Source of the DNA: a virus
Reading direction: 5' to 3' (one strand)
Length of the DNA stretch: 44,016 bases
Virus record (IMG/VR): IMGVR_UViG_3300038393_001495
Location: 1 to 44,016 of that record
Both the position numbers and the translations under genes were made by a program. Under the pieces are notes generated by a model. The model worked only from the letters and a program-made list of their open reading frames with translations, did no database searches and had not been told where the DNA came from. Shown here piece after piece: positions 1-44,016 of the stretch. The stretch's first letter is position 1; each line of letters begins with the position of its first letter.

Positions 1-127
1 TCGGCGAGGAGCCCCGAGGAGCGGGCGTCGGCGTCGTGCCGGTCGGCCTGCGTGTTCAGGGCGTCGATGATGGCCTCCACGGGGGTCATCGGGTCAGCCC
101 CACGACGACGACGTTCCCGCTCTGCGG
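1..127. repeat. Terminal direct repeat copy 1 (identical to 43890..44016); circular closure of a 43,889-bp unit
   Basis: Read base by base: tcggcgaggagccccgagga...gttcccgctctgcgg is present at both window ends. ORF 43784..43978 reappears as 1..89. Confidence 0.95.
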
Positions 128-439
128 GCGCACGGTCAGCGTGTCGCCGCCCATGACCTCGACGGCGGAGCGCCCGGTCACGTAGTCGTGGACCACGTGA
201 ACGTCGAGCCACTGACGACCGTCGTCGGCGCCTAGGACGAAGCGGACGCGCGCCTTCTCGCCGAGGCCCACGGGGATGTCGGCCCACGGGTCGAGGAGCG
301 CGGAGGAGCGCTCCGGGGCGGTCAGGAGGCGAGCCTCGTCCCGCTCGCGGCGGGCGTCCTCGGCGACGCGGCGGAGGCGGTCGAGTTCGACGCGGGCCCA
401 CACAGGAAGGCGGGCCTCGCGGGCGTCAGCGGTGCTCAT
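86..439 (-). CDS. hypothetical early protein (117 aa)
   Basis: ATG 439, TGA 86. ATGA start/stop overlaps with both neighbours (86-89, 436-439). Ordinary amino-acid composition, unlike the Arg/Gly-rich shadow frames. Confidence 0.7.
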   Translation of the reverse strand: MSTADAREARLPVWARVELDRLRRVAEDARRERDEARLLTAPERSSALLDPWADIPVGLGEKARVRFVLGADDGRQWLDVHVVHDYVTGRSAVEVMGGDTLTVRPQSGNVVVVGLTR

Positions 440-636
440 GGCCGCATGTCCTCTCGAAGGAAGTTCAGCCCGCGGGCGAGCGCCGCGGGGTCAGGCGTGC
501 CGCCCTCGCCGAAGACCTTCGCGGCGAGGTAGGCGTCGAAGTCCACGTGCCGGAGGGCCTTCATGGACCGACGGAGGCGACGCTCCGTGATGGTGAAGCC
601 CCAGGCGGGGCCGAGGGCGCGTGCCGGGGCGCTCAC
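436..636 (-). CDS. hypothetical protein (66 aa, GTG start)
   Basis: Only the last 66 codons of track ORF 436..1485 are kept. GTG 636-634 overlaps the sigma-gene TGA (GTGA) and the stop overlaps the next ATG (ATGA). The rest of that ORF is an alternative frame of the sigma gene. Confidence 0.5.
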   Translation of the reverse strand: MSAPARALGPAWGFTITERRLRRSMKALRHVDFDAYLAAKVFGEGGTPDPAALARGLNFLREDMRP

Positions 637-1442
637 GCCGCCACCTCCAGCGCGTCGCGCATCTTCACGAGGGCGCCCGTGCGGACGCGCTGCGTCTTCG
701 GGCGGGACAGGCCCACGGACGCCGCCACGAGGGCGTCGGAGAGGGGCGCGTGGCCCTCGGGGCGCATCTCGTGACCGTCCACGACGGCGGGCTCGAAGCC
801 GTACGCCTGACGCACGACGGTCGTCTCCTCCGGCGTCGTGACGGCGAAGGCGAGGGCGACGAGTTCGGCGTCGAGGACGCTCTCGAAGGGGTCCGGGGCG
901 TCGTCGCCGTCCACGGCGTACGCGGGCGCCTCGCGGTAGTCGGTCTCGCCGTCGGCGGGGGAGGTGAGGGAGTCCGTCCGGGTCGCCGCCGTCACGGCGT
1001 CGAAGGTCGAGACCTTCATGTCGTGCTCGGGAGCAATGCGACGCGCCTCGGCGAGGTCTCCGTCGGCCTTCTTCACGATGGCGAGGTAGCGCTCCATCGT
1101 CCGCGCCGGGATGGTCCAGCCTCCCGTCCCGGAGGACGCGGCCTCGGCGAGTTCGCGGTTGAGCGCCGTCGCGACGCGGCCCGCGAGGCTCGGGTTCTTC
1201 TCCGGGTCGTGCGTCTTGATGAGGTCGAGGAAGGCGAGCGCGACCTCCTGCTCGGCGTCGTCGGCCTCCATCGTCTCGCCGTACTTCCGGAGGGCGCGGC
1301 GGATGGCGGGCGCGTACTGCTGGAGGAGCGTCTCGAAGGCGCCCGGGTGCCCGTACGCCGCCGCCGTGATGAGTTCGGCCTCGTCCTCCGGGGTCAGCGG
1401 AGCGGGCGTGGTCGTGCCAAGGATGTTCAGGATGTGAGCCAT
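633..1442 (-). CDS. phage-encoded sigma-70-family sigma factor (269 aa)
   Basis: Region-2-like FETLLQQYAPAIRRALRKY...DDAEQEVALAFLDLIKTHDP. Region-4 HTH-like EETTVVRQAYGF...LSDALVAASVGLSRPKTQRVRTGALVKMRDAL. ATG 1442 (MAHILN) chosen. Confidence 0.75.
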   Translation of the reverse strand: MAHILNILGTTTPAPLTPEDEAELITAAAYGHPGAFETLLQQYAPAIRRALRKYGETMEADDAEQEVALAFLDLIKTHDPEKNPSLAGRVATALNRELAEAASSGTGGWTIPARTMERYLAIVKKADGDLAEARRIAPEHDMKVSTFDAVTAATRTDSLTSPADGETDYREAPAYAVDGDDAPDPFESVLDAELVALAFAVTTPEETTVVRQAYGFEPAVVDGHEMRPEGHAPLSDALVAASVGLSRPKTQRVRTGALVKMRDALEVAA

Positions 1443-1627
1443 GGTGTGTTTGCGTTCCTCTCGCATACGGAAGGGCGTGCGGCATCGCCCGAGGTGGTGG
1501 CCGCGGTTGTTCCCGGGCCCCTAGGCGTGCGGAAGCGCGCCCGTGAACGGGGTCCAGGAGGAGGAGCGAGGAAGGCTGGAGGGCCCTGCTACGGCTTGCG
1601 CCGGAGGCGGTTCCTCGCTCCTCCGGA

Positions 1628-1657
1628 AGAGTAGTGGGAGTGAGAGTGGGAGTGCAA
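1628..1657 (-). promoter_or_regulatory. candidate host-type promoter for the sigma gene (TTGCAC-N18-TACTCT)
   Basis: Minus strand reads TTGCAC (1657-1652), an 18-nt spacer, then TACTCT (1633-1628). It lies in the longest, lower-GC intergenic region, about 185 nt upstream of ATG 1442. Confidence 0.4.
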
Positions 1658-1722
1658 ATTGAGTGTGAGTACCTACTTACTCACTCGCCCTACGAGGTAG
1701 AGGCTAGGGCCTGCCTGTTCCA

Positions 1723-2058
1723 CTACTCCTCGTACGGACGGAGGGCCTCTTCGAGGTGGCGCCGGACGGCGGTCGCGTGGAGGGTCGCCGTGCGGAGGGC
1801 TCGCTCGGAGGCCAGGACGTTTACACGGAGCGCGAGGCGCTGTCCGTCGAGGGCGATGTCCTCGGTCGGGGCGCTCGGCTTGTGCCCGATGCCCTTGCGC
1901 TCCGCGGGGACGGTCGTCCGGGGCGGGGCGGTCCACTGGACCTCGCGGGCGCGGGCGAGGAGGTCGCCGATGGCGGCGGTCTCTCCAGCGAAGCGCGCGA
2001 GGAGGGCCTCGGCTTCGAGGGCTTCGAGGTCGTCGGTCGTGAGGGCGGGCTCGGTCAT
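1723..2058 (-). CDS. hypothetical protein (111 aa)
   Basis: ATG 2058, TAG 1723. Preceded by promoter-like box 2089-2122 and an AGAGGA RBS. Confidence 0.7.
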   Translation of the reverse strand: MTEPALTTDDLEALEAEALLARFAGETAAIGDLLARAREVQWTAPPRTTVPAERKGIGHKPSAPTEDIALDGQRLALRVNVLASERALRTATLHATAVRRHLEEALRPYEE

Positions 2059-2088
2059 GCGGATGTCCTCTCGGTCGGGTGCTGTGAC

Positions 2089-2122
2089 GGAGGAATCCGC
2101 CAGAGGCCCGGGGGCTGCTCAC
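2089..2122 (-). promoter_or_regulatory. phage-specific promoter-like box PM1
   Basis: Minus strand: GTGAGCAGC-CCCCGGGCCT-CTGGCGGATTCCTCC. It ends 30 nt upstream of ATG 2058 and follows hairpin 2156-2199. Confidence 0.6.
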
Positions 2123-2155
2123 GGATGCGCGCTCGAGTTTTTCGCCGGGTACGCG

Positions 2156-2199
2156 AAAGGCCCCCGTCCCGACCTGTAGGTCTGTGAACGGGGGCCCTT
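2156..2199 (-). terminator. GC-rich hairpin downstream of the DNA polymerase gene
   Basis: Arms aaaggcccccgt / acgggggccctt (one mismatch), immediately after stop 2204. Confidence 0.55.
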
Positions 2200-2203
2200 C
2201 TGC

Positions 2204-4120
2204 TCACGCGGCGAGCGGCACGTCCTCCTCGGGCGGGCATCCGTACGCCGAGCCCCACGAGGGACCGGCGACCTCGCCCGTCGAGGAGATGGGCACGCCC
2301 TTGAAGTCGCGCGTCATCGTCTCGCCGATGAGCCGTGCGACCTCCTCGGCGTCCTCCCGGGGCGCCTGCGCCACGAGTTCGTCGTGGACGGGCAGGAGGA
2401 GGCAGTCGCCGAGGCCCTTGTCGAAGAGGCTCACGATGGCCTGCGCGAGGATGTCGCGCGAGAGCGACTGGACCGCGTAGTTCGTGGCCGCGTAGAGGCG
2501 GTCACGGTCGAGCGGGAGGTGCCGCCCGGTCTCCGTGACGACCTCACGGGCGCCGAATTGGGCGCGCGTCTGGAGGCGCTTCCCGTAGCGCTTGATGCCC
2601 GGGAACGAGCGGTCGTAGGCGGCGATGGCCTCCTTGACCTCCGGGAGCGGGGCGCCGGTCTGACGCGAGAGCGTCGTCGCGCCGCCGCCGTAGACCTTGC
2701 CGAAGCCGACGCCCTTTCCCATCTTGCGCTGGCGCTTCGTGAAGTTCGGCCCGTAGAGCATCGACGCCGTGAAGTCGTGCAGGTCGAGCCCGTTCCGAAT
2801 CGCCCGGATCATGGCGGGCTCGGGGGCCAGGGCGGCGAGGACGCGCATCTCGATCTGGTCGTAGTCCGACGAGATGATGAGGTGGCCCGGGTCCGCCGTG
2901 AGCGCGCGCCGGATGGTCCAGTCCGACGACGGGAGTTGCTGGAGCGGCGGGCGCGAGATGGACATGCGCGCCGTCCGCGCCTGAAGCCCGCCGATGAACG
3001 GGTGGAGCCGCCCGTCCGGGTCCATGAGGTCGAGGAAGGCGTCGGCGTACGCAGTCGCCCACTTCTCCGAGCGCTTCGACCGGAGCACGGCGTCGGCGAG
3101 GAGGTTCGGCTTGCGGGCCTCGATGCGGTTCCAATCGCGGTCGAGGTCCGCAAGGGGCATGAGGACTTCCTTGTCCACCTTCAGGCCCGTTTTGGTCCGC
3201 TCGGTCAGCGTCTCGCCCATCGCGACGAGGGAGGCCGAGACCTGTCCCGTCGAGTTCACGTTCTCGACGCCGTAGCGCCGAGCGACGCCGCGGTAGTGCT
3301 CGGCCTCGGCGTGGAGGCGGTCGCGGAGGCGGCGGGTGTAGTCCTCGTCCACGCGGATTCCGCGGCGCTGCATGACCGCGAGGAGGACCGCGAGGTGGTG
3401 CTCGAACTTCGAGAGGTGCGAGACGCCCGCGCCCTTCACGAGCGGCCCGAGCGCGTCGAAGAGGCGCCGAGCGAGGAGCGGGTCGAGGCCGGAGTAGAGG
3501 GTGTAGAGCGGGTGGTAGATGTCCACGTTCGCGAAGCCGAACGGGATGTGCGGGCGCGTCGGGTGACGGCGCTTGAATGCGGCGATGTCGTCGGCGCTCA
3601 CGGTCTTCTGCCACGCGCGCCAGAGGGCCAGGAACACGTCCTTCAGGCCCTCCGAGGTGTCCGGGGCGGACTCGTCCACGTAGACCGCGGAGAGCGGCTT
3701 CAGGGAGAGGCCCGTGCCGCCCTCGTGCTCGCTCCGCGGGTCGAGGAGGTGGGCCATGATGCGCGTGTCAAAGCATCGCGGGCCGAAGTCCTCGACCTTC
3801 ACGCCGAGGTGGCGGTCCACCACGAGCCAGTCGAAGGGCGCGTTGTGCGCCGTGAACATGCGGGGCTGGAGGAGGGCCTCCCGGGCGATGCCGCCGAAGA
3901 GGTCCGCGCGGAGGTTGAACGCGAGGTCGCGGTTGCCGAATTGGAGCATCCGGAGGCGGTGGTCGGCCTTGAAGATGTCGAGGTCCGTCGTCTCAGTGTC
4001 GAAGCCGAGAACCTTGTCGTCGCGGGCGAGGAACTCCTCGAAGGCGCCGAGGTCGCTCGGGCGCTCCGGGGTCAGGATGCGGCACTCGTCGCCGCCGAGG
4101 GTGTAGGTCTGTTCGATCAT
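2204..4120 (-). CDS. family A DNA polymerase with 3'-5' exonuclease domain (638 aa)
   Basis: FDTETTDL exo motif. DYDQIEMRVLA (motif A), KMGKGVGFGKVYGGG (motif B), PVHDELV (motif C). Confidence 0.9.
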   Translation of the reverse strand: MIEQTYTLGGDECRILTPERPSDLGAFEEFLARDDKVLGFDTETTDLDIFKADHRLRMLQFGNRDLAFNLRADLFGGIAREALLQPRMFTAHNAPFDWLVVDRHLGVKVEDFGPRCFDTRIMAHLLDPRSEHEGGTGLSLKPLSAVYVDESAPDTSEGLKDVFLALWRAWQKTVSADDIAAFKRRHPTRPHIPFGFANVDIYHPLYTLYSGLDPLLARRLFDALGPLVKGAGVSHLSKFEHHLAVLLAVMQRRGIRVDEDYTRRLRDRLHAEAEHYRGVARRYGVENVNSTGQVSASLVAMGETLTERTKTGLKVDKEVLMPLADLDRDWNRIEARKPNLLADAVLRSKRSEKWATAYADAFLDLMDPDGRLHPFIGGLQARTARMSISRPPLQQLPSSDWTIRRALTADPGHLIISSDYDQIEMRVLAALAPEPAMIRAIRNGLDLHDFTASMLYGPNFTKRQRKMGKGVGFGKVYGGGATTLSRQTGAPLPEVKEAIAAYDRSFPGIKRYGKRLQTRAQFGAREVVTETGRHLPLDRDRLYAATNYAVQSLSRDILAQAIVSLFDKGLGDCLLLPVHDELVAQAPREDAEEVARLIGETMTRDFKGVPISSTGEVAGPSWGSAYGCPPEEDVPLAA

Positions 4121-4161
4121 GAGGTGGCCTTCGTTGTCGGTCCGGGATGGGGAGGTACGCC

Positions 4162-4196
4162 GAAGCCCCCGAGCGCGAGATGCGGTCGGGGGCCTC
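4162..4196 (-). terminator. GC-rich hairpin (attenuator-like) between the Zn-ribbon gene and the polymerase gene
   Basis: Arms gaagcccccga / tcgggggcctc with one mismatch. Confidence 0.4.
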
Positions 4197-4210
4197 GGGA
4201 GGTGGGGCGT

Positions 4211-4327
4211 TTACACGCCCGTCGCGCACGTCGGGCAGTCGATGTGCTGGTTGTGCGCGAGGTGGCAGACGCCGCACACGGTCTCGCGCGGGAGGAGTTC
4301 CGGGACGGTCTCGATGTCAGCGAACAC
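4211..4327 (-). CDS. small zinc-ribbon-like protein (38 aa, GTG start)
   Basis: VFADIETVPELLPRETVCGVCHLAHNQHIDCPTCATGV contains CxxC-x9-CxxC. A GAAAGG RBS lies 7 nt upstream of GTG 4327. Below the track length cutoff. Confidence 0.45.
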   Translation of the reverse strand: MFADIETVPELLPRETVCGVCHLAHNQHIDCPTCATGV

Positions 4328-4338
4328 GGGCGGGCCTT

Positions 4339-6798
4339 TCAGAGGATGGCGTCGAGGTCGGCGCCGGTGATGGGGGATGTGACGGAGGAATCCGCCAGAG
4401 GTGCCGCCTCTGCTCGCGGGGCCTCGGGCTCGGCGTCCGCGGCCTCGGCGGCGTCCTTCGCCGTCGCACGGCGCACGCCGTCGAAGACCATGCCCGCGGC
4501 GGCGCGGCGCTTCGTCAGCCCGCGCTCTTCGAGAGCGGCGTTGAACGTGCGCTTCGTCCAGGCGTCCGCGTCGCGGATGCCCTCGTGCTGGCACCACTCC
4601 CGATACGAGAGGTAGAGGTCGGTCGCCGAGACGCCGCGCTCCTCCTCGTCGTGGAGCCACTCGCCCGGGAGGAAGCCGTAGAGCGCATCCGAGGTCTCTC
4701 GGTAGGCGCCGACGGCGTTCTTCACGACCTCCGGGTCACGGAGCCCGCCCTCGTACCACTCGACGGCGCCACGGACCGCCCACGCGAGGATGCCCTCCGC
4801 CTCGGCGAGGAGCGTCGCGCCGAGACGCGGGTCGCGCTCGTGCGGAGCGAAGTAGCGCTCCCACGGAATGAGTTTCACTCGGCGCCAGAGGCCCTCGTCC
4901 TGCCCGCGGAACTGCGGCTTGTAGTTCGAGGCAAGCATGATGAGGAACGTCGGGCGGAACTCGAAGAACTCCTTCCGCATGAAGCGGGCGGCGATGAGGT
5001 CGCGGCCCGTGACGCGCTTCAGCATCGCCTCCGCCATCGGCTTGTTCGCCTCGCCCTCGGATGCCATGACGAGGCGGGCGCCCTTCAGCGCCGCGATGTC
5101 GTTCGGGATGCCGCCCGAGGGCTTCGCCTCGAACGTCGAGAACGGCGTCGTGACGGTCGCCTCGCGGAAGACCTCCGTAAGCGTGTCCGTGAGGACGGAC
5201 TTCCCGTTCGCGCCCTTGCCGACGTGGACCACGAAGCACTGCTCGTCCGTGCGGCCCGTGATGCCGTAGCCGACGAGGCGCCGCATGTACGCCGGAAGCG
5301 CCGGGTACTTGTCGAAGACCTCGCCGAGGAACTTCTCCCAGCGCGGCGCCTTCGCGTCCTTCCGATACACGAGGTCGATGCGCCGCGTCAGGAGGTAGGC
5401 CGGGTCGTGCGGGAGGAGGTCGCCCGTGCGGAGGTCCACGACGCCGTTCGCGCACGCGAGGAGGTCGTGGCGCTGGTCGAACTTGTCGAGCGGGGTCGCC
5501 ACGTCGCGGAGGGCCTTCACCTCGCGAATCGCCGCGTCGATGCCGCGGCTGCTCTGCGAGTAGTTCGCCCAGGCACGCCACGCCTTCGCCGCCGCCTCCT
5601 GTTCCTTCGTTACGGCGCCGACCGCCATCGTCCGGGCGATGGCCGCGGTCATCTCCGCCGCCTCCTGCGCGTAGGCGCGCGAGGCGTCGAGGTCGTCCGG
5701 GCGCCACACGCCGCCGTCGAGCACGAAGAATCCGCTCTCGGGTGCGTAGCGGAGGTCCGAGCCCTGCGAGCGGGCGTAGTCCCGAAGGAAGCGCGCGTTC
5801 CCGAGGTCGGTCAGCGGGTAGGTGGACTGGTCGCGCCCGGAGAGCGCCGCCGAGTAGGAGGACTCGACCGGCGCCTCCATGATGGCGCGCACGATGGCGC
5901 GGCCCGTCGGGTCGCTCTCGCGCCACTTCGAGAGGTCGGAGTCCTCCGGGACGGCGAGGCGCGCGACCGTGACCGAGCGCTCCGTCATGCCCTGCGCGAT
6001 GGCCGCGGAGAACTGCTGGCCCGCCCGGTCGCCGTCGCCGCACGCGATGACCTTCCGGCCCGCCGCGAACGCCGCGAGGGCGTCGAGGATGGTCGGGTTC
6101 GAGGCGTTGCCCGAGCCCGCGATGAAGAACACGTCGTAGCCGAGGGAGACGCCGGTCAGTCCGTCGCCGGGGCCCTCGGTCACGAGCACCTCGCCCCATC
6201 CCGAGGAGCCCGGGAGCGTGCCGTACTTCAGCCACGACCCGCCGCCCTCGGGGCGCTTCGGGCCCTTCCAACGGAGGTCCACGGCGGGGTCGAGGGCCCG
6301 GGCCTGATAGCCGCGCGGGTTGCCCTCCACGTCGAGGAACGGGACGACGAGGCGGGGCGTGTCAGTCTCCGAGAGGCCGAGGCCCAGGCGACGCGCCTCC
6401 TCCGCCGAGATGCCGAAGCGCCGCTCGGCGTAGTCGAGGACGGTCGAGTAGGAGGCGTCCTCCTCGGCGAGCGCGTCGGCCCAGCGGTCGAGGTCGGCGA
6501 CGAGGCCCGCGATGACCTCGGGCGCCGGGGGCGCGTCCGTCGAGGTCGCGCGGCGGGAGGCCGGAACCTTCCCGTCGATGGTCATGCTCGCGAGGTCGCG
6601 GAGGGAGAGGCCCATCTTGTCGAGCACGTCGGTCGTCTTGCATCCCGTCCGGCATCGGACGAGCACACGGTCGCCGTCCTTGCCGACCGCGACGCGGAGC
6701 GAGGGGTCCGAGTCGGAGTGCGCGGGACAGATGGCGAGCCATCCGTCGGGCTGCTCCTCCACGCCGTCGAGGCGGGCGAGGAAGGCGGAGAGGTCCAT
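4339..6798 (-). CDS. bifunctional DNA primase / D5-P4-type helicase (819 aa)
   Basis: DnaG-like zinc finger CPAHSDSDPSLRV. TOPRIM-like VTEGPGDG...CGDGDRAG. Walker A GKGANGKS and Walker B LVMASEGE. Start MDLSAF at 6798, behind an AAAGGA RBS, rather than track start 6984. Confidence 0.85.
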   Translation of the reverse strand: MDLSAFLARLDGVEEQPDGWLAICPAHSDSDPSLRVAVGKDGDRVLVRCRTGCKTTDVLDKMGLSLRDLASMTIDGKVPASRRATSTDAPPAPEVIAGLVADLDRWADALAEEDASYSTVLDYAERRFGISAEEARRLGLGLSETDTPRLVVPFLDVEGNPRGYQARALDPAVDLRWKGPKRPEGGGSWLKYGTLPGSSGWGEVLVTEGPGDGLTGVSLGYDVFFIAGSGNASNPTILDALAAFAAGRKVIACGDGDRAGQQFSAAIAQGMTERSVTVARLAVPEDSDLSKWRESDPTGRAIVRAIMEAPVESSYSAALSGRDQSTYPLTDLGNARFLRDYARSQGSDLRYAPESGFFVLDGGVWRPDDLDASRAYAQEAAEMTAAIARTMAVGAVTKEQEAAAKAWRAWANYSQSSRGIDAAIREVKALRDVATPLDKFDQRHDLLACANGVVDLRTGDLLPHDPAYLLTRRIDLVYRKDAKAPRWEKFLGEVFDKYPALPAYMRRLVGYGITGRTDEQCFVVHVGKGANGKSVLTDTLTEVFREATVTTPFSTFEAKPSGGIPNDIAALKGARLVMASEGEANKPMAEAMLKRVTGRDLIAARFMRKEFFEFRPTFLIMLASNYKPQFRGQDEGLWRRVKLIPWERYFAPHERDPRLGATLLAEAEGILAWAVRGAVEWYEGGLRDPEVVKNAVGAYRETSDALYGFLPGEWLHDEEERGVSATDLYLSYREWCQHEGIRDADAWTKRTFNAALEERGLTKRRAAAGMVFDGVRRATAKDAAEAADAEPEAPRAEAAPLADSSVTSPITGADLDAIL
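4384..4417 (-). promoter_or_regulatory. phage-specific promoter-like box PM2 (embedded in the 3' end of the primase gene)
   Basis: Minus strand: GCGAGCAGA-GGCGGCACCT-CTGGCGGATTCCTCC, 56 nt upstream of GTG 4327. Confidence 0.5.
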
Positions 6799-6830
6799 GC
6801 GGGAGAGTCCTTTCGGTCGGGTGTGACGCG

Positions 6831-6864
6831 AGAGGAATCCGCCAGTCGCGGGGGCGCTGCTCAC
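6831..6864 (-). promoter_or_regulatory. phage-specific promoter-like box PM3
   Basis: Minus strand: GTGAGCAGC-GCCCCCGCGA-CTGGCGGATTCCTCT, 32 nt upstream of ATG 6798 and directly after hairpin 6880-6908. Confidence 0.6.
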
Positions 6865-6879
6865 GCCAGAACGCACGAA

Positions 6880-6908
6880 GCCCCCGGGCTCCGAAGAGGC
6901 CCGGGGGC
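6880..6908 (-). terminator. GC-rich hairpin terminator
   Basis: Perfect 10-bp stem gcccccgggc / gcccgggggc with a 9-nt loop. Confidence 0.6.
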
Positions 6909-6913
6909 GGGGC

Positions 6914-6932
6914 GTGTAAACGCCGTTTACAT
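6914..6932. promoter_or_regulatory. 19-bp palindrome GTGTAAACG-C-CGTTTACAT (two inverted copies of the dispersed 9-mer)
   Basis: Read directly. It contains the TAA stop (6927-6929) of the upstream gene. Confidence 0.6.
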
Positions 6933-7247
6933 GAGGCGCCGGAGGACGGCGGCGAACTCGCGGAGCGGGAGGACGACGTACCACTCGCCGACGCCCTTCC
7001 CGGGGCGCCGGACGACCGCGGCCCCGAAGGGCTCGCCCGCCCGGACCTTCTGCCGGAGGGCGCCCTCGACGCCCGCGCGCATCGCGGCGAGGAGGTCGCG
7101 GAAGTCCTTCACCTGAAGGACGAAGGGCGAGACGCCGTGGATGTCGCCCGCGTCCTCGAAGCCCGCGTTGTACGGCTTGAACGCCGGGACGCCCTCGGCT
7201 TCGAGGAAGGCGACGACCTTCGTCTCGGCCTCCGTGCCGCCGCTCAT
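6927..7247 (-). CDS. PD-(D/E)XK-type nuclease, possible Holliday-junction resolvase (106 aa)
   Basis: AFLEAEG...EDAGDIHGVSPFVLQVK resembles the E...D...(E/Q)xK nuclease core. ATG 7247 forms an ATGA overlap with the upstream gene. Confidence 0.45.
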   Translation of the reverse strand: MSGGTEAETKVVAFLEAEGVPAFKPYNAGFEDAGDIHGVSPFVLQVKDFRDLLAAMRAGVEGALRQKVRAGEPFGAAVVRRPGKGVGEWYVVLPLREFAAVLRRLM

Positions 7248-7573
7248 CGTCGCCCGGAGCGGACGGTCGTGGAGCGGTAGGTCGTGGTCTTCGAGCGGGT
7301 GCCCGAGAACCATCCGCCCGTCTTCTGCTTGACGACGGTCTTCTCGCGGACCGTCACGGGGCGGGTGCGCTGGACGCGCGTCGGGCGGAGCGGGGTCGCC
7401 GGGTAGTAGTGACCCTGCCAGTAGCCCGAGTGGACCGGAAGGCACTGCATCCCGCGGAGGTGATACCCGGGCGGGCACGAGTCGGCGTAGTAGGTCTCGT
7501 AGCGCGGCGAGCACGCGCCGAGGGCCAGGGCGACGACCACGGCGCCGAGAGCGGCGATGGACTTGCGGATCAT
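7244..7573 (-). CDS. putative secreted lipoprotein (109 aa)
   Basis: N-terminal MIRKSIAALGAVVVALALGAC looks like a signal peptide with a lipobox-like LGAC. Confidence 0.6.
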   Translation of the reverse strand: MIRKSIAALGAVVVALALGACSPRYETYYADSCPPGYHLRGMQCLPVHSGYWQGHYYPATPLRPTRVQRTRPVTVREKTVVKQKTGGWFSGTRSKTTTYRSTTVRSGRR

Positions 7574-7592
7574 GGGGAGCCTTTCGTACGAG

Positions 7593-7628
7593 GAAGGCCC
7601 GCCCCCGGAGTAGTGGAGGCGGGCCTTC
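7593..7628 (-). terminator. GC-rich hairpin terminator/attenuator
   Basis: Perfect 11-bp stem gaaggcccgcc / ggcgggccttc. Confidence 0.55.
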
Positions 7629-7631
7629 GGG

Positions 7632-7784
7632 TCAGTCGCGGGGCGGGTAGTGGAAGTGCGCGGCGCGTGCCGCGGTGTTCTCGGCGATGAGGCGCTCGTA
7701 GGCGTCCACGGCCTCCCGCTCCCGGCGACGTGCGCCGAAGAGAGGGAGGCCGAGGAGGAGGAGCGTGCGGACGAGTCCCGTCAC
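7632..7784 (-). CDS. small membrane protein (50 aa, GTG start)
   Basis: VTGLVRTLLLLGLPLFG... has a hydrophobic N-terminus. GTGA overlap with stop 7781 of the upstream gene. Confidence 0.45.
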   Translation of the reverse strand: MTGLVRTLLLLGLPLFGARRREREAVDAYERLIAENTAARAAHFHYPPRD

Positions 7785-8440
7785 TCGGCGGCGCCGAGGA
7801 TGGAGACGACCGGCTTCGTGAAGACGTTGCCGTTCTTCATCTCGACGCGCTCCAGCGCGAGGGTCGCCTTCGCGGGGCCCTCGACCTTGCCGAGGTCGCC
7901 GATGGCCTTGCCGACGACGGTCGCGAGGCTCCACGCGCCGGACTCGAACTTCCAGAGGCCGAGGTCGGGGTCGCTCGCGAGGCGGAAGGTGATGGAGACG
8001 CGGGGCTCGCAGACGTGGCCCTGCTCCTCGTGCTCGGCGCGGTTGCGGAAGCCGCCCATCTCGCAGACGTACGGCTTGCCGTCGGTCTCGAAGACCGAGT
8101 TGTCGCAGACGACGATCTTCTTCTGACCGCGGGGCCAGATGAGCATGCGTGCGTCGATGGCGGCGGCGCCGTCGAGGATGACCTCGACCTCGCCGGAGGT
8201 CGTGAAGACCTCGATGTTCTGCTCGGTCTTGGTCTCCCACGACTGCGGACCCGCGGAGGCGCCGAGGGCCTTCGCGATGGAGTCGGCGGCGTCCGGGTCG
8301 CCGGTCGTGACGCGCCACTCGGTCAGGCTCGCGGGCGTGCCGTTCACCTGATAGCCCGAGCGGAAGTTGCCCACGATGTCGTCGGCGCCGAAGCGCTTGC
8401 CCGAGTCGGTCTGGAGGGAGGGGTCGAAGAGGTCGATCAT
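7781..8440 (-). CDS. hypothetical replication-module protein (219 aa)
   Basis: ATG 8440 (MIDLFDPS) lies behind box PM4. Track ORF 7781..8935 extends upstream through a non-coding region. No motif recognised. Confidence 0.65.
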   Translation of the reverse strand: MIDLFDPSLQTDSGKRFGADDIVGNFRSGYQVNGTPASLTEWRVTTGDPDAADSIAKALGASAGPQSWETKTEQNIEVFTTSGEVEVILDGAAAIDARMLIWPRGQKKIVVCDNSVFETDGKPYVCEMGGFRNRAEHEEQGHVCEPRVSITFRLASDPDLGLWKFESGAWSLATVVGKAIGDLGKVEGPAKATLALERVEMKNGNVFTKPVVSILGAAE

Positions 8441-8489
8441 GCGGAGTGTTCTCACTTTCAAGAGGCGGTAATGCCCGCGGTGGGGCAAG

Positions 8490-8523
8490 AGAGGAATCCG
8501 CCAGTCGTGCTCGCGCTGCTCGG
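8490..8523 (-). promoter_or_regulatory. phage-specific promoter-like box PM4
   Basis: Minus strand: CCGAGCAGC-GCGAGCACGA-CTGGCGGATTCCTCT, 49 nt upstream of ATG 8440 and after hairpin 8540-8570. Confidence 0.55.
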
Positions 8524-8539
8524 GGCCAGGAACGCCGAA

Positions 8540-8570
8540 GGGCCCCCACCTCGCGAGGAGGTGAGGGCCC
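8540..8570 (-). terminator. GC-rich hairpin terminator
   Basis: Arms gggcccccacctc / gaggtgagggccc (one mismatch), right after stop 8578. Confidence 0.5.
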
Positions 8571-8577
8571 TTGTGGG

Positions 8578-8976
8578 TCAGGCGGAAGCGAACGTGCCGG
8601 GTGGCCTCGTGAGGGCCGGACCCGGGAACGAGACGCGGTTCTCCAGCCCCTCGCGCCGGAACGCGAGCCCGCCGAGAATGTCGCCGATCTTCGAGGAGCG
8701 ACGGGCGCCCATGTGGGGCAGGAGCGCCCGCATGATGTCCGCCGCGCGGTCGCCGGAGACCTCCGCGTGGAAGGTCGTCTTGTGGACCTTCGAGATGGTC
8801 ATGCGGATGCGCGAGCCCATGAGGGTTGCCGCGCGACCCACCACGTCCCGGTCGGTCATGCCGACGCGGATGCGCGGGTACTTCCCGCGGTGGAGGTCGA
8901 ACGTGCCCTCGCCTTCGAGGAGGCCCGCGAGCCACACGAGGTCGGACTCGCCGATGACGAACGGACCGTGCTTCAT
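8578..8976 (-). CDS. free-standing single-motif LAGLIDADG homing endonuclease (132 aa)
   Basis: DLVWLAGLLEGEGTFDL matches the LAGLIDADG motif context. ATG 8976 forms an ATGA overlap with the upstream gene. Confidence 0.7.
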   Translation of the reverse strand: MKHGPFVIGESDLVWLAGLLEGEGTFDLHRGKYPRIRVGMTDRDVVGRAATLMGSRIRMTISKVHKTTFHAEVSGDRAADIMRALLPHMGARRSSKIGDILGGLAFRREGLENRVSFPGPALTRPPGTFASA

Positions 8977-9170
8977 CGGGCCACTCCGTCCATCGAGCGG
9001 TTCCAGCGGACCGTCCGGTAGCCGTCCGGATGCGCCGGGTCGTCCTCGAAGCGAGCGAACGAGGCGACGTTCGTCATCGTGTCGAGGAAGGCGTCGTCCC
9101 ACGGCTCGGCGTTCGGGAGGTCGCGGAGGCGGGCCTCCTCCTCCGGCGTGAGGTTGCGGTAGCGCGTCAT
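8973..9170 (-). CDS. hypothetical protein (65 aa)
   Basis: ATGA overlaps at both ends (9167-9170, 8973-8976). It is the tail of track ORF 8973..10184. Confidence 0.5.
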   Translation of the reverse strand: MTRYRNLTPEEEARLRDLPNAEPWDDAFLDTMTNVASFARFEDDPAHPDGYRTVRWNRSMDGVAR

Positions 9171-10087
9171 GACGCCTTCGCCTTCGCGCGCGCCTTCGGC
9201 TGGTTGATGGGCCCTCTCTGCTGCCCGGGCTTGAACTCGCCGCCCGCCGCGACGGGCTTCCCGATGACGCGCTTCTTCACCTCGGAGTCCCAATCGAGGA
9301 CTTCGCGGAGGGCGAGGAAGTAGTCGAAGACATCGACCTCGTGGCCCGGGACCACCACGTCGCCGGTCGGCTCGTGGACGACGGGCTCGGCGAGGGTGAC
9401 CGTGCCGACCTCGACCGGGACGAGTTTCCAGCCCTCGGGGCGGACGAGGAGGACGGCGCCGCCCTCGGCCTTCGGGAGCGGGACGCGGGAGCCGTCCGGG
9501 CGGACGATGTGCGTCGCACGCGAGTACGCACAGAGTTGGAGCGCGACCTCCTCGTGGACGCCGGACCGGGTGGTCTTCCAGTCCATGAAGAGGAGTTTCC
9601 CCTTCAGGTCGCCCACGTCGCCGGTCAGGCGGGCCAGGGCGTCGAACGAGCCCGCGTAGCCGAACTCGTCGGACCAAACGGTCTCTTCGAGGAAGACGAA
9701 CTCGGGCTTCGCGATGTCGAGGAACTCGCGGAAGTGCTCGATGTACGGCTTCAGGTTCGGCGTGATGCGCGGGTTCTCGCCCTTCGCGATCTGCTCGAAG
9801 GCGTCGTGCGCCTCGGAGCCGACATCGGCGGAGTTCGACGTGAAGCGGCGCGGGGCGCCCTTCAGGAGTTCGACGGCTGCCTTCGGGTCGCGCATCGCGA
9901 TACCGACGACATCGCCCATGTTCTCGACGGCGTACTCGGCGACCATCTTCGCCGCCCAGAACGTGAGGAACGGCTTCGGGAGCATGTTCAGGACGGAGGT
10001 CACGCCGGGGTTCTTCCGGCCCGTGTCGGGGTTCACGTAGAACCGTGAGCCACCTCGGGAGATGGTGGAGACCTTCGGAGTGGTCAT
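9167..10087 (-). CDS. PD-(D/E)XK exonuclease (Cas4/RecB-like, 306 aa)
   Basis: GYAGSFDAL ... LFMDWKTT ... QLCAY fits the D / (D/E)xK / QxxxY nuclease motif set. Confidence 0.65.
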   Translation of the reverse strand: MTTPKVSTISRGGSRFYVNPDTGRKNPGVTSVLNMLPKPFLTFWAAKMVAEYAVENMGDVVGIAMRDPKAAVELLKGAPRRFTSNSADVGSEAHDAFEQIAKGENPRITPNLKPYIEHFREFLDIAKPEFVFLEETVWSDEFGYAGSFDALARLTGDVGDLKGKLLFMDWKTTRSGVHEEVALQLCAYSRATHIVRPDGSRVPLPKAEGGAVLLVRPEGWKLVPVEVGTVTLAEPVVHEPTGDVVVPGHEVDVFDYFLALREVLDWDSEVKKRVIGKPVAAGGEFKPGQQRGPINQPKARAKAKAS

Positions 10088-10117
10088 TTGGGGGTTCCTT
10101 TCCTGTCAGGGGACAGG

Positions 10118-10151
10118 AGAGGAATCCGCCAGTAGAGCCAGGGCGGCTCAG
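10118..10151 (-). promoter_or_regulatory. phage-specific promoter-like box PM5 (5' box overlaps stop codon 10148-10150)
   Basis: Minus strand: CTGAGCCGC-CCTGGCTCTA-CTGGCGGATTCCTCT, 30 nt upstream of ATG 10087. Confidence 0.55.
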
Positions 10152-10723
10152 TCCTCGACGTTCTCCGCGGTCTCGCGGAGCCACTGTTGAAGCGTGCGCG
10201 TGGAGGCGGCGACGCGGGCGCGGTCCGCCGAGGTGAGGGTGTCGAGGGAGCGCTTGTCGAGGTGCGAGAGGCGCTGCGCGAGCGTGTAGAGCGAGGCCAC
10301 GGTGTCCGAGGCGAGGCGCTCGGCCTCGCGCTTCGTCTTCGGGTTCTGCCGTACGAAGTGACGTTGCTTCGGCGTCTCGGCCATGAGACCGGCGTCCGTG
10401 AGTTCCTCGGCGTTTACACGCTCACGTAATGCATTCCCGACGTGATAGCGAATAGACGCCTTTATCGAGGATTGACCATCGGCAGGAAGGCCGGCCTTTG
10501 AGTAAATGTCCGCGACTATTTGACGATAAGCGAATGAATTGCCTGCCCAATCGGGCATTCCTTCGGGCGTCGTATAGCGCGCGCGGAGTTCTACGAGAAT
10601 GTCCGCGACTCGCCGGAACTCGGGCGAGCGATAGCGCGGCTCCAATCGGAGCGCGGCGCGGAGGTACTTAGCCGCGAGGTTGCGGAGTTCGTCCTCGCCG
10701 AGGAGTTCGAGGTCAGTAGCCAT
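10148..10723 (-). CDS. hypothetical protein in a lower-GC island (191 aa)
   Basis: ATG 10723 (MATDLELL). Region about 10420-10740 is visibly AT-richer. In-frame TTA codon at 10427-10429. No motif recognised. Confidence 0.6.
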   Translation of the reverse strand: MATDLELLGEDELRNLAAKYLRAALRLEPRYRSPEFRRVADILVELRARYTTPEGMPDWAGNSFAYRQIVADIYSKAGLPADGQSSIKASIRYHVGNALRERVNAEELTDAGLMAETPKQRHFVRQNPKTKREAERLASDTVASLYTLAQRLSHLDKRSLDTLTSADRARVAASTRTLQQWLRETAENVED

Positions 10724-10730
10724 AAGCGGG

Positions 10731-10760
10731 AGCATAGCGAAGTGTGAGCCCGCGTGCCTA
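10731..10760 (-). promoter_or_regulatory. weak candidate host-type promoter (TAGGCA-N18-TATGCT) giving a leaderless mRNA
   Basis: The -10-like TATGCT ends 7 nt before ATG 10723. Sits between terminator 10777-10808 and the gene. Confidence 0.3.
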
Positions 10761-10776
10761 CGCTCCGGTAACGCCG

Positions 10777-10808
10777 AAGGCCCCCGCCTCATAAGAGACG
10801 GGGGCCTT
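10777..10808 (-). terminator. GC-rich hairpin terminator after the RNR gene
   Basis: Perfect 10-bp stem aaggcccccg / cgggggcctt. The plus-strand side carries a TTTT run. Confidence 0.6.
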
Positions 10809-10841
10809 TTCGGTGGAACGGCGTACTAGCGAGTAGGGCGA

Positions 10842-12974
10842 CTAGCGGACGGGACACGCGCCAGAGGCGCAATCCTCGTCCACGCCGTCCGCCACGAGGC
10901 GCGCGGCTGCGGCCTCGTAATCCGCCGCCGTGATGCGCTCGTAGGGCGCCTGCGGGCGCGAGCCGTCGAGCATGACGGTCGTACCCTTCAGCCCCGGGAG
11001 CGCCGCCGTGAGCGTCTCCACGAGCGACGCGACCGCCTCGGCGGACGGCGGCGGAGGCGTCAGCGCGCCGGAGGCCAGGGCCTCGTCCTGATGCGGCTCG
11101 GCGGGGATGTTGACCGTGAAGGACACGGCGTTGTCCGCCCACGCGCGCTGATAGAGGGCCTGCATCCGGAGGAGGTCCGCGGGCGAGATGTCGCTCTGGC
11201 CCTCCACGAGCGAGCCCGGGAGCCCGAGGGCCTCGACCTGCTCCACGAGGATGTCCTTCGTCGGGTAGGTGACGACGACCGTGTTCCCGCTCGGGTCGTA
11301 CTGATCGGGCTCGACGTGGAAGCCGTCGAACTCGGCCCGCTCCACGATGTCGCGCTCCCGCTCCGAGGTCATCGAGAACCGCACGCGCCGGAGGAAGTGC
11401 GTCGAGTAGATCGGGTGGATGCCCTCGGCGACTCCAGGCATCTTCGCGATGGTGCCCGTCGGGGCGACCGTCGTCACCTTCACGGGCTCCGGCATGCGGA
11501 GGCGGAAGGCGTAGCGGCGGGCCTCCTCGCGGACCACGAGGTAGAGGTCTTCGAGGAGGGCCTCGAAGCCCGGGACGTACGGCGCCGCCGAGTAGCGGAT
11601 GCCCTGCTTCACGAGGAAGCCGTGGACGCCGAGATGCCCGACGCCGATGCGACGGTTCGAGGCGAGGCGCGCGGCCTGCTTCGGGTCGTTTACATCGCCG
11701 TACGTCGCCCGCATGAGGAACCGCGTCATGAGGACGTGCGCCTCCCGGAGGTCCGCCGTGACGGCGAGCCCGCCCGAGGCGAAGGCGTCGAGGTTGACGT
11801 GGCCGAGGTTGCAGTTCTCCCACGCTTCGAGAGCAATCTCGCCACACGGGTTCGTCGCGATGACCTCGCCGACCTCGCCCTCGTTCGAGAGGGAGGAGTT
11901 CCAGAGACCGGGCTCGCCGTTCGTGAGCATCCGCTCGGCGACCTTCTGGAGGATGAGCCACGCCGCCGAGCCCCCGCGGGCCATGTCCGCCGTGAAGTCG
12001 TCGTCCACCTCGACGGAGATGTTCGTCGTCCAGTGCTGCGACGGGTCTTCCTTGCAGGCCAGGAAGTCGAGGACGAACGGGTCGCGCCAGTGAACGATGG
12101 ACATGCGGGCCGAGCGCCGGACGCCGCCCGCCACGACCGCCTCGCCGATGGCGTGGTCAATCGCCATCGCGTCGAGGGGCGTCATCTGCCGAGCCCCGGC
12201 GTAGGTGACATCGAGGCGGAAGCCGTTCTCGCGGTTGCCGTTCATGACCTCGGCGACCTTGTGCAGGAGGCGAGCGAACGGGAGCGGGCCCGACGCCGTG
12301 CCGCCGAACGTGCGGAGCGGGGCGCCCTTGCGCCGGACGCGCGTCATGTCGAAGACGCGGTTCTCGTGCTCGACCGGGGCGTCCGTCATGAAGGTGTCCA
12401 CGAGGTCCACGAGCGCCGCGGCGATGCCCTCGCGCGAGTCCTCGACCGGGAAGGCGCCCGTCCACTCGTGCGAGTAGTCCGTCGAGATGAGGCCCTCGGC
12501 GACCATCGCCTCGTAGTCCGGGTGCGACGGGTCGCACACGACATGCACCTTCAGCGAGCGGCGCGGGGCGCCGTACTTCGCGAGGTGCCGCGAGGAGTAG
12601 TTCGCCCCGACGCCGCCGCCCTCGGCGAGGCGCTGGAAGGTGAACTCGAAGTGCTCCGAGAGCGACTCGCCCCATCCGGCGACGTGGCAGTTGAAGAGGT
12701 ATTGACGCCCCTTCACGCCGGACGCCCAGAGGTGGCGCCCGCCCGGGAGGAGGCGGAAGTCGAGCATGTAGTCGAAGAGGCGCGCGTACTCCTCGTGGAC
12801 CTCGCGGGACCACGAGGAGCGCGGCCCGTGGACGAGGGAGAGGTTGCCCTCGGCGACGCGGGCGACGGTCTCGGGCCACGTCTCCAGCGAGCCGTCCGGC
12901 TTCGGGCGCGAGTAGGTGCGGGTGTAAACGGTCTCGCCGGTCGGGCCGAACGGGACGGAGGGAGCGGAGGTCAT
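10842..12974 (-). CDS. nrdJ: class II (adenosylcobalamin-dependent) ribonucleotide reductase (710 aa)
   Basis: Active-site-like NPCGEIALEAWENCNLGHVNL and a C-terminal Cys pair CASGACPVR. ATG 12974 chosen over TTG 12995. Confidence 0.85.
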   Translation of the reverse strand: MTSAPSVPFGPTGETVYTRTYSRPKPDGSLETWPETVARVAEGNLSLVHGPRSSWSREVHEEYARLFDYMLDFRLLPGGRHLWASGVKGRQYLFNCHVAGWGESLSEHFEFTFQRLAEGGGVGANYSSRHLAKYGAPRRSLKVHVVCDPSHPDYEAMVAEGLISTDYSHEWTGAFPVEDSREGIAAALVDLVDTFMTDAPVEHENRVFDMTRVRRKGAPLRTFGGTASGPLPFARLLHKVAEVMNGNRENGFRLDVTYAGARQMTPLDAMAIDHAIGEAVVAGGVRRSARMSIVHWRDPFVLDFLACKEDPSQHWTTNISVEVDDDFTADMARGGSAAWLILQKVAERMLTNGEPGLWNSSLSNEGEVGEVIATNPCGEIALEAWENCNLGHVNLDAFASGGLAVTADLREAHVLMTRFLMRATYGDVNDPKQAARLASNRRIGVGHLGVHGFLVKQGIRYSAAPYVPGFEALLEDLYLVVREEARRYAFRLRMPEPVKVTTVAPTGTIAKMPGVAEGIHPIYSTHFLRRVRFSMTSERERDIVERAEFDGFHVEPDQYDPSGNTVVVTYPTKDILVEQVEALGLPGSLVEGQSDISPADLLRMQALYQRAWADNAVSFTVNIPAEPHQDEALASGALTPPPPSAEAVASLVETLTAALPGLKGTTVMLDGSRPQAPYERITAADYEAAAARLVADGVDEDCASGACPVR

Positions 12975-12995
12975 GCGAAACGCCTTTCGTGGCAA

Positions 12996-13029
12996 GGGCC
13001 CCCGCCCTCGGCGAGGAGGACGGGGGCCC
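12996..13029 (-). terminator. GC-rich hairpin
   Basis: Stem gggcccccg / cgggggccc with inner cctc/gagg pairing. Confidence 0.5.
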
Positions 13030-13040
13030 GGGAGGGAAGG

Positions 13041-13157
13041 TCAGAGGAAGAGGAGACGGGCGACGACCGCGGCGAGCACGGCGCCGATGAGGAAGCCGAC
13101 GGCGAACGCCGCGCGGAAGCGGTCCTCGGGACCGGGCGGGAGCGCGGCGGCGCTCAT
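13041..13157 (-). CDS. small membrane peptide (38 aa)
   Basis: Hand translation MSAAALPPGPEDRFRAAFAVGFLIGAVLAAVVARLLFL. ATGA overlap with the upstream small ORF. Below the track cutoff. Confidence 0.4.
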   Translation of the reverse strand: MSAAALPPGPEDRFRAAFAVGFLIGAVLAAVVARLLFL

Positions 13158-13249
13158 CGGTAGCGCCTCGGCGTCAGGAGGACGGCGAGCGTGCCGAAGA
13201 TGGCGCCCCACACGATGAACGAGAGGACGAACGAGGCGAGGGCGCTCAC
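13154..13249 (-). CDS. small membrane peptide (31 aa, GTG start)
   Basis: Hand translation VSALASFVLSFIVWGAIFGTLAVLLTPRRYR. GTGA overlap with stop 13246. Confidence 0.35.
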   Translation of the reverse strand: MSALASFVLSFIVWGAIFGTLAVLLTPRRYR

Positions 13250-13518
13250 TCGACCGCCTCCCACGTCGTCCTGCCGCGCTCGACGGTCACCTTCGCGTCG
13301 GCGAGACCGCGGGACTCCCGGGCGCCCTGCCCGCGGGCGGCGCCCTTCGTGGAGTAGGGCCCGTAGATGTCTCGGACCGGCGTCGTGATGACCTTCGGCG
13401 AGTCGAGGCGGAGGGGCTTGCCCGTCTCGCGGTCGTACTCGTAGTAGCGGACGTGCTTGCGGTTGCCCTCCACGACGACGCGGAAGGTCTCGTCCATGTC
13501 AGCCCACACGCGCGCCAC
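13246..13518 (-). CDS. hypothetical protein (90 aa, GTG start)
   Basis: GGAGG lies 6 nt upstream of GTG 13518, right after the kinase stop. Confidence 0.6.
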   Translation of the reverse strand: MARVWADMDETFRVVVEGNRKHVRYYEYDRETGKPLRLDSPKVITTPVRDIYGPYSTKGAARGQGARESRGLADAKVTVERGRTTWEAVE

Positions 13519-13519
13519 G

Positions 13520-14104
13520 TCAGACCTCCGCCCCGACCGCGAACGCCCCCGGGAGGAGGAGGCGCCGGGTCACGAAGAGGCCCGCGTCCAGGCGGAGGTC
13601 TTCGAGCGTGCCCGTGTTGAGGACCACCACGTCGGCGTCCGCCGAGGAGGTCGAGGTCTCCGAGACGTGCGTGTCGCCGTCGTCCGGGAGCCCGGGGCGC
13701 TCGATGTAGACGAGCGTCCCGCCCGCGCGCCGGATGGCCGCGACCTCGTTCGGGAAGCGAACGTCCGTCACGACGACGTGCGCCGACGGGGCCGAGAGGA
13801 TGTTCCGCTCGGCGACCCGAATCCATGCCTGCGGGTCCACGACCTCGCGGATGATGACGCCGTAGTCCTGAAGGGCCTTGCGGACGGCGGGGTACTCCTT
13901 CGCGACCTCCCAGCCGTGCGAGGCGACGATGCTCGACAGGCGCTCGGCGCCGGTCATCGTCGGCATGAGCGGGTCGAAGCGGAGGAGCGCTTCCTTCAGC
14001 GGGTCCGCGAAGGCGATGCGGTGGAAGCCGTGGTCCTCGATGAGGGCCGAGGCGAACGAGTCCTTGCCGGAGCGCTTGCGCCCCATGAGTCCGACGAGCG
14101 CCAT
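13520..14104 (-). CDS. deoxynucleoside monophosphate kinase (194 aa)
   Basis: P-loop GLMGRKRSGKDS at the N-terminus. Overall pattern is typical of phage dNMP kinases. Confidence 0.7.
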   Translation of the reverse strand: MALVGLMGRKRSGKDSFASALIEDHGFHRIAFADPLKEALLRFDPLMPTMTGAERLSSIVASHGWEVAKEYPAVRKALQDYGVIIREVVDPQAWIRVAERNILSAPSAHVVVTDVRFPNEVAAIRRAGGTLVYIERPGLPDDGDTHVSETSTSSADADVVVLNTGTLEDLRLDAGLFVTRRLLLPGAFAVGAEV

Positions 14105-14105
14105 G

Positions 14106-14318
14106 TCAGGCCCCCATCCCGAGGAGGATGGCGCCGGGGGCGTTCGAGGTGCGGACGAGGGCGAAGTGGACCTTGCCCTCCGGGTTGATGATGCCGACGC
14201 CCTCGCGGTCGGGCTTCGGGAGGTCGAGGGTGAGGTCGAACTTCGCCTCGACGGCGGCGATGGCCTCGGCGAACGCGGCGACCTTGCGCGTCTCGTCGGG
14301 GGCGGTGAACTTGGGCAC
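14106..14318 (-). CDS. hypothetical protein (70 aa, GTG start)
   Basis: GTG 14318 follows a GAGAGAGGAAC RBS and box PM6. The track start at 14387 lies inside the promoter box. Confidence 0.55.
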   Translation of the reverse strand: MPKFTAPDETRKVAAFAEAIAAVEAKFDLTLDLPKPDREGVGIINPEGKVHFALVRTSNAPGAILLGMGA

Positions 14319-14355
14319 GGGAGGAGTTCCTCTCTCTGTCGTGTTGGGGACAGGA

Positions 14356-14388
14356 GAGGAATCCGCCAGAGTCGCGAGGCTGCTCACG
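14356..14388 (-). promoter_or_regulatory. phage-specific promoter-like box PM6
   Basis: Minus strand: GTGAGCAGC-CTCGCGACT-CTGGCGGATTCCTCT (9-nt spacer), 37 nt upstream of GTG 14318. Confidence 0.6.
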
Positions 14389-14400
14389 GGAAAGCGAAAG

Positions 14401-14426
14401 GGCCCCTCCCGGATGGGAGAGGCCCT
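14401..14426 (-). terminator. GC-rich hairpin terminator
   Basis: Arms gggcccctccc / gggagaggccc, one mismatch. Confidence 0.5.
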
Positions 14427-14441
14427 AGGGCGGCGGAGCGG

Positions 14442-14783
14442 TCAGCCCCAGAGCGCGCGCTCCTGCTCGGCGGACATGAAGTGGTCCGGGCCCATGCAGA
14501 GGCGCCCGCCCATGCCGTGCTCGCACGTCGGGTAGAGCGTCGCGAAGGTCGCCGGGAAGGCGTCGAGGACGCCGGGGGCGCACTGGCCCGTGCCGTCGCA
14601 ACGCCCGTCGCGCGAGCATCCGTCGCAGAGGACGAAGGCGAAGGCGTGAGTGGAGGAGCGCTCCTCGATGAAGGCGACGGCGAGAGCGTCGGCGCGCGGG
14701 CCCGTGAAGGTCGCCGTGTAGGAGCGGCGAGCGGCGCAAACGTGAACGTCGAGGACAAGGGCCGGGGCGGTGGAGTTCGTCAT
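14442..14783 (-). CDS. cysteine-rich hypothetical protein (113 aa), apparently leaderless
   Basis: ATG 14783 (MTNSTAP). Contains CDGCSRDGRCDGTGQC plus further Cys residues. The -10 hexamer ends 6 nt before the ATG. Confidence 0.65.
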   Translation of the reverse strand: MTNSTAPALVLDVHVCAARRSYTATFTGPRADALAVAFIEERSSTHAFAFVLCDGCSRDGRCDGTGQCAPGVLDAFPATFATLYPTCEHGMGGRLCMGPDHFMSAEQERALWG

Positions 14784-14789
14784 GGCAGG

Positions 14790-14819
14790 AGTGTAAACGC
14801 GCCGTGGCACGCTTCGCAA
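14790..14819 (-). promoter_or_regulatory. host-type early promoter PE-14.8 (TTGCGA-N18-TACACT)
   Basis: Minus strand: TTGCGA AGCGTGCCACGGCGCGTT TACACT. Member of a five-copy family. Confidence 0.65.
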
Positions 14820-14883
14820 GTGAAGACGCGAAGAGGCCCCCAAGCGTCGCCGGATGGCGGGCTCGGGGGCCGGATGCGGGGCG

Positions 14884-14991
14884 GGTGTGTAGGAAGTGCA
14901 GGTTCTTCCTACATCTCCTATTCCTGTCTAGAGAGAGAGCGCCTAGAGAGGAAATAGAGAATGTAGGTAGTTCCTGCACTTCCTACACGGG
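14884..14991. repeat. 108-bp AT-rich palindromic element, copy A
   Basis: 97/108 identical to 37894..38001 by hand alignment. Perfect 16-bp outer inverted repeat gtgtaggaagtgcagg / cctgcacttcctacac. Starts 1 nt after stop 14992. Confidence 0.9.
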
Positions 14992-15219
14992 TCACTCCTC
15001 GGCGCCGGTCTCCTCGCTCGGCGTCACGTGCGCCGCGGCGAGGACGAGGGCCAGGAAGTCGAGGACGTGCCCGATGTGGGCGACGATGGCGGCGACCTGC
15101 GACTCCGAGGCGAAGCCGAAGCCCGTCGCGACGGCGCCGACCGTGCCGAGGAAGAGGTAGAGCGCGCGGCGCATCTCCGGGGAGAGGAACGCCGAGACGC
15201 GGCGGAGGAAGGCGAGCAT
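14992..15219 (-). CDS. holin-like membrane protein (75 aa)
   Basis: Two hydrophobic segments (LYLFLGTVGAVATGFGF, VLDFLALVLAAA) and an acidic tail. Last gene of the lysis cassette. Confidence 0.55.
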   Translation of the reverse strand: MLAFLRRVSAFLSPEMRRALYLFLGTVGAVATGFGFASESQVAAIVAHIGHVLDFLALVLAAAHVTPSEETGAEE

Positions 15220-15236
15220 GGAGGGAGTCCTTTCGG

Positions 15237-15470
15237 TCAGACGAAGCCGCCCGTCATGAAGTGGACGAGGAGCCACGTCATGAAGGCGAGGAGGAGGAAG
15301 CGCCGGAGCCGTACGGAGCCGGTCACGGGCGGGCGAGGCTTGCCGTTCTCGCCGACGCCGAACCATCGCCACACGTGCTCCGAGAGGGTGTCGCCCTCGC
15401 GCTTGGAGACGAGCGCGTAGCCCTCCAGCACGGCGAAGGCGCCGAGCCAGAGGAGCCAGAGCCACGTCAT
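15237..15470 (-). CDS. membrane protein, holin candidate (77 aa)
   Basis: MTWLWLLWLGAFAVL... and FLLLAFMTWLLVHF hydrophobic segments. ATGA overlap at 15467-15470. Confidence 0.55.
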   Translation of the reverse strand: MTWLWLLWLGAFAVLEGYALVSKREGDTLSEHVWRWFGVGENGKPRPPVTGSVRLRRFLLLAFMTWLLVHFMTGGFV

Positions 15471-15760
15471 GAGGTGACCTTCTGGACGATGGTCAGGGCG
15501 CCGCCGAGGACGGCGACGATGGACGTGCTCGCCGCGAGGAGTTGCGCCGGGGAGACCGTCTTCCGCTCCTCGACCGCCCGGAGGCGCGTGTGGGCGTCGT
15601 GCGGCATGTCGCGCTCCAGCCCCCGGACGCGGTTCTCGTGGTCGGTCAGCGTCTCGCCGTGGTTGTCGAGGCGCTGCGCCTGCTGCGAGGTGGCGAGGTC
15701 GAGTTTCGCTTCGAGGCGGATAGCCCAGGCGGGCATGCCCTCGTCGGTCGGGGTGCTCAT
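15467..15760 (-). CDS. lysis-cassette protein with C-terminal membrane anchor (97 aa)
   Basis: ATGA overlap with the endolysin stop (15757-15760). C-terminal LLAASTSIVAVLGGALTIV. Confidence 0.55.
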   Translation of the reverse strand: MSTPTDEGMPAWAIRLEAKLDLATSQQAQRLDNHGETLTDHENRVRGLERDMPHDAHTRLRAVEERKTVSPAQLLAASTSIVAVLGGALTIVQKVTS

Positions 15761-16776
15761 CGAGTGGCCTTCAGGTGGAGGGTGCGGAGGAGGAACGGGC
15801 CCGGGCTCGTGGCCCACGGCGTCACGCCGAGGCGCTTGTACGCGGCCCGGGTGGCGGCGGCGGTCGCCGTGCCGAAGTAGCGGTCCGCGGCCCGGGCGGC
15901 GGTCAGCCCGTAGCGGTTCGCCGTCTTCGCGCCGAGGTAGGTCCGGAGGGCGCGCTCGTAGGTGAGGACGCTCGCGCCGGAACGCCCGACGCGGAGGCTC
16001 GGGGTGTAAACGCTCGGGCTCGAGTTCGGCTTCGGCTTCGGCGTCACGACGGGGCGCGGCTTCGGCTTCGGCTTCGGAGCGGGCTTCGGCTTCGCGACGG
16101 TCGGCTTCGGGCTCGGCTTCGGCGCCGGAGCGGAGTAGCCGCTCGGGGGCGCCGTGACGACCGTCCCGGGCTGGACCACGTTCGCGTCCGGGATGCGGTT
16201 CCACGAGGCGAGCGCGGCGACCGAGACGCCGAGGGCGACCGCGGCCTTGCCGAGCGTGCCGCCCTTCGGGATGGTGAACGTCCGATGCTTCGCGGGCGCC
16301 GGGGCCTTCACGTCGAGACGGTTGTCGAACGCGCGGAGGATTGCGGCGGCGGTCGATCGGTTCCACGAGTCGCGGTCCGCGTGTCCAGCGAGGCCGGTCT
16401 CGCCGTCGCGGAACTGCTCGACCTGCGCCACGGCGAGCGGAGCCAGGTCGGGACAGTCGGGGTCGATGAGGTGGACGTGGTGGTTCCCGTCCCACCATCG
16501 CCCGAAGGTGAGGAGGAGGACGGAGCGGCCCGTGTTCACGAGCATGTGGAAGTCGGCGAGCGAGAGTCCGTCGGCCTCGATGTCGTAGACGCCGCCGAGG
16601 TCGTGCGTGCCCTTCGAGGCGTCGAGCCCCGGCGAGTAGCACCCTTGGATGGGCCGGAGGTAGACGGCGCCGGTCAGCGCCGCCCACGCCTTCAACTTCG
16701 GGACGGAGTGGACGCACACTCGGCGCCCGCGCCACGTCGTCGTCGCGCATCGGGGTCGGGAGGTGGAACCGCCCAT
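15757..16776 (-). CDS. endolysin: peptidase domain + LysM + Pro/Lys linker + PG-binding domain (339 aa)
   Basis: SKGTHDLGGVYDIEADG peptidase-like motif. LysM-like FTIPKGGTLGKAAVALGVSVAALASWN. PKP repeats. AGGAGG RBS before ATG 16776. Confidence 0.75.
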   Translation of the reverse strand: MGGSTSRPRCATTTWRGRRVCVHSVPKLKAWAALTGAVYLRPIQGCYSPGLDASKGTHDLGGVYDIEADGLSLADFHMLVNTGRSVLLLTFGRWWDGNHHVHLIDPDCPDLAPLAVAQVEQFRDGETGLAGHADRDSWNRSTAAAILRAFDNRLDVKAPAPAKHRTFTIPKGGTLGKAAVALGVSVAALASWNRIPDANVVQPGTVVTAPPSGYSAPAPKPSPKPTVAKPKPAPKPKPKPRPVVTPKPKPNSSPSVYTPSLRVGRSGASVLTYERALRTYLGAKTANRYGLTAARAADRYFGTATAAATRAAYKRLGVTPWATSPGPFLLRTLHLKATR

Positions 16777-16848
16777 GAGGGCCTCCTAGGGGTAGACGAG
16801 GAGCACGCCGCCGAGCGCGAACTCGACGGCGTGCGAAGGAAGTTGGGG

Positions 16849-17772
16849 TCAGGCGTCAGCCGGGAACGAGATGCCCGAGAGCGAGACGGAGGCGTTCGTG
16901 CCGGAGAACAGGGCGTAGATGGTGACGGAGCCGCCACTGAAGACACGCACGTCGGCGAGACCGCCACTCGCCGCGGTGACGAACTGGAGAGTGGAGTCCG
17001 GGCGGTAGCCCGTCGGGAGCACGAAGGGCGGCGAGGTGCTGCTCACGGTGCCGCTCCGAACGAGGCCCTCGACCGTGACGACGCCGTTCTCGCGCTTGTA
17101 GCGCGCCGAGGCGTAGCCCGAGCCGTAGTTCGCCCACGAGTAGCCGAGCGTCGGGTAGGTCCACGCCTGCGACTCGCGCCCGTCCGCCCATCGGTACGTC
17201 GCCGCCGACGAGTCGGCGTTGCGCGTCACGAGCGGAATCCACGTCGGCGGGACCGTGTAGTCCGCCGTGAAGTACGAGATACGGAAGTTGTCCGGGACGG
17301 AGGTCGTGGTCTGGCCGATGGGGGCCTCGTACCAAAGCGTCTGCCACGTGCCGAGCGGGACGATGCCGGAGGCGACGGTGCGAGAGGTGCTCGATGCGTC
17401 GCCGTAGACCGGGATGACCGTGCCGTCCGGGGGCTGCTCGATGTTCCAGTAGCCGCCCGGGTTCATCGGCCCGCGGCCCGTCCCGGTGTGGATGAAGCGC
17501 TGCGACCACGAGACGCCCGTCGAGGACGCCGTGCGGACGCCGCCCCCGGACAGGAGCGCCGCGAAGTTGCGGACGAGGAGTTCCCGGGCGCCGTTCACGG
17601 GCGACCCCAGGACCACGAGCGAGCGGTCGCGGAACTCGCACGCCACGCGGTCGCCGACGCCGAGCGCGTGACCGAGGTTGATGGGCGACGCGGTGACGGC
17701 GAGGTCTTCGCCGTCGAGGGTCACGGTGAGCGGGCCTGTTGTCGTCACGGTGCCGTAGCGGGTGGCAGGCAC
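16849..17772 (-). CDS. tail fibre / receptor-binding-like minor tail protein (307 aa, GTG start)
   Basis: Position after the tail hub genes. Gly/Ser/Thr-rich beta-type sequence. TAGTG 1-nt overlap at 17772. Confidence 0.55.
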   Translation of the reverse strand: MPATRYGTVTTTGPLTVTLDGEDLAVTASPINLGHALGVGDRVACEFRDRSLVVLGSPVNGARELLVRNFAALLSGGGVRTASSTGVSWSQRFIHTGTGRGPMNPGGYWNIEQPPDGTVIPVYGDASSTSRTVASGIVPLGTWQTLWYEAPIGQTTTSVPDNFRISYFTADYTVPPTWIPLVTRNADSSAATYRWADGRESQAWTYPTLGYSWANYGSGYASARYKRENGVVTVEGLVRSGTVSSTSPPFVLPTGYRPDSTLQFVTAASGGLADVRVFSGGSVTIYALFSGTNASVSLSGISFPADA

Positions 17773-18869
17773 TAGACCTCCTGAAGGTGAGCGGTGGCGG
17801 CGGCGAGCCCGTCCTCGGTCAGCGCGACGGCGCGCGCCGCGACGAGGCCCCGGAGGCGCACGTCGGCGGGCTCGTTCGCGAAGACCACGAGGTCGTTCAG
17901 GTCGAGCGGGACGAGCCAGTGAGAGAGGGTGACCGTCTTCGCGGCCTGCGTCGCCTCGGCGAGGCGCCGACGGGCCAGGGCGTCGAGGGTCGCGAAGTCC
18001 ACGGCCTCGACGGTCTCCGGCGCCCGGTCAATCCATCGCCCGCGGACGGGCTGCGAGTAGGGGCTCATGAGGTCTTCGTTCGTCGCGACGGCGACGAGCG
18101 GGGGCGTGTCGCCGGACGTGCGCCCGATGACCGTTACGCGGTTCGGGATGTCGAAGGTGTCGCCCTCGACCTCGAACTCGGGCTCGTAGATGGACGCCTG
18201 TCCGTCCTCGAAGGTCCAGCGGGCCACACGGTCCGTCGGGAGGTAGTGCGGGCTGGACGTGTAAACGCCGTAGCCGTCGGTCGCGAGAGGCCAGAAATTG
18301 CAGGCTTCGAGGAGGTCGTTCACGATGCGGAGGCGCGTCGTCCCGGGCTCCCACACCATCGCGACCTGAAGTTGGGCCACGGAGTCCACGAGGGCGACCA
18401 TCCCGTCCGGGATGCCCGCGGCGGACAGGATGAGGCGGACCTCCGCCGTCGGGTAGGCGCCCTGCGGGAGGGAGAACGTCGTCGGCGTCTTGTCGTCCAC
18501 GAGCACCTTCAGCCCGTCGAAGAGCCCGACGGTCTGCTCCTGCGAGCCGTCCGTCCAGCGCTGCGCGGGCACGTCCGGGATGAAGACGCCGAGAGGCCAC
18601 TCCGCCGCCGAGCCGTCCGGGAAGACCGCCTCGTAGACAGGCTGGAGGCGGACCGTCTTCCAGTCCGGCGCGGACAGGCCCGCCCACTGGAGCGAGCCTG
18701 TCCCGAGGATGTCGCGCGAGTTGTCCCACGAGAGGGACAGAGACGCCGCCCCGTCCAGAGGACCGAGCGGCGTCCCGTCGAGGGCGAGCATCTCGACGCG
18801 CCAGGACTCCGCCCGGGGCCCCGTGAGCGGGTCGCCGACGCCGAGCGTCATGGGGATGGTGACTGTCAC
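17772..18869 (-). CDS. minor tail protein (365 aa, GTG start)
   Basis: GTG 18869 lies 5 nt after GAAAGGGG. The upstream 435 codons of track ORF 17772..20174 are a shadow frame of the preceding gene. Confidence 0.65.
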   Translation of the reverse strand: MTVTIPMTLGVGDPLTGPRAESWRVEMLALDGTPLGPLDGAASLSLSWDNSRDILGTGSLQWAGLSAPDWKTVRLQPVYEAVFPDGSAAEWPLGVFIPDVPAQRWTDGSQEQTVGLFDGLKVLVDDKTPTTFSLPQGAYPTAEVRLILSAAGIPDGMVALVDSVAQLQVAMVWEPGTTRLRIVNDLLEACNFWPLATDGYGVYTSSPHYLPTDRVARWTFEDGQASIYEPEFEVEGDTFDIPNRVTVIGRTSGDTPPLVAVATNEDLMSPYSQPVRGRWIDRAPETVEAVDFATLDALARRRLAEATQAAKTVTLSHWLVPLDLNDLVVFANEPADVRLRGLVAARAVALTEDGLAAATAHLQEV

Positions 18870-18880
18870 GGGGGCCCCTT

Positions 18881-21697
18881 TCAGAGCGTGGTGGAAGAGA
18901 CGACGGGCTCCTCGTAGTCGATGCCGGACATGGACCACGACACGGAGCGGACCGAGCCGACTCCGAGGCCGGAGATGCGGACCGGCGCCATCGAGACGAA
19001 GAGGCGGTTCCCGTCCGGGTCGCGGAAGCACGCGGGCGAGTAGGACAGGGCGAAGCGCGAGATGTCCTGCCACGACGAGGACTCCGCGGCCCGCTCCTGC
19101 GAGCGGTCCGGGCGCCAGAGCGTCGCGGACACGGAGACCTCCGTCGAGACCTGCTGCCCGTCGAACGGGACCGGGTAGTCGCGCCCCGCGGCGCGGCGAA
19201 GCGCACGCGAGCGGCCCTGCGTGAGGTCCACGGCGACGTTCGAGTTCACGCGCACGAAGTCGCCGAAGCCAGGGCCCGCGTTCACGAAGAGGTGCTTCAC
19301 GCCGGACGTGAAGACCTCGACCGGCGCGGACTCGCCGAACGCACCCATCGCCGTCTCCACGACCGCCTTGTAGCGGTTCGAGGCGTTCAGCGCCGGGATG
19401 GCGTCCGTGACGGCGAAGGTGCTCGGCTGCGCCTGCGTGCCCGCGAAGTAGGAACCGAGGGTGTCGCTCTGCTCCACCATCGCGGCGTCCACGTCGTAAG
19501 TCGCATTGACCGGCACGCCGCCCGAGGTGGGCTTCAGCACGGCGAAGAGGCGGACGAGCGTCGCGGTAGCGGGCGCCGTGTCCGTCACGGCGATGCGGCG
19601 CCACTCGCCCGCGGGAACGCCCGAGACGACGGTGTGCGCGCTCGTCGTCAGGAAGGCGCCGCCCGCGTACCACTGGAGCCAAACGTCCATCGTGGAAGTA
19701 GCGCCGAGCGCCGCCGAGCCGCGGAGCGAGAGCGAGCCCGTCCAGACCTCGCCGGGATTGACCGTCGCCGAGGGCGCCGTCCACACGTAGTTCCCTGCCG
19801 CCACGGAGGCATCCGTGGACGTGTAGCGGAGCACGTAGCCGCCATCGACCGCGGTCGCATCGGCGACGCGCGCGATGGTGCCGCGAGTGCCCGCCCATCC
19901 CGTCGCGTCCGTCTCGAACGAGGGGTTCGTGACGATGTTCACGCGGGACGGGAGCGGGGTCGGAACGATGTCGTCGGCGATGAGCGCCCACGGTCCGCCG
20001 TCGATGGACCGCCAGACCTCGGCGGTGTCCACGGGCACCTCGACGCCGGACGGGACCGGGACCGTGACGTAGACCGACGAGGACGCGGACTCGACATCGA
20101 ACTCGGCGGACACGACCGGCGTCGGGAGGACCGCGAAGTCCACGGTGAAGGCCACGGAGTCCGCGGCGGACCACAGTCCCGTCGAGTCGCGCACGACGAC
20201 ATCGACGGAGTACGCGCCGCCGTCGGCGACCCGAGTCGCGAAGCGGACGGATGTCGTGCTGTCAGCCCCGGCGAGGGACTCCAGCACGGAGCCGTCGCCT
20301 GCGTAGAGCGTCGCCTTCCACGCGGTCTGAACCTGTCCCTCGGCGTCGCCGTAGGTCCAGTCCAGGCGGACACGCGCCGAGTCCCACGGCGTCGCCTCGG
20401 TCGGGCCCGTGATGGTCGCGACGGGTCGCGTGGACAGGGTGAGCGTGCCGGACGCGGACCACGCCGAGGCGGTCGCGTGCTGGCCCCACGTGCGGACCTG
20501 CCACTCGATTGTCTGCCCGTTCGTCCACGTGTTCGCCGCGAAGAGTCGCGAGGACGCGGTGGACGTGACCTTGCCCGTCGAGGTCCACGTCGTCGTCGCG
20601 ACCGGGCGCCATTGAATCTCGTAGGCGGACTGGTCGGTCGTGTCGAGCGGGTTGTGGGTCCAGACGAAGAGGGCGGTCTCCGCGGCCTCCTGCGCCACGC
20701 CGGACGGAGACAGTCCGGTCGGCGCCGAGGGCGGCGTCAGGGGCGTGACGCCGACCGATGTCGCGCCGTTCGCCGAGTAGAGCGTCGGCACGCTCGACAC
20801 GGCGCGGAGGCGGTAGGTGTGCGTCTGCGTCGAGTTCGGCGCGACATGCGTCCACGAGGTCGTCCCGTACGCGACGAGGGCGAGACGCGCTGCGTCCCAC
20901 ACGCCGTTCGCCGCGTGCCAGACCTCCCAGCCTCCGGTCGAGACCGGAGACAGGGTAGGCCGGGTCACGGTGATGTCGCCCGAGGTCGTCTTCTTGACCG
21001 TGGGCGCCCCGGGTGCGGCGGGGGTCGTGGAGATGTTGGGGGCGTAGGCGTAGGCCGAGTAGCCGCCCGTGTTCTTCGCGCGGACGGCGTACGTGTAAAC
21101 GCGGTCCGCGCGTGTCTTCGTGTCCGTCCACGAGGTCGTCGTCCCGGTGACCGTCGCGACCGCGACGAGCGAGGTCGAGATGTTGTCCTTGCGGTAGACG
21201 ATCTGCTGGTCATACGGCGCCGAGGATGTCGCCTGTCGCGACCACGAGACCTTCTGCGAGGTGTCGGAGATGCGAGAGGTCGAGAGGGAGATGGGCGGGG
21301 CCGGAGCCGCGACGGCGAGTTTCGGGACCGTGAACGTGGTCGAGACCGTGGCCTCGGTTCCCGGGTACGCCGCGTAGGACTTGACGCGGACCGAAGCGGC
21401 CTTCGCCTGCGTCGAGGTCGTGAGCGTGACCGTCGTCGTGGTCGTGCCCATGAGTTTGTAGCCCATCGCGGACAGGCTCCAGTCCGTGTTACCGGAGCCG
21501 TCCGTGACGCCCGAGCCCGTGATGTACCACGTGCTGCCCGAGGAGTATTCGCTCGATGCGTAGCGCGTCTGGAGGTACGCCTTCGTCGTGAGCGTGACCT
21601 TCGTCGTACTCGCCGTGATGGTGCTCGGCGACATGACGACCTCGACTCCCGCCCGGAGGCGGTTGTTCGAGGACCATGCGCCCCACGAGATAGCCAT
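18881..21697 (-). CDS. large minor tail protein (distal-tail-like) with FN3-like repeats and a carbohydrate-binding-like insert (938 aa)
   Basis: Several W..V...T.Y.Y.V.A FN3-like units. NPSFETDATGW-type segment. Position directly after the tape measure gene. Confidence 0.65.
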   Translation of the reverse strand: MAISWGAWSSNNRLRAGVEVVMSPSTITASTTKVTLTTKAYLQTRYASSEYSSGSTWYITGSGVTDGSGNTDWSLSAMGYKLMGTTTTTVTLTTSTQAKAASVRVKSYAAYPGTEATVSTTFTVPKLAVAAPAPPISLSTSRISDTSQKVSWSRQATSSAPYDQQIVYRKDNISTSLVAVATVTGTTTSWTDTKTRADRVYTYAVRAKNTGGYSAYAYAPNISTTPAAPGAPTVKKTTSGDITVTRPTLSPVSTGGWEVWHAANGVWDAARLALVAYGTTSWTHVAPNSTQTHTYRLRAVSSVPTLYSANGATSVGVTPLTPPSAPTGLSPSGVAQEAAETALFVWTHNPLDTTDQSAYEIQWRPVATTTWTSTGKVTSTASSRLFAANTWTNGQTIEWQVRTWGQHATASAWSASGTLTLSTRPVATITGPTEATPWDSARVRLDWTYGDAEGQVQTAWKATLYAGDGSVLESLAGADSTTSVRFATRVADGGAYSVDVVVRDSTGLWSAADSVAFTVDFAVLPTPVVSAEFDVESASSSVYVTVPVPSGVEVPVDTAEVWRSIDGGPWALIADDIVPTPLPSRVNIVTNPSFETDATGWAGTRGTIARVADATAVDGGYVLRYTSTDASVAAGNYVWTAPSATVNPGEVWTGSLSLRGSAALGATSTMDVWLQWYAGGAFLTTSAHTVVSGVPAGEWRRIAVTDTAPATATLVRLFAVLKPTSGGVPVNATYDVDAAMVEQSDTLGSYFAGTQAQPSTFAVTDAIPALNASNRYKAVVETAMGAFGESAPVEVFTSGVKHLFVNAGPGFGDFVRVNSNVAVDLTQGRSRALRRAAGRDYPVPFDGQQVSTEVSVSATLWRPDRSQERAAESSSWQDISRFALSYSPACFRDPDGNRLFVSMAPVRISGLGVGSVRSVSWSMSGIDYEEPVVSSTTL

Positions 21698-21717
21698 GCG
21701 TGAGACCTCCTAGGGGG

Positions 21718-24468
21718 TCAGATACGGGCCCGGGCGTCGAGGCGAGCGAGCCGCGCGTTCTGCGCGAGGCCACGCTCGACGGCGCCGGGAATGGAGTGGA
21801 GAGAACGGAGTTCGCCCGCGAGGGCCAGGAGCGCCGAGGCGATGGCCTCCGAGTCGCCGGAGCCGCCGCCCTGCCCGAGGGCCCCGAGGCGCTTCCCGGT
21901 CTCCTCCCAGATGGCGAGCGAGCGGTCGCGCTTCGCCGGGTGGAGCGGGATGTACGCCTCGCCCCCGGTCTCGGGCTCGGCCCAGAGGCGCATAGCCCCC
22001 GCGGGGGCGATCTGCGCGACGTGGTTCTCCGAGCCGTTCGCGAAGGCGGTCACGCCTCCGTTCGCGTAGGCGGTGATGCCGCCGTTCGCGTAGGCGTCGT
22101 CCGGGTTCTGAAGGTTGCCAGCGAGTTTCGCCGTGTTCTGGAGGCGCTGCTTGACCGTGATGGTGACGGTCTTCGACCGAATCGCCGCCATCGTGTCCTT
22201 CAGGAGTTGCGCTCGGCGCTGCGCGGTCTCCGAGGCCAGGTCCACGTTCGTCTTGATGGACTTCGGAATCTGGAGGTACTTGTCGATGAGCCGCTGCGCC
22301 TCGGCCTTCGTGAGCCCCGCCTGACGCATCGAGTCATAGAGGGCCTTCCGGCCCGCCTCGATGACGCCGTTCGCCTTCACGTTGGAGCCCGTGGCCTTCT
22401 GGACCTCGGACGCCTCGCGGAGTTTCGCCTCGGCGTAGGAGCGCACGGAGTCGCGAGCGGCGAGCGCCTTGTCGGAGTTGCCCTTCAGGTTGCCGTTCGA
22501 CTCGCGGACCGCCTTGTTCGCTTCCTTCAGGCGCTTTGTGGCGGCGTCGTGCGCGCCCTCCAGCGAGAGGGTCTGCGTGATAGCGGCGTCCGCGGCGGTC
22601 TTCCACGCTTCGAGCGCGGCCTTCTGCTCCTCGATGTAGTCCGTCGCCGTGTAAACCCTCCCGGCGTAGTCGCCCTGCGCCCGGGAGCCCTCGGCCACAA
22701 CCTCGTTGTGCTGCTGCTGCGCGACCTTCGCGTTCTTCAGCGCCTCGCCGGAGTCGCCGACGTTGTTCTTGAACTTCAGGTAGGCGACGTTGAGGTCCGT
22801 CATCGTGGAGGCGTCGGCCTGATCGGCGTTCACCTTCGCGAGTTGCGCCTTCATCGCGGCGTCGTGCGCGGGCTCGATCTTCGCGAGCGCGTCGCCGTAC
22901 CCGAGGTAGGCGTCCACGACATCGTTCGTCGAGAGGCCGAGCATCCTGCCCTGCTCGATGGCGCCCTCGTCCTGCGCCTTCTTCAGCGCGACGAGGCGCA
23001 CGTTCTCCGTGATGGCGCCGTTCGACTCGATGAGGGCGTCCGTGTAGTTCGAGGTCGCCGTCGCGACCGCCTGATTCCGCTCGGCGAACGCCGAGTAGAC
23101 GGCGGTCGCCGCGCCGATGGCAATCGAGATGATGCCCATAGACGCCTGAAGGCCACGCGCCCCGCGGCTCGCGGTCTCCATGCCCGCGCCCGCGGCTGCT
23201 GCCGAGGTGGCGGTCTTCTGGAAGAACGTCGGGATGAACGAGAGCGCGCGGTAGGCCACGAACGCCGTGTAGGCCGAGCCCGCCGCGACCGCGACGACCT
23301 GAAGGATGGTCGGGTCAATCGCGTTGATGGCCGAGGCGATTCCGTTCAGCGCGTCGAGGACGACGCCGCCGAGCGGCGAGGCTGCGGCGGCGATGTTGCC
23401 GACCGCCATCACGAGGGACTCGACCGTCGAGATGACCGACGGGAGGACGCCCGCCACGTAGTCCACGAAGGACTTGAAGCCCTCGCCCTGCGCGCCATCG
23501 TTCAGGCGGCGGGAGAGGTCCACGACGTACGCCGCGACCTCGCGGATGACCGGGCGGAACGTCTCGAAGGCGGTCAGGGCGGCGTCGATGAGGTTCGTCG
23601 CGCTCTGCCCGAGGTAGGTCGTCATCTCCGAGAGGAGCGGCGTCAGGGCGCCAGTGTGGGACTTCAGCGTCGCGATGATCTGCGTCAGCGAGCCGAAGAA
23701 CGCCTCGGCGCCCGAGTGCGTGATGCCGTCGAGGACGCCCTTCGCGTCATCGAGCGCGGACTTGTAGCGGAGCCCGAGGGAGGTTCCCTCCTCCATCTCG
23801 CGCTTGATGCCGAGGACGGCGAGCACGCCCGCCGCGCCCATCGCGCCGAAGCCCGCCGCGAGACCGACGGCGGCGGCGCCGACCGGGGCGATGGCAGGGC
23901 CGAGAATGCCGATGGCGGCGGCGAGCGGGTTGATGCCCTTCGTCTCGGCGTCCTTCGAGGAGCGCTCGATCTTCTTCGCAGCGGCCTCGGCCTCGGCGCC
24001 CGCCCGCGCCATGTCGTCGGCGAGGGCCTTCTCGGCGTCCGAGGCTTCGCGAGCCGCGGCCTCCAGGTTGCGCCGGGCGACCGTGACGGCGCGCTCGGCA
24101 GACAGGACCGAGGACGCCTTCGCCTTGCCGTTCTCGCGGACCTCGGCGAGGCGCGTCTCCGCGATAACGAGGCGGTCGTTCGCGTCCCGCACCTTGTCCG
24201 ACGCCTCCGACATCGCCGCGCCCATGCGGTCGAAGTCGCGGCTCGATGTCGTCGCCGTGACGTGGAGCGCGCGCCCCGCGCGGTCGGCCTCTTCGCCGAC
24301 GGCGCGGAGGCGAGCGACTGCCTCCTCCGCGTTCACGTCGATGTCGATGTCCGGGGACTTGCCATCGAGGGCCTCCGCCGCGACGCCCGCGCGGCGGAGT
24401 TCCTCGTGCCACTGCGTCGCGTCCAGGCGGAGGTAACCGACGAGGGTTCCTGCGGTCGCTTCACTCAT
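21718..24468 (-). CDS. tape measure protein (916 aa)
   Basis: Length, Ala/Gly-rich helical sequence with central hydrophobic segments, and position after the chaperone pair. Confidence 0.85.
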   Translation of the reverse strand: MSEATAGTLVGYLRLDATQWHEELRRAGVAAEALDGKSPDIDIDVNAEEAVARLRAVGEEADRAGRALHVTATTSSRDFDRMGAAMSEASDKVRDANDRLVIAETRLAEVRENGKAKASSVLSAERAVTVARRNLEAAAREASDAEKALADDMARAGAEAEAAAKKIERSSKDAETKGINPLAAAIGILGPAIAPVGAAAVGLAAGFGAMGAAGVLAVLGIKREMEEGTSLGLRYKSALDDAKGVLDGITHSGAEAFFGSLTQIIATLKSHTGALTPLLSEMTTYLGQSATNLIDAALTAFETFRPVIREVAAYVVDLSRRLNDGAQGEGFKSFVDYVAGVLPSVISTVESLVMAVGNIAAAASPLGGVVLDALNGIASAINAIDPTILQVVAVAAGSAYTAFVAYRALSFIPTFFQKTATSAAAAGAGMETASRGARGLQASMGIISIAIGAATAVYSAFAERNQAVATATSNYTDALIESNGAITENVRLVALKKAQDEGAIEQGRMLGLSTNDVVDAYLGYGDALAKIEPAHDAAMKAQLAKVNADQADASTMTDLNVAYLKFKNNVGDSGEALKNAKVAQQQHNEVVAEGSRAQGDYAGRVYTATDYIEEQKAALEAWKTAADAAITQTLSLEGAHDAATKRLKEANKAVRESNGNLKGNSDKALAARDSVRSYAEAKLREASEVQKATGSNVKANGVIEAGRKALYDSMRQAGLTKAEAQRLIDKYLQIPKSIKTNVDLASETAQRRAQLLKDTMAAIRSKTVTITVKQRLQNTAKLAGNLQNPDDAYANGGITAYANGGVTAFANGSENHVAQIAPAGAMRLWAEPETGGEAYIPLHPAKRDRSLAIWEETGKRLGALGQGGGSGDSEAIASALLALAGELRSLHSIPGAVERGLAQNARLARLDARARI

Positions 24469-24949
24469 TGGGGGCTCCTTCGGGAGAGGTGTCGGCCTCC
24501 TCCCGGAAGTGCCGAGCGAGGCGGGTGTCCGCCGCGAGGAGCCCCGCGACGAGAGAGGAGAACTCGCGCCACGTCAGGGCGTCGAACTCCGAGGAGAGGC
24601 GGGCGCCGTACTCACTGCGCCAGTCCGCCTCGATGAGTGCCCACGCCTCTAGGAGTTGGGCCCAGCCGACTCGGCCTCCGCCTTCGGCGCTGTGCGCCTC
24701 GTGCTTCGCCGGGAGGTCGTACCACTCGTAGAGGCCGGTCTCGGGGTCGAACTCGCCTCGTCCGTAGTCGTGGAGGGCGTCGAGTCCTTCAGGATTGCCG
24801 CGACCCGCGCGGCCATCCGTTCCGGGTCGATGCCGCCCTCCCAGACGACCTCCGCGACGGCGCGGCCCTGCTGGTAGTCGGCGAGCGCGGTCAGCCCCGC
24901 GCGAGCGATAGCGCTCATCGGCACGTCGTCGGCGACCATCTCGTCCCAC
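24461..24949 (-). CDS. tail assembly chaperone -1 frame extension (T part; open frame, no own start)
   Basis: The -1 frame relative to 24649..25137 becomes coding-like from about 24800 (LDALHDYGRGEFDPETGLYEWYDL...) and ends 8 nt inside the tape measure gene. Confidence 0.5.
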   Translation of the reverse strand: MGRDGRRRRADERYRSRGADRARRLPAGPRRRGGRLGGRHRPGTDGRAGRGNPEGLDALHDYGRGEFDPETGLYEWYDLPAKHEAHSAEGGGRVGWAQLLEAWALIEADWRSEYGARLSSEFDALTWREFSSLVAGLLAADTRLARHFREEADTSPEGAPNE

Positions 24950-25137
24950 GCGGAGCCGAGGAGGGCCTTCCAGAGGTCCATGCCCGAGAGGCTCGCGAGT
25001 TCGGGAACGTCGTCGCCCTTCGCGAGGCCGAGGAGTTGGATACCGAGCCGCGCCGGGACAGGCGGCACCTCGTACGTCTTGCCGTCGATGGGGAGGCGGA
25101 GCGGGTCCGCGAACTCCCGAAAGTCCTTGAATGCCAT
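24649..25137 (-). CDS. tail assembly chaperone (G frame, 162 aa to first stop)
   Basis: ATG 25137 (MAFKDFREF). Position between the major tail protein and tape measure genes. The last 45 or so codons look non-coding (Ser/Thr/Arg-rich, poorer third positions). Confidence 0.6.
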   Translation of the reverse strand: MAFKDFREFADPLRLPIDGKTYEVPPVPARLGIQLLGLAKGDDVPELASLSGMDLWKALLGSAWDEMVADDVPMSAIARAGLTALADYQQGRAVAEVVWEGGIDPERMAARVAAILKDSTPSTTTDEASSTPRPASTSGTTSRRSTRRTAPKAEAESAGPNS

Positions 25138-25218
25138 GCGTTTACATCCTTCTCTCGCCGTGGGTAGCCGTGAGAGAGGCGGGAGCGCCACGGCTAAGCG
25201 CTCCCGCCTCTAGGTGGG

Positions 25219-25917
25219 TCAGCCCCGGGTGTACGGGAAGGCGGTCGAGGCGCCCGTCGCGTTCGTGACGACGATGTTCGCGGCGCCTGCGGTGCCCGTC
25301 GGGACCGTCGCGACGATGGTCGAGTCGCCGAGGACGGTCCAGTTCGTCGCGTTCGTCGCGCCGAACTTGACGCCGGTCGTCGGGACCGTGCCGACGAAGC
25401 CCGAGCCCGTGATGGTCACGAGCGCGCCCGTGGCGGCGCCCGACGGCGAAGCCGCGGTGACGACCGGGGCGGCGGTCGGGGCGTACGGGTTCGCGATGTC
25501 GGCGAGAGCGCCGTCGCCCGTGAAGGCGATGGTCCACTCGTTCAGGTCGGCGACGCCGGTCTTGGAGGGCGTCATCTCCACGATGGCTCGCCCGGACTTC
25601 GCCTCGGCGATGCCGTCCTTGCGGAACCACCGAACGTAGATGCGGGCCGAGTCGCCGAACTGCCCGACGCGGGCGCGGAGGAGCGCGAACGCCGGGTCTT
25701 CGACGCCGCCCGTGGCCTTGCGGTTGGCCTTGACGGTCACCTTCCACGACTGCATGACGACCTCGGCGCTGCTCCAGCCGTCGCTCTCGTAGTCGTCGGC
25801 GGCGGCGGTCTGCGGCGAGATGCTCGGGTTGAAGTCGTTGAGGCCGGTCAGCGTCAGCCACGTGGCGGCATCGGCGGAGACCTGCACGCGGTAGCCGCGG
25901 GCGAGGAGGGTAGGCAT
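25219..25917 (-). CDS. major tail protein with C-terminal Ig/IPT-like domain (232 aa)
   Basis: Position. C-terminal PVVTAASPSGAATGALVTITGSGF...VVTNATG beta-sandwich-like repeat pattern. Confidence 0.7.
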   Translation of the reverse strand: MPTLLARGYRVQVSADAATWLTLTGLNDFNPSISPQTAAADDYESDGWSSAEVVMQSWKVTVKANRKATGGVEDPAFALLRARVGQFGDSARIYVRWFRKDGIAEAKSGRAIVEMTPSKTGVADLNEWTIAFTGDGALADIANPYAPTAAPVVTAASPSGAATGALVTITGSGFVGTVPTTGVKFGATNATNWTVLGDSTIVATVPTGTAGAANIVVTNATGASTAFPYTRG

Positions 25918-25948
25918 AGCGGATTCCTTTCGGAGAGAGGGAGGTAGG

Positions 25949-26383
25949 TCAGGCGCCCGGGATGCTCGTCGTCTGGACGGTCACCTCGTAGTTGTCGGCG
26001 CGCTGCGAGCGACCCGCGGCATCGGCGCCGACCGGGACGGAGGAGATGCGAAGCACCTGCACGACGAATACGCCGTGCCACGAGAGGGATTCGCGTCCGT
26101 GGAGTGCGCGGAACACGGCGTCGGCGACCTCGTTCCCGTCGAGGGAGTCGCCGGGGACGCCGCGACACCACGCCTGCACGCGGTAGACCGCCTCGGGCTC
26201 CGAGGGATGGTCGGTCGAGCCGTAGAACGTCAGGCCCACGGCGCGGTCGGGGTCAGTCGGGACGGGGCCGAAGACGACGGCGGTCTCGCTCGCGAGGTAG
26301 CCGCCCTCGGGGCGGTATGTCGCGGCGCCCGCGGCGTCCAGGGCCTCGGCCATCCCGAGGAGGACCGCGTTTACATCGCTCAT
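25949..26383 (-). CDS. tail terminator-like protein (144 aa)
   Basis: Synteny (last of four small head-tail genes before the major tail protein). ATGA overlap at 26380-26383. Confidence 0.5.
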   Translation of the reverse strand: MSDVNAVLLGMAEALDAAGAATYRPEGGYLASETAVVFGPVPTDPDRAVGLTFYGSTDHPSEPEAVYRVQAWCRGVPGDSLDGNEVADAVFRALHGRESLSWHGVFVVQVLRISSVPVGADAAGRSQRADNYEVTVQTTSIPGA

Positions 26384-26739
26384 CGGAGGACCGCCTCAGC
26401 CATCGCCCGGAGCGCCGCGTCCTTGTCCTCGTGGAGGGAGGCTTCGAGGTACTTCGCTTGCCCGCCGTGCGGATGCGCGAAGCCGAGGTTCTCGTGGATG
26501 TAGGCGGCGTAGACCGAATCGAAGACGACGCCGACCGTGGAAGCGCCGCCGCGCCCGCGGTCGATTCGCGCGGTGTCGCGTAGGTGCGTCTGCTCGGGGT
26601 CCGTCGCGTCCTTCGGCGCCAGCGGCGCCCGTCGCTTCGAGCCTTCGAGGATGGGCACGGCGCCCGCGGCTGCGATGCGCTCGTGGTCGATGTCCGGGAA
26701 CTTCAGCCCGGAGGTGTCCATGTGGATGCTGCTAGACAA
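26380..26739 (-). CDS. head-tail joining protein (HK97 gp10-like position, 119 aa)
   Basis: Synteny and size only. Confidence 0.5.
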   Translation of the reverse strand: MSSSIHMDTSGLKFPDIDHERIAAAGAVPILEGSKRRAPLAPKDATDPEQTHLRDTARIDRGRGGASTVGVVFDSVYAAYIHENLGFAHPHGGQAKYLEASLHEDKDAALRAMAEAVLR

Positions 26740-27049
26740 GGGTCACCTCCACGTGACGGACGGCGCCGAGGAGCGGCCCGCCGTCGCGGATGAGGGCCTT
26801 CGCCACGCGCGCCCGCTCGCCGTCCGGGAGGGTGACGCGCGACTTCGGGACGAGGGCGGAAGCGAAGCCCAGGCGGGCGAGGACGCGCGAGGTCTGCTCC
26901 GTCGTCTCGGCGTTCGCCGTGCGCTCGACGGTCGCCCCGCGGTCGAGGAAGCATCGGACCTCGACGGGAGCCGCGTAGGTGTCGCCTCGCGGCCCCGCGC
27001 CGAGGTACGTCTCCACGACGACCTTGTGAGCCTTCAGGAGACGCATCAC
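26732..27049 (-). CDS. head closure protein (105 aa; start GTG 27049 or ATG 27046)
   Basis: Synteny. Start overlaps stop 27046-27048 of the adaptor gene. Confidence 0.5.
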   Translation of the reverse strand: MMRLLKAHKVVVETYLGAGPRGDTYAAPVEVRCFLDRGATVERTANAETTEQTSRVLARLGFASALVPKSRVTLPDGERARVAKALIRDGGPLLGAVRHVEVTLV

Positions 27050-27405
27050 GCGCCCCCGACGGTCGGCGGGAGGAGGGAGATGGTGAACGCCGCCCCGCCC
27101 GCGCGAGCGCGACGGAGAGCGGCCTTGTCGGTCCGCGAGAGGTAGAGCCCGCCGACCGGGAGGCCCCCGGGCGCCTGAAACGTGACCTGCGCCGAGCCGA
27201 GGCCCTGTTGGCCCGTGCTCGACGGGTTCGAGAACGCCCGGACCGCGACGGCGAGGATGGTCGGCTTCGCGGCCTCCGGGAGCGGGTCGCCCGCGATGGG
27301 CTTCGCGAGCCCCTCGGCGAGGTCGAGGAGGAGCGTCATGCGGGGCTCGTCCACGTCCTCATCGAGGAGGAGGGCGAGTTCCTGCGGCGTGGCGATGGTG
27401 GGCAC
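27046..27405 (-). CDS. head-tail adaptor (gp6-like, 119 aa)
   Basis: MPTIATPQELALLLDEDVDEPRMTLLLDLAEG is a typical N-terminus of head-tail connector proteins. Synteny. Confidence 0.55.
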   Translation of the reverse strand: MPTIATPQELALLLDEDVDEPRMTLLLDLAEGLAKPIAGDPLPEAAKPTILAVAVRAFSNPSSTGQQGLGSAQVTFQAPGGLPVGGLYLSRTDKAALRRARAGGAAFTISLLPPTVGGA

Positions 27406-27423
27406 GTCGCCCTCCTCTCAGAG

Positions 27424-27624
27424 TCAGGCGGGCGTCTTCGGCGCGCGCTTCGGGGCGGGCTTGTCCTCGTACGGCTCGACCGAGAACTCGGCGAGTTCCT
27501 CGGCGCGGTACTGACGACGGAGGGAGGCGATGACGCCCTCCTGCGAGTGGTCGGCGTCGTCCAGCACCTGCGAGACGGAGGGACCGTCCTCGAAGCGCCG
27601 GGTGGTGACCTTCTGGAGTGCCAT
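27424..27624 (-). CDS. hypothetical head-module protein (66 aa)
   Basis: ATG 27624 after a GAAAGGAC RBS. Follows the capsid-gene terminator. Confidence 0.55.
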   Translation of the reverse strand: MALQKVTTRRFEDGPSVSQVLDDADHSQEGVIASLRRQYRAEELAEFSVEPYEDKPAPKRAPKTPA

Positions 27625-27663
27625 GCGGATGTCCTTTCGGGGCGGGAGGTTTGGGGGCCGACG

Positions 27664-27705
27664 AGGGCCCGGAGCGTCACACGAGGCGTTTACACTCCGG
27701 GCCCT
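27664..27705 (-). terminator. hairpin terminator after the major capsid gene
   Basis: Perfect 11-bp stem agggcccggag / ctccgggccct. The 20-nt loop contains one copy of the dispersed 9-mer. Confidence 0.65.
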
Positions 27706-27719
27706 ACGTCAGCGGTCGG

Positions 27720-28577
27720 TCAGAGGGTGACGTCGATGTCCTGCACGACGAGGGCCTCGGGCCGGACGACCTTGCCGCCGAAGAGGTGGAGGCCCTTGAT
27801 GGCGTCCGAGAACGAGTCCTGCGGGCGGTACGCCTCGACCTTGCGAATCTGCTCCGCGAGGGTCGTCGCGATGGAGTGGCCCGCGATGAGGAAGTTCGAG
27901 ACCTCCGGGGCGGTACCCGCGGTGCCCTGCGGGATGCGGTTCGAGACGATCACCCGGAAGCCCAGGACGCGCCCGACCTCACCACGGAGGATCGGCTCCG
28001 AGGAGCCGTAGCGGCTCACGTCGATGAAGCGGTTGTCCTGAAGCAGGAGACCGTGGAACTCCGGCGAGATGACGAGGAAGCGGCCCTCGACCGGCATCTT
28101 CGCCCGGTCGCACTTGACCTTCACGACCACGAGCACCTTGTAGGCGGCGTCCGGGGTCGCCACGTCGGCGGGAGCGATGACGTTCCCGGCGCCCGCGACC
28201 ATGAGGCCGGAGACGAACGTGTCGAGGTTCTGGCCGAGACCGTCGGCGGCGGAGAGCGCGGCCTTGTTCAGGAGGTCGCCGGAGTTCTTGACCTGACGCG
28301 CGTCGATGTCGTCCACCTCGAAGGCGAAGAACTTCGACTGGTCGATGACCATCGTCTGATCGGTCGTCGCGAGGGTGTCGGGGGCGATGACCGTCGTGTT
28401 CTTGACGTAGTTCTTGATGGTCACGTCCGACAGGGCGCCGATGTGAACGGTGTCGCCGCTCTCGGCGATGTCGCCCTCGTAGTCGCGGTTCACGAGGCCC
28501 GCGAAGACGTACGAGTCGCGGAGGGCGGTCATGAGGCTTGCGTGCCAAACCTCGGGGATGAAGGTGTCAACAGCCAT
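27720..28577 (-). CDS. major capsid protein (285 aa)
   Basis: Position after the scaffold gene, size, and a strong downstream terminator. Confidence 0.75.
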   Translation of the reverse strand: MAVDTFIPEVWHASLMTALRDSYVFAGLVNRDYEGDIAESGDTVHIGALSDVTIKNYVKNTTVIAPDTLATTDQTMVIDQSKFFAFEVDDIDARQVKNSGDLLNKAALSAADGLGQNLDTFVSGLMVAGAGNVIAPADVATPDAAYKVLVVVKVKCDRAKMPVEGRFLVISPEFHGLLLQDNRFIDVSRYGSSEPILRGEVGRVLGFRVIVSNRIPQGTAGTAPEVSNFLIAGHSIATTLAEQIRKVEAYRPQDSFSDAIKGLHLFGGKVVRPEALVVQDIDVTL

Positions 28578-28621
28578 GACGGGGCATTCCTTTCAGGAGG
28601 AGGAGCGTCGAGAGGGAGTTC

Positions 28622-29281
28622 TCAGCGCTTCGAGTAGTCGATGCGGCCCTCGGCTCGGGCCTTCTCGATGGCGGCGAAGTCGCCCGCCTTGCTCAGTCGC
28701 GAGATGTCGTCGCGCGTCAGGAGCGGGCCCTTGTCGCTCGGCACGGCGTCCGTGGTGCCCTGCGCCGGGTTCGCGGGCGGGGCCTTCGGGGTCTGCGCCG
28801 CCTTCGCGAGGTGGGGCTTGCGAGCGAGGAGGTCCGAGAGTTCGGACCGGATGGCGTCCGCGTCGATGTCGCCGGACTCGGAGGCGAACCGCGTCACGTC
28901 GCCCAGGAACACGAGCGCGTCCTCGGGGTCGGCGAAGTCGGCGGCGAGGGTCTTTGCCTCGGCCTTCGCGGTGCGCTGGAGGAGAGCGGCGGCGCGCTGC
29001 TCTGCGGCCTCACGAGCGGCCTCGGCCTTCTGCGCCTCGGTCATCTGCTCGGCCTCGATCTGCGCCAGTCGAGCCACGGCGGGCTCGGCTTCCTTCCAGC
29101 GGTCCTCGTGCTTGCGCGCGAGGGCCTTCCACTTCTCGGCCTCGGCCTGCCAGTCCTTGCCCTCGCCTGCGCCCGTGTCGGTCGCGGAGGGTGCCGAGGT
29201 CTGCTCGCCCGCGGGGGCGGCGGGAGCGTCGGTCGGCGTGGTGGCGGGCTCGCCGGAGGCGGCGGGCATCTTGTCGGACAT
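28622..29281 (-). CDS. scaffolding protein (219 aa)
   Basis: Ala/Glu/Lys-rich coiled-coil-like sequence (AEAEKWKALARKHEDRWKEAE...). ATG 29281 after a GGGAG RBS. Confidence 0.65.
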   Translation of the reverse strand: MSDKMPAASGEPATTPTDAPAAPAGEQTSAPSATDTGAGEGKDWQAEAEKWKALARKHEDRWKEAEPAVARLAQIEAEQMTEAQKAEAAREAAEQRAAALLQRTAKAEAKTLAADFADPEDALVFLGDVTRFASESGDIDADAIRSELSDLLARKPHLAKAAQTPKAPPANPAQGTTDAVPSDKGPLLTRDDISRLSKAGDFAAIEKARAEGRIDYSKR

Positions 29282-29341
29282 GCGGAACTCCCTGTCGGGT
29301 AGGTGGGTTCGGCGCTCCTCCATGTCGGCGAGCGCCTCGTG

Positions 29342-30310
29342 CTACGCGCCGCGAAGGCGCGCGATGGAAGCCGCGGCGTGCGCGGCGAGTCGGGCGTTGC
29401 CGGTCTTCTCGGCCTTCGCCCGTGCCGCCTCCAGTCGAGAGATGAGGAGGGCGGCGCGTTCAGGGGCGACCGAGGCAGGCTCGGACGCGGGCGCCGTTGC
29501 GCGAGAGCGCTTCTGGCGCGGAGGGATGAAGTCACGGTCCTCCAGCGCGGCGCGGAACGCCTTGCGGGCGTCGGCGCCGGAGAGGCCCTTCGTGACGCGC
29601 TTGTAGATGGCCGCGTACTCGCGCACGTCGGCGGGAGGCTCGTAGCGACCGAAGACCGGGACCGGGTGGCATCGACAATGGTCGTGGACCTTGATGGAGT
29701 AGCCGCCGCCCTCGAAGCGGGCGTTCGAGGAGTCGAACGAGTGGCGCTTGTAGACCGCGCCGCGGAGCGCGAGCATCGCGCAGAACGAGCACGCCCCGGG
29801 CTCCAGCCCGCGGGCCCAGCCCGACGCCTCGCGGTCGGCGAGCGTCGCGCCGATGATGGTCGCGCGGCCCGTGTTCAGGACGTGGCGCTCCGTGATGGCG
29901 GTCGCCTCGGCCACCACGGCGGCGAGGTCTTCCGGCGTCGGCTCGTCCACGCGGAGGCGCTCGACCGCGGACTCGAGCCCCCGCGCGACCTGCTCCAGAG
30001 GAGGGGCGGGCGCGGGGGCCAGGACCGGGAGCGGCGCGACGATGCGAGCCGTCACGCGCGCCATCCGGTAGTAGGCGATGGCCTGCGTCGCGTTCATCTG
30101 CCCGTAGCGCTCGATGAGCGCGAGGAGGTCAGCGGTCAGCGCCGGGAGCCTGTCGAGCACCTCGTCCGGCGAGAGGCCCGCGAAGACCTCGGCCACGACC
30201 GGGCCGAGGAGCATCGCCACGTGAGCCTGCGCCGCCTCGTAGGCGAGTTCAGGCGTCGCCGCCGTCGGGCTTGCCGCCGCCGTCGGGGCCAGCGTCGCGG
30301 TTGCTGCCAT
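29342..30310 (-). CDS. MuF-like / SPP1 gp7-family head morphogenesis protein (322 aa)
   Basis: CSFCAMLALRGAVYK...HDHCRCHPVP segment and position after the portal gene. GGAGG lies 5 nt before ATG 30310. 62-nt overlap with the portal 3' end. Confidence 0.6.
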   Translation of the reverse strand: MAATATLAPTAAASPTAATPELAYEAAQAHVAMLLGPVVAEVFAGLSPDEVLDRLPALTADLLALIERYGQMNATQAIAYYRMARVTARIVAPLPVLAPAPAPPLEQVARGLESAVERLRVDEPTPEDLAAVVAEATAITERHVLNTGRATIIGATLADREASGWARGLEPGACSFCAMLALRGAVYKRHSFDSSNARFEGGGYSIKVHDHCRCHPVPVFGRYEPPADVREYAAIYKRVTKGLSGADARKAFRAALEDRDFIPPRQKRSRATAPASEPASVAPERAALLISRLEAARAKAEKTGNARLAAHAAASIARLRGA

Positions 30311-31751
30311 CGCGGCCTCCGTTCGGGTTCTGCGGGTTCTGCGTCGCCGTCATGGCCGCGCGGAGCATCTGCTCGCCCTGCCACGCCACGCGGTCCTGCT
30401 CCAGCCGGAGCCGCTCCACGGGCGAGTAGCCGAGGCGCTTCAGCACCACGTCGGAGTTCGGCGGGACCGCCTCGGCGGCGACCTGCTTCGAGATGGAGTC
30501 CGACGCCTGCGAGGCGTTGAACATCTCCGGGGCCAGCCAGTCCACGGACAGGCGCTCGGCGCCCTTCGGGAGGTCGAGGCCAGGACGAGACAGGCGGAGC
30601 GCGAGGTGCGCGACCTTGCGGAGGTCCGGTGTGAAGCGAGCCATGTCGAGGCGCGCTCGCCGGTCGAGGCGACCCTCGGCGACCTGCCCGCCCTCGGCGC
30701 TCACGGGGTTGCCCTCCGTGTAGAGGCCGAGGTACTGCGGCGGGAGGGCGAGTTCGCCCGACGCCTGCGCGCCGTACATCTCCACGACCTTCGTGTAAAC
30801 GCTCGGGTCGTACGCCTGCATCTGCTTGATGTCCGGGAGGTTCCCGTCCTCGTCGCGCTCCAGCGCGAGGACCGCGTGGAGGTAGACCTCCCACGCCGTC
30901 TTCCGCGAGCCGTCCGGGTTGATGAAGTCGCTCTCGGCGGCGCCGAGGATGGCCTTCTGCGGGACGGAGTAGAACTCGCGAGCGACCTCCAGGCCCAGGA
31001 GCGTGCGCGACGCCCCTTGGATGATGGCGCGGAGCGCGGGCGTGATGGCCGAGCGGCCCTGCCGAGCGCCGGAGAGCGGCGCGTGCGCGAGGCGGACGAC
31101 CGGCACCACGTCGAGGTCGTGCGGCTCCCGGGCGTCGAGGTGCCACTCCGAGCCGTCCTGCCCGTCGTGCGACATGCGGAGCGTCTTCCGGGGCATCTGG
31201 AGGACGGCCTTCGTGGACTTGCCCTCGGCGTAGACCGAGAGGACGTGACGCGGCGAGCGCGTCCGCACGTCCCACTCGACGGCGGTGTTCATCGGCGAAT
31301 CCGCCGTGATGAGAGGCATCTCCGGGTCGTCGCCCGTGCCGACCGTGATGTAGCCGCGCCCGAGCGAGTAGGCGTCCGTGAGCGCCATCGAGAGTTCGGC
31401 CTCGAAGCCGTTCCCGTCCATGATGGAGGCGAGCGTCTCGTCGGCCTCGGTCTGACCGGCGAAGCGGAAGGACTCGAAGCGCATCCGCTCGACCCGCGGG
31501 TCCACGGCGAGACCGCCCCAACCGAGCACGGTGTTGATGAACTCCAGAGACTCCGGGATGGAGATGCGGAGGTTCCTCACGACGTACTCGCCGAGGTAGT
31601 ACGCCTCGGAGAGTTGCAGGTCGGCGAGGGAGTCCTCGCGCGCCGTGCGGAGGCGCTCGAAGACCTCCCGCTCGTCCTCGTGGAGAACAGTGTCCGGGAG
31701 CATCGGCGACGATGGGACGTTGTAGGGCGCGAGGGCGCCGACGGTGCTCAC
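30249..31751 (-). CDS. portal protein (500 aa, GTG start)
   Basis: Size and position directly after terL. AGGAGG lies 7 nt before GTG 31751. Confidence 0.8.
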   Translation of the reverse strand: MSTVGALAPYNVPSSPMLPDTVLHEDEREVFERLRTAREDSLADLQLSEAYYLGEYVVRNLRISIPESLEFINTVLGWGGLAVDPRVERMRFESFRFAGQTEADETLASIMDGNGFEAELSMALTDAYSLGRGYITVGTGDDPEMPLITADSPMNTAVEWDVRTRSPRHVLSVYAEGKSTKAVLQMPRKTLRMSHDGQDGSEWHLDAREPHDLDVVPVVRLAHAPLSGARQGRSAITPALRAIIQGASRTLLGLEVAREFYSVPQKAILGAAESDFINPDGSRKTAWEVYLHAVLALERDEDGNLPDIKQMQAYDPSVYTKVVEMYGAQASGELALPPQYLGLYTEGNPVSAEGGQVAEGRLDRRARLDMARFTPDLRKVAHLALRLSRPGLDLPKGAERLSVDWLAPEMFNASQASDSISKQVAAEAVPPNSDVVLKRLGYSPVERLRLEQDRVAWQGEQMLRAAMTATQNPQNPNGGRDGSNRDAGPDGGGKPDGGDA

Positions 31752-31768
31752 GTGAGCGCCTCCTAGGG

Positions 31769-33550
31769 TCAGAGCGCGACCACGCGCCCTCGTGAGGCGC
31801 CGGTCTTCGCGTGCTTGTTGTTGTAGAGGCGCCAGAGCATCCGGGCGCCGACGGCGGCGACCGCGAGGTCGATCTTCCGAGCGCTCTCGCGGTGTTCCTT
31901 CATGAGGCCGATGCCGTACTTCCCGGGCGCGCGGCGCGCGTTCTTCACGTGCGCGCGGAGGGCTCGGGAGGCGTCATGGGCCAGGACTCCGGCGTCCACG
32001 TCCTCCACGAATCGCTCTGCGGCGGCGGTGAACTCGGCCTGCCTCGTCGGCGAGCGCATGTCCCAATTGACGGAGTGCTGCTTGTCGCCGGTCTTCGTCG
32101 CCCACAACTTCAGGCGGCGTTTGTAGAGGCGGTGCCACTCGTCCACGAGGGCTTCCCAATAGCGCTCGCCGCTCTCGTCGTCGCGGGTGTCGGACGGGTC
32201 GGCGAAGAACGCGACCGGGCGATAGACCTCGAAGACCTCGGCGACGCGGGCGTTTACACTCGCGCGGTCCACGCGCCACGGGCCCATCGTCTTCTCGTCG
32301 TAGCCCGGGGGCTTCTGCCAGACGCCGAGTTGGAAGACCTTCCCGTCCTTCGCGCGGCACGCCACGAGGGCGGTCGCGTCGTCGGACTTCGAGCCGTCGA
32401 AGAACACGAGGATGGTCTCGCCCGCGGCGAGTTCCTCACGGACGCCGAGGGCGTCGAACTTCTGCGGGTGGACCCAAGCGTCCTCCGCCGCGACGATCTG
32501 GTTGTACCAGAATCGCCGGGAGCGGCTCGGCGGGTTGCGTCGGTCGGCGATGGACTTCGCGATTCGCTTCACGTTCAGCCACACGGAGTCGCCACGGACA
32601 GAGGCGATCACGTCCGGCGCGGCCTCCAGCGTGAGGGGCGCGTTCGGCGGGGCCTCCAGCGAGTCGTACAGGAGGCCCGCGTCCACGGCGCGCCCGTCGA
32701 GGACCGCCTCGGCCTGCTCGCGGTCGCGCTCGGCCACGGAGTCGTGACCGGGCTCGTAGGCGTTCGTGATGCGGAGGGAGCGCGCGGCGCCGCCCTCGGA
32801 CTTCGAGGCGTTTCGCTCGATGACATCGGCCATCTCGTGCCCGGAGTTGTTCGCGAGCCAGTGGTGCGTCTCGTTCAGGAGGACGAACGAGGCGCGGGCG
32901 CCTTCGAGCGTCGTCGGCGACGAGGTGACCGCCTGCATGAGGGCCTGACCGTGGAGACCGTGGACGGTCTCCTTCTGGACCACGAGGTCGTAATCGGCCT
33001 TCGCGCGGTCGGAGATGAGGCGCGGGAGGAGGCGCATCGTGTTCTTGGTCTGTTCGAGCGACACGGCGGCGACTTGGACCCACGGCTCCGCGGCGGGCTC
33101 GCCGACGGGCTGCCCGTCCACCATGTCGCCGACGCGGCACGGGCCCGCGAGTTCAAACGTCGCGATGCCAGCGCCGAGCGGGTCTTTGCCGTGGCCCTTC
33201 AGCCTTTGGAACACGCCGTCCGAGTAGAGGAACTCGCCGGAGTCGTTCACGGCGTACCACCACAGGAGGAAGCGCGCTTGCTCCTCGGTCCAGACCCACG
33301 GCGTCTCGCGGTTCTTCTGGAGGTATGCGCCCGTCCAGGCGAGCATCTGCCAGCCGAGCGTCCGCTCCGGTAGGAGCCAGTGCTCGCCGTCGGTCTGCCA
33401 CGTCGGGCCGAGGAAGACGGGCGGGTACGGAAGTTCGCGGCGCTCGACCTTCGCGTAGGCGCGGCGCCGGTAGAACTCCTCGGCGGCGTCCATCTCGGCG
33501 CGGACGAAGGGGTCGATGTCCGTCGTGACGACGGAGAGAGACCGGGCCAT
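31769..33550 (-). CDS. terL: terminase large subunit (593 aa)
   Basis: Size, position, and acidic nuclease-type C-terminal half. ATG 33550 overlaps the terS stop by 1 nt (TGATG). Confidence 0.8.
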   Translation of the reverse strand: MARSLSVVTTDIDPFVRAEMDAAEEFYRRRAYAKVERRELPYPPVFLGPTWQTDGEHWLLPERTLGWQMLAWTGAYLQKNRETPWVWTEEQARFLLWWYAVNDSGEFLYSDGVFQRLKGHGKDPLGAGIATFELAGPCRVGDMVDGQPVGEPAAEPWVQVAAVSLEQTKNTMRLLPRLISDRAKADYDLVVQKETVHGLHGQALMQAVTSSPTTLEGARASFVLLNETHHWLANNSGHEMADVIERNASKSEGGAARSLRITNAYEPGHDSVAERDREQAEAVLDGRAVDAGLLYDSLEAPPNAPLTLEAAPDVIASVRGDSVWLNVKRIAKSIADRRNPPSRSRRFWYNQIVAAEDAWVHPQKFDALGVREELAAGETILVFFDGSKSDDATALVACRAKDGKVFQLGVWQKPPGYDEKTMGPWRVDRASVNARVAEVFEVYRPVAFFADPSDTRDDESGERYWEALVDEWHRLYKRRLKLWATKTGDKQHSVNWDMRSPTRQAEFTAAAERFVEDVDAGVLAHDASRALRAHVKNARRAPGKYGIGLMKEHRESARKIDLAVAAVGARMLWRLYNNKHAKTGASRGRVVAL

Positions 33551-33939
33551 CACTTCGCCCAACGGGCGGCGGCTGCCTTCCGGGCGGCGTCGCCGGGGTC
33601 AGCGCCAGCCGAGGCAGGGGCGACCTCCTCCGGGAGGCGGAGTTGCTTCAGGAGCGCGGCCCGCGCGGCGCGGTACGTGCGGAGTTCGGCGACGAGCGGG
33701 TGGATAACCGCCTGTCCCATCGAGCCCTTCGCCGTCATCGGGCGGTCCATCTCGGCCCACGCCGCGGCGAGGGCGTCGATCATGTCCGAGGTCCGGGCGG
33801 CGTCTTCGAGGACGGCGAACTCGTCGGGACGGAGGACGTACGGCGCGGGCGCGTCGTCGGCCCCGGCGATGGAGGTCCAGAGTTCGCGGCCCGCGGCGCC
33901 GAGGTCGGCGGGCATCTTGCGACGGGGAGCGTCGGGCAT
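33550..33939 (-). CDS. terS: terminase small subunit (P27-like, 129 aa)
   Basis: LGAAGRELWTSI...MGQAVIHPLVAELRTYRAA resembles P27-family small terminases. GAGGAGG RBS before ATG 33939. Confidence 0.6.
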   Translation of the reverse strand: MPDAPRRKMPADLGAAGRELWTSIAGADDAPAPYVLRPDEFAVLEDAARTSDMIDALAAAWAEMDRPMTAKGSMGQAVIHPLVAELRTYRAARAALLKQLRLPEEVAPASAGADPGDAARKAAAARWAK

Positions 33940-34284
33940 GTCGGCCTCCTCTGCGGGGTCGTCAGCGACCGCCCTCCCACGAGCCCCGATGCCTGCCTCG
34001 GGTGCCTCTACGAGTGCCGGGTGTGTCGCTGCGCGTTCTGCCGTGGTCCGGTCGGGCGGTCTGAAAAAACGGGCGGAAAGTCCGCACGCATGGCGAGGTG
34101 CTATAGGCACCGCGCCACTGAGGGGGCGGGGGAGGGGGAGGCCCGCCTAGGGGCTGCTCGCGGCGTCATCACGCGAGCGATGTGCGTGCGAGAGCGCGTG
34201 GTCATGCCTCGCGCGTCGCGCGGTCGTGGTCTCACACGAAAGAGATGTTCATGCGTGAGACGTAGGCGTGTGGGCCTGCGTTCC
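33940..34284. other. 345-bp non-coding region between the HNH and terS genes; candidate cos/packaging site
   Basis: A6 tract 34064-34069. G-run cluster 34122-34153. 7-bp inverted repeat gtctcac/gtgagac (34229-34261). Repeated ctcacacga (34231, 34284). Confidence 0.45.
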
Positions 34285-34617
34285 TCACACGAGCGAGCCA
34301 GGGTGCGCCTCGGGGTCGCGGGCCTTGCGCCTGCGTCCTGCGTTCGCCTCGCGCTGCGTCTTGACGAAGTGACAGGACTCGCCACACGTGAGGCAGGCAC
34401 CTTCCCTACCGTCGGGCGTGCCGTGGATGGGGGCTAGGTTCGAGGGGTCGTCATAGTCGCCGGGAAGCCGAGCCCGTAGCCACGCGGCCACGTTCAGCAC
34501 GTGGTCTACCTGCGTAGCCCCAGGGTGCCCGCATGCGTGGCACACGCCGCCGTGCTCCCGGAGGATGCGGTCCTTCTGCGCCCTCGTCAGACGAGAGGGG
34601 CGGCGGTGCCATGCCAT
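34285..34617 (-). CDS. HNH endonuclease (110 aa)
   Basis: CHACG...VDHV...N...CLTCGESCH gives the CxxC / DH / N / CxxC-H arrangement. Adjacent to the terminase genes. Confidence 0.8.
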   Translation of the reverse strand: MAWHRRPSRLTRAQKDRILREHGGVCHACGHPGATQVDHVLNVAAWLRARLPGDYDDPSNLAPIHGTPDGREGACLTCGESCHFVKTQREANAGRRRKARDPEAHPGSLV

Positions 34618-34620
34618 GCG

Positions 34621-34776
34621 TCAGTGCCTCCCGCAATCGGTCACGTGGTCGCCGTCGAGGACGACCGTCGAGCCCGTGCGCCGAAGGCAGGGCCTACCGT
34701 TCGCCTCGCGCCTCTGGCATCGGTACGAGTCGCGCCGGAGAGCGCGGAGGCGCAAGAGTTCCGGCGTCTCGCTCAC
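34621..34776 (-). CDS. short HNH-N-terminal-like ORF (51 aa, GTG start), possible remnant
   Basis: LRRDSYRCQRREANGRPC...VLDGDHV resembles the first half of an HNH domain and ends 3 nt before the full HNH gene. GTGA overlap at 34773-34776. Confidence 0.4.
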   Translation of the reverse strand: MSETPELLRLRALRRDSYRCQRREANGRPCLRRTGSTVVLDGDHVTDCGRH

Positions 34777-35045
34777 GGTCCGTCGAGGTGCTCGGTCACC
34801 ATCGGCTGAACCGCGGCGAGGATCATTGCGTCCGTGACGGCGCTCTCCTCGTAGCCCGGTCGGGGCTTGCCCGCGGCCACGGCGTAGGCGTAGGCGGCGT
34901 CCCATCCCGGCGAGCCCGAGAGGGCCCAGAGGTGAGCGTCGGCCCACTGGACGGGGCTCGGGACGCCCTGCGTCGCGGCGCACGCGGCGACACGGTTCCG
35001 GAGGTCAGAGTCCACGGCGAGCGCGGCTTGTGTGTTGTAGGACAT
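34773..35045 (-). CDS. hypothetical protein (90 aa)
   Basis: ATG 35045 after a GAAGGA RBS. First ORF downstream of the tRNA-like gene. Confidence 0.6.
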   Translation of the reverse strand: MSYNTQAALAVDSDLRNRVAACAATQGVPSPVQWADAHLWALSGSPGWDAAYAYAVAAGKPRPGYEESAVTDAMILAAVQPMVTEHLDGP

Positions 35046-35239
35046 GGAGGGTTCCTTCATCGGCGAGCCGCGAGTCGGCCCGCGGGTACGACAAAGCCCG
35101 CCCCTGCTCGACGCCTCGACCGCGGAGAGGAGGACGCGGGAGACGGAGCGGGGGCGGGCTGAACCTCCCTGCAAGCCCACGAGGGGCTGCCGCCGATACA
35201 TCCGTCCGGGAGAGAGACGGGGCGCGTTTACACGATGGG

Positions 35240-35309
35240 CAGATGTGGGAGGAGTCGAACCTCCGGGCGTCGGTTTTGGAGACCGGGCCATCACCACTGA
35301 CTCACACCT
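35240..35309 (-). tRNA. tRNA-Trp(CCA)-like gene with a shortened D arm
   Basis: Minus strand: acceptor AGGTGTG/CACATCT, anticodon arm CCGGT-CTCCAAA-ACCGA (anticodon at 35277-35279), T arm GGAGG-TTCGACT-CCTCC. The D region is about 3 nt shorter than canonical. Confidence 0.5.
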
Positions 35310-35312
35310 ACG

Positions 35313-35365
35313 GAGGGGCCCTCGTCCTCCGCGAGTCGATGCGCGAGGAACGGGCAGGGCCCCTC
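35313..35365 (-). other. long structured leader hairpin between box PM7 and the tRNA-like gene
   Basis: Perfect outer 10-bp stem gaggggccct / agggcccctc with inner imperfect pairing. Confidence 0.5.
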
Positions 35366-35371
35366 TCTACA

Positions 35372-35405
35372 TGAGGAATCCGCCACGGTTACGCCACGTG
35401 CTCAC
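35372..35405 (-). promoter_or_regulatory. phage-specific promoter-like box PM7 (candidate late-operon promoter; 5' box overlaps stop 35402-35404)
   Basis: Minus strand: GTGAGCACG-TGGCGTAACC-GTGGCGGATTCCTCA. No further box is seen between here and the lysis genes at about 15 kb. Confidence 0.55.
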
Positions 35406-35638
35406 GGCACGCGACGACAGGCGGAACAGACGCGCCGGAGACCATCGGCCTCCCGCGAGTCGAGGTGGAACTCGCTCGTGGGCTTCGCGACGCCGCACGA
35501 GGCGCACGTCTTCCGCACGCCCCGAGTCCAGGCCCGCCTACGGGCCAGGGCGGCGCCGAGGAGCGCCTCCACGCCCTCCGGGTCGCCGTCAGGATGACGG
35601 GTCGCCAGAGAGGCGCGGAGGCGGTCCTCCAGGCTCAC
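35402..35638 (-). CDS. zinc-ribbon protein (78 aa, GTG start)
   Basis: KTCASCGVAKPTSEFHLDSREADGLRRVCSACRR gives CxxC-x24-CxxC. GTGA overlap with stop 35635 of the repeat protein. Confidence 0.55.
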   Translation of the reverse strand: MSLEDRLRASLATRHPDGDPEGVEALLGAALARRRAWTRGVRKTCASCGVAKPTSEFHLDSREADGLRRVCSACRRVP

Positions 35639-37350
35639 GAGCGGGTCTTCAGCCCGAGGAGGAACTCGGCGAGCGCCGCCACGTCCGAGCCGAGGATGCC
35701 ACGGAAGCCCGACTTCGCGAGGATGTCCGACGCCTGCGCCGAGACCTCCAGCCGAAGGGCGTAGTCCTCGCGCGCCGTCTCGTCGCGGACCTCGAACGTC
35801 GGCGTGGCGCCCTTCACCTCGGGCGCCGGGGCGAGGGACGACGGCTTGAAGTAGTCGTAGTCGCCGTCCTCGAACTCCACGTGGTAGTCGCCGTCGGAGT
35901 CGAGCCCGCCCTTGACCTGCCCAGCGCGACCCTCGTAGTCCGTGAGGCCGCACTCGGTCGGGCCGGTCACGAGCACCTTGTCGCCGTCCTCGAAGACGAC
36001 CTCGGCCTCCACGACCTCGGGCTCCGGGGCCGGGGCCTCGATCTTCACGAAGGACTGCGGCGCGAGGCGGTAGCCCGCCGTGACCACGAGGCGCCCGAGG
36101 TGGTCCTCGCCGACGTGGCGGACCGTGTGCTCCTCGCCCACGATGGAGTCGCCGAGGAGCCCCGGCTTCCCGCTCGGGAGGATGTTCGCCGCGATGCGGA
36201 CGCGGTCGCCGACCTCGAACGTCGGGACGTACGCGGCGAGTTCCTCGCGCTCGAAGCCCCACGACTGGAGCGAGTAGTCGCCGTCGATCTTCACGGCGTA
36301 GTCGCCGCGGCCCTGCCCGTAGCCGCGGAGAGCGGTCACGGTGCCGGTCGCGCCCGGACCCCGGACCTCCGCCGCGAAGGGCGAGGAGAGGACCGTCACG
36401 CGGTCGCCGACGGCGAAGGACGGGGCGGTCTCGACCGTCTCGACCTCGGGCGTCTCCATCGAGAGGAGCGTCGCCCACGGGCCGACGGGGGCCTTCGACA
36501 GGCTCGACGCCGGGAAGTAGGACCACTGGCCCTCGCCCGGGAACTCCACCACGAAGTCGCCCTCGCGGTCCGGGCCCTCCGTGACCGTGCCGACGAGGCC
36601 CGCGTACTTGTCCGAGCCCGTGAAGTCGTCGCCGACGAGCACGCGGTCGCCCTTCGAGGGCACGTAGGCCGGGGCGGGCTCGACGGTCAGGAGGGCGAGT
36701 TCGGCCTCGCGGTAGCCCCAGGCACGCGAGCCGTTCCCGTCGAGGACGACGGCGTAGTCCGGGCGGGAGATGCCGGAGATGTCGTGGCGGTCGGTCGGCA
36801 TCGGGACGACCGTCCCGACGTTGCCCGCCTTGCGGTAGACGCCGACGTACGTCGAGGAGACGATGCTCACGCGGTCGCCCGGGACGAACTTCGGCGCCGG
36901 GACGAGGCACTCGGCGGCGACGGTCCAGTTGCCGATGCCGACGTTCCCGGGGATGGTCCATCCGTTCGTGACGGTCACCACGTCGCCGACCTTCGGGCGG
37001 GTCGAGTCCGCGTGGTAGTAGTCCGCGTGGTCGCCCATCCCGCCGACGTAGCGGTGGAAGACCGTGCCCGCCACCACGGCGCGGTCGCCCGGGGCGAAGG
37101 TGTGGACCTCGGGGTCCGGGACGTGGACCTTCAGGTCCACGAGGCGGACGGTCTGGCGCTTGCCGCCCTCGGTCGCCTTGAACTCCGCGGCGTCCGCGTG
37201 GCGGGCGTAGGAGGCGCTCGGCACGTCGAGGGAGATGCACTCCACGACCTCGCCGAGGTCGTAGTAGTGGCGGAGGCCGCTCGCGCTTCCGTCCGCGGTC
37301 ACGACGTAGCGCTCGCCGACGACGGGCAGGGCGGGGGAGGTGCTGCTCAT
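35635..37350 (-). CDS. 571-aa protein built of six or more tandem ~65-75-aa beta-barrel-like (KOW/SH3/Tudor-like) repeats
   Basis: Recurrent F-x-x-GD(R/K)V anchors: FAPGDRAVV, FVPGDRVSIV, SKGDRVLVG, FAVGDRVTVL, FEVGDRVRIA, FEDGDKVLVT. Each is followed by G..G.V and GD(F/Y).V.F segments. Own box PM8. Confidence 0.7.
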   Translation of the reverse strand: MSSTSPALPVVGERYVVTADGSASGLRHYYDLGEVVECISLDVPSASYARHADAAEFKATEGGKRQTVRLVDLKVHVPDPEVHTFAPGDRAVVAGTVFHRYVGGMGDHADYYHADSTRPKVGDVVTVTNGWTIPGNVGIGNWTVAAECLVPAPKFVPGDRVSIVSSTYVGVYRKAGNVGTVVPMPTDRHDISGISRPDYAVVLDGNGSRAWGYREAELALLTVEPAPAYVPSKGDRVLVGDDFTGSDKYAGLVGTVTEGPDREGDFVVEFPGEGQWSYFPASSLSKAPVGPWATLLSMETPEVETVETAPSFAVGDRVTVLSSPFAAEVRGPGATGTVTALRGYGQGRGDYAVKIDGDYSLQSWGFEREELAAYVPTFEVGDRVRIAANILPSGKPGLLGDSIVGEEHTVRHVGEDHLGRLVVTAGYRLAPQSFVKIEAPAPEPEVVEAEVVFEDGDKVLVTGPTECGLTDYEGRAGQVKGGLDSDGDYHVEFEDGDYDYFKPSSLAPAPEVKGATPTFEVRDETAREDYALRLEVSAQASDILAKSGFRGILGSDVAALAEFLLGLKTRS

Positions 37351-37400
37351 GGGTGTGTCCTCTCGGTCCGTCCCACGGCGCCTCTCGCCGTGGTGACAGG

Positions 37401-37433
37401 GGAGGAATCCGCCAGTCGCCGGATGCTGCTCAC
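37401..37433 (-). promoter_or_regulatory. phage-specific promoter-like box PM8
   Basis: Minus strand: GTGAGCAGC-ATCCGGCGA-CTGGCGGATTCCTCC (9-nt spacer), 50 nt upstream of ATG 37350 and after hairpin 37445-37475. Confidence 0.6.
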
Positions 37434-37444
37434 GGGAAATGCAA

Positions 37445-37475
37445 GAGGCCCCCGCCCGGTCAGGGCGAGGGCCTC
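37445..37475 (-). terminator. GC-rich hairpin terminator
   Basis: Arms gaggcccccgccc / gggcgagggcctc with a ggtca loop. Confidence 0.55.
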
Positions 37476-37497
37476 GGGAGGCGCCGGAGGCGGCGGG

Positions 37498-37800
37498 TCA
37501 GCCCCGGCGCACGCGCCGCTCGTGGTTACGCCGAAGCGCGGCGAACACGGCGTCCTTGCGGGCGTAGTCCTCGCGCTGCTCGTCCGCGGTCAGGAGCACG
37601 GCGTCGAGGGCGCCGTACGCGGCCCAGAGGCTCGCGTCGTCGGCGTAGGACGAGGCGCCGTAGGCCAGGAGTTCGTTCGCGATGCCGCGGGCCTCGGCGA
37701 GGAGGCGAACGGGGTCGGCGCACGTGTGGGCGTGCGAGCGGAGGTTCGCCTCGCAAGCGTGGCAGGAGGCGGCGGTCGTGGTGGCGGTCGTGGCGGTCAT
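37498..37800 (-). CDS. hypothetical protein (100 aa) with N-terminal Cys/His cluster
   Basis: ATG 37800 (MTATTATTTAASCHACEANLRSHAHTC...). Driven by PE-37.8. Confidence 0.6.
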   Translation of the reverse strand: MTATTATTTAASCHACEANLRSHAHTCADPVRLLAEARGIANELLAYGASSYADDASLWAAYGALDAVLLTADEQREDYARKDAVFAALRRNHERRVRRG

Positions 37801-37847
37801 GTCGGGCTCCTCTGCCCTCGGGGCCCCCGTGTGGGGCCGATGAGGAG

Positions 37848-37877
37848 AGTGTAAACGCGCGGTGGCACGGCGCACAA
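37848..37877 (-). promoter_or_regulatory. host-type early promoter PE-37.8 (TTGTGC-N18-TACACT)
   Basis: Minus strand: TTGTGC GCCGTGCCACCGCGCGTT TACACT. Confidence 0.6.
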
Positions 37878-37893
37878 GTCGGCGGCGCGGCGT

Positions 37894-38001
37894 GGTGTGT
37901 AGGAAGTGCAGGAAGTTCCTACATTCCCTATTCCGTACTAGAGAGAGAGTCCCTAGAGAGGTAATAGAGAATGTAGGTAGTTCCTGCACTTCCTACACGG
38001 G
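37894..38001. repeat. 108-bp AT-rich palindromic element, copy B
   Basis: 97/108 identical to 14884..14991. Ends 7 nt after the integrase stop codon (38009-38011) and lies 16 nt upstream of the -35 of PE-37.8. Confidence 0.9.
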
Positions 38002-38008
38002 AAGGCCC

Positions 38009-39655
38009 CTACGGGGTCGTCTCCGGCGCTCCTCCGGCGTTGTGGCGCCGGGGTCCAGCGGGCGAGGTGCCGCCCGGAGGGTTCACCCAATGGATGAGCA
38101 CGCGCTCGCCCGGGTAGAAACGGGCCCCACGAGAGGGCGCACGGGTGACCGTCACGCGCTCGATGGCGAGACCGAGGAGGGCGCGACGTTCCTCGACGGG
38201 CAGGGCCTCCCATGCCTCGCGGCTCTGTGTCATGTCGAGGAGGGGCGTCATGTCGCCCTCAGGGCCCGGGAGCGTCGCGAGAGATGCTCGGGCCTCGGCT
38301 ACCCGGGCCCGGAGCGTCGGGAGGCGCTGCGCCGCCTCGTCCTTCGTCATGAGCCCCGAGGCCATGAGGTCCAGGACGCGGGCGAGGTCCGCCTCGAAGC
38401 GCGCGAGCACCTCCGCGAGGCGGTTCCGCTCCGTCGCCGCCGCGGGGTCCACGCGCGCCGCCCATCGACGGGCCACTTCGGCGAGGAGTTCGACGCGGTG
38501 CGGGTCTTCGGCCTCGTCCTCCGGGTCGATGGCGAGGCGGCGGAGGAAGGCGTCCACCACGGCATCGTCGGTCCGCCGCTCGGGCGCGTTGAAGCCGTCG
38601 CACGTCGTCCCGGCGCCCCGGGAAGCGCACGAGTAGGAGCGGTGCCCGAGGCGGTTCCCGTTCACGCGCGCGATGCGCCCACACGAGGCGCATCGGATGA
38701 GGCCGCGGAGGAGCGTCGAGGGCCCGCCGCCCGTGCCGCCCCGGGCGCCGTGACCGCGCTCGCCCCGCCTCTCGTCGTGGAGGGCCAGGACGCGGGCGCG
38801 CTCGGCCTCCGTGATGACGCCCGCGCCGACGGAGACCGGGAGGCCCTCCTCGTTCAGGTAGACATCGGCGACGTTCGCCCATCCGCCCGAGGGCGTCTTG
38901 CGCCGGAGCGACTGTAGTCCCGCGAAGCCCGGGGCCTTCAGGAGTTCGCGGATGGACGACGCCCGCCACTCGCCGCCTCGGGACGCCTTCACGCCCTCGA
39001 CGTTCAGCGTCCGGGCGATGGAGTAGGGCGAGATGCCGTCGAGGGCCATCTCGGCGATGCGCCGCGCGAGGGCGTACGTCTCCGGGTCGTGCTCCAGCCG
39101 ACCGTCCTCCGCGCGCCGGAGCCCGAGCGGCGGTTTCCCGCTCTGCCAGCGCCCCGCCTCGCGGGCGTAGCGGCGGGCGCGGGAGACGCGCTCGGAGAGT
39201 TTCTCGGCCTCCTCCCGGGCGACCTCGGCTCGGACGATGAGGGACAGGCGGGCGCGCTCGTCGCCCGTGTCCGTGCCGTCCACGCCGAGGACGCGGCGGT
39301 TCTTCCCGACGTGCCGCTCGGCGAGTTCGCCCGCCTCCACGGCGCCCTTGCGCGTCGCGCGGTCGAGGCTCCAGACGATGAGCGTGCGGAAGTCCTCGCC
39401 GCCGTCGAGGTCGCGGAGGGCCTCCTCCCAGACCGGGCGGGCCTTGCGGGAGTGGCGGCTCGCGCCCGTGCCCTCGCGCTCCGCGTAAACTCGGGTGACC
39501 TCCAGCCCGACGCGGGCGGCGAGGGCTCGGCAGTCGGCCTCCTGCTCACGCATCGAGCGCCCGAGGCGGTGCGTGTCCTTCGCGTTCTTGTGCGAGCGGC
39601 GAACGTAGATGGCGGCGGCGGAGTCCGGCGAGGCCGGGAGCGGTGAGAGCGTCAT
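38009..39655 (-). CDS. int: large serine recombinase (integrase, 548 aa)
   Basis: N-terminal resolvase-type catalytic region AAIYVRRSHKN...REQEADCRALA...LIVWSLDRATRKG. Long C-terminal domain with a Cys cluster CASCG...SYSCASRG...C. Confidence 0.85.
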   Translation of the reverse strand: MTLSPLPASPDSAAAIYVRRSHKNAKDTHRLGRSMREQEADCRALAARVGLEVTRVYAEREGTGASRHSRKARPVWEEALRDLDGGEDFRTLIVWSLDRATRKGAVEAGELAERHVGKNRRVLGVDGTDTGDERARLSLIVRAEVAREEAEKLSERVSRARRYAREAGRWQSGKPPLGLRRAEDGRLEHDPETYALARRIAEMALDGISPYSIARTLNVEGVKASRGGEWRASSIRELLKAPGFAGLQSLRRKTPSGGWANVADVYLNEEGLPVSVGAGVITEAERARVLALHDERRGERGHGARGGTGGGPSTLLRGLIRCASCGRIARVNGNRLGHRSYSCASRGAGTTCDGFNAPERRTDDAVVDAFLRRLAIDPEDEAEDPHRVELLAEVARRWAARVDPAAATERNRLAEVLARFEADLARVLDLMASGLMTKDEAAQRLPTLRARVAEARASLATLPGPEGDMTPLLDMTQSREAWEALPVEERRALLGLAIERVTVTRAPSRGARFYPGERVLIHWVNPPGGTSPAGPRRHNAGGAPETTP

Positions 39656-39677
39656 GCGGGCATCGTACGCGAGTTGC

Positions 39678-39715
39678 CGTTAGGGGCGGGACTTCTGGAA
39701 ACTCCGCCCCTAACG
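39678..39715. other. perfect 12-bp inverted repeat with 14-bp centre; candidate attP core (or hairpin terminator)
   Basis: cgttaggggcgg-gacttctggaaact-ccgcccctaacg, 23 nt upstream of the int ATG. Confidence 0.4.
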
Positions 39716-39720
39716 TGAAC

Positions 39721-39747
39721 CGCCCCCGAGCGGTCCATCCTCGGGCG
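39721..39747 (-). terminator. GC-rich hairpin after the membrane-protein gene
   Basis: Arms cgcccccgag / ctcgggcg with a 2-nt bulge. Confidence 0.4.
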
Positions 39748-39757
39748 TTTGTGCAGG

Positions 39758-40405
39758 TCAGCGGCCCACGGTCGCCCGCACGTCGCCGACGACCGGGAGC
39801 CGCACGTCCACGGCGACGCCAGGGCGAGAGGCCGAAGGCGTCGGGCGCGGGGCCGGGACGCCGGTCCGCGCCGGGGCCTCGCGTACGGCGCTCGTGGCAC
39901 GCTCCGGGGCCGGAGCGGGCAGGGCCGGGGTCGAGGCAGGGGCGGGCGTCGTCGGCGCCGGAGAGAGGCGCGTAGCGGCGCGGGACGCGAGGGGCGCGAG
40001 GCGCGGCGCGAGCACCTCCACGAGCGGCGGGCCCTCGACGGGCTCCGAGCCCGGGCCCGTGATGGCGCGGACGGTGTTGCCGCGCACGTGGACCGTCCGC
40101 CCGTCGGTCGTCTGGTAGTCCACCTCCGCGACGGCGAGGTCCGGCGCTCGGTAGAGGAGCATCCCGCCGACGAGGGCGACTGCGGCGGCGACGCCGAGGA
40201 GGCGGAGGACGCGCTTCGCCTTCGCGCCGGGAGAGACGACGCGGGCCTCGAAGCCGTCCGGCGTCGTGTAAACGCGGTAGGTCCGCGGGTTGTCGAACTG
40301 AACCGTGATGGCACGGGAGGCGCGGAGCGACTCGATGGTCTCCTCCGGGAGGAGGTCGAGGTCGAGGAATGCGAGGGCGCCGGATGGAACATCAATCGTG
40401 GTCAT
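39758..40405 (-). CDS. membrane protein with Pro/Ala-rich C-terminal region (215 aa)
   Basis: ATG 40405 (MTTIDVPSG). Central hydrophobic segment VLRLLGVAAAVALVGGMLLY. Co-oriented with and upstream of int. Confidence 0.65.
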   Translation of the reverse strand: MTTIDVPSGALAFLDLDLLPEETIESLRASRAITVQFDNPRTYRVYTTPDGFEARVVSPGAKAKRVLRLLGVAAAVALVGGMLLYRAPDLAVAEVDYQTTDGRTVHVRGNTVRAITGPGSEPVEGPPLVEVLAPRLAPLASRAATRLSPAPTTPAPASTPALPAPAPERATSAVREAPARTGVPAPRPTPSASRPGVAVDVRLPVVGDVRATVGR

Positions 40406-40438
40406 GCCGTGGTGCTCTACCTTCGGTTGCGGGCGGCG

Positions 40439-40464
40439 CACGGCGCATACCTCTAGACGCCGTG
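40439..40464. promoter_or_regulatory. inverted repeat CACGGCG-N12-CGCCGTG in the divergent intergenic region (operator candidate)
   Basis: Same 7-bp half-site as the palindrome in the early-promoter spacers. The centre contains TCTAGA. Confidence 0.4.
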
Positions 40465-40527
40465 TGGAGCGGGCCTCGCGGGGGTATGAGGAACCGCTCG
40501 GGGCAAACAGTACGGGAGGGGTCAGAC

Positions 40528-40728
40528 ATGGTTGAACGCGGCACGAAGCGACGGAACGGGCCGGTCTCGACCGTCGGACGGAGACTCACGGCGCACGGGC
40601 TGGACCTCCTGCCCGTCGAGGTGCGAGAGCGCGTCGAGGCCGAACTCGCCCGAGGCGGTCGCGAGGCGTGGGTCATGGCGCCGGACGACGGGCGCGTCTA
40701 CGTGGAGATACGCAACGCGAAGGCGTGA
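40528..40728 (+). CDS. only convincing plus-strand gene: small basic protein (66 aa), regulator candidate
   Basis: GGGAGGGG RBS lies 6 nt before ATG 40528. Divergent from the membrane-protein/int unit. Ends at the convergent terminator. Confidence 0.6.
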   Translation: MVERGTKRRNGPVSTVGRRLTAHGLDLLPVEVRERVEAELARGGREAWVMAPDDGRVYVEIRNAKA

Positions 40729-40745
40729 GCCTCGCAGAGACGCGA

Positions 40746-40779
40746 AGAGGCCCCCACCCATTCCCGGGTAGGGGCCTCT
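40746..40779. terminator. bidirectional hairpin between convergent units
   Basis: 9-bp stem agaggcccc / ggggcctct. Confidence 0.55.
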
Positions 40780-40811
40780 CGTCTGCGCCCGCGAGCGGGG
40801 CGGGTGGAGCG

Positions 40812-41090
40812 TCAGGCGTTGCGCTTCAGGACGCGAGTCCGCACGGCGTCCATCGGAGGGAGTCCAGGCAGGCGGGCGACCCGCTCGCGGATGTCGTCGG
40901 CCTCGCCGTCGCCCGCCGCGAGGAACGTCACGGCGACGTAGGCGATGCCGGTCTTCGCGAGGGGCGCCGCCTCGCGGTCGATGACGATGCATCGCTCGTC
41001 CACGAGGGCGGCGATGGAGTTCGCGGCGTCGAGGGCGCGGTCGGCGTCGTCCGTGAGGACGTTCGCGGTCAGGAGGAAACGGTCAGCCAC
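40812..41090 (-). CDS. hypothetical early protein (92 aa, GTG start)
   Basis: GAAGAGAGAGG RBS lies 6 nt before GTG 41090. Last gene of the leftward early unit. Confidence 0.5.
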   Translation of the reverse strand: MADRFLLTANVLTDDADRALDAANSIAALVDERCIVIDREAAPLAKTGIAYVAVTFLAAGDGEADDIRERVARLPGLPPMDAVRTRVLKRNA

Positions 41091-41173
41091 GGCGGGCCTC
41101 TCTCTTCGAGGTGGAACGGACAAGGGGCGCCGTGCGCCGGGGCGAGGGCCAGTGTAGCCCCCGCCCCGGGCGG

Positions 41174-41563
41174 TCAGAGCGCCGCCTCGAAGGACTCGCG
41201 CGTCTCGTAGCCGTGGATCGAGCCCTGCCACTCGACGGCGACGCCGACCTTCGCGGCCCGGGCCATGATGGCGCGGTAGCGCTTGACGCCGGTCTCGTTC
41301 GCCGAGTTGCCCTTCACGGCGGCGAGTTTCGTCTTCGAGTAGACGTAGTAGTAGGCGATGCCGCCCGTGGCCTTGTAGTCGGCGCCGATGCCGAAGACCT
41401 CCACGACGCGGAAGAGGTGCGCCTTCGGGAAGAGGGCGGCGAGGGCCTCGGCCTCCTCGCGCGTCGCGACCTTCGCCGAGAACTCGACGCCCGCGGGGCG
41501 GTCGAGGTAGGTCCAGGCGCGGACGGAGAGGGTGTTCGGGGCGGTCAGGTTGTGGTTCGACAT
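41174..41563 (-). CDS. hypothetical early protein (129 aa)
   Basis: ATG 41563 behind PE-41.6 and the conserved GAGGCCAGAGGAGGCC cassette. Confidence 0.65.
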   Translation of the reverse strand: MSNHNLTAPNTLSVRAWTYLDRPAGVEFSAKVATREEAEALAALFPKAHLFRVVEVFGIGADYKATGGIAYYYVYSKTKLAAVKGNSANETGVKRYRAIMARAAKVGVAVEWQGSIHGYETRESFEAAL

Positions 41564-41600
41564 CGGGGGCCTCCTCTGGCCTCGTTGGGGTGATGAGGAG

Positions 41601-41630
41601 AGTGTAAACGCCTCGTGGCACGGTGCGCAA
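41601..41630 (-). promoter_or_regulatory. host-type early promoter PE-41.6 (TTGCGC-N18-TACACT)
   Basis: Minus strand: TTGCGC ACCGTGCCACGAGGCGTT TACACT. Confidence 0.6.
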
Positions 41631-41676
41631 CACGAAGGGCCCCCGCGTGTCGCGAGGGCCCTCCGGGCGGTTCGGG

Positions 41677-42270
41677 TCAGGCCCGCTCCATCCGCTCGTC
41701 GCAGCACGGGCACTTCGGCTCGCCGTAGGCGTCGAGCCACTTCGCCGTCGTGCGAACGATGTAGCCCGTCTCGGGGCACTGGACCTTCAGCATCCGCGTG
41801 CCCTGCTTCGGCTCGCCCGCCTTGCCCGCCGCGGTCACGAGGGCGGCGTGCGGGTAGTCGCCGAGGCGGTCCGCCACGAGGCCCGAGAGCGTCGCCTTCA
41901 GGTCGTCGCCCGCGACGGTCGCCGTCATCGCGCCAGTGAGGCCGATGGCCTTCGCCATCTTCGCGAAGGGGCCCTTGTGCCCGTTCTGGCAGTCATCGAC
42001 CGCGTGGATGAGTTCGTGGGCCAGGACATCGAGCACGCGGGCGGCGTCGTCCAGCACGGGCGAGATGAAGAGGTTCGCCACGCGGTCCTTCGCGGCGCCC
42101 GTGCTCCAGCACTGCCCGATGACGTTGTTCTTCGAGCCGCGGCCCCCGGGCCACCCGACCGAGACGCGGACGGCGGGAAGCGTGATGTCGGCGGGGGCGA
42201 AGACGACCTCGCCGAGCGCCTCGACGGCGGCGACGAGCCACTCCTCGCGGGTCTGGAAGTTCGTGCTCAT
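41677..42270 (-). CDS. SprT-like zinc metalloprotease-domain protein with C-terminal zinc ribbon (197 aa)
   Basis: HELIHAVD (HExxH) and C-terminal CPETGY...CPCC. ATG 42270 behind PE-42.3. Confidence 0.6.
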   Translation of the reverse strand: MSTNFQTREEWLVAAVEALGEVVFAPADITLPAVRVSVGWPGGRGSKNNVIGQCWSTGAAKDRVANLFISPVLDDAARVLDVLAHELIHAVDDCQNGHKGPFAKMAKAIGLTGAMTATVAGDDLKATLSGLVADRLGDYPHAALVTAAGKAGEPKQGTRMLKVQCPETGYIVRTTAKWLDAYGEPKCPCCDERMERA

Positions 42271-42318
42271 GGTGGGCCTCCTCTGGCCTCGTGGCCCGCG
42301 GTTGGGGCCGATGACAGG

Positions 42319-42348
42319 AGTGTAAACGCACCGTGGCACGGTACGCAA
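42319..42348 (-). promoter_or_regulatory. host-type early promoter PE-42.3 (TTGCGT-N18-TACACT)
   Basis: Minus strand: TTGCGT ACCGTGCCACGGTGCGTT TACACT. Confidence 0.6.
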
Positions 42349-42390
42349 ATCGAGAACGGGCGAGCCTCGGAGAGAGGCCCGCCCGCTCGG

Positions 42391-42480
42391 TCAGGAGCGC
42401 CGGAAGATGGCGCGGAGGATGTCGCCGACGAGCACGCCCATGAGGTCGGGCTCGGGCTCCAGGTCGTCGGTCCAGAGCAT
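42391..42480 (-). CDS. small acidic peptide (29 aa)
   Basis: MLWTDDLEPEPDLMGVLVGDILRAIFRRS. TGATG 1-nt overlap with the upstream stop. Below the track cutoff. Confidence 0.35.
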   Translation of the reverse strand: MLWTDDLEPEPDLMGVLVGDILRAIFRRS

Positions 42481-42776
42481 CACGAGGCGACGACCTCGAC
42501 GGCGAAGAGGTCGCGCCGGAGCGTCCGCTCGCGCCCGTCCTCGAAGCGGACCCGCGCATAGCCCGCGCCGGTCGGACGGCACTTCGCGACGATGCGCTCG
42601 CCGGTCGCGTAGTCCGCGAGGAGTTCGACGGGCTGGCCGCGGTAGGTGAGGCGGGTCACGGGAGCCTCCTCGGGCTTCGGGGCGGGGCGGGGGCGGTCGT
42701 ACTCGGCGGGGCGGCGGAAGATGCCCCACGCGATAGCCGCGATGGTGACGAAGACGTAGACGCCGTGAATGCTCAT
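42480..42776 (-). CDS. membrane-anchored hypothetical protein (98 aa)
   Basis: N-terminal MSIHGVYVFVTIAAIAWGIF hydrophobic segment. Conserved RBS cassette upstream. Confidence 0.6.
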   Translation of the reverse strand: MSIHGVYVFVTIAAIAWGIFRRPAEYDRPRPAPKPEEAPVTRLTYRGQPVELLADYATGERIVAKCRPTGAGYARVRFEDGRERTLRRDLFAVEVVAS

Positions 42777-42866
42777 TGGTGGCCTCCTCTGGCCTAGGTG
42801 TAAACGGGTAGTGGCTCACTCCGAGGGTGGAAGGGAGGGGCCCCGGATGGAGCCCCTCCCGCAAGG

Positions 42867-43139
42867 TCAGCGGCGGCGCTTGCGCGCGTCCGCGTCCGTC
42901 CAGGGCTTGCCCGAGCGGAGGAGCACGGTCACGAGGACCGGGCGACCCTTGCGGCGGGCCACGACGTAGGCGATGCCGCCGCGCACGTAGCGGAGCCCGT
43001 CCTCCGAGGGCTCGATGACCTCGGGCGCGAGGAGCGCCTTCGCGAAGTCCTCCGGCGTCACGTCGCGGCGGGCCATCTTCTCCTCGGCGTGCGCCGAGAT
43101 GGTGACGAAGCGGAGTTCGTCGCGCTCGATGGGGTTCAT
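42867..43139 (-). CDS. DUF4258-like (BrnT-type toxin fold) protein (90 aa)
   Basis: ISAHAEEKMARRDVTPEDF...GGIAYVVARRKGRPVLVTVL resembles the H-A-x-x-R-M-x-x-R-x-(I/V) signature. ATG 43139 behind PE-43.2. Confidence 0.45.
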   Translation of the reverse strand: MNPIERDELRFVTISAHAEEKMARRDVTPEDFAKALLAPEVIEPSEDGLRYVRGGIAYVVARRKGRPVLVTVLLRSGKPWTDADARKRRR

Positions 43140-43186
43140 GTGGGGCCTCCTCTGGCCTCGGCGCCGTGGTTCGGCGCGGTAGGACG

Positions 43187-43216
43187 AGTGTAAACGCGCC
43201 GTGGCACGGCGCGCAA
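43187..43216 (-). promoter_or_regulatory. host-type early promoter PE-43.2 (TTGCGC-N18-TACACT) with perfect 17-bp palindrome in the spacer
   Basis: Minus strand: TTGCGC GCCGTGCCACGGCGCGTT TACACT. Palindrome gcgccgtg-g-cacggcgc at 43196-43212. Confidence 0.65.
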
Positions 43217-43298
43217 CTCGCGACACGCAAAGGCCCCCGCCGCCCTCGGGAAGTGAGGACGACGGGGGCCAGTAGTGAAGGATGCGGCGGAACCTTTC

Positions 43299-43565
43299 CT
43301 AGGCGAGGCGCCGACGACGGTCGCGCACGGCGACGAGGGCGCCCGCGGCGAACACGCACGCGAGGCCCGCGCCGCCCATGAGCGCGAGGGCGAGCGTCCG
43401 CGTCGAGCGGAGCGCGCTCGTGCATCCGACCGCCCACTCTCCCGGCATGAGCGCCGAGCCGCACGAGGCGGACCCGGACGACACGGGCAGGAAGCCGACG
43501 ACGAGCCCCACGAGGAGGAGCACGAAGGCGACGGCGACGGCGACGATGGGCGTTCGGCGAGACAT
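43299..43565 (-). CDS. membrane protein, two hydrophobic segments (88 aa)
   Basis: IVAVAVAFVLLLVGLVVGFL and LALALMGGAGLACVFAAGALVAV. Confidence 0.6.
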   Translation of the reverse strand: MSRRTPIVAVAVAFVLLLVGLVVGFLPVSSGSASCGSALMPGEWAVGCTSALRSTRTLALALMGGAGLACVFAAGALVAVRDRRRRLA

Positions 43566-43583
43566 GGCACGGAGGATAGTCGG

Positions 43584-43787
43584 TCAGGCGCCGAGGAGGG
43601 CCACCTCCACGCGCCGAGCCCCGCCGACGACCTCCGGGCCCCGGTCGGTCTGCCACGTGATGCGGCCCGCCTCCGGCGTCGCGAAGGCGACGGACTGGAC
43701 CTCGACCTCGTACGCCTCGCCGCCCTCGTCCGTGAGCCGCACGCGGTCGCCCTTGCGGATGCACGCGGCGGGCAGGAGGCGGCTCAT
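43584..43787 (-). CDS. hypothetical protein (67 aa)
   Basis: ATGA overlap with the upstream gene at 43784-43787. Confidence 0.55.
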   Translation of the reverse strand: MSRLLPAACIRKGDRVRLTDEGGEAYEVEVQSVAFATPEAGRITWQTDRGPEVVGGARRVEVALLGA

Positions 43788-43978
43788 CGCTCGATCCCGA
43801 GGGCCAGGGCGAACTCGGAGGCGACGCCCCGGAGGGCGTACGCGACGCGCCGGTCCGCGAGTGCCTCGATGCGGTAGCCGTCGCTCACGTCGGCGAGGAG
43901 CCCCGAGGAGCGGGCGTCGGCGTCGTGCCGGTCGGCCTGCGTGTTCAGGGCGTCGATGATGGCCTCCACGGGGGTCAT
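43784..43978 (-). CDS. hypothetical protein (64 aa), spans the circular junction repeat
   Basis: ATG 43978 corresponds to position 89 of the window. ATGA overlap with the stop of gene 86..439 when the circle is closed. Confidence 0.55.
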   Translation of the reverse strand: MTPVEAIIDALNTQADRHDADARSSGLLADVSDGYRIEALADRRVAYALRGVASEFALALGIER

Positions 43979-44016
43979 CGGGTCAGCCCCACGACGACGA
44001 CGTTCCCGCTCTGCGG
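43890..44016. repeat. Terminal direct repeat copy 2 (identical to 1..127)
   Basis: See copy 1. Confidence 0.95.

Follow-up and report, generated by a model that had tools for sequence, protein, structure and literature searches.

A phage-encoded sigma factor paired with a set of promoters is an ordinary kind of switch for timing phage genes. In the sigma cascade of the Bacillus phage SPO1, gp28 serves the middle genes and gp33/gp34 serve the late genes. The cascade runs from host sigmaA to a phage sigma, which directs host core polymerase to phage promoters (PMC13401047). Among actinophages, Microbacterium phages of clusters EC and EI carry a sigma factor gene and an 18-bp intergenic repeat (TAGaCTCTaGGTgTaAgC) of unknown function, and the paper that describes them draws no link between the two (PMC7302621). 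Closer to the locus described here is the family of Lizalica gp43 (Arthrobacter cluster AZ), with homologues reported in clusters EB, EH and FP. A 2025 preprint gives Lizalica gp43 an HHpred value above 99% and an RpoS-like structure. It also counts the family as a candidate immunity repressor and points out that the gene lies upstream of the integrase. IAmGroot gp50 (from a Microbacterium phage) and Burritobowl gp45 are annotated as "RNA polymerase sigma factor". The sigma likeness of the gene family is already known from GenBank annotations and the preprint. In the literature that could be searched, the family figures as a DNA-binding protein or a candidate repressor, with no mention of promoters or of a box regulon; both the regulon and the co-variation described below seem to be undescribed there.

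The window, by which we mean the whole 44,016-nt stretch of phage DNA that was analysed (71% G+C), encodes a direct homologue of this family and carries eight copies of a bipartite box. We consider it likely, judging from the sequence, that host sigmaA makes the phage sigma, which would then redirect host core polymerase to the boxes. The window protein is 26-38% identical to members of the Lizalica gp43 family (32-36% for the sigma proteins of Moss, Lizalica and IAmGroot, phages that have a gene order in common with the window), and in both cases the gene follows DNA polymerase I, precedes a SprT-like protease and a serine integrase, and encodes a predicted sigma fold. However, the window protein is placed in a distinct clade of soil-metagenome sequences, in which its closest relatives (P0001-P0005) are 67-97% identical to it, and it has a beta-hairpin insertion in sigma4 that is lacking in Moss, Lizalica, IAmGroot and P0016. 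In a tblastn search with the window sigma, 122 phage records matched, and in 118 the alignment took in 80% or more of the query. The hosts of the homologues span three genera, and cultured relatives grow on Arthrobacter (Lizalica), Microbacterium (IAmGroot) and Curtobacterium (Moss).

The proposed logic is the same as that of SPO1, although the two sigma factors have no detectable close sequence relationship. Moreover, the window phage shows one sigma gene and one class of box, which would make a single-step switch rather than a cascade, and it is an integrase-bearing, actinobacterial phage of 71% G+C with G+C-rich promoter elements. The EC and EI phages resemble the window phage in being actinophages whose annotation includes a sigma gene and whose intergenic regions carry a repeated motif, but this motif is unlike the window box.

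The sigma gene and its neighbours are arranged as follows.

86-439: DUF7239 gene (E=1e-21), after the 66-aa ORF, with an ATGA overlap.
436-636, minus strand: 66-aa ORF; its GTG start overlaps the sigma stop codon (GTGA).
633-1442, minus strand: phage sigma-70-family gene, identified by ORF translation, profiles, an AF2 model and alignment to SigA regions 2-4.
1628-1657, minus strand: candidate host sigmaA-type promoter of the sigma gene (TTGCAC at 1657-1652, 18-nt spacer, TACTCT at 1633-1628).
1665-1684, minus strand: inverted repeat GTGAGTA-N6-TACTCAC, a candidate operator, just upstream of the sigma promoter -35.
1723-2058, minus strand: DUF7169 gene (Pfam PF23773, E=8.6e-19), immediately upstream of the sigma gene.

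An earlier note on this DNA had proposed that the product, 269 amino acids long, has segments like sigma regions 2 and 4. The ORF is real, with an ATG at 1442 that is preceded by a ribosome-binding site (GAGAGGAA) and a start context kept in relatives, and its product is a full-length but divergent sigma-70-family protein laid out as sigma2-sigma3-linker-sigma4, so that region 3 can be added to the two segments originally named. An alternative start, the ATG at 1466, is missing from the related loci L004 and L010. The profile search and structure modelling that the note had suggested both point to sigma factors, the former significantly at the level of the family, whereas the single sequence matches Pfam Sigma70_r2 below the gathering score (E=3.6e-4; 20.7 bits against a cut-off of 24). 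The single sequence also matches PHROG_351, "RNA polymerase sigma factor" (E=9e-7). A profile built from 18 family members found 23 matches in the PDB, all of them sigma factors (E=1.3e-5), with a full-length alignment spanning SigA regions 2-4, region 3 included. With 86 sequences, the profile had 83 PDB matches, the best 60 of which are all sigma factors; among the matches are B. subtilis SigA (E=1.9e-19), S. aureus SigB (8x6g_H, E=4.6e-17), sigma F (1l0o_C), FliA and RpoH. Individual family members match Pfam Sigma70_r4 in 31 of 86 cases (best 3.2e-12), Sigma70_r2 in nine (best 1.5e-7) and Sigma70_r3 in two (E<1e-3).

The AF2 model (pLDDT 78) comprises a helical sigma2-like domain (approximately residues 18-103), a sigma3 three-helix bundle (113-154) between sigma2 and sigma4, an acidic and disordered linker (157-182), and sigma4 (185-264), for which pLDDT is about 89-96 across most of residues 190-260. 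The clade-specific beta-hairpin insertion (approximately residues 216-235) separates regions 4.1 and 4.2. When this model was compared with the PDB by Foldseek, the best 50 matches were all sigma factors (E down to 4.7e-6, probability 1.00), including kinds such as SigB, sigma F, FliA and RpoH, and TM-scores were only about 0.3, which we attribute to the flexible linkage of the domains. In the profile alignments, the core-binding motif of region 2.2 (DAEQE...HDP) aligns with DLIQE...FD of SigA, and LSRPKTQRVRTGALVKMR aligns with the recognition helix of SigA region 4.2. The product is thereby confirmed as a member of the sigma-70 family at the level of profile and fold; the earlier note had named the lack of a significant sigma-70 profile match as grounds for refutation, and at the family level such matches exist.

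Its size and its sigma2-sigma3-sigma4 layout resemble those of the cellular group 3 factors SigB, SigF, FliA/WhiG and RpoH (about 250-280 aa). However, the aromatic residues of region 2.3, which melt the -10 element in primary sigmas (YATWWIRQ), are not kept: the aligned segment reads RVATALNREL and the family consensus RLAGRV. NCBIfam models of the SigB, SigF, FliA/WhiG and RpoH families score the protein at only about 12-17 bits against cut-offs of 125-350. Because the region 2.3 aromatics are absent and the putative -10 is not A/T-rich (see below), we assign the protein to the sigma-70 family only and not to group 3 as a canonical member.

The box has the form G(T/C)GAGCA-N12/13-TGGCGGATTCCTC. 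The claim of an eight-copy box on one strand holds exactly: TGGCGGATTCCTC occurs eight times in the window, always on the minus strand, and the six-site match to the full box pattern arose in 0 of 100 shuffles. A half-site scan found nothing intermediate between these eight and sites with at least four mismatches, and no degenerate extra copies. Each box is on the strand of the gene that follows it (8/8), and a start codon or tRNA comes 31-62 nt downstream.

Box 1, 2090-2122, minus strand: GTGAGCA-N13-TGGCGGATTCCTC; the DUF7169 gene ATG is 31 nt downstream, and the sigma gene is next after. A GC-rich hairpin lies just upstream (approximately 2150-2195).
Box 2, 4385-4417, minus strand: located within the primase/helicase gene, at its 3' end; a 38-aa ORF and DNA polymerase I (2204-4120) follow downstream.
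Box 3, 6832-6864, minus strand: 33 nt upstream of the primase/helicase ATG (6798). A hairpin and then a T-containing tract lie upstream.
Box 4, 8491-8523, minus strand: 50 nt upstream of the Gp3-like gene (7781-8440).
Box 5, 10119-10151, minus strand: 31 nt upstream of the exonuclease gene (9167-10087).
Box 6, 14356-14387, minus strand: 12-nt spacer; opens the nucleotide-metabolism/replication module (70-aa ORF, dNMP kinase, ribonucleotide reductase). A terminator-like hairpin (14426-14399) is directly upstream.
Box 7, 35373-35405, minus strand: 62 nt upstream of tRNA-Trp (35236-35310), after which come an HNH endonuclease, the presumed cos region and the terminase small subunit.
Box 8, 37402-37433, minus strand: 12-nt spacer; 51 nt upstream of a 571-aa ORF (35635-37350). 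A terminator-like hairpin (37475-37445) is directly upstream.

Based upon this arrangement, the boxes appear to behave as bipartite promoters of a phage-encoded reader. Their putative -10, GGATTC, is G+C-rich and lacks the A(-11)/T(-7) pattern, and we know of no consensus that the box resembles, either among actinobacterial alternative sigmas (SigH/R, SigE, SigB/F, WhiG) or among the group 3 factors SigB, SigF, FliA/WhiG and RpoH. A TGA within the upstream half-site of box 5 may act as the stop of the preceding ORF, 10148-10792, which is unconfirmed as a gene, has no PHROG match and is absent among the high-GC3 ORFs. There is no box between 15 and 34 kb, and box 7 is the only candidate driver found for the 19-kb structural operon, which it would have to reach across cos. 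Since no other box stands in front of that operon, control of the late genes by the boxes is only conjecture. Within this region TerS (phrog_1496) is at 33550-34110, which rules out ORF 35635-37350 as a terminase; TerL is inferred from gene order to be the next ORF, 31769-33562. The 571-aa product has no family in Pfam or PHROG.

A second class of motif resembles promoters of host sigmaA. The five copies of TTGCGC-N18-TACACT, which are presumed to be early and host-read, are located as follows.

43186-43216, minus strand: TTGCGC-N18-TACACT, with CCGTGCCACGG in the spacer.
42318-42348, 41600-41630, 37847-37877 and 14789-14819: the other four copies.

The candidate promoter of the sigma gene itself, which the earlier note had also pointed out, is of the same type and would leave a 5' leader of about 180 nt. 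It is conserved in three relatives (L004, L006 and L010), where the -10 varies as TATAGT, TACCGT and TAGACT, always TAnnnT. The inverted-repeat block beside it is kept in L006 and L010 and partly in L004, and a related repeat, GAGTA...TAC(T)CA, lies within the promoter spacer of L011, L012 and Moss. A scan with the E. coli consensus found no promoter-like site in 1-15500 or 33500-44016, the sigma promoter being too weak for it; such a scan is uninformative for actinophage DNA of 71% G+C and is no evidence against the sigmaA-like motifs. The description of the phage as temperate is plausible, given a serine integrase at 38009-39655 (phrog_95, E=4.5e-77) and a relative, L007, that is an integrated prophage; ORF 42391-43764, also considered as an integrase, was ruled out by codon-position G+C. 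In contrast, the sigma gene does not sit at the distal end of an early unit, as had been proposed, but between the box-driven replication module and the region of sigmaA-like promoters, which continues over the circular junction because window positions 1-127 equal 43890-44016.

The genes around sigma show further conservation. The DUF7169-sigma pair recurs in L004-L007 and L010-L013, and a role for DUF7169 as a sigma partner is speculation. The GTGA overlap suggests translational coupling of the 66-aa ORF with the sigma gene; L004 and L005 have a homologue of 66 aa that likewise overlaps the sigma stop, and the ORF itself has no PHROG match.

Comparison with relatives bears on which protein reads the boxes. 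The box framework precedes the dNMP kinase, exonuclease, Gp3-like, primase and DNA polymerase genes, in syntenic positions, in Moss, Lizalica and IAmGroot, and the position of box 2 is also occupied in Moss, Lizalica, L004, L006 and L010. Moss and Lizalica do not have the exact window form; their own variants were found instead. In an alignment of 28 sites from six genomes, GAGC, TGGC and T.CT are invariant and the spacer of 12-13 nt shows no sequence conservation. After TGGC come four bases that are the same at all boxes of a genome but variable between genomes (GGAT, CCAT, CCTC, CGAC, GGTC, TCCC and TCTC). Between GGAT-type and CCAT-type phages, the upstream half-site is the same, and the sigma proteins are 91-93% identical in sigma3 and 86-96% in sigma4 but only 50% identical in sigma2.3-2.4. 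The downstream half-site thus appears to vary by genome in step with sigma domain 2, as seen in a handful of genomes and confounded by phylogeny. Box copies are also present in the distant loci L019 and L021, which come from scans of IMG/VR and JGI metagenomes that yielded two known contigs and five distant loci. No clear box family was found in locus L017 or in the EB phage Burritobowl, which has only a two-copy 65-nt repeat, and we make no claim of a box regulon for cluster EB. The phage is present in soil DNA metagenomes; in three metatranscriptomes, contigs matched it only as spurious GC-rich pieces of about 40 nt. A scan of genome collections for prophage hosts returned one distant, uninformative match of 28% in a Sphingomonas MAG.

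Taken together, orientation, placement, synteny and co-variation with sigma2 support the earlier proposal that the sigma product is the likely box reader. The host sigmaA holoenzyme would transcribe the sigma gene from the operator-flanked TTGCAC-N18-TACTCT promoter, and the phage sigma would bind host core RNA polymerase and direct it to eight identical bipartite promoters. At these sites, sigma4 would read the upstream GTGAGCA, sigma3 the invariant TGGC as an extended -10-like element, and sigma2 the bases that follow (GGATTC in the window phage). The nucleotide-metabolism/replication genes, the DUF7169 gene and the right-end genes would then be turned on. Read-through from box 1 (2090) may feed back on sigma, and transcription that starts at box 7 (35373) may run across cos into the structural operon when the DNA is circular or concatemeric. 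There is no phage RNA polymerase among the large ORFs, and a sigma switch would therefore be an economical way to read a non-host class of promoter. The two classes of motif have the distribution that a sigma-switch regulon of the SPO1 gp28 type would predict, and both are conserved across relatives.

Alternatively, the protein could be a real sigma that serves other promoters, while a host alternative sigma would read the boxes, or host sigmaA together with another phage activator in the manner of T4 MotA/AsiA. No known melting signature is present in the -10-like part of the box, and the usual aromatics are missing from region 2.3. Furthermore, these phages carry other DNA-binding proteins, and DUF7169 is always adjacent, so the co-variation could belong to another phage gene. 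However, all boxes of a genome change together, and they follow sigma2 and not sigma4; the framework is kept although the hosts span three genera, and the box is unlike the actinobacterial alternative-sigma consensuses considered above. There are also no box copies in 8 kb of host DNA flanking prophage L007. Moreover, the only other repeated promoter-like family looks sigmaA-type and stays constant across widely differing phage sigmas, its TTGCGC and TA(C/G)ACT hexamers being unchanged in IAmGroot and Lizalica as well. We regard another reader as improbable.

Less probable again, and in our judgement quite unlikely, is that the protein does not act in initiation but is a sigma-derived regulator that binds DNA or polymerase, for instance an immunity repressor or a polymerase inhibitor or decoy. 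The preprint's candidate-repressor listing, the label "DNA binding protein" in most GenBank records and the loss of the region 2.3 melting residues would all suit such a role. Nevertheless, sigma2, sigma3, linker and sigma4 are all kept, including the DAEQE...HDP motif and the region 4.2 helix-turn-helix, and the gene persists in lytic EB phages without integrase or repressor (Burritobowl, for example, lacks an integrase). In addition, the operator-like repeat at the gene's own promoter suits a repressed lytic switch and not a repressor gene, and the boxes, which have a direction, two parts and no palindromic symmetry, do not look like repressor operators. That the boxes are not promoters at all but RNA-level signals (processing, stability or antitermination) or replication/recombination sites is very improbable, for although conservation extends downstream of the box (TCCTGTC...) and the 5' leader hairpin at box 5 shows compensatory changes among relatives, which points to an RNA-level function nearby, two conserved blocks around a spacer of fixed length and free sequence are the signature of a protein-DNA contact, several boxes come just after terminator-like hairpins, where transcription must restart, the strict placement upstream of genes fits promoters, and Rfam searches find tRNA only and nothing at the boxes.

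A further and rather doubtful possibility is that these phages form a natural series of matched sigma/promoter pairs, in which the framework GAGCA-N13-TGGC-NNNN-TCCTC stays constant, the four bases are re-specified with sigma2.3-2.4, and a sigma without the canonical aromatics opens a G+C-rich -10 that lacks A(-11)/T(-7). If true, the -10 would be recognised and melted in a way undescribed for group 1-3 sigma factors, and the matched pairs would be a ready source of orthogonal sigma/promoter combinations for high-G+C Actinobacteria.

In more than 100 deposited actinophage genomes, this gene carries the label "DNA binding protein"; the present evidence favours "RNA polymerase sigma factor". Such a reading supplies each genome with a readable set of candidate middle promoters. 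The four-base variants and the sigma2 variants would constitute a small specificity code that is directly testable, and the sigma/box pairs could serve as orthogonal expression parts in high-G+C bacteria. The arrangement also suggests how lysogeny could be controlled by simple means in these integrase-bearing phages, which have no recognised repressor: if a few early promoters of the sigmaA type were shut off, the operator-flanked sigma promoter among them, all of the box-driven operons would fall silent.

The product of the gene at 633-1442 belongs to the sigma-70 family, as the earlier note had proposed, and family-level evidence is decisive where the signals from the single sequence are near threshold. 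The window protein alone scored 20.7 bits against Pfam Sigma70_r2 (cut-off 24), matched several NCBIfam sigma models weakly, and matched PHROG_351 ("RNA polymerase sigma factor") at E=9e-7. In contrast, a profile built from 17 metagenomic homologues gave 23 PDB matches, sigma factors in every case, and aligned to SigA from region 2 through region 4.2. An exhaustive profile search returned 2546 clusters at E<1e-3 (198 at E<1e-30), and an 86-member alignment matched B. subtilis SigA at E=1.9e-19 in a PDB search, where each of the best 60 of 83 matches is a sigma factor (SigA, SigB, SigF, RpoS, FliA, RpoH and RpoD among those listed). The Pfam region profiles suggested in that note are found at the family level, with individual members matching Sigma70_r4 (31/86), r2 (9/86) and r3 (2/86). 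Modeling, also suggested there, gave an AF2 structure (pLDDT 78) whose best 50 Foldseek matches in the PDB are all sigma factors and which contains the following parts:

Residues 18-103, helical sigma2
Residues 113-154, three-helix sigma3
Residues 157-182, acidic disordered linker
Residues 185-264, sigma4 helix-turn-helix

Whereas primary and group 3 sigmas carry an aromatic region 2.3 (YATWWIRQ in SigA), the aligned phage segment is RVATALNREL. This aromatic-poor region 2.3, together with the G+C-rich putative -10 element of the boxes described below, is unusual.

The sigma gene and its neighbor are arranged as follows:

633-1442, minus strand, phage sigma gene, 269-aa ORF
436-636, minus strand, 66-aa ORF; its GTG start overlaps the sigma stop (GTGA) and its end overlaps the DUF7239 gene start (ATGA)

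These overlaps suggest that the sigma operon is translationally coupled; the 66-aa ORF has no family match. The sigma ATG at 1442 is preceded by the ribosome-binding site GAGAGGAA, and this start context is kept in relatives; the ATG farther upstream, at 1466, lacks such conservation. On the related contig L013, an ORF directly downstream of the sigma homologue (1630-2181) has a weak Sigma70_r4_2 match and may be a second sigma-like or an anti-sigma-like partner gene.

The eight-copy box noted earlier proved real: TGGCGGATTCCTC occurs exactly eight times in the window, always on the gene strand, with a G(T/C)GAGCA half-site 12-13 nt ahead of each copy. A half-site scan found no weaker copies, the next candidates having at least four mismatches and lying on the wrong strand. 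Counted from the sequence, 31-62 nt separate the box 3′ end from a start codon or tRNA-Trp. The boxes and the genes downstream are:

14356, minus strand, 70-aa ORF, dNMP kinase, ribonucleotide reductase
10119, minus strand, exonuclease
8491, minus strand, Gp3-like gene
6832, minus strand, primase/helicase
4385, minus strand, 38-aa ORF, DNA polymerase I
2090, minus strand, DUF7169 gene, then sigma gene
37402, minus strand, 571-aa ORF
35373, minus strand, tRNA-Trp, HNH, presumed cos, TerS

Boxes 14356 and 37402 each have a terminator-like hairpin directly upstream, and similar hairpins were seen by eye ahead of 6832, 8491 and 2090.

Several transcripts that would begin at boxes have features of their own. 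The exonuclease leader (10088-10118) carries a hairpin, CCTGTC-cccT-GACAGG, that changes in a compensatory manner to CGTGTC...GACACG in L004 and L010 (L004:1292-1320; equivalents in L006 and L010), which suggests that a stem is conserved at the 5′ end of this putative transcript. The tRNA-Trp(CCA) (35236-35310, minus strand) lies 62 nt past box 35373, with a long GC-rich leader hairpin between (leader 35311-35372); the Curtobacterium phage Moss has a tRNA-Asn after a similar GACTCCTCatgt half-box. The 571-aa ORF (35635-37350, minus strand) has an extreme third-position G+C of 0.98 and no convincing family, SH3-like and NHase-beta matches being sub-threshold only. At the matching position L004 and L010 have ORFs without Pfam matches (450 and 501 aa, respectively), which we assume to be homologues.

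Among the deposited phages of Arthrobacter, Microbacterium and Curtobacterium, 122 carry a sigma homologue (26-38% identity). Genomes examined that have a clear box family share a common framework and syntenic positions, with four genome-specific bases after TGGC:

GGAT, window, L004, L005
CCAT, L006, L010 (L015 and L016 are the same contigs)
CCTC, L007, L008, L011, L012, L021
CGAC, Moss
GGTC, IAmGroot (Microbacterium phage)
TCCC, Lizalica (Arthrobacter cluster AZ phage)
TCTC, L019

These four bases agree in all box copies within any one genome, and in an alignment of 28 sites GAGC, TGGC and T.CT never vary, while the spacer is free. No clear box family was seen in the EB phage Burritobowl or in L017. 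Because the L010 sigma (P0003) shares the sigma2.3-2.4 sequence of L006, where CCAT had been seen, we predicted CCAT for L010, and the prediction held. Between GGAT-type and CCAT-type proteins, identity is 50% in sigma2.3-2.4 and 60-63% in sigma1.2-2.2, versus 91-93% in sigma3 and 86-96% in sigma4; matching these values, the downstream half-site is changed and GTGAGCA and TGGC are not. Such a pattern would follow if the upstream element were recognized by sigma4, TGGC by sigma3 and the variable bases by sigma2; given the small sample and its confounding by phylogeny, it is supportive rather than conclusive.

A second promoter class, TTGCG(C/T)-N18-TACACT, has five copies in the window:

43186-43216, minus strand, sigmaA-like promoter
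42318-42348, minus strand, sigmaA-like promoter
41600-41630, minus strand, sigmaA-like promoter
37847-37877, minus strand, sigmaA-like promoter
14789-14819, minus strand, sigmaA-like promoter

All five have in the spacer a near-palindrome, CCGTGCCACGG, that resembles a set of repressor operators for the early region, and are followed by a conserved leader, GGCCAGAGGAGGCC. The same hexamers occur in IAmGroot and Lizalica (TTGCGC with TACACT or TAGACT). Judging by consensus resemblance, we take this class to be host sigmaA promoters that are probably under operator control. The candidate host-type promoter noted earlier for the sigma gene (1628-1657) is indeed there:

1657-1628, minus strand, sigma promoter (TTGCAC 1657-1652, 18-nt spacer, TACTCT 1633-1628)
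1684-1665, minus strand, inverted repeat GTGAGTA-N6-TACTCAC just upstream

This block is kept in three relatives with -10 variants TATAGT, TACCGT and TAGACT (TAnnnT), and farther relatives have a TTGCGT -35 and a related repeat. Two 90%-identical copies of a long, less G+C-rich palindrome of ~108 nt (14884-14991 and 37894-38001) lie just upstream of sigmaA-like promoters, one directly past the serine integrase stop codon; the RNA of 37885-38005 (minus strand) folds at -66.8 kcal/mol (z=-11), and in L004, L006 and L010 the conserved arm sequence directly follows the integrase gene. This element may serve as attP, as a strong terminator or insulator, or as an operator region.

The sigma fold of this family is already documented in a 2025 preprint, which describes Lizalica gp43 as sigma-like (HHpred above 99%, RpoS-like model), never mentions promoters, and places it among candidate immunity repressors. 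However, Burritobowl carries the gene, annotated as a sigma factor, and EB phages are lytic, with neither integrase nor repressor (PMC7302621). Moreover, the operator-like repeat at the sigma promoter fits a gene that is kept silent in lysogens by a repressor rather than the repressor gene. GenBank already lists "RNA polymerase sigma factor" for the homologues IAmGroot gp50, GardenState, Zeta1847, Phives, Adumb2043 and Burritobowl.

The phage repressor could be sought at 40441-41174, about 730 nt that hold no strong minus-strand gene and have small plus-strand ORFs, such as 40945-41157 (70 aa, no Pfam match). Near the matching place, relatives have a single reverse-strand gene (L006 15335-15538, L010 14461-14697, Moss gene 44). 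The homologue P0016 belongs to a prophage integrated in a bacterial contig of 66 kb (L007:12100-20816), with host genes (amino-acid kinase with PUA domain, GH3 glycosidase, IMS-family polymerase, DNA polymerase III alpha-like gene) starting about 1.5-2 kb past the sigma gene, which supports a temperate lifestyle within this family.

An exact 127-bp terminal repeat (1-127 = 43890-44016) shows that the window is a genome of about 43.9 kb assembled as a closed circle, and genes therefore run on across the window ends; G+C is 71%, and the minus strand holds essentially all genes. The large ORFs include no phage RNA polymerase, and host core polymerase must therefore read the boxes.

Phage sigma switches are textbook, as in SPO1 and T4. 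In the literature searched we found no description of the box consensus, no report of its synteny among the examined phages (AZ, EH and Curtobacterium) and the soil-metagenome clade of the window, and none of its concerted co-variation with sigma2; the regulon is undescribed there, yet ordinary-looking. Beyond homology and motif architecture, we infer all mechanistic steps. The late genes are the weakest: the structural operon has no box of its own in the half-site scan, right-end genes would be served by boxes 37402 and 35373, and transcription from these may cross cos into that operon. Host sigmaA would express the early region, the sigma gene included, and the phage sigma would then redirect core polymerase to the eight boxes, turning on replication functions, while the box at 2090 may feed back on sigma itself.

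Follow-up and report, generated by a model that had tools for sequence, protein, structure and literature searches.

A dispersed 10-bp DNA word in a temperate actinobacterial phage, a candidate site for a SprT-like phage protein

Introduction

The operators and stoperators of the Cluster A mycobacteriophages, described for L5 gp71 and for the TipsytheTRex repressor, consist of a short asymmetric word present in more than 20 copies across the genome of a temperate actinophage (PMC9283540). Conserved short motifs that are presumed to be regulatory also occur in Microbacterium phages of Clusters EC, EI, EG and EF, and no repeat was reported for Cluster EH (PMC7302621). According to the literature, phages of the Arthrobacter AZ / Microbacterium EH supergroup form immune lysogens, and no repressor is known for them.

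We analyzed a stretch of 44,016 nucleotides, here called the window (IMG/VR virus record IMGVR_UViG_3300038393_001495), which comes from a circularly permuted temperate actinobacterial phage of the AZ/EH supergroup. It encodes a serine integrase, a recombination directionality factor (RDF) and its own sigma factor, as well as a primase/helicase, DNA polymerase I, an exonuclease and RusA. Like the Cluster A genomes, it carries more than 20 copies of a short asymmetric word, and this word is also carried by Cluster EH phages.

Results

A sequence-only reading of the window had listed 24 positions for a strongly over-represented word. All 24 carry it, including the stated variants, with C as the last base at 22649 and ATGTAAACG at 6924, 11687, 25139 and 26368. 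The exact 9-mer GTGTAAACG is found 19 times on the two strands, compared to 0.02 copies expected from dinucleotide shuffles, TGTAAACG 23 times (0.12 expected), and the 10-mer CGTGTAAACG with at most one mismatch 21 times (0.99 expected). The core TGTAAAC occurs 24 times in the window. The CDS set contains 12 of these cores, compared to a mean of 0.59 (maximum of 3 in 1000 shuffles) when synonymous codons were shuffled with the proteins kept, and a mean of 0.19 (maximum of 2) when codons were permuted. The word CGTGTAAACG, equivalent to CGTTTACACG, is a 10-bp quasi-palindrome, C-GTTTACAC-G; enrichment is limited to its asymmetric form, and neither GTTTAAAC nor GTGTACAC occurs in the window. A position weight matrix built from 93 sites in five genomes confines the information to C-GTTTACA-C-G.

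The copies are fairly evenly spaced, one per 1–3 kb around the whole genome with the structural genes included. Such spacing could be expected of a mark for DNA transactions, such as a priming or loading site for a P4-alpha-like primase/helicase, a site-specific nick as in T5 or LUZ24-like phages, or a Chi-like protection against host nucleases; the phage's own set of replication and recombination genes and the double copy just upstream of the primase/helicase gene would also fit. We nevertheless consider this explanation quite improbable. The copies are in mixed orientation (14:10; 8 circular runs, P = 0.086), without polarity with respect to strand or replication, and the motif-less genomes Moss, L007 and L012 have the full set of replication genes. 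The strict placement of the word within core promoters and, in all lineages, ahead of the SprT-like gene, described below, is unexpected for priming, nick or Chi sites. The double copy itself had been read as a 19-bp palindrome; it does consist of two copies with 9-bp arms around a central C, but it is imperfect, with one mismatch.

All genes of the window are on the − strand, and the copies within them follow one rule for each orientation. Those in one orientation are all read xxC GTT TAC ACx (Val-Tyr-Thr), in the genes for ribonucleotide reductase (RNR), endolysin, two tail proteins, the tape measure protein, the portal and a 215-aa protein; those in the other are all read GTA AAC (Val-Asn), in DUF7169, the gene at 10148–10792, RNR, the head-tail connector and the terminase large subunit (TerL). 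These seven GTT-containing and five GTA-containing cases agree with the earlier description, and only these two frames avoid a stop codon with a single rare codon. Two copies had been credited with supplying TAA stop codons, and this was borne out, the copy at 6924 ending the RusA-like gene 6927–7313 and the copy at 4208 ending a 38-aa ORF that is called in the near-identical contig L001.

Comparison with relatives 88–94% identical to the window revealed few substitutions at the sites: 2, 0, 0 and 2, compared to 10.8, 6.2, 3.8 and 5.7 expected. Both changes in relative L051 restore weak copies of the window to consensus, these being the tape measure copy at 22649, which is GTGTAAACG in L051, and the chaperone-gene copy at 25139; the weak copy at 11687 is lost from L003/L004. 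At the 'DVYTP' segment of DNA polymerase, five motif-bearing relatives have GAC GTT TAC ACG, whereas the motif-less L012/L034 use the synonymous GTC TAC ACA. In L009/L045, GTTTACACGC is kept at the corresponding position but is read in a different frame (VFTR). L006/L013 and L011/L014 share a site at which the word stands in opposite orientations; the amino acids encoded there differ, and a TTA codon is used. The codon-preserving null models, the shortage of substitutions, and the synonymous, frame-shifted and inverted retention of the word together lend strong support to selection acting on the DNA word itself, as had been proposed.

Five copies (14791, 37849, 41602, 42320 and 43188) sit in a conserved element, TTG(C/T)Gn-N17/18-(T)TACACT, which we infer to be a promoter. 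The sequence-only reading had taken these copies as the −10 regions of five early promoters. They do supply the TACACT of the element, but a scan with the E. coli-type consensus did not call it, and the promoters are predicted ones. The ATG of gene 14442–14783 is only 6 nt past the TACACT of the element at 14790–14819, so its transcript is probably leaderless, and the spacer of the element at 43187–43216 contains a perfect palindrome, GCGCCGTG-C-CACGGCGC. In every lineage the word overlaps the core of an early promoter, with its exact position and orientation varying. It overlaps the predicted −10 in the window and L005, abuts the −10 or lies at the start site in L006, L008, L010, L011, L013, L014, L035, L036, L046, Lizalica and L060, lies within the spacer in Percival (G orientation) and in SuMoo and Caron (T orientation), and overlaps the predicted −35 in UNTPL. 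Only a subset of the TTGCG-type promoters in each genome bear the word. Because it always lies inside the RNA-polymerase footprint, the word would act as an operator rather than as a promoter element.

Could the word instead be a promoter element of the phage sigma factor, for example a −10-only element like that of T4 late promoters, or an RNA-level leader or translation-start signal? The phage encodes a sigma-like protein (633–1466; PHROG sigma factor match of 7e-7, weak region-2 matches), the word provides TACACT at the −10 position in the window, and a few copies sit precisely in the gap separating the ribosome-binding site from the start codon (25139 in the window; 2662, 4848, 12795 and 25015 in UNTPL). 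Such a role is most improbable, however, as the natural target of the phage sigma is a separate promoter class, GTGAGCAGC-N13-CTGGCGGATTCCTC, which is strictly co-oriented (the 13-mer has 8 exact copies, all on the coding strand) and has an analogue in L012/L034. The sigma gene is also present in motif-less genomes. In addition, copies within genes occur in both orientations, and those within promoters at three or four positions and in both orientations, which a fixed promoter element or a strand-specific RNA signal would not allow.

The word is not confined to the window phage and is also carried by cultured members of the supergroup. Lizalica has 24 copies, Caron 18, Percival 15, SuMoo 12 and the Streptomyces phage UNTPL 41, and the two orientations are mixed in Caron (5:13), Percival (9:6) and UNTPL (18:23). 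Phages of Arthrobacter, Microbacterium, Micromonospora, Streptomyces and Actinopolymorpha all have the word in the same form, as would fit a site for a very conserved host protein, a global regulator or nucleoid-associated factor that couples early promoters to host physiology. The sites of the host regulator CtrA, whose boxes reportedly recur in promoter regions of alphaproteobacterial phages, would be a precedent, and no helix-turn-helix (HTH) protein was found in the phage. GTGTAAACG corresponds to the left half, together with the central CG, of gal operator OE from E. coli (LacI/GalR type), and the HutC/GntR core reads GTnTAnAC. A host factor, whether nucleoid-associated or regulatory, is nevertheless rather unlikely and is disfavored by the distribution of the word, which tracks a phage gene rather than the host. 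Among phages of one strain, M. foliorum NRRL B-24224, Percival and SuMoo bear the word but Armstrong and Katzastrophic have 0 copies, each according to its own gene content, and prophage L060 has 6 copies in 12.6 kb of phage DNA but 0 in the adjoining 8 kb of host DNA. A near-identical word precedes the SprT-like gene in cyanobacterial, Rhodobacterales and E. coli phages, and these hosts have no single regulator in common.

The gene in question encodes a SprT-like protein (Table 1). No other family occurs in every motif-rich genome while missing from the motif-less Moss, L007 and L012/L034; this association was seen in about 20 genomes with no formal phylogenetic correction and is partly confounded by phylogeny. 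UNTPL, with its 41 copies, and the window share only DNA polymerase and SprT. Homologues with the C-terminal signature SISKARL (Katzastrophic, Armstrong) come from motif-less genomes, and the homologue of CN1, a phage likewise with no motif, is without the Cys ribbon. L009/L045 have no SprT-like gene within ±10 kb, yet keep 4 in-gene copies. A motif copy always precedes the SprT-like gene, including in cyanophage Pan1, roseophage R26L and E. coli phage Bas97, where it is the one-base variant GTTTAAAC; a link of this variant to Thr175→Ser, suggested by Pan1 and R26L, does not hold in Bas97. All 35 homologues compared retain the HExxH motif, R173, T175, W178 and the Cys residues. The AF2 model (pLDDT 87) consists of a zincin domain and a β-β-α ribbon. 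Weighing against the candidate, a Foldseek search with the protein gave nothing significant (best CapP, E 0.25, then generic zincins and Zn-ribbons), and its match to the Pfam SprT-like family does not reach the cut-off. SprT/Spartan proteases are activated by DNA and are not known to be sequence-specific. In Liebe, an N-terminal truncation of the SprT-like gene accompanies clear plaques, according to the literature.

Table 1. Location of the word, of the elements that carry it and of the SprT-like gene in the window.
Coordinates	Strand	Feature
1818..1826	-	Copy GTGTAAACG in DUF7169 gene 1723-2058, GTA AAC (Val-Asn)
4208..4216	-	Copy between primase/helicase and DNA pol I genes, just upstream of G+C hairpin
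6914..6932	.	Double copy GTGTAAACG-C-CGTTTACAT, imperfect palindrome, upstream of primase/helicase gene
10411..10419	-	Copy in gene 10148-10792, Val-Asn frame
11687..11695	-	Weak copy ATGTAAACG in ribonucleotide reductase gene, Val-Asn
12922..12930	+	Copy in ribonucleotide reductase gene, coding strand GTT TAC ACC (Val-Tyr-Thr)
14790..14819	-	Early-type element TTGCGA-N17-TTACACT with copy 14791-14799
16004..16012	+	Copy in endolysin gene 15757-16776, Val-Tyr-Thr
18259..18267	+	Copy in tail protein gene 17772-18869, Val-Tyr-Thr
21093..21101	+	Copy in tail/virion protein gene 18881-21697, Val-Tyr-Thr
22649..22657	+	Weak copy GTGTAAACC in tape measure gene
25139..25147	-	Weak copy ATGTAAACG filling RBS-to-ATG spacer, tail assembly chaperone gene 24649-25137
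26368..26376	-	Copy ATGTAAACG in head-tail connector gene 25949-26383, Val-Asn
27687..27695	-	Copy in loop of hairpin GGGCCCGGAG...CTCCGGGCCC, just after major capsid gene 27720-28577
30793..30801	+	Copy in portal gene, Val-Tyr-Thr
32251..32259	-	Copy in terminase large subunit gene, Val-Asn
35225..35233	-	Copy 3 nt after tRNA-Trp (35236-35310), 25 nt upstream of gene 34773-35201
37848..37877	-	Early-type element TTGTGC-N17-TTACACT with copy 37849-37857, downstream of integrase and 102-bp inverted repeat
40266..40274	+	Copy in 215-aa gene 39758-40405, Val-Tyr-Thr
41601..41630	-	Early-type element TTGCGC-N17-TTACACT with copy 41602-41610
41677..42270	-	SprT-like protein, 197 aa, HExxH zincin domain and C-terminal Cys/His Zn-ribbon; candidate binder
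42319..42348	-	Early-type element TTGCGT-N17-TTACACT with copy 42320-42328, directly upstream of SprT-like gene
42798..42806	+	Intergenic copy, 23 nt upstream of gene 42480-42776, without TTGCG −35-like hexamer
43187..43216	-	Early-type element TTGCGC-N17-TTACACT with copy 43188-43196

Discussion

On balance, and with some reserve, we favor the explanation that CGTGTAAACG is a double-stranded site for one trans-acting phage protein that represses the early promoters. Comparative evidence suggests that the most likely binder is the SprT-like HExxH metalloprotease with its C-terminal Zn-ribbon. The word would be bound at early promoters of the host-sigma type, inside the footprint of RNA polymerase, where in the window it supplies the −10 hexamer; occupancy would shut these promoters, and that of the SprT-like gene as well, resulting in autoregulation. 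The copies within genes and at gene junctions would hold the same protein along the genome and may serve as stoperator-like roadblocks, silencers or tethers. The earlier suggestion that an immunity-type protein binds the word all over the genome is still the best reading; in every lineage the cores of early promoters are overlapped. UNTPL, however, has no annotated integrase, and as this phage is apparently integrase-less the function of the word would not be immunity alone. If the SprT-like protein is indeed the binder, it may bear on the system that confers immunity in the Arthrobacter AZ / Microbacterium EH phages.

Homologues of the candidate carry the annotation SprT-like protease, and the DNA-dependent metalloproteases SprT/Spartan (Wss1) have been summarized in connection with Lizalica gp46 (bioRxiv 10.1101/2025.05.26.655371). 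Like these enzymes, the candidate has an HExxH zincin core followed by a small C-terminal Zn- or DNA-binding domain. Known SprT-type proteases respond to DNA structure, whereas the candidate is proposed to be addressed by sequence; in the literature searched, no SprT-type protease that is addressed by sequence and has genome-wide sites of its own is described.

The analogy with stoperators that had been drawn for the word is only partial. As in Cluster A, an asymmetric word is found at early lytic promoters and also far from promoters, and is conserved among relatives (PMC9283540). The Cluster A stoperator is a 13-mer oriented with transcription, whereas the word here is a 10-bp quasi-palindrome whose orientation is not tied to transcription, and more than half of its copies are within coding sequence. 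No gp71-like repressor with an HTH or Stoperator domain was found in the phage, the associated gene encoding a SprT-like metalloprotease instead. Also unlike in Cluster A, the word is unchanged between relatives that appear heteroimmune and is common to several phage clusters, host orders and an integrase-less phage. The repeats of Microbacterium Clusters EC, EI, EG and EF are likewise conserved, but they are 13–30 bp long, strictly intergenic, co-oriented, cluster-specific and present in 5–12 copies (PMC7302621). CtrA boxes resemble the word in being short sites that recur in promoter regions of many phages; CtrA, however, belongs to the host and its boxes track the host clade, whereas the presence of the word described here goes with a phage gene and varies among phages of a single host strain.

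Abundance and Anatomy of the Word

The 7-mer core TGTAAAC is present at every position for which the sequence-only reading had claimed a copy of the word (10-mer CGTGTAAACG), and the window holds 24 copies. Exact copies of GTGTAAACG number 19 over both strands compared to 0.02 expected, those of TGTAAACG number 23 compared to 0.12 expected, and CGTGTAAACG with at most one mismatch is found 21 times compared to 0.99 expected. The excess was also found with codon-aware null models, for which the set of coding sequences contains 12 of the 24 cores. A synonymous shuffle performed gene by gene, with the proteins kept, gave a mean of 0.59 cores and a maximum of 3 in 1000 trials, and a codon-permutation null gave a mean of 0.19 and a maximum of 2.

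The asymmetric form of the word is the sole enriched form in the window: of the ten possible GTnTAnAC words only GTGTAAAC/GTTTACAC occurs, 20 times, and the perfect palindromes GTTTAAAC and GTGTACAC have no copies there. A matrix of 93 sites from five genomes confines the information to C (82%)-G-T-T-T-A-C-A-C (94%)-G (72%), which makes the site a compact 10-mer. Eight of its 10 positions are symmetric, or 10 of 12 if the frequent GC flanks are counted, and two positions are obligatorily asymmetric. The DnaA box TTWTNCACA was considered and rejected; seven of its nine positions agree with TTTACAC, but the ninth base, A, is found in only 12 of the 93 sites.

Thirteen of the 24 window copies lie within coding sequence, and the constant frame described in the sequence-only reading is confirmed, with GTTTACAC on the coding strand always read as C GTT TAC AC (Val-Tyr-Thr) and GTGTAAAC always as GT GTA AAC (Val-Asn). 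To this pattern we add the explanation that the frame used is the cheapest way of hosting the word, because any other frame would bring in a TAA stop or a pair of rare codons (such as TTA, TTT, ACA, TGT, or AAA). Orientations are mixed in the window (14:10) as in Caron (5:13), Percival (9:6), UNTPL (18:23), and Lizalica (17:7), the latter four being cultured phages. A role of the word in DNA transactions is quite improbable in our view, since a Chi- or KOPS-like sequence is polar, and the word has no strand polarity relative to replication or to genome ends and no significant orientation blocks around the circle (runs test P = 0.086).

Selection on the DNA Sequence

Relatives of 88–94% nucleotide identity show a shortage of substitutions at motif bases (2 compared to 10.8 expected, 0 to 6.2, 0 to 3.8, and 2 to 5.7). 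Both changes in the related locus L051 convert weak copies of the window (22649, ...AACC; 25139, ...ACAT) to consensus. The exonuclease motif of the DNA polymerase, D-T-E-T-T-G-L-D-V-Y-T-P, gives a synonymous comparison. Five motif-bearing relatives write its end as GAC GTT TAC ACG, and the motif-less Actinoplanes prophage L012/L034 encodes the same residues as GTC TAC ACA. At this place in the related locus L009/L045 the sequence is GAC GTG TTT ACA CGC, where the word survives in a frame shifted by one base and the residues read V-F-T-R instead. At another homologous position the prophages L006/L013 have GCGTTTACACGC (Arg-Leu-His, with TTA) and L011/L014 have GCGTGTAAACGC (Arg-Val-Asn), the word standing at the same place in opposite orientations. 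The sequence-only reading had argued that selection acts on the DNA itself, and the shortage of substitutions together with the synonymous, frame-shifted, and inverted retention of the word bears this out decisively. The word is an unusually clean case of DNA-level selection prevailing over codon usage and even over protein sequence.

The Window Genome and Its Relatives

A near-identical JGI metagenome contig joins position 44016 to position 1, and the window is therefore a circular permutation of a complete genome. The genome is 71% G+C, and GC3 frame analysis places every gene on the minus strand except for one 66-aa ORF. The virion and lysis genes encode the large terminase subunit, portal, protease, major capsid protein, connector, tail chaperone, tape measure, tail proteins, and endolysin. 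Genes of DNA metabolism encode a dNMP kinase, a class II ribonucleotide reductase, an exonuclease, an HNH endonuclease, a Gp3-like recombination directionality factor, RusA, a D5/P4-type primase-helicase, and DNA polymerase I; a sigma-factor-like protein and a large serine integrase are also encoded. An Rfam scan of the window had a tRNA as its sole match, and in SuMoo and Caron the corresponding place is likewise occupied by tRNA-Trp. A close relative of the window was not found in GenBank. The gene architecture agrees with that of the Arthrobacter Cluster AZ/Microbacterium Cluster EH group, and the relatives by DNA polymerase (60–63% identity) are prophages of Micromonospora, Actinoplanes, and Actinopolymorpha. 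Retrieval based on the portal yielded close relatives only, because the structural module is mosaic.

The 66-aa ORF has a basic N-terminus and lies near the integrase, between genes for proteins of 92 and 215 aa; Percival and Moss likewise have small reverse ORFs (gp76 and gp44) beside the integrase. The 66-aa ORF was rejected as a repressor because it matched no family and the cultured motif-bearing genomes that were compared contained no homologue of it. The window also contains two copies of a 102-bp element with 36-nt inverted arms (83% and 92% complementary) about a 30-nt center, one just downstream of the serine integrase gene and one after the lysis cassette. Both copies lie immediately upstream of a motif-bearing early promoter, and the element could be attP or an origin.

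Features of the window and of one related prophage
Feature	Position	Strand	Remark
Sigma-factor-like gene	633-1466		
TGGCGGATTCCTC copies	2090, 4385, 6832, 8491, 10119, 14356, 35373, 37402		exact 13-mers, all on the minus strand
Gene predicted to be leaderless	14442-14783		
TACACT hexamer and ATG of this gene	14783-14798	-	ATG 6 nt past hexamer
102-bp element	14887-14988, 37897-37998		two copies
tRNA-Trp(cca)	35236-35310	-	between class-II promoter and first structural-operon gene
66-aa ORF	40528-40728	+	
SprT-like gene	41677-42270	-	197-aa product
Spacer palindromes	43197-43213; equivalents 14800-14813, 37858-37871, 41611-41624, 42329-42342		five early promoters
GTGAACAC-N17-GGCGCATAGG elements	L012/L034 2210, 3763, 5009, 6748, 9234, 13560		upstream of primase, polymerase, other genes

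Predicted Early Promoters Carrying the Word

Five window copies fall within a predicted 30-bp promoter element, TTG(C/T)Gn-N17-TTACACT, each element following a terminator-like hairpin and preceding a gene. The claim that the word supplies the -10 region of five early promoters is upheld, the hexamer being TACACT and the promoters being predicted from architecture and conservation; a scan with the E. coli consensus did not call these promoters and had no matches in the early region. Relatives have the same TTGCGn-N17/18-TAnnnT architecture with equivalent overlaps of the word, and their spacer palindromes are lineage-specific. The word lies directly after the -10, at the expected start site, in Lizalica and in the loci L006, L008, L010, L011, L013, L014, L035, L036, L046, and L060. 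The promoter spacer holds it in the G orientation in Percival and in the reverse orientation in both SuMoo and Caron, and in UNTPL it lies over the -35. Within one genome it is found on some TTGCG promoters only. The word thus shifts and flips yet stays inside the RNA-polymerase footprint, and is therefore operator-like rather than a promoter element. The transcript of one window gene is predicted from its sequence to be leaderless, and three promoters of the same kind are found in the related locus L005.

The spacers of the five early promoters contain a palindrome, GCGCCGTG-C-CACGGCGC, with the core CCGTG-C-CACGG. Other palindromes, such as TTGCGTTGAACGTTCAACGCAA and CGTGAGGCGCCTCACG, occupy the same place in relatives, and a spacer palindrome is also present in the motif-less phage Moss and locus L007. 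A second regulator, dimeric and specific to immunity, probably uses the spacer palindrome as its operator.

A different repeat, the 13-mer TGGCGGATTCCTC, has eight exact copies in the window compared to 0.09 expected, all on the coding strand. Most have GTGAGCAGC about 13 nt upstream, and they precede replication, tRNA/structural, and 571-aa genes. Six co-oriented intergenic elements of the form GTGAACAC-N17-GGCGCATAGG in L012/L034 are an analogue of these class-II promoters. TGGCGGATTCCTC is probably a middle/late promoter class of the sigma-factor-like protein, whose gene occurs in motif-less genomes too. That the word itself might be a promoter for the phage sigma factor, or an RNA signal, is highly improbable: it is found in both orientations and at variable positions within promoters, a separate and strictly co-oriented class exists in TGGCGGATTCCTC, and the promoter for the phage sigma was rejected also on the presence of the sigma gene where the word is missing.

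Co-occurrence of the Word with a SprT-like Gene

Copies of the word in the genomes and loci compared
Genome or locus	Copies	Remark
Window	24	
L005, L006, L008, L010, L011, L013, L014, L035, L036, L046	4-8 per 14-22 kb	
L060	6 in 12.6 kb prophage	0 in 8 kb host DNA
SuMoo	12 in 33.5 kb	
Caron	18	
Lizalica	24	
Percival	15	
Streptomyces phage UNTPL	41 in 54.5 kb	lifestyle judged from annotation
Moss	0 in 40 kb	
L007	1	classed motif-less
L012/L034	0	
Streptomyces/Kitasatospora prophages L015-L020, L037-L044	0	
Katzastrophic	0	
Armstrong	0	
Bordetella phage CN1	0	

We profiled gene content against the word by ORF clustering in 14 loci, by tblastn of each window protein against complete GenBank genomes, and by all-ORF families in five complete motif-rich genomes. 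All three profiles agree that the SprT-like gene is the sole gene found in every motif-rich genome and missing from Moss, L007, and L012, an association drawn from about 25 genomes and loci with kinship ignored. UNTPL and the window have only the DNA polymerase and the SprT-like gene in common. The exception to the pairing is L009/L045, with four in-gene copies and no homologue found within the ±10 kb that the collection loci span. A copy of the word stands directly before the SprT-like gene in every motif-rich genome. The motif-less, EB-type Armstrong (L058, record 20000-39928) has a repeated word of its own, TTCTATTGTAGC, with 6 copies compared to about 0.01 expected.

The same distribution bears on whether a host factor reads the word as a global-regulator box, which we consider unlikely. 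Among phages of M. foliorum, Percival and SuMoo are positive and Armstrong and Katzastrophic negative, and the word is found in phages of at least five host genera, so that its presence does not follow the host. The word resembles a LacI/GalR half-site and the HutC/GntR core GTnTAnAC; domains of these types were not found in the scanned phage proteins. A KorSA-type site differs from the word.

In motif-rich genomes the C-terminus of the SprT-like protein reads C-x(3-5)-G-Y-x-x-R-x-T-x-(K/Q/T)-W-L ... C-P-C-(H/C). The three motif-less genomes with a homologue differ here, Katzastrophic and Armstrong having (D/E)-(Y/F)-V-V-S-I-S-K-A-R-L and CN1 lacking the Cys ribbon. Residues H85, E86, and H89 of the HExxH motif, R173, T175, W178, and the cysteines are invariant across 35 homologues. 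An AlphaFold2 model (mean pLDDT 87.4) has an α/β zincin-like domain, a disordered linker, and a C-terminal β-β-α Zn-ribbon. Foldseek gave no match at E ≤ 1e-3; its top-ranked match was CapP, a CBASS regulator protease (E 0.25), and snake-venom zincins and various Zn-ribbons came next. A PDB sequence search gave no match. The Pfam SprT-like match is sub-threshold (E 0.0038; 17.5 bits compared to a cut-off of 25.6), and PHROG 6361, of unknown function, matches at 9e-49. Homologues are encoded by 164 phages in GenBank, and 1463 homologous proteins were counted. GenBank names the homologues SprT-like protease, and a Cluster AZ preprint of 2025 likewise assigns Lizalica gp46 to SprT and reports clear plaques for phage Liebe, in which the gene has an N-terminal truncation, its near-twin Maureen being turbid (bioRxiv 10.1101/2025.05.26.655371). 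In the Micromonospora-type prophages L006, L011, L013, L014, L035, and L046 the SprT-like domain forms the C-terminal part of proteins of 304-524 aa with variable N-terminal extensions.

The pairing extends to phages of other bacteria. Pan1 (cyanophage, L064) and R26L (roseophage, L065), both of genus Nanhaivirus, encode SprT-like homologues, and their most enriched 8-mer is GTTTAAAC, a one-base variant of the word that is also a PmeI site. Within 20 kb they have 5 and 6 sites, compared to about 0.005 expected, and in each phage a site falls in the promoter region of the homologue. The temperate E. coli phage Bas97 (L066) has 4 copies in 24.5 kb (about 0.4 expected), one lying between a perfect TATAAT and the start codon of its homologue. 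The gene is therefore accompanied across three phyla by a GTTTA[C/A]AC site in its promoter, and on these comparisons the module appears older than the actinophages; genome-wide dispersal (15-41 copies) is most developed in high-G+C actinophages. Covariation of Thr175/Ser175 with the C/A base, suggested by Pan1 and R26L, is contradicted by Bas97.

Discussion

On balance we lean toward reading the word as a double-stranded DNA site to which a phage protein binds, and the SprT-like Zn-ribbon protein is the most probable binder; occupancy of the site would shut the early promoters. Binding at these promoters would block initiation, the gene of the binder would be autoregulated through its promoter copy, and the dispersed copies would hold the protein along the genome. 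Passively, the bound protein could be a roadblock or silencer; actively, it could be a tethered protease. The invariance of HExxH speaks for a role of proteolysis, and a possible, if doubtful, extension is that the word serves as a genome-wide address label for a sequence-targeted SprT/Spartan-like protease, the Zn-ribbon docking on CGTGTAAACG and nearby bound proteins being cleaved. Targets might include RNA polymerase/sigma at the early promoters, a repressor on the adjacent palindromic operator, or host silencers (Lsr2, for example) on the phage DNA. If so, silencing or immunity in AZ/EH phages would operate by site-directed proteolysis rather than by a classical repressor, and the SprT-like gene with GTTTA[C/A]AC would be an ancient unit of phages of Actinobacteria, Cyanobacteria, and Proteobacteria. 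Should the SprT-like protein prove to be the reader of the word, it would be the first sequence-addressed Spartan-type protease, within a regulatory module spanning phages of three bacterial phyla.

AZ/EH phages form stable immune lysogens for which a repressor was not found (bioRxiv 10.1101/2025.05.26.655371; Kapinos et al. 2022), the latter study describing the lysogens as stable and homoimmune. The word gives this problem a testable handle, a 10-bp early-promoter site and a single candidate protein linked to a clear-plaque mutant. Cultured pairs are at hand in Lizalica/Powerpuff with A. globiformis, Percival with M. foliorum, UNTPL with S. griseus, and Bas97 with E. coli. Within the library searched we found no paper on the word in a phage context, on SprT together with sites, or on GTTTAAAC in roseophages, and a catalogue of repeats lists them in clusters EC, EF, EG, and EI and none in EH (Jacobs-Sera et al. 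2020; PMC7302621).

The closest known kind is the operator/stoperator of Cluster A mycobacteriophages (PMC9283540), to which the sequence-only reading had likened the word. The analogy holds in that a short asymmetric site is present in more than 20 copies and overlaps predicted early promoters, but fails for intergenic placement, the orientation rule, and a gp71-like repressor. Non-promoter sites of Cluster A lie in short intergenic spaces, whereas more than half of the window copies are intragenic. Their orientation is tied to transcription, whereas that of the word is mixed though nearly all genes are on one strand. The Cluster A repressor is a monomeric gp71-type protein with HTH and Stoperator domains; when proteins of the early and lysogeny regions were searched with Pfam, PHROG, and NCBIfam, no HTH or repressor family came to light. 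Cluster A sites also co-vary with immunity, whereas here the word is constant across clusters and the spacer palindromes vary instead. The system of the word is not a member of the Cluster A stoperator kind and, if the protease reading is true, would be categorically new.

Follow-up and report, generated by a model that had tools for sequence, protein, structure and literature searches.

What reads a box that recurs eight times ahead of the replication, nucleotide-metabolism and late genes of an uncultured phage? The window, that is, the whole stretch of 44,016 nt under IMG/VR record IMGVR_UViG_3300038393_001495, holds the genome of a circularly permuted actinophage with a G+C content of 71%. 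Its genes run in the order exonuclease, Gp3-like recombination directionality factor (RDF), primase, PolA, sigma-like gene and serine integrase, followed by a tRNA and the late operon. Megablast of the genome against phages gave just short matches of approximately 75% identity over PolA and primase, and no close cultured relative. In this study, we believe that the eight boxes are probably a phage-specific class of promoters, which would be recognized by host core RNA polymerase together with the sigma factor that gene 1442..633 encodes.

Copies and surroundings of the box

The sequence TGGCGGATTCCTC was found in eight exact copies, all on the minus (coding) strand, at the lower coordinates given for the boxes in Table 1. 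When up to two mismatches were allowed, nine matches were obtained against 1.44 expected, and none of 100 shuffles reached nine; the ninth match, which lies on the plus strand with two mismatches, was dropped as a member. Among the eight copies, 17 columns are invariant, namely GAGC and a 13-mer. The upstream sequence GTGAGCAGC is present in full in four of the eight copies, and the rest read GTGAGCACG, CTGAGCCGC, CCGAGCAGC and GCGAGCAGA. Six copies have a gap of 15 nt from GAGC to GGC, and the copies at 14356 and 37402 have 14 nt. Degenerate extra sites inside genes, which lack GAGC and differ from the 10-nt core at one position, were taken as chance. When viral contigs were scanned for an exact match to the full box, none was found.

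The first-pass annotation had described eight minus-strand copies with an invariant 13-mer and GAGC upstream, co-oriented with the genes and placed 30–62 nt before the starts, five of them directly after a GC hairpin, one ahead of the tRNA and the packaging, structural and lysis block, and one within the 3' end of the primase gene. This description was borne out by the shuffles, by the tRNA-Trp calls, by the position of the 4385 copy, and by the measured distances from box end to next gene, which are 31, 57, 33, 50, 31, 37, 62 (tRNA) and 51 nt in order of increasing coordinate. The five strong GC hairpins have z scores between -2.4 and -5.1, in agreement with a terminator-then-promoter layout; they were scored by folding, and a terminator scan that requires a T-run picked up just one of the five. 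A stop-codon overlap had been claimed for two copies. It stands for the 10119 copy, in which the TGA of TGAGCC ends ORF 10792..10148, but the ORF behind the second overlap has low third-position GC and is apparently spurious.

Table 1. Coordinates of the eight boxes and associated features in the window
Feature	Coordinates	Strand	Description
Box copy 1	37402..37433	-	GTGAGCAGC-N-TGGCGGATTCCTC; heads 571-aa gene of unknown function (37350..35635); hairpin 37475..37445 directly upstream, z -3.6
Box copy 2, late-operon copy	35373..35405	-	Distinct downstream signature CATGTAGAGAG; heads tRNA-Trp, HNH endonuclease, small and large terminase, portal, capsid, tail and lysis genes
Box copy 3	14356..14388	-	Heads 70-aa gene, dNMP kinase (14104..13520) and ribonucleotide reductase (RNR; 12974..10842); terminator-like hairpin 14426..14399, z -2.4
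Box copy 4	10119..10151	-	Heads exonuclease gene (10087..9167); TGA of TGAGCC is the upstream ORF stop
Box copy 5	8491..8523	-	Heads Gp3-like RDF gene (8440..7781); hairpin 8572..8538, z -4.1
Box copy 6	6832..6864	-	Heads primase/helicase gene (6798..4339); hairpin 6908..6880, z -2.8
Box copy 7	4385..4417	-	Within primase 3' end; heads small ORF and DNA polymerase I (4120..2204)
Box copy 8	2090..2122	-	Heads DUF7169 gene (2058..1723); hairpin about 2200..2153, z -5.1
Sigma-70-family gene, 269 aa, domains 2, 3 and 4	633..1442	-	Proposed specificity factor for the eight boxes; homologous to phiC31 gp12
Sigma-gene control region	1628..1684	-	Palindrome GTGAGTA-N6-TACTCAC (1684..1665), TTGCAC (1657..1652), 18-nt spacer, TACTCT (1633..1628)
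Leader hairpin between late-operon box and tRNA	35313..35365	-	Conserved; two compensatory pairs among three phages
tRNA-Trp(CCA), first gene of late unit	35236..35310	-	Called by ARAGORN and Rfam

The long and highly conserved box recalls promoters of the T7 type, and a single-subunit phage RNA polymerase might be thought to read it. However, no phage RNA polymerase gene was found in the genome. The ORFs above 500 aa were assigned to integrase, terminase, portal-size genes, tape measure, structural protein, RNR, primase and PolA; the exception is one 571-aa protein, which gave no polymerase signal. The gene content thus effectively refutes a T7-like polymerase. A sigma-54 (-24/-12) reading, TGGCAC-N5-TTGC, was also rejected: CTGGC fits, but no GC dinucleotide lies at the required distance, and the encoded factor belongs to the sigma-70 family.

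The sigma-like protein

The profile of the 269-aa protein aligned full-length to SigA regions 2–4 (E = 1.2e-5), and all of the 22 PDB sequence hits were sigma factors. The AF2 model had a pLDDT of 78, and the best 50 listed PDB hits in Foldseek were all sigma factors (sigmaS, sigma32, SigA and SigB) with a probability of 1.0, 41 of them at E <= 0.001. Weak matches were obtained to Pfam Sigma70_r2 and to PHROG 'RNA polymerase sigma factor'. Against holoenzyme structures, the protein matched sigma, and all three sigma domains were present, including the core-binding regions. Known sigma factors melt DNA through aromatic residues of region 2.3/2.4. The segment of the 269-aa protein aligned to YATWWIRQ, equivalent to region 2.3/2.4, has no aromatic residues, and because of this a true sigma function is not guaranteed.

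Tblastn with the sigma-like protein detected 122 cultured phages at about 35% identity. Scans with a single protein gave five loci in viral contigs and one irrelevant weak match in genome contigs. In Arthrobacter (Cluster AZ), Microbacterium (EB/EH) and Curtobacterium phages, members of the same protein family with the same synteny, such as Lizalica gp43, carry the annotation 'DNA binding protein' only. In the one paper found that deals with a homologue, the protein figures as a candidate immunity repressor: this preprint notes the sigma-like fold of Lizalica gp43, lists gp43 among repressor candidates and reports no promoters (10.1101/2025.05.26.655371). The listing would suit an explanation in which the boxes are operators, at which a phage DNA-binding protein, be it the sigma-like protein or another, acts as a repressor or roadblock, and the co-variation of protein and DNA reported below shows recognition rather than outcome. 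We nevertheless consider operators quite improbable. The asymmetric sites all point strictly in the direction of the genes, and they lie after terminators and shortly before starts, that of the tRNA included, which is the placement of promoters. A protein with core-binding regions also argues against a plain repressor, and a separate palindromic element family in the genome fits operators better.

Conservation and co-variation among relatives

A total of 79 sites was collected from 13 phages with a sigma homologue. The collection was anchored on lineage cores, and counts at positions 2–5 and 21–30 are therefore partly circular. The GAGC-to-GGC gap was exactly 15 nt in 62 sites and 14 nt in 8, so that 70 of the 79 are fixed to within 1 nt. 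Within the 62-site set, position 6 is A in 61 sites, and 59 have a purine at position 37, with a pyrimidine just before it; in the partly circular stretch, position 28 is T in 62/62 and position 26 is A in 33/62, and A(-11) and T(-7) do not occur together in either plausible register. TGAGCA or GAGCAG lies 16–17 nt from a hexamer inside the G+C-rich downstream block, within the 16–18 nt range of a -35/-10 spacer.

Conservation of the box in relatives, which the first-pass annotation had made a test of its proposal, was seen for its position. The 13 phages also keep the spacing and an upstream box that reads TG(A/G)GCA, and the downstream block is lineage-specific. The position of box copy 7, for example, also holds a copy in L002, L004, L005, L006, L008, L009, L015, L016, Moss, Yang and Honk, and cognate boxes were found in Yang, Moss, Honk and Percival. 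The sigmas of GGAT-box phages show 28 fixed differences from those of CCAT-box phages, all in residues 14–123 with a peak at 91–111, and none in residues 124–269. Four divergent sigmas come from phages with the CCCTCTCC (or GCTCTCC) box in common, and all four have Y-x-A-[DN] in that domain-2 helix; the domain-4 helix [ST]R[PQ]xVQRxR is kept in all sigmas compared. In these alignments, the downstream block co-varies with the domain-2 helix of sigma and not with domain 4. Among close relatives, this co-variation could reflect a swap of the N-terminal half (mosaicism) rather than selection.

This pattern bears on whether the host alone reads the boxes, as promoters for a holoenzyme with the principal or an alternative host sigma and perhaps a small phage activator, while the sigma-like protein does something else. 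Honk and Percival both grow on M. foliorum NRRL B-24224, but their boxes differ in both blocks, the downstream blocks being different and the upstream boxes reading TGAGCA and TGGGCA, respectively. A downstream block that follows sigma domain 2 is likewise hard to reconcile with a host factor. The boxes do not resemble the host-type promoters of the same genome, and a simple sigma-70 consensus scan of positions 1–16000 by E. coli criteria found no promoter. Reading by the host would be favored by the TGAGCA upstream box, which is common to phages of different host genera, by the phiC31 gp12 gene, which itself stands behind such a box, and by the missing canonical melting residues of the phage sigma. 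On balance, we regard it as unlikely.

Leader hairpins and the predicted start of transcription

The leader hairpin of the exonuclease gene, which follows box copy 4, shows covariation across eight phages. The conserved leader hairpins, which carry compensatory changes, start directly downstream of the box, and this fits transcripts that begin there. If the boxes are promoters of the phage sigma, transcription is predicted to start 1–5 nt past the invariant 13-mer, downstream of GGATTCCTC. The covariation of the exonuclease leader reaches 2–3 nt upstream of the position-37 purine, and the exact start is uncertain for this reason.

The same leader raises the possibility that the box works at the RNA level in read-through transcripts, as a processing site or as an anti-Shine–Dalgarno (SD) element in which TCCTC pairs with a downstream GAGGA. 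At its 3' end the box is rich in pyrimidines and complementary to the downstream ribosome-binding sites, and RNAalifold carries the exonuclease leader helix into the box. However, the outer pairs of this helix are explained by the box and the SD sequence each being constrained independently, while the covarying pairs are the inner ones, downstream of the box. The copy ahead of the tRNA has no ribosome-binding site to pair with, five copies come just after terminator hairpins, and two blocks at fixed spacing around an unconserved spacer have no RNA-structure rationale. The Rfam scan matched the tRNA only. An RNA signal seems very improbable to us.

Comparison with phiC31 and other phages

Streptomyces phage phiC31 has the same gene order from exonuclease to serine integrase, followed by a tRNA that heads the late operon, and the terminator-then-promoter layout is common to both genomes. 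Early and late promoters have reportedly been described in phiC31, and its terminators are said to have no U tails. Its own conserved box was found ahead of gp2, gp3, gp9a, gp11, gp12, gp13, gp25 and tRNA-Thr. The gp12 family is homologous to the sigma family here by hhalign (96%, E = 3.5e-9), and the gene position is syntenic; pairwise BLAST of the 269-aa sigma against gp12 was not significant, so the relation is visible by profiles only. The box is cTGGCGGATTCCTC here and GGTTGCCGACTCCCTTAC in phiC31, a direct match at about 8 of 14 positions, and the 9-mer GCCGACTCC of the phiC31 box recurs 9/9 in the downstream block of Curtobacterium phage Moss. There are also differences: gp12 of phiC31 has 396 aa, and phiC31 has no TGAGCA upstream box at equal distance. 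The gp12 gene sits behind an early-type box, whereas the sigma gene here has a host-type promoter candidate instead. Because of this placement of gp12, sigma cannot be the sole route to its own expression in phiC31.

The eight boxes are most likely the counterpart of the phiC31 early and late promoters. To our knowledge, the factor responsible for the phiC31 early promoters has been unexplained since 1993. Our literature search for these promoters found nothing. The co-variation evidence ties the conserved promoters of phiC31 to gp12-like sigmas, and the system described here makes this old question directly testable.

In the sigma cascades of Bacillus phage SPO1 (gp28, gp33/34) and T4 (gp55), a phage sigma replaces the host sigma on core polymerase and reads middle or late promoters. 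In contrast, the replication genes and the late operon here seem to depend on one and the same sigma, and the promoter would be G+C-rich with a long invariant block on the -10 side. The sequence relation of the SPO1 and T4 sigmas to the 269-aa protein is no closer than family level. The 13-nt invariant block is longer than usual for sigma-dependent promoters, and a second factor could be involved.

We tentatively speculated that a large, unrecognised clade of actinophage sigmas, marked by an ADGD motif and with more than 120 cultured members including phiC31 gp12, reads unusually long G+C-rich promoters with a domain 2 that has no aromatic melting residues, and that its region 2.4-equivalent helix and a 4-bp promoter stretch have co-diversified into many naturally orthogonal pairs; we put the chance of this somewhat short of even. 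If true, this would reveal which factor acts at the phiC31 early promoters and would point to a non-standard -10 recognition or opening. The same system would then be present in more than 120 cultured Arthrobacter, Microbacterium and Curtobacterium phages. Lineage-specific boxes with their matching sigmas are candidate orthogonal expression parts for high-GC actinobacteria, and boxes and sigmas together would improve the annotation of phage genomes.

Proposed transcription scheme and control of the sigma gene

The first-pass annotation had put forward a second, phage-directed transcription tier with the product of 633..1442 as its likely factor, and this proposal is supported by the sigma fold, the box geometry, the co-variation, the missing phage RNA polymerase gene and the phiC31 layout. 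We propose that host holoenzyme would fire the host-type promoter ahead of the sigma gene and probably also five TTGCGy-N18-TACACT promoters, after which the phage sigma would redirect the polymerase onto the eight boxes. These would drive dNMP kinase, RNR, exonuclease, RDF, primase, PolA and the 571-aa gene, and one of them the late operon of roughly 21 kb with tRNA-Trp first; the replication units are presumably 'middle' units. The GC hairpins would insulate the transcription units, each terminator coming before a promoter. Sigma domain 4 may read the upstream TGAGCA, which is conserved in relatives as is its recognition helix, and domain 2, perhaps with region 3.0, may read the downstream CTGGC-NNNN-TyCTC, the block and the region 2.4-equivalent helix both being lineage-specific. 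For this uncultured phage, the scheme provides a putative regulatory map that leads from host-type early promoters through the phage sigma to the eight boxes, and so to replication, nucleotide metabolism and the whole late operon.

No box copy stands ahead of the sigma gene. TTGCAC-18-TACTCT in front of this gene is a candidate host-type promoter, and relatives keep TTGCaC-17/18-TAnnnT. The separate host-type promoter family that had been noted earlier was recovered as a second repeat family, with five TTGCGy-N18-TACACT copies that have a palindrome in the spacer and stand ahead of small early genes. The palindrome directly upstream of the sigma-gene promoter suggests control by a repressor. 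The phiC31 CIR operator (CCTACTCACGTGAGTAGG) has 16 copies in that phage, whereas GTGAGTA-N6-TACTCAC is the only related palindrome here, and the repeat family GCGTTTACAC / TGTAAACGC is present in place of the CIR operators.

Promoter-like boxes and the units they head

The sequence TGGCGGATTCCTC was found eight times in the window as an exact match, in every case on the minus strand. When up to two mismatches were allowed, the window scan returned 9 matches against 1.44 expected, and none of 100 shuffles matched this count. In the alignment of the eight copies with their flanks, 17 columns (GAGC and the 13-mer) were invariant and the stretch between them showed no conservation, with a GAGC-to-GGC gap of 15 nt in six copies and 14 nt in two. 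All eight copies are oriented with the genes, and the window is transcribed wholly from the minus strand, judged by third-position GC. Between the end of each box and the following start codon or tRNA there are 31–62 nt, and strong GC hairpins (z-scores −2.4 to −5.1) lie directly upstream of five of the eight. These results confirm the first-pass annotation, which had described an invariant eight-copy element, co-oriented with the genes, placed before starts and five times following a hairpin as terminator-then-promoter punctuation. Its claim that two copies overlap the stop codon of the upstream gene held for one (10119, whose TGA is the stop of a credible gene) and was not confirmed for the second.

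The units headed by boxes are the 571-aa gene, the dNMP kinase and ribonucleotide reductase (RNR) block, the exonuclease gene, the recombination directionality factor (RDF) gene, the primase gene, a small ORF with PolA, the DUF7169 gene, and the tRNA with the entire 21-kb block for packaging, structure and lysis. As had been proposed, a single copy precedes tRNA-Trp and this last block (none lies inside it), and the copy before the PolA unit sits within the 3' end of the primase gene. The 571-aa protein, presumably box-driven and encoded in the interval that separates the late operon from the integrase region, received no family assignment, its SH3-like matches all being sub-threshold; relatives encode 450–501-aa proteins at this position.

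The window is an actinophage genome of 71% G+C, for which nucleotide comparison with phages found no close cultured relative. Its gene order is that of Streptomyces phage phiC31: exonuclease gp1, RDF gp3, primase gp9a, polymerase gp11, gp12 (annotated as 'RNA polymerase sigma factor'), integrase, tRNA-Thr, HNH endonuclease and terminase. In metagenomic relatives, the sigma and DUF7239 genes run straight via small early genes into the integrase, and this continuity implies that the ends at 1 and 44016 are arbitrary in a circularly permuted genome. We believe that the window is probably a complete genome of this kind, and its two ends are read as assembly artefacts, not genome termini.

Positions of genes, boxes and other elements (window coordinates unless stated)
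Feature	Position	Strand
Box copies, exact TGGCGGATTCCTC	2090, 4385, 6832, 8491, 10119, 14356, 35373, 37402	minus
Large serine integrase	39655..38009	minus
571-aa protein without assigned function	37350..35635	minus
tRNA-Trp	35310..35236	minus
Late genes: HNH endonuclease, small and large terminase, portal, major capsid, tape measure, tail proteins, lysis		minus
Metabolism genes: dNMP kinase, class II ribonucleotide reductase; also exonuclease		minus
Gp3-like RDF		minus
Primase/helicase, DNA polymerase I, DUF7169 protein		minus
Sigma-like protein, 269 aa	1442..633	minus
DUF7239 protein		minus
Late-operon downstream signature and leader	35372-35313	minus
Same, compared locus L002	19879-19950
Same, compared locus L005	20430-20497
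Same, Yang (L011)	~42380
Same, phiC31 (L001)	~40590
Late leader hairpin	35365..35313	minus
Exonuclease leader hairpin	10118-10088	minus
Palindrome upstream of sigma gene	1684-1665	minus
Five-copy repeat (G of GTTTACA)	43195, 42327, 41609, 37856, 14798	minus
GTTTACA/TGTAAAC examples	30800, 22656, 21100, 18266, 16011, 12929, 32258, 26375, 11694, 1825
Perfect palindrome TGTAAACGGCGTTTACA	6931-6915
GGCCAGAGGAGGCC(C/A) sites	43154-43140, 42791-42777, 42285-42271, 41578-41564	minus

The sigma-like protein

As a single sequence, the 269-aa product gave weak matches (Sigma70_r2, E = 3.6e-4; PHROG 351 'RNA polymerase sigma factor'). The profile of 17 homologues aligned over its full length to SigA regions 2–4 (E = 1.2e-5), and its PDB matches were sigma factors in 22 of 22 cases. 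With the AlphaFold model (pLDDT 78), Foldseek gave sigma factors exclusively among the 50 matches listed, each with probability 1.0. The pattern of region 4.2 is seen in the C-terminal helix LSRPKTQRVRTGAL. Comparison of the protein family with that of phiC31 gp12 showed homology (hhalign 96%, E = 3.5e-9), and a distinctive ADGD motif is common to both. The annotation of the window's genes contains no phage RNA polymerase gene.

Among cultured phages of Arthrobacter, Microbacterium and Curtobacterium, 122 have a homologue, nearly always annotated as 'DNA binding protein'. A preprint from 2025 on phages of Cluster AZ remarked that Lizalica gp43 has a sigma-like fold, but treated the protein as a repressor candidate and reported no promoters (10.1101/2025.05.26.655371).

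The segment aligned to the SigA region 2.3/2.4 helix YATWWIRQAITRA reads RVATALNRELAEA in the window protein (residues ~85–105). In the profile alignment, it lacks aromatic residues at the places of the melting residues of known sigmas, an unusual trait in a sigma that should open DNA.

Co-variation of sigma and box

Conservation in related genomes, on which the earlier reading depended, was found: the two-block box recurs at the same positions in every compared phage with a homologue. It precedes the exonuclease, RDF, primase and DUF7169 genes as well as the late operon, follows the integrase, and also lies within the 3' end of the primase gene.

Box blocks in phages and loci carrying a sigma homologue
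Phage or locus	Upstream block	Downstream block
Window, L002	TGAGCAGC	CTGGCGGATTCCTC
L004, L005	TGAGCAGC	CTGGCCCATTCCT
L006, L008, L016	TGAGCAGC	CTGGCCCTCTCCTC
Moss (Curtobacterium)	TGAGCAGC	CTGGCCGACTCCTC
Honk (Microbacterium)	TGAGCAG	TGGCCGTCTCCCC
L015	TGAGCA	TGGCTCCCTCT
Yang (Arthrobacter)	TGAGCAA	GGGGCAACCTTCTC
Percival (Microbacterium)	TGGGCAGC	GGCGCACTCCT

The phiC31 box ccGGGTTGCCGACtCCCTTAc and the Moss downstream block have GCCGACTCC in common. Honk and Percival have the same host strain, yet both blocks differ, which speaks against specificity being set by a host factor.

Between the sigmas of phages with a GGAT box (window, L002) and a CCAT box (L005, L004) there are 28 fixed substitutions, all within residues 14–123, with a peak at 91–111, which is aligned with region 2.4 of SigA, and 0 in 124–269. 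Such a close-pair pattern could alternatively come from mosaic exchange of the N-terminal half of the sigma. Over the wider set, conservation of TGAGCA goes with a conserved domain-4 helix, and variability of the downstream block with a highly variable helix equivalent to region 2.4; in the latter helix, Y-x-A-[DN] is common to four otherwise divergent sigmas whose boxes have a CCCTCTCC or GCTCTCC block. Mosaic exchange leaves this distant convergence unexplained. Recognition of the upstream box by domain 4 and of the downstream block by domain 2 would be expected to leave this pattern.

The repeat itself is real, and comparison of the sequences supports reading the boxes as phiC31-type promoters that depend on a phage sigma. 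The proposed second, phage-directed tier of transcription is likewise supported by the sigma-like product, the conserved boxes and the co-variation. The invariant block of 13 nt is long for a sigma promoter, and the downstream block has no clear A(−11)/T(−7). In phiC31, gp12 has its own gene behind an early-type box, whereas the window's sigma gene has no box upstream. The layout itself would not surprise a specialist. The co-variation is the first concrete, testable link known to us between gp12-like sigmas and these promoters, and it brings many cultured phages into the system.

Geometry, predicted start site and leader hairpins

Over 79 sites, the GAGC-to-GGC gap was exactly 15 nt in 62 and 14 nt in 8. 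With the T of TGAGCA as position 1, the otherwise unconstrained positions of the 62 sites had A at position 6 (61/62), C at 19 (50) and T at 20 (46), and position 37 was a purine in 59/62, preceded by a pyrimidine. Two registers would fit canonical spacing: GAGCAG (2–7), a 17-nt spacer, a hexamer at 25–30 and a start at purine 37; or TGAGCA (1–6), a 16-nt spacer with TG at 20–21 as in an extended −10, a hexamer at 23–28 and a start near 35.

Conserved hairpins start directly after the box. The late leader hairpin has two compensatory pairs among three phages. In the exonuclease leader, compared in eight phages (window, L002, L004, L005, L015, L017, L011, L010), 7 of 13 pairs have compensatory changes, the informative pairs are located 3' of the box, and the arms covary (CCTGTC/GACAGG, CGTGTC/GACACG, ACTGTC/GACAGT, CATGTC/GACATG, CCATGC/GCATGG). 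Both hairpins fit transcripts that would start 1–5 nt past the 13-mer, the exact nucleotide not being fixed. The 3' arm of the exonuclease hairpin reaches into the Shine-Dalgarno (SD) sequence, and the hairpin may serve translational control or as a 5' stabiliser.

The late-operon copy departs from the others immediately downstream, where it reads CATGTAGAGAG; Yang has TAATGTAG there and phiC31 CATATAGGTAG. Between this stretch and the tRNA lies a long, conserved hairpin that carries compensatory changes. We speculated that this signature and hairpin might set late timing by acting as a terminator that has to be antiterminated, or might make the long late transcript more stable.

Putative sigma-gene control region and other repeats

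Upstream of the sigma gene lies the palindrome GTGAGTA-N6-TACTCAC, unique in the window and kept in three relatives. Its half-sites are those of the phiC31 CIR operator (TACTCAC, then GTGAGTA), but in everted order, and in phiC31 two CIRs likewise lie upstream of gp12. Downstream of the palindrome are TTGCAC, an 18-nt spacer and TACTCT; TTGCaC-17/18-TAnnnT is kept in three relatives, with varying inner −10 bases. We infer that this region would be a host-type promoter under operator control.

The repeat TTGCGyNCCGTGCCACGGNGCGTTTACACTC has five copies, four lying 45–58 nt before a small early gene and the fifth (14798) only ~15 nt before its gene. It looks like a host-type promoter (−35 TTGCGC, 18 nt, −10 TACACT), and the spacer palindrome CCGTGcCACGG may be an operator. 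The separate host-type promoter family claimed previously is borne out by these five TTGCGy-N18-TACACT copies before small early genes.

The AT-rich 7-mer GTTTACA occurs 14 times and its complement TGTAAAC 10 times on the minus strand, where fewer than one would be expected at 71% GC. Many copies are intragenic, mostly as GCGTTTACAC or TGTAAACGC; TGTAAACGGCGTTTACA immediately precedes the terminator and box of the primase gene, in three phages a copy is found behind the tRNA, and Yang has CGTTTACACG nine times. They may serve as repressor sites of the stoperator type or as some other DNA signal. In the early genes, the ribosome-binding context a few bases upstream of the ATG is identical, GGCCAGAGGAGGCC(C/A), and its GGCC...GGCC flanks form a small inverted repeat around the SD.

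What the first reader, a model, noticed from the sequence alone, without database searches (positions are those of the whole stretch)
14790..43216. Five nearly identical host-type early promoters with a palindromic operator in the spacer and a conserved RBS cassette
Minus-strand sequences:
- TTGCGC GCCGTGCCACGGCGCGTT TACACT (43187-43216)
- TTGCGT ACCGTGCCACGGTGCGTT TACACT (42319-42348)
- TTGCGC ACCGTGCCACGAGGCGTT TACACT (41601-41630)
- TTGTGC GCCGTGCCACCGCGCGTT TACACT (37848-37877)
- TTGCGA AGCGTGCCACGGCGCGTT TACACT (14790-14819)

All five fit TTGACN-N17/18-TANNNT. Conservation runs through the whole 18-nt spacer. The spacer holds a palindrome (best copy gcgccgtg-g-cacggcgc, 43196-43212), which is the classic position for a repressor operator.

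Three of these promoters (PE-41.6, PE-42.3, PE-43.2), and gene 42480..42776 which lacks one, are followed by the same GAGGCCAGAGGAGGCC cassette just before the ATG, at plus-strand coordinates 41568-41583, 42275-42290, 42781-42796 and 43143-43158. PE-37.8 carries a degenerate variant of it at 37804-37819. The copy at 14.8 kb ends 6 nt before its ATG, so that mRNA would be leaderless.
Basis: partly seen in the sequence, partly recalled or inferred. Interest (0 to 1): 0.62.

Follow-up and report, generated by a model that had tools for sequence, protein, structure and literature searches.

The report
Repeated phage promoter cassettes with built-in operator word
Five near-identical control cassettes in a temperate actinobacterial phage are very likely ordinary host-type promoters, and their -10 box sits inside a 10-letter DNA word that many phages carrying one zinc-protease-like gene scatter over their genomes, which gives a testable lead to the still unidentified repressor of this phage group.

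Summary
Five 30-bp copies lie on the coding strand (chance expectation 0). Each follows a strong terminator hairpin and precedes a gene.

They fit an actinobacterial sigma-A promoter: TTGNNN, an 18-nt spacer, TACACT, then an invariant A 7 nt downstream.

The "operator" reading is only partly right:
- The 17-bp palindrome is perfect in one copy only. Across 13 copies in three sister phages only CGTGCCA(C) is fixed.
- The fully invariant block is GCGTTTACACTC. This is the most over-represented word of the genome (20 copies, half inside genes).
- The same word is the most enriched one in nine other actinophages (Arthrobacter AZ, Microbacterium EH, Streptomyces UNTPL). There it overlaps TTGCG(C/T)-type promoters at -35, in the spacer, at -10 or at +1, in either orientation. 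That is operator geometry.
- The word tracks a SprT-like protein, whose gene here is driven by one of the five promoters.

This scan already found the word/SprT link on other DNA; I re-derived it independently.

The "RBS cassette" is a small hairpin presenting the Shine-Dalgarno sequence, supported by compensatory changes. The leaderless reading at 14.8 kb is supported.

No transcript data could be obtained.

The parts
43187..43216 (-). P1 promoter copy 1: TTGCGC-N18-TACACT. -35 at 43211-43216, best palindrome at 43196-43212, word GCGTTTACAC at 43188-43197, -10 at 43187-43192. Predicted start is the A at 43180. Drives the DUF4258 gene 42867..43139.
42319..42348 (-). P1 promoter copy 2 (TTGCGT-N18-TACACT). 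Predicted start is the A at 42312. Drives the SprT-like gene 41677..42270.
41601..41630 (-). P1 promoter copy 3. Predicted start is the A at 41594. It has a short leader without the first hairpin and drives 41174..41563, a gene unique to this phage. In sister phages G1 and G2 the orthologous promoter reads TTGCCA-cGTGTAAACGCaccgtgg-TACGTT, with the word inverted inside the spacer.
37848..37877 (-). P1 promoter copy 4 (TTGTGC-N18-TACACT). It lies 16 nt after the 108-bp palindrome that follows the integrase gene. Predicted start is the A at 37841. Drives 37498..37800, a gene unique to this phage.
14790..14819 (-). P1 promoter copy 5 (TTGCGA-N18-TACACT). The ATG at 14783 lies 6 nt after the -10, so a leaderless mRNA for the Cys-rich 113-aa protein 14442..14783 is predicted. 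The whole promoter-gene-terminator module is absent from sister phage G1.
43144..43159 (-). SD-presenting hairpin cassette GAGGCCAGAGGAGGCC (stem GGCC/GGCC, loop AGAGGA). Other copies are at 42275-42290, 41568-41583, 42781-42796 (1 mismatch) and 37804-37819 (GGGC/GCCC, a compensatory variant).
43160..43178 (-). 5'-proximal leader hairpin, shown for copy 1. It is present in copies 1, 2 and 4 and in their orthologues. Stem sequences differ between copies but still pair.
43232..43270 (-). Terminator-like GC hairpin directly upstream of copy 1 (16-bp stem; the folded 74-nt stretch has -42 kcal/mol, z -4.8). Equivalent hairpins are at 42354-42388, 41633-41665 and 14835-14871. Copy 4 is preceded by the 108-bp palindrome at 37894-38001.
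41677..42270 (-). SprT-like zinc-metalloprotease gene with a C-terminal zinc-ribbon-like domain. It is the candidate reader of the word and is transcribed from P1 copy 2.
42798..42805 (-). Word copy (GTTTACACC) plus cassette in front of gene 42480..42776. There is no TTG at -35 and no final T in the -10, so it is promoter-less or a decayed copy. The arrangement is kept in G2.
1628..1657 (-). Sixth sigma-A-like promoter, TTGCAC-N18-TACTCT, upstream of the sigma-like gene 633..1466. It has neither the word nor CGTGCCAC.

Best explanation
The five repeats are housekeeping (sigma-A type) promoters of a temperate siphophage. The phage has a phiC31-like gene layout and groups with Arthrobacter Cluster AZ and Microbacterium Cluster EH phages.

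Each repeat is one part of a modular cassette with this order:
1. an intrinsic terminator;
2. the promoter: -35 TTGCGY, an 18-nt spacer, -10 TACACT;
3. a start at an invariant A 7 nt downstream;
4. a 5' hairpin;
5. a 4-bp hairpin that holds the Shine-Dalgarno sequence in its loop;
6. a small gene.

Two further conserved elements lie under the RNA polymerase footprint.
- The first is GCGTTTACAC, which contains the -10. It is a copy of the word CGTTTACACG that this phage and many others scatter over their whole genomes.
- I infer that a phage protein binds this word and shuts the promoters by occlusion. The best candidate is the SprT-like protein made from the 42.3-kb copy, which would then also repress itself.
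- The second element is CGTGCCAC(G) in the spacer. It is specific to this phage lineage and may bind a second, lineage-specific regulator.

The cassettes also act as exchange points: the genes behind them differ between sister phages.

What the sequence shows: the repeats, their placement, the conservation pattern, the covariation in the leader, and the distribution of the word across phages.

What is inferred: transcription starts, the timing of expression, any protein binding, and the identity of the binder.
For: Promoter identity
- Five copies, against none expected by chance.
- They are five of only six intergenic TTGNNN-N16-19-TANNNT matches in the genome. All six are on the coding strand with an 18-nt spacer.
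- Each follows a 12-16-bp GC hairpin; the folded upstream stretches have -31 to -42 kcal/mol and z -3.6 to -4.8.
- In 13 copies from three phages that are 90% identical overall, the invariant positions are TTG, CGTGCCA, GCGTTTACACTC and the A at +7. Neighbouring positions vary.
- The -10-N6-ATG spacing recurs in G2 and twice in SuMoo; Zeta1847 has N7.

Leader
- Two hairpins carry compensatory changes: GGCC/GGCC, GGGC/GCCC and GUCC/GGAC.

The word
- GTTTACAC occurs 20 times against about 0.25 expected, 16 of them as GCGTTTACAC.
- 17 of 20 sites are kept in G1. The other three lie in segments that G1 lacks.
- It is the top-enriched 8-mer in G1, G2, SuMoo, Powerpuff, KeAlii, IAmGroot, Zeta1847, Sue2 and UNTPL (15-39 copies each).
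- It has 0 copies in seven related or comparator phages.

Variable placement on TTGCG(C/T) promoters
- Over the -10 here.
- Inverted in the spacer, or supplying TAAACT as the -10, in SuMoo, IAmGroot and Zeta1847.
- Just after the -10 in AZ phages.
- Over the -35 in UNTPL.
- In G1 and G2 the orthologue of the 41.6-kb promoter keeps the hexamers and the spacing but carries the word inverted.

The binder
- SprT-like is the only protein of this phage found in all word-bearing genomes, including the otherwise unrelated UNTPL.
- A word copy sits just upstream of the SprT-like gene in 10 of 10 actinophages.
- SprT-like phages of cyanobacteria and proteobacteria carry the palindromic sister word CGTTTAAACG, again just upstream of the gene in 3 of 4.
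- SprT-like proteins with a divergent C-terminus go with no word.
- A natural frameshift in the SprT-like gene separates clear-plaque Liebe from turbid Maureen (10.1101/2025.05.26.655371).

Modularity
- The P1-gene-terminator unit at 14.8 kb is missing from G1.
- The genes behind copies 3 and 4 are unique to this phage.
Against: - There is no transcript or binding evidence of any kind.
- The -35 matches TTGACA in only 3 of 6 positions.
- The promoter-borne words end in T (here) or are TGTTTACACA (AZ phages). They differ from the dispersed consensus CGTTTACACG, so affinity at promoters may be low.
- Half of the word copies are inside genes and in both orientations. A promoter operator does not explain them, so the word may serve another purpose.
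- SprT-family proteins are known as DNA-dependent proteases, not as sequence-specific repressors.
- Word-bearing phages such as UNTPL, Pan1 and R26L may be lytic, so the system is not simply a lysogeny switch.
- The sixth promoter, for the sigma-like gene, has neither element. The cascade would therefore not be fully silenced by this route.
Confidence: 0.6

Rival explanations
1. One reading: the main control element is the 17-bp palindrome in the spacer. A dimeric CI-like (or MerR-like) repressor binds it, and the -10 is just a -10.
For: - CGTGCCA is invariant in 13 of 13 copies, although it is not a polymerase contact.
- The best copy is a 9+1+9 palindrome centred in an 18-nt spacer.
- There is one A-T/G-C compensatory pair, at positions 7/19.
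- Other lineages also show lineage-specific symmetric sequence around the -35, for example CTTGCGCAAG in Powerpuff.
Against: - The outer arms are broken in 11 of 13 copies, and the right arm (CGG) is among the most variable positions.
- A 4+1+4 core is short for an operator.
- CGTGCCAC is not enriched outside the promoters.
- It is essentially absent from SuMoo, Powerpuff and the other relatives (0-4 copies each, near chance).
- No HTH or MerR-type protein was found among genes shared by the three phages that carry it.
Confidence: 0.2
2. The 30-mer is conserved because a phage-specific polymerase specificity factor reads it. That factor would be the sigma-like protein 633..1466, so these would be phage-type rather than host-type promoters.
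For: - The phage encodes a sigma-like protein with region 2 and a region 4-like C-terminus. AZ homologues resemble RpoS in predicted structure.
- Whole-length conservation is typical of phage-polymerase promoters.
Against: - The sigma-like gene occurs in five phages with zero word copies, and no homologue was found in word-rich UNTPL, which still has TTGCGT-N18-TACCTT with the word.
- The hexamers fit the actinobacterial housekeeping pattern.
- A second, very different repeated box (CTGGCGGATTCCTC, 8 copies before replication and other genes) is the better target for a phage sigma.
- One P1 copy heads the early region, upstream of the sigma gene itself.
Confidence: 0.08
3. The promoters are real but are not 'early' lytic promoters. 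They are moron-type or lysogeny promoters that express single accessory genes and the regulator from the prophage. The word marks the chromosome for a purpose unrelated to transcription and merely supplies AT-rich -10-like hexamers in a 71% G+C genome.
For: - Each unit is promoter + one small gene + terminator, the classic moron layout.
- The cargo is accessory and variable between sister phages.
- The word in either orientation is one base from TANNNT: TACACT or TAAACT.
- Half of the word copies are intragenic.
- Word-bearing phages include probably lytic ones.
Against: - In AZ phages and in part of the SuMoo promoters the -10 is a separate hexamer, yet the word is still kept inside the promoter.
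- The copy at 14.8 kb sits exactly where the early/replication arm begins.
- A word copy upstream of the SprT-like gene in 13 of 14 phages points to feedback control.
Confidence: 0.12

Closest known systems
phiC31 early promoters and CIR operators (Ingham 1993; Wilson 1995; Smith 1999; cited from my own knowledge, papers not held)
   Same: - Temperate actinophage with a serine integrase and almost all genes on one strand.
- Shared dNMP kinase, exonuclease, RDF, primase/helicase and PolA.
- Repeated similar promoters in an early region punctuated by terminators.
- An operator word dispersed over the whole genome. The top-enriched word of phiC31 is its CIR palindrome CTACTCACGTGAGTAG, about 15 sites.
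   Different: - No homologue of the phiC31 repressor c.
- No GTTTACAC in phiC31.
- The CIR is a perfect 16-18-bp palindrome, mostly intergenic, and not visibly built into a conserved promoter.
- Here the word is a 10-bp near-palindrome, half of its copies are in genes, and it forms the -10 itself.
Stoperators of Cluster A mycobacteriophages (L5 gp71; Brown 1997, own knowledge; mentioned in PMC3203893)
   Same: A short asymmetric site present in tens of copies across the genome. One copy overlaps an early promoter. The proposed role is silencing of transcription.
   Different: Stoperators are 13 bp, lie in short intergenic gaps, and are oriented with transcription. Here sites lie in both orientations and inside genes. 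No gp71-like HTH repressor was found.
Start-Associated Sequences (SAS/ESAS) of Cluster K mycobacteriophages and Cluster EF Microbacterium phages (PMC3203893, PMC7302621)
   Same: An unusually conserved 13-16-nt block over the ribosome-binding site, a few nt before the start codon, in the non-structural arm, in front of unrelated genes. SAS GGGATAGGAGCCC and EF GGGAAAGGACCCC have the same G-rich/C-rich arms around AGGA as GGCC-AGAGGA-GGCC here.
   Different: The sequence differs. Here compensatory arm changes indicate a stem-loop, which the SAS papers did not propose. Here the element comes with a recognisable promoter rather than a 17-bp inverted-repeat ESAS.
PeSL cassettes of T4-type phages (Arbiol 2010) and morons (Juhala 2000), own knowledge
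   Same: An early sigma-70-type promoter plus stem-loop, repeated in front of small variable genes. The repeats act as joints for gene exchange, and the units are promoter-gene-terminator.
   Different: A different phage group and a different sequence. Here the promoter additionally carries the genome-wide word and a lineage-specific spacer motif.
SprT-like protein / CGTTTA(C/A)ACG word association
   Same: The same word, the same SprT-like gene, and a word copy in front of that gene. I re-derived this here from independent calls (78, 84, 100, 107, 108).
   Different: This window shows how the word is wired into a family of sigma-A-type promoters, and that its place in the promoter shifts between lineages. 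No publication describing the association was found.

Membership tests
Housekeeping sigma-70/sigma-A type promoter | -35 TTGNNN and -10 TANNNT separated by 16-19 nt | tested here: met
   All five are TTG(C/T)GN-N18-TACACT. Only 3 of 6 positions match E. coli TTGACA, so the E. coli-type scan finds none.
Housekeeping sigma-70/sigma-A type promoter | Intergenic, co-oriented with and upstream of a gene; rarer than chance elsewhere | tested here: met
   Five of only six intergenic matches to the loose pattern, all on the coding strand. Each lies after a terminator hairpin.
Housekeeping sigma-70/sigma-A type promoter | Transcription start 6-8 nt after the -10, shown experimentally | not testable with these tools
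Indirect support comes from the invariant A at +7 in 13 of 13 copies and the -10-N6-ATG spacing kept in G2 and SuMoo.
Repressor operator overlapping a core promoter | Conserved sequence beyond polymerase contacts inside the -35 to +1 region | tested here: met
   CGTGCCA and GCGTT are invariant in 13 copies while flanking spacer positions vary.
Repressor operator overlapping a core promoter | Dyad symmetry maintained across copies | tested here: inconclusive
   Three inner pairs hold in nearly all copies. Pairs 4-7 are often broken, and there is about one independent compensatory event.
Repressor operator overlapping a core promoter | Cognate DNA-binding regulator identified and binding shown | not testable with these tools
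   No HTH repressor was found by Pfam or PHROGs. SprT-like is a candidate by phyletic pattern only.
phiC31 CIR / repressor c system | Homologue of repressor c | tested here: not met
   tblastn of phiC31 proteins finds no repressor homologue. The 717-aa protein at the syntenic position is a ribonucleotide reductase.
phiC31 CIR / repressor c system | CIR palindrome CTACTCACGTGAGTAG | tested here: not met
   The CIR palindrome is not among the over-represented words of this window, which are all forms of GTTTACAC. GTTTACAC is absent from phiC31.
L5-type stoperator system | Asymmetric site, one orientation relative to transcription, in intergenic gaps | tested here: not met
   14 sites on the coding strand and 6 on the other. 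About half are inside coding regions.
SAS-like start-associated element | Conserved block over the RBS a few nt before the start of several unrelated non-structural genes | tested here: met
   Five copies lie 4-5 nt before the ATG of five different genes. The sequence differs from the published SAS.
SprT-like / CGTTTA(C/A)ACG word system (undescribed in the literature searched) | Word is the top-enriched k-mer of the genome | tested here: met
   20 copies against about 0.25 expected.
SprT-like / CGTTTA(C/A)ACG word system (undescribed in the literature searched) | SprT-like gene with C-terminal KQxTRMxKxxC..GYxxRxTxKW motif, preceded by a word copy | tested here: met
   Gene 41677..42270 has the motif. 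P1 copy 2, which contains the word, lies directly upstream of it.

The most novel reading that the evidence does not exclude
The SprT-like zinc-metalloprotease is the missing immunity and early-shut-off regulator of the AZ/EH-type temperate actinophages.
- It binds the word over the -10 (or the -35, spacer or +1 in other lineages) of the P1 promoters, including its own.
- Its protease domain provides a DNA-activated self-inactivation switch for induction.
- The five cassettes here would then be the operator-promoter set of a new kind of phage repressor.
Probability: 0.3. Interest if true: 0.85.

Novelty: new variant of a known kind. Interest (0 to 1): 0.58.

Why it matters
Repeated early promoters with operators are ordinary in phages. 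The wiring here, however, bears on an open question.

Three papers state that Cluster AZ and EH phages form lysogens or look temperate, yet no repressor can be found: PMC7302621, PMC8758107 and bioRxiv 10.1101/2025.05.26.655371.

This window and its cultured relatives now offer:
- a defined promoter family;
- a precise candidate operator, CGTTTACACG, with its position mapped in four lineages;
- a lineage-specific second motif;
- a candidate binder whose gene sits under one of the promoters.

All of these can be tested with EMSA, reporter fusions and immunity assays in laboratory strains.

The compensatory changes in the SD cassette also suggest a structural explanation (Shine-Dalgarno sequence in a hairpin loop) for the unexplained start-associated sequences of other actinophages.

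Tried and rejected
- **Host or prophage search.**
  - The exact promoter motif is in no reference bacterial genome.
  - A SprT-based search of genomes returned only beta-proteobacterial loci.
  - The host therefore remains unknown, and host-wide word frequency could not be tested.
- **E. coli-type promoter and terminator scan.** No promoters were found, because the -35 matches only 3 of 6 positions. Terminators have T-poor tails.
- **phiC31 repressor homology.** None.
- **Sigma-like protein as reader of the word.** Rejected: it is present in five word-free phages, and no homologue was found in UNTPL.
- **DUF7169 protein (1723..2058) as reader.** Rejected on the same grounds.
- **'Any SprT-like gene implies the word'.** Rejected. 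Dismas, Armstrong, Katzastrophic, Franklin22 and Bordetella CN1 have SprT-like genes but no enrichment of the word (0 or 1 copy). Their C-terminal domains differ.
- **HTH or repressor search in small proteins by Pfam and PHROGs.** Nothing found.
- **Rfam.** Only the tRNA, so the leaders are not a known RNA family.
- **Literature searches.** Searches for the word and for GTTTAAAC+SprT gave only unrelated hits, mostly primers and cloning sequences. The phiC31 genome paper was not held under the id I tried.
- **CGTGCCAC as a second dispersed word.** Not enriched.
- **Antisense T-ending word copies as promoters.** The copies at 27688 and 32252 have no TTG at -35.

Full report
**What the window is**

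- The 44,016-bp window is a whole IMG/VR virus record. A 127-bp terminal repeat marks a circular assembly.
- G+C is 71%, and all clear genes lie on the minus strand.
- Genes identified:
  - large serine integrase, 38009..39655;
  - sigma-like protein, 633..1466;
  - PolA, primase/helicase, exonuclease, dNMP kinase, ribonucleotide reductase, small and large terminase, holin;
  - SprT-like protein, 41677..42270.
- Gene order matches phiC31 and, more closely, Microbacterium phage SuMoo and Arthrobacter Cluster AZ phages.
- Two IMG/VR sister phages are about 90% identical to it: G1 (41.6 kb) and G2 (28 kb, partial).

**Check of the observation**

- The five 30-mers are exactly where stated, against zero expected by chance.
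- The cassette GAGGCCAGAGGAGGCC is confirmed, with one coordinate off by one.
- The hexamers fit TTGNNN-N18-TACACT, not TTGACN.
- The loose pattern TTGNNN-N16-19-TANNNT occurs only six times in intergenic DNA on either strand: these five plus TTGCAC-N18-TACTCT before the sigma-like gene. All six are on the coding strand with an 18-nt spacer.

**Anatomy of a cassette**

- Copies 1, 2, 3 and 5 lie a few nucleotides after a 12-16-bp GC-rich hairpin with a T-poor tail. The folded upstream stretches have -31 to -42 kcal/mol and z -3.6 to -4.8. Copy 4 lies 16 nt after a 108-bp palindrome that follows the integrase gene (stretch -67 kcal/mol, z -10.7).
- I aligned 13 copies from the three sister phages.
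  - Invariant: TTG, CGTGCCA, GCGTTTACACTC, and an A exactly 7 nt after the -10.
  - Variable: -35 positions 4-6, the first three spacer bases, and the three bases after CCA.
- The invariant A is the expected start point.
- In the 14.8-kb copy and its G2 orthologue this A is the A of the ATG.
- The same -10-N6-ATG spacing recurs in SuMoo at the first early gene and at gene 59. Zeta1847 has N7 at its SprT-like gene.
- This supports both the leaderless reading and the assignment of the hexamer as a real -10.

**The leader**

- From the predicted start, the leadered copies fold into two small hairpins.
- The 'degenerate' 37.8-kb variant (GGGC/GCCC) and a G2 copy (GUCC/GGAC) are compensatory changes that keep the stem.
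- The first hairpin also keeps pairing with different sequences.
- The cassette resembles the start-associated sequences of Cluster K (GGGATAGGAGCCC) and Cluster EF (GGGAAAGGACCCC) phages, whose function is unknown.
- No Rfam family matches.

**The palindrome**

- The full palindrome exists in one of the five window copies.
- Across the 13 copies only the inner GTG-C-CAC (plus usually C/G) is kept.
- The outer pairs are mostly broken, and the right arm is among the most variable positions.
- CGTGCCAC is not enriched outside the promoters (8 copies, 3.7 expected) and is essentially absent from more distant relatives.
- It is therefore a conserved, lineage-specific spacer motif. Evidence that it works as a symmetric operator is weak.

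**The -10 is part of a genome-wide word**

- GCGTTTACAC(T/G) occurs 16 times with at most one mismatch, against 0.08 expected.
- GTTTACAC occurs 20 times: 14 on the coding strand and 6 on the other. About half are inside genes, where it forces rare codons.
- 17 of the 20 sites are kept in G1, one of them inverted. The other three lie in segments G1 lacks.
- At 90% identity an 8-mer would survive by chance about 42% of the time (my own calculation).
- The word is the most over-represented 8-mer in G1, G2, SuMoo, Powerpuff, KeAlii, IAmGroot, Zeta1847, Sue2 and Streptomyces phage UNTPL (15-39 copies each).
- It has no copy in BaileyBlu, SunnyD, SansAfet, Dismas, Armstrong, Halsey and phiC31. The consensus is CGTTTACACG(C).
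- In phiC31 the equivalent top word is its known operator palindrome.

**Where the word sits in promoters of other lineages**

All these phages have promoters with the same -35, TTGCG(C/T), and a TANNNT -10. The word moves between lineages:

| Lineage | Position of the word |
|---|---|
| This phage | over the -10 (GTT-TACACT) |
| SuMoo, IAmGroot, Zeta1847 | inverted, either in the spacer (TTGCGC-gaggcGTGTAAACGCgg-TAGGGT) or supplying the -10 itself (GTG-TAAACT) |
| AZ phages (Powerpuff, KeAlii, Sue2) | directly after the -10 (TAGACT-GTTTACAC) |
| UNTPL, and before the SuMoo sigma-like gene | over the -35 (TTGCGTGTAAAC) |

- In G1 and G2 the orthologue of the 41.6-kb promoter keeps the hexamers, the 18-nt spacing and the downstream CTCC(C/T)CATC, but carries the word inverted in the spacer.
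- A site that always lies within the polymerase footprint, at any position and in either orientation, is what a repressor operator looks like. It is not what an activator site or a polymerase contact looks like.

**Who reads the word**

- The sigma-like protein does not track the word.
- The SprT-like protein is the only protein of this phage found in all word-bearing genomes, including UNTPL, which shares almost nothing else with it.
- A word-bearing promoter lies directly upstream of the SprT-like gene in 10 of 10 actinophages.
- SprT-like phages of other phyla have the palindromic sister word CGTTTAAACG as their top-enriched word: Pan1 (16 sites), R26L (20), Arya (7) and Persinger (4). A copy lies 20-80 bp before the gene in three of the four.
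- SprT-like proteins with a different C-terminal domain go with no word: Dismas, Armstrong, Katzastrophic, Franklin22 and Bordetella CN1.
- A preprint reports that clear-plaque Liebe differs from turbid Maureen by a frameshift in this gene. It also reports that the AZ repressor is still unidentified. PMC8758107 and PMC7302621 say the same for AZ and EH phages.
- After deriving this link I found that earlier reports of this scan, on other genomes, reached the same word/SprT link. No publication describing it was found.

**Modularity**

- The promoter-gene-terminator unit at 14.8 kb is absent from G1. There the terminator is followed directly by the second type of repeated box.
- The genes behind copies 3 and 4 have no counterpart in G1 or G2, although the promoters do.
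- G2 has an extra copy.
- The cassettes therefore behave like the promoter/stem-loop joints of T4-type phages, or like morons (comparison from my own knowledge).

**Likely logic**

1. The host polymerase starts at the five P1 promoters and at the promoter of the sigma-like gene.
2. The sigma-like protein plausibly serves the eight CTGGCGGATTCCTC boxes that precede the replication genes and other units (not tested further).
3. A word-binding protein, most likely SprT-like, then closes the P1 promoters and its own.
4. The CGTGCCAC motif may add lineage-specific control.

Every step after promoter identity is inference.

**Limits**

- There is no transcript or binding data.
- The host is unknown.
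- The intragenic word copies remain unexplained by a pure operator model.

Noticed in passing
window 2090-2103, 4385-4398, 6832-6845, 8491-8504, 10119-10132, 14356-14369, 35373-35386, 37402-37415 (all minus strand): A second repeated box, CTGGCGGATTCCTC, is preceded by GTGAGCAGC at variable distance. It has 8 copies against 0.5 expected. They lie before replication genes, the 571-aa repeat protein and the tRNA/cos region. This is a candidate promoter class for the phage sigma-like protein. The exact box is absent from G1 and G2, although G1 has a diverged form.
   Followed up: partly
window 14884-14991 and 37894-38001: Two 108-bp lower-GC palindromes are 90% identical (folded stretch -67 kcal/mol, z -10.7). 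Each lies upstream of a P1 copy, one after the lysis genes and one 7 nt after the integrase stop. They contain four (A/G)TGTAGG(A/T)AG sites. SuMoo has an element with the same central sequence but different outer repeats, just 3' of its own, only 25% identical, integrase (L014, upstream of its gene 65).
   Followed up: partly
window 1628-1657 (-): A sixth sigma-A-like promoter, TTGCAC-N18-TACTCT, lies about 160 nt upstream of the sigma-like gene. It lacks both the word and CGTGCCAC, and its spacer holds a direct repeat.
   Followed up: partly
window 6905-6925 (-); G2 8668-8686: Two word copies are arranged head to head (TGTAAACGGCGTTTACAC; a near-perfect 19-bp palindrome in G2). They lie just before the terminator and box preceding the primase/helicase gene.
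   Followed up: no
window 27650-27710 (+): An antisense word copy (GCGTTTACACT) sits in the loop of a terminator-like hairpin (GGGCCCGGAG...CTCCGGGCCC) after the major capsid gene. It is kept in G1 and has no -35.
   Followed up: partly
window 39653-39667 (-): TACGAT lies 6 nt before the integrase ATG, so the integrase mRNA may be leaderless. No TTG -35 is present.
   Followed up: no
window 40528-40728 (+): This is the only plausible plus-strand ORF (66 aa, basic N-terminus), convergent with the unit driven by P1 copy 3. It is present in G1 (68% identity) but not detected in G2, and it matches no family.
   Followed up: partly
L037 (Powerpuff) 34890-34940 and four other promoters: In AZ phages the -35 sits in the centre of a palindrome (A)GACTTGCGCAAGTC(T). 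The promoter-borne words are TGTTTACACA, whereas the dispersed ones are CGTTTACACG.
   Followed up: partly
window 35635-37350 (-): The 571-aa protein after P1 copy 4 and its box is not the large terminase, which is 31769..33562. It has no family match and only partial counterparts in G1 and G2.
   Followed up: no

Follow-up and report, generated by a model that had tools for sequence, protein, structure and literature searches.

Paired AT-rich palindromes at the early-block borders of a temperate actinophage as candidate origins for its SF3 primase–helicase

The window—the whole stretch of viral DNA analyzed here, 44,016 nt in length—is a circular temperate actinophage of ~43.9 kb. It carries two matched elements, A and B, located at the two ends of its replication, regulation, and integrase block or, equivalently, of its late block. 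Each 108-bp element is a near-perfect palindrome. From the comparative analysis below, we give a slightly better than even chance to the reading that these elements are twin origins, or an origin and a partner resembling P4 crr, for the phage's own SF3 primase–helicase.

Two matched palindromes at the borders of the late block

Positions 1-127 of the window equal positions 43890-44016, so we treat the assembly as a circle of ~43.9 kb. Codon-position G+C places nearly all genes on the minus strand. Read in coding order, the map opens with small genes and three copies of a promoter-like motif, a gene for an SprT-like protein, a candidate attP, the serine integrase gene (int), and element B. A promoter-like motif, two genes, tRNA-Trp, and the terminase, portal, capsid, tail, and lysis genes follow, the last of them encoding the holin. 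Beyond the holin gene come element A, a G+C-rich hairpin, a further promoter-like motif, and genes for a dNMP kinase, ribonucleotide reductase, exonuclease, and HNH protein. The order closes with genes for an RDF-like protein, RusA, the primase–helicase (6864->4339), DNA polymerase I, and a sigma-like protein (Table 1). As the original prediction held, copy A lies next to the last lysis gene, abutting the holin stop codon (14992-14994, minus strand); copy B begins 7 nt past the int stop when read on the minus strand; and the two copies flank the late block, with the terminase, portal, capsid, tail, and lysis genes between them.

Table 1. Positions of the elements and of associated features in the window and in three cultured phages
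Feature	Position	Strand	Description
Element A	14884-14991	.	108-bp AT-rich palindrome, from sequence
Element A hexamers, left arm	TGTAGG 14888-14893; TGCAGG 14897-14902; CCTACA 14908-14913	+	
Element A AT-rich center	14914-14961		With (CT)n/(AG)n tract
Element A hexamers, right arm	TGTAGG 14962-14967; CCTGCA 14973-14978; CCTACA 14982-14987	+	
Element B	37894-38001	.	Direct-repeat copy of A; orthologous int-side copies in L001, L002, and L033
Element B hexamers	37898-37903; 37907-37912; 37918-37923; 37972-37977; 37983-37988; 37992-37997		
G+C-rich hairpin	14835-14871	-	GGCCCCC...GGGGGCC, then TCTTCGCGTCTTC; just downstream of element A
Promoter-like motif at A	14789-14822	-	TTGCGA-N18-TACACT; palindrome CCGTG-G-CACGG
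Promoter-like motif at B	37849-37882	-	~13 nt downstream of B; precedes gene 37800->37498
Holin gene	14992-15219	-	Final gene of structural and lysis block; PF23809, phrog_565
Large serine integrase/recombinase gene	38009-39655	-	548 aa; stop 7 nt upstream of element B
Candidate attP core	39679-39714	-	36-bp palindrome GTTAGGGGCGGA-GTTTCCAGAAG-TCCCGCCCCTAAC upstream of int
P4-family primase–helicase gene	4339-6864	-	841 aa, proposed initiator; phrog_6088, Pfam, TIGR01613
DrManhattan elements	~19.7 and 35.85 kb		Between gp24 and exonuclease gene; ~145 nt after serine integrase
Cen1621 elements			Directly after gp24; ~100 nt after int
phiC31 elements	21664-21760; 40445-40545		Between gp54 and exonuclease gp1; after int

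The elements are ungapped direct repeats, 23,010 nt apart. Realignment confirmed the expected identity at 97/108 positions with no indels; the identical right end, given earlier as 47 nt, measures 39 nt, with a mismatch at position 69. Both copies are as AT-rich as anticipated, at a G+C content of 0.49 (A) and 0.48 (B) against 0.71 for the window. Each contains the predicted perfect 16-bp outer inverted repeat (GTGTAGGAAGTGCAGG / CCTGCACTTCCTACAC) with 70 nt between its halves. The full arms extend over 36 nt on either side of a 30-nt center and are 83% complementary in A and 92% in B.

Short repeats dominate both arms. Three hexamers occupy each arm (TGTAGG, TGCAGG, and the inverted CCTACA), and the two arms are opposed across an AT-rich center that includes CTAGAGAGAGAG...CCTAGAGAGG and a (CT)n tract. 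The proposed arrangement of half-sites as two local palindromes per element holds: TGTAGG-N14-CCTACA occurs four times in the window, twice in each copy and nowhere outside them, against 0.26 occurrences expected, and none of 100 shuffles gave four. The further claim that the 11 differences preserve the local palindrome of the left arm is correct only in part; the palindrome persists, but a TTC in place of AAG shifts it from 9-N8-9 to 8-N10-8. Searching 50,697 phage records with the 108-bp unit by BLASTN gave no match, and the one result of an Rfam search was the tRNA-Trp.

The sequences flanking the elements are partly conserved as well. The G+C-rich hairpin 3' of element A recurs in relatives; it is canonical in form and looks, from its sequence, like a terminator. 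A five-member motif, TTGYG-N-CGTGCCAC-N3-GCGTTTACACTC, has one copy downstream of each element and can be read as a -35/-10 pair with an internal palindrome, matching 8 of 12 consensus positions; at element A an ATG (14783) lies 8 nt past the -10-like hexamer of the 14789-14822 copy. The original prediction placed an early promoter after each copy. A conserved motif is indeed present at both places, but a strict sigma-70 scan made no call, and for that reason we infer a promoter here and refer to the motif only as promoter-like. Within the element itself, the promoter scan found no consensus match.

Conservation of the elements and their phage-specific hexamers

Four IMG/VR contigs from close relatives carry an element at the same two sites. 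Across these relatives the holin-side and int-side copies retain small differences of their own, such as GAA vs. CTT in the 3' arm. The element is also more conserved than the adjoining genes: L022 has only a few element positions changed, against a holin protein of 70% identity.

For a wider survey, we used the primase–helicase as a probe, which retrieved 33 viral loci with primases 44-66% identical to that of the window, plus two of the window's own lineage. AT-rich palindromes of 90-120 nt, either singly or in pairs and with a common layout, are present in nearly all 33. Roughly 230 phage records encode a primase of this family. Each arm consists of two or three direct-repeat hexamers recurring every 8-9 nt, in many cases with an inverted hexamer after them; counted over the relatives, arms hold 2-4 hexamers at that period. 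The inner part reads TTCYCTATT, a center of ~25-30 nt with (CT)n or (AG)n and a small CTAG/TTAA palindrome, AATAGRGAA, and then the inverted hexamers. The inner motif TTCYCTATT...AATAGRGAA is kept across phages regardless of the hexamer that accompanies it.

The twin arrangement recurs in the cultured phages DrManhattan, Cen1621, and phiC31 and in no fewer than seven IMG/VR genomes, although the primases of these phages share only ~50-56% identity with that of the window. The primase–helicase is gp9a in phiC31 and gp37 in DrManhattan. In the three cultured phages the pair always brackets the genes for replication, sigma-like, and SprT-like proteins together with int. By genome comparison, the pair arrangement is kept in phages of the phiC31-like, Arthrobacter AZ, and Microbacterium EH groups.

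Hexamer identity varies by phage. TGTAGG characterizes the window lineage and L043, GTGACG most of the others, and the remainder use ATGACG, GGGACG, GTGAAG, or GTGCAG. Within one genome, all sites of both copies use a single hexamer. The whole element follows the same pattern: Identity between the copies inside a genome is 75-94% (mean 85%), vs. a mean of 52% and a maximum of 67% between genomes.

These observations bear on the earlier suggestion that the copies form a paired operator set for a looping regulator. Paired protein-binding sites do fit the evidence, because the hexamers change together, but a role as immunity operators is not supported. Stated more broadly, the elements could be binding arrays for another phage-specific protein—a repressor, a sigma-like protein, or a different regulator—that would mark or loop the early–late boundary and control adjacent promoters. 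Hexamers specific to a phage and common to both of its copies would suit such a protein, as would a conserved promoter-like motif just downstream of each copy, and no immunity repressor is known for phages of cluster AZ (bioRxiv 10.1101/2025.05.26.655371). We nevertheless consider this account unlikely. Spacing to the promoter-like motif varies, from ~13 nt at B to ~64 nt at A, where the hairpin is interposed, and in relatives copy A is followed by a different promoter-like motif. The five motifs of the window have a palindrome of their own, unlike that of the elements, and three of the five have no element nearby. phiC31 possesses the twin elements, yet the operators of its c repressor are the CIR palindromes (CCTACTCACGTGAGTAGG), which differ from them in sequence; an immunity operator of the phiC31 CIR type was rejected on this difference in sequence. 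Regulator binding would also leave unexplained why the same architecture adjoins SF3-helicase genes in other viruses, as described below.

We sought the protein that tracks the hexamer through sliding-window identities over eight proteins, diagnostic columns, and primases that adjoin their own element. In nearest-neighbor analysis of five regions of the primase, none sorts cleanly by hexamer type. Fifteen diagnostic columns are shared by the two TGTAGG-type primase lineages, all within residues 337-454 (D5_N). Several of these 15 residues recur in primases beside GTGACG elements, and GTGACG elements occur with two variants of the 337-454 segment. As far as these alignments go, the D5_N cluster common to the window family and L043 more plausibly reflects a mosaic segment that both have than a determinant of specificity. 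An Lsr2-like bridging protein was rejected as the partner of the elements: Cen1621 encodes one, and no homologue was found in the window, DrManhattan, or phiC31.

Relation to the integrase and action as DNA or RNA

An integrated relative provides an independent view of the int side. L033, a contig of an Oryzihumus metagenome-assembled genome, encodes an integrase with 83% identity to that of the window; the orthologous element comes next, and host genes flank the two on both sides. Its homology to the window starts at window position 39694, the center of the 39679-39714 palindrome. At the other edge, a thioredoxin-like host gene has been rebuilt with a phage-borne 5' part. This integrated remnant spans 2.3 kb and comprises only int, one element, and att sites. 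Comparison of the two sequences indicates that element B is linked to int in the free and integrated states alike.

The comparison also separates the element from the attachment site. The element itself was rejected as attP, since the crossover maps, in L033 vs. the window, to the separate palindrome upstream of int. The original prediction had raised a sib-like retroregulatory hairpin for int. Such control needs attP between int and the hairpin; with attP upstream of int and element B remaining joined to int, both attP and a sib-type switch are excluded as functions of the element.

The hexamers of L033 are informative in a second respect. Its four outer half-sites read GTGACG, CGTCAC, GTGAAG, and CGTCAC, three of them exactly of the GTGACG type, and the center is kept. 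Hexamer type therefore does not follow int: The outer half-sites have changed coordinately next to an integrase that is still 83% identical. The integrase was accordingly dropped as a candidate reader of the hexamers.

Could the elements be selfish miniature inverted-repeat elements, as had also been proposed, or sites at which the serine integrase or a different recombinase acts? Inverted repeats at the ends and a pair of direct copies are what such elements would present, and the 26-bp local palindromes fit a 12-2-12 reading with AG/CT centers, resembling invertase crossover sites. Most other observations make this highly improbable. The flanks show no target-site duplications, the two-arm pattern gave zero matches in 185,579 bacterial and archaeal species genomes and in metagenome contigs, and the copies hold syntenic positions in all relatives, with only syntenic copies in viral contigs; together these results leave the mobile-element proposal unsupported. 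As for recombination, attP lies elsewhere and hexamer type is independent of the integrase, no small invertase gene was found, and crossover between the direct copies would split the genome.

A third alternative is that the elements act as RNA, forming long 3'-end hairpins of the int and late transcripts that serve as a terminator, an insulator, or an RNase III site. Their placement is suggestive, with A directly past the holin stop and B 7 nt past that of int. The sense RNA would fold into a hairpin of ~40 bp, with 42 pairs predicted for one copy and 40 for the other and, without flanking sequence, a free energy of about -59 to -65 kcal/mol; folding with the flanks gives z-scores of -10.6 and -11.8. 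In the prophage, moreover, int would be the first gene after attL, and blocking read-through into the late genes would be useful. The resemblance to lambda sib and T7 RNase III sites is of this kind: a long hairpin directly after int and at gene boundaries.

Several features make action as RNA improbable. DNA hairpins are equally stable on both strands, at -32 to -35 kcal/mol (-32 to -33 for A). Across 39 elements there was no sense-strand bias, the coding-strand fold being more stable in 14 and the antisense fold in 25; a sense-strand RNA structure was rejected on the absence of G-U asymmetry in this set. In 8 of 10 genomes the copies form direct repeats. One copy nevertheless has its center, or its full length, reversed with respect to the other in L042, L044, and Cen1621, and the non-coding strand carries the (CT)n tract in L036, L056, and L059, so several phages have the center turned over against the direction of transcription. 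No U-tract follows the AT-rich stem, a terminator scan found no terminator at either locus, and copy A already has its own G+C-rich hairpin downstream. The sib-type switch is removed by the position of attP, which, unlike that of lambda, is not between element and int. A bare hairpin, finally, needs neither internal direct hexamer repeats nor copies matched within a genome, and the model of sib and RNase III sites leaves this repeat architecture unexplained.

The absence of strand bias, the equal DNA folds, and the flipped centers and tracts point to a function that looks orientation-independent and exerted at the DNA level. Because the elements stand at operon ends and can form strong RNA hairpins, a role in termination or processing may coexist with a role as origins.

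The primase–helicase, known origins, and what the pair would mean

The origin reading, absent from the roles first proposed, draws on the putative initiator encoded in the window as well as on the elements. The primase–helicase contains Toprim (225-311), D5_N (357-517), and SF3 helicase DUF5906 (548-662) domains and a P4-type C-terminal domain. It scores 250 bits against TIGR01613 (P4 family; cut-off 108.7); a weak Pox_D5 match, at 18.6 bits, falls below the cut-off of 21.4. The best PDB match is 7OLA, the SaPI5 protein PriRep5 (E 3.4e-8), in an alignment that extends to residue 731 of the 797-residue chain. The C-terminal 169 aa taken alone gave no PDB sequence match.

In the window, neither element adjoins the primase gene: one lies ~8 kb upstream of it and the other ~10 kb downstream, measured through the circle. 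Other viruses place the two together. A pattern search for the GTGACG version (GTGACGNNGTGAC-N60-90-GTCACNNCGTCAC) matched at least 120 viral stretches, of which we analyzed 80 loci with G+C contents of 38-72%. Among the matches listed, 25 of the 80 GTGACG loci have an SF3 primase/helicase ORF at most 400 nt from the element, mostly at 13-170 nt. Adjacency is most frequent at lower G+C: Below 61% G+C, again among the matches listed, the ORF lies within 400 nt in 19 of 26 loci and within 464 nt in 20 of 26. In the high-G+C GTGACG loci listed, the element instead precedes an exonuclease gene or follows a serine integrase gene. The neighboring proteins match a range of Pfam families (DUF5906, VapE-like, DUF927 with Cch HTH_56, BT4734_N with PriCT_1, and D5_N with Pox_D5).

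L005 connects this adjacency to the window's own motif. It carries the window arm motif, GTGTAGG-AAG-TGCAGG...CCTGCA-CCCTACAC, with extra GTGTAGG/CCCTACAC repeats in an AT-rich stretch, and these repeats directly follow a homologous P4-like primase sharing 32% identity with that of the window.

From this architecture and its distribution, we infer that the primase–helicase binds the elements, that melting occurs there, and that both copies fire. The hexamers of both arms would act as iterons, placing initiator–helicase complexes in opposite orientations on either side of the AT-rich center. That center would then melt, the helicase would load itself, and the fused primase would begin synthesis. 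The second copy may be an equivalent second origin or a distant cis-acting partner like P4 crr.

Origins of this type, with iterons and an AT-rich region serving a self-loading SF3 helicase, are known. In SaPIs, an AT-rich region is flanked by 6-12 penta- or hexanucleotide iterons in equal numbers left and right; each side has two or more, and the two sets point in opposite directions (PMC9371898). The SaPI origin lies immediately downstream of rep; it is bound by the self-loading SF3 Rep, whose C-terminal winged-helix domain reads the iterons, and a hexamer is probably loaded on each side (PMC9371898). The window elements share with these origins two opposed sets of short repeats around an AT-rich center, here six hexamers per element, and a repeat sequence specific to the element, and the window encodes a fused primase–SF3 helicase with PriRep5 (7OLA) as its best PDB match. 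The helicase gene stands directly beside the element in 25 of 80 related viral loci among the matches listed and in L005. Two differences set the window apart from SaPIs: It and its high-G+C relatives have two copies per genome, neither beside the primase–helicase gene, and its element is a near-perfect palindrome of ~100 nt with TTCYCTATT/AATAGRGAA and a (CT)n tract.

Satellite phage P4 offers a parallel for two sites in one genome. Its alpha primase–helicase uses ori plus crr, and crr consists of two tandem 120-bp repeats ~4.5 kb from ori. The initiator belongs to the same family (TIGR01613), and in both cases two separated sites share common short repeats. In the window, however, the sites are equivalent palindromes, 90% identical and 21-23 kb apart, whereas P4 ori and crr are unlike in structure.

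Eukaryotic viral origins provide a more distant comparison. The core origin of SV40 and other polyomaviruses and the E1 sites of papillomaviruses are used by SF3 helicases, and herpes simplex virus oriS and oriL by the SF2 helicase UL9. There, too, inverted arrays of 5-6-nt sites flank an AT-rich segment, an arrangement suited to head-to-head loading of a double hexamer, and herpes simplex virus has several palindromic origins between transcription units. Hosts and proteins are unrelated except for the SF3 fold, and there is no sequence similarity.

What the window would add to the known origin type is a conserved, matched palindromic pair at the early-block borders, far from the initiator gene, and its presence in phiC31 and hundreds of actinophages; both appear to be undescribed. 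Full-text searches of the literature, run on the repeat sequences and on iterons or an origin in phiC31, gave nothing relevant, and no mapped origin for phiC31-like or related actinophages turned up in the literature searched. A comparative paper on cluster AZ mentions repeat sequences solely as data not shown.

A need for two origins in one genome is unusual and counts against the origin reading. So do the distance of both copies from the primase gene in the window and the other high-G+C phages, primase regions that do not sort cleanly by hexamer type, and a conserved inner motif to which the model gives no partner. More speculatively, and with considerable doubt, the pair may be a conserved two-origin system of phiC31-like, AZ-type, and EH-type actinophages in which matched, distant iteron palindromes bracket the early/lysogeny block. 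The two sites might pair across ~20 kb, as an ori with a crr-like enhancer and domain boundary, or co-fire and so amplify one arc first, and they might double as barriers between transcription units.

If the elements are origins, they would give precise, testable coordinates in the cultured phages phiC31, DrManhattan, and Cen1621. The phage group concerned comprises hundreds of sequenced Arthrobacter, Microbacterium, Curtobacterium, and Streptomyces phages, and phiC31 is a widely used genetic tool. The model of a self-loading SF3 initiator, drawn from SaPIs and P4, would extend to this large group of temperate phages, and two matched origins in a single 40-45-kb genome would be an unusual arrangement. 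The hexamers would then define replication specificity groups, which would matter for co-infection, for exploitation by satellites, and for vector design. One possibility is that int-plus-origin cassettes of the L033 type persist as minimal integrative elements, replicable by a helper phage with the matching hexamer.

Element centres and the phiC31 pair

The model phage phiC31 carries a pair of the same palindromic elements: the first copy precedes exonuclease gene 1, and the second follows int. Both have GTGATG/GTGACG/GTGACT repeats with an 8-nt period and the centre ATTCCTAATGACTTCTC in common; the phiC31 record holds no annotation at either position. Orientation of the centre varies among genomes. 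The central ~40 nt are inverted between the two copies of one genome, with the arms unchanged, in two viral loci (L042 and L044) and in the cultured phage Cen1621 (L190). In three further viral loci (L036, L056, and L059), the centre is flipped relative to transcription, again with unchanged arms. Either the centre has flipped during evolution or whole elements are tolerated in either orientation.

Coordinates of the features discussed (window positions unless another record is named)
Feature	Position	Strand	Remarks
Primase residues 337–454	5473–5856		D5_N domain
Sigma-factor-like protein	633–1466	-	weak Sigma70_r2 match, phrog_351
SprT-like protease homologue	41677–42339	-	
phiC31 gp3-type recombination directionality factor homologue	7781–8488	-	PF18897; replication block
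571-aa protein	35635–37350	-	gene shortly after element B (the copy after the integrase gene)
36-bp palindrome GTTAGGGGCGGA-GTTTCCAGAAG-TCCCGCCCCTAAC	39679–39714	-	directly upstream of serine integrase gene
TTGYG-N-CGTGCCAC-N3-GCGTTTACACTC, five copies	14789–14822, 37849–37882, 41600–41632, 42318–42350, 43186–43218	-	
GTGAGCAGC-N~13-CTGGCGGATTCCTC, five copies	2065–2136, 4360–4431, 6807–6878, 8479–8521, 10107–10149	- (coding strand)	
L033 integrated remnant, 2.3 kb	~7450–9800 of NZ_DASVZH010000287.1		Oryzihumus sp. MAG
phiC31 element pair (L189)	21664–21760 and 40445–40545 of NC_001978		

Promoter-like motifs and associated proteins

Two promoter-like motifs recur in the window. From its sequence, the TTGYG-type motif reads as a −35/−10 pair; the CCGTG-G-CACGG palindrome embedded in it is a possible operator. 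Each of the five copies has a start codon downstream, and the copy after element A, the element that follows the holin gene, would yield a nearly leaderless mRNA. The second motif is confined to the replication-gene block, with a gene downstream of each copy; in three relatives (L008, L022, and L031), it stands after element A in place of the TTGYG type. This second motif may represent a class of promoters used by the phage's sigma-like protein.

The sigma-like and SprT-like proteins are treated as possible lysogeny regulators in the cluster AZ preprint (bioRxiv 10.1101/2025.05.26.655371), and among proteins outside replication, the SprT-like one is the best conserved in the relatives (58–68% identity). 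The 571-aa protein is strongly variable among close relatives (48% identity in L002). It is built of repeated ~70-aa modules with a GDRV motif and matches the nitrile hydratase beta C-terminal domain only weakly.

Primase gene and genome ends

Fifteen alignment columns show a residue limited to the window lineage and L043, an otherwise distant genome with the same TGTAGG hexamer type. All of them (15/15) fall inside one 118-residue stretch of the primase, whereas controls gave 0–4 scattered columns; this clustering indicates a mosaic segment within the primase gene. The first and last 127 bases of the window (1–127 and 43890–44016) are identical, which points to a circularised assembly with a k-mer overlap and a genome of ~43,889 bp, not to a biological terminal repeat.

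Attachment site, integrated relative, and directionality factor

Homology between the window and L033, an integrated relative, starts at 39694, the centre of the 36-bp palindrome, which makes this palindrome a candidate attP core. Apart from a serine integrase, the L033 remnant holds just one palindromic element, one short ORF, and a promoter-like motif. The insertion lies within a thioredoxin-like gene, and the 5′ part of that gene is present twice, truncated at the left junction and rebuilt at the right. The remnant may be a prophage that has undergone extensive deletion, or else a minimal integrative element made up of int plus an origin. The gp3-type recombination directionality factor is kept even by integrase-less relatives (AZ preprint), and its retention without an integrase hints at a second role.
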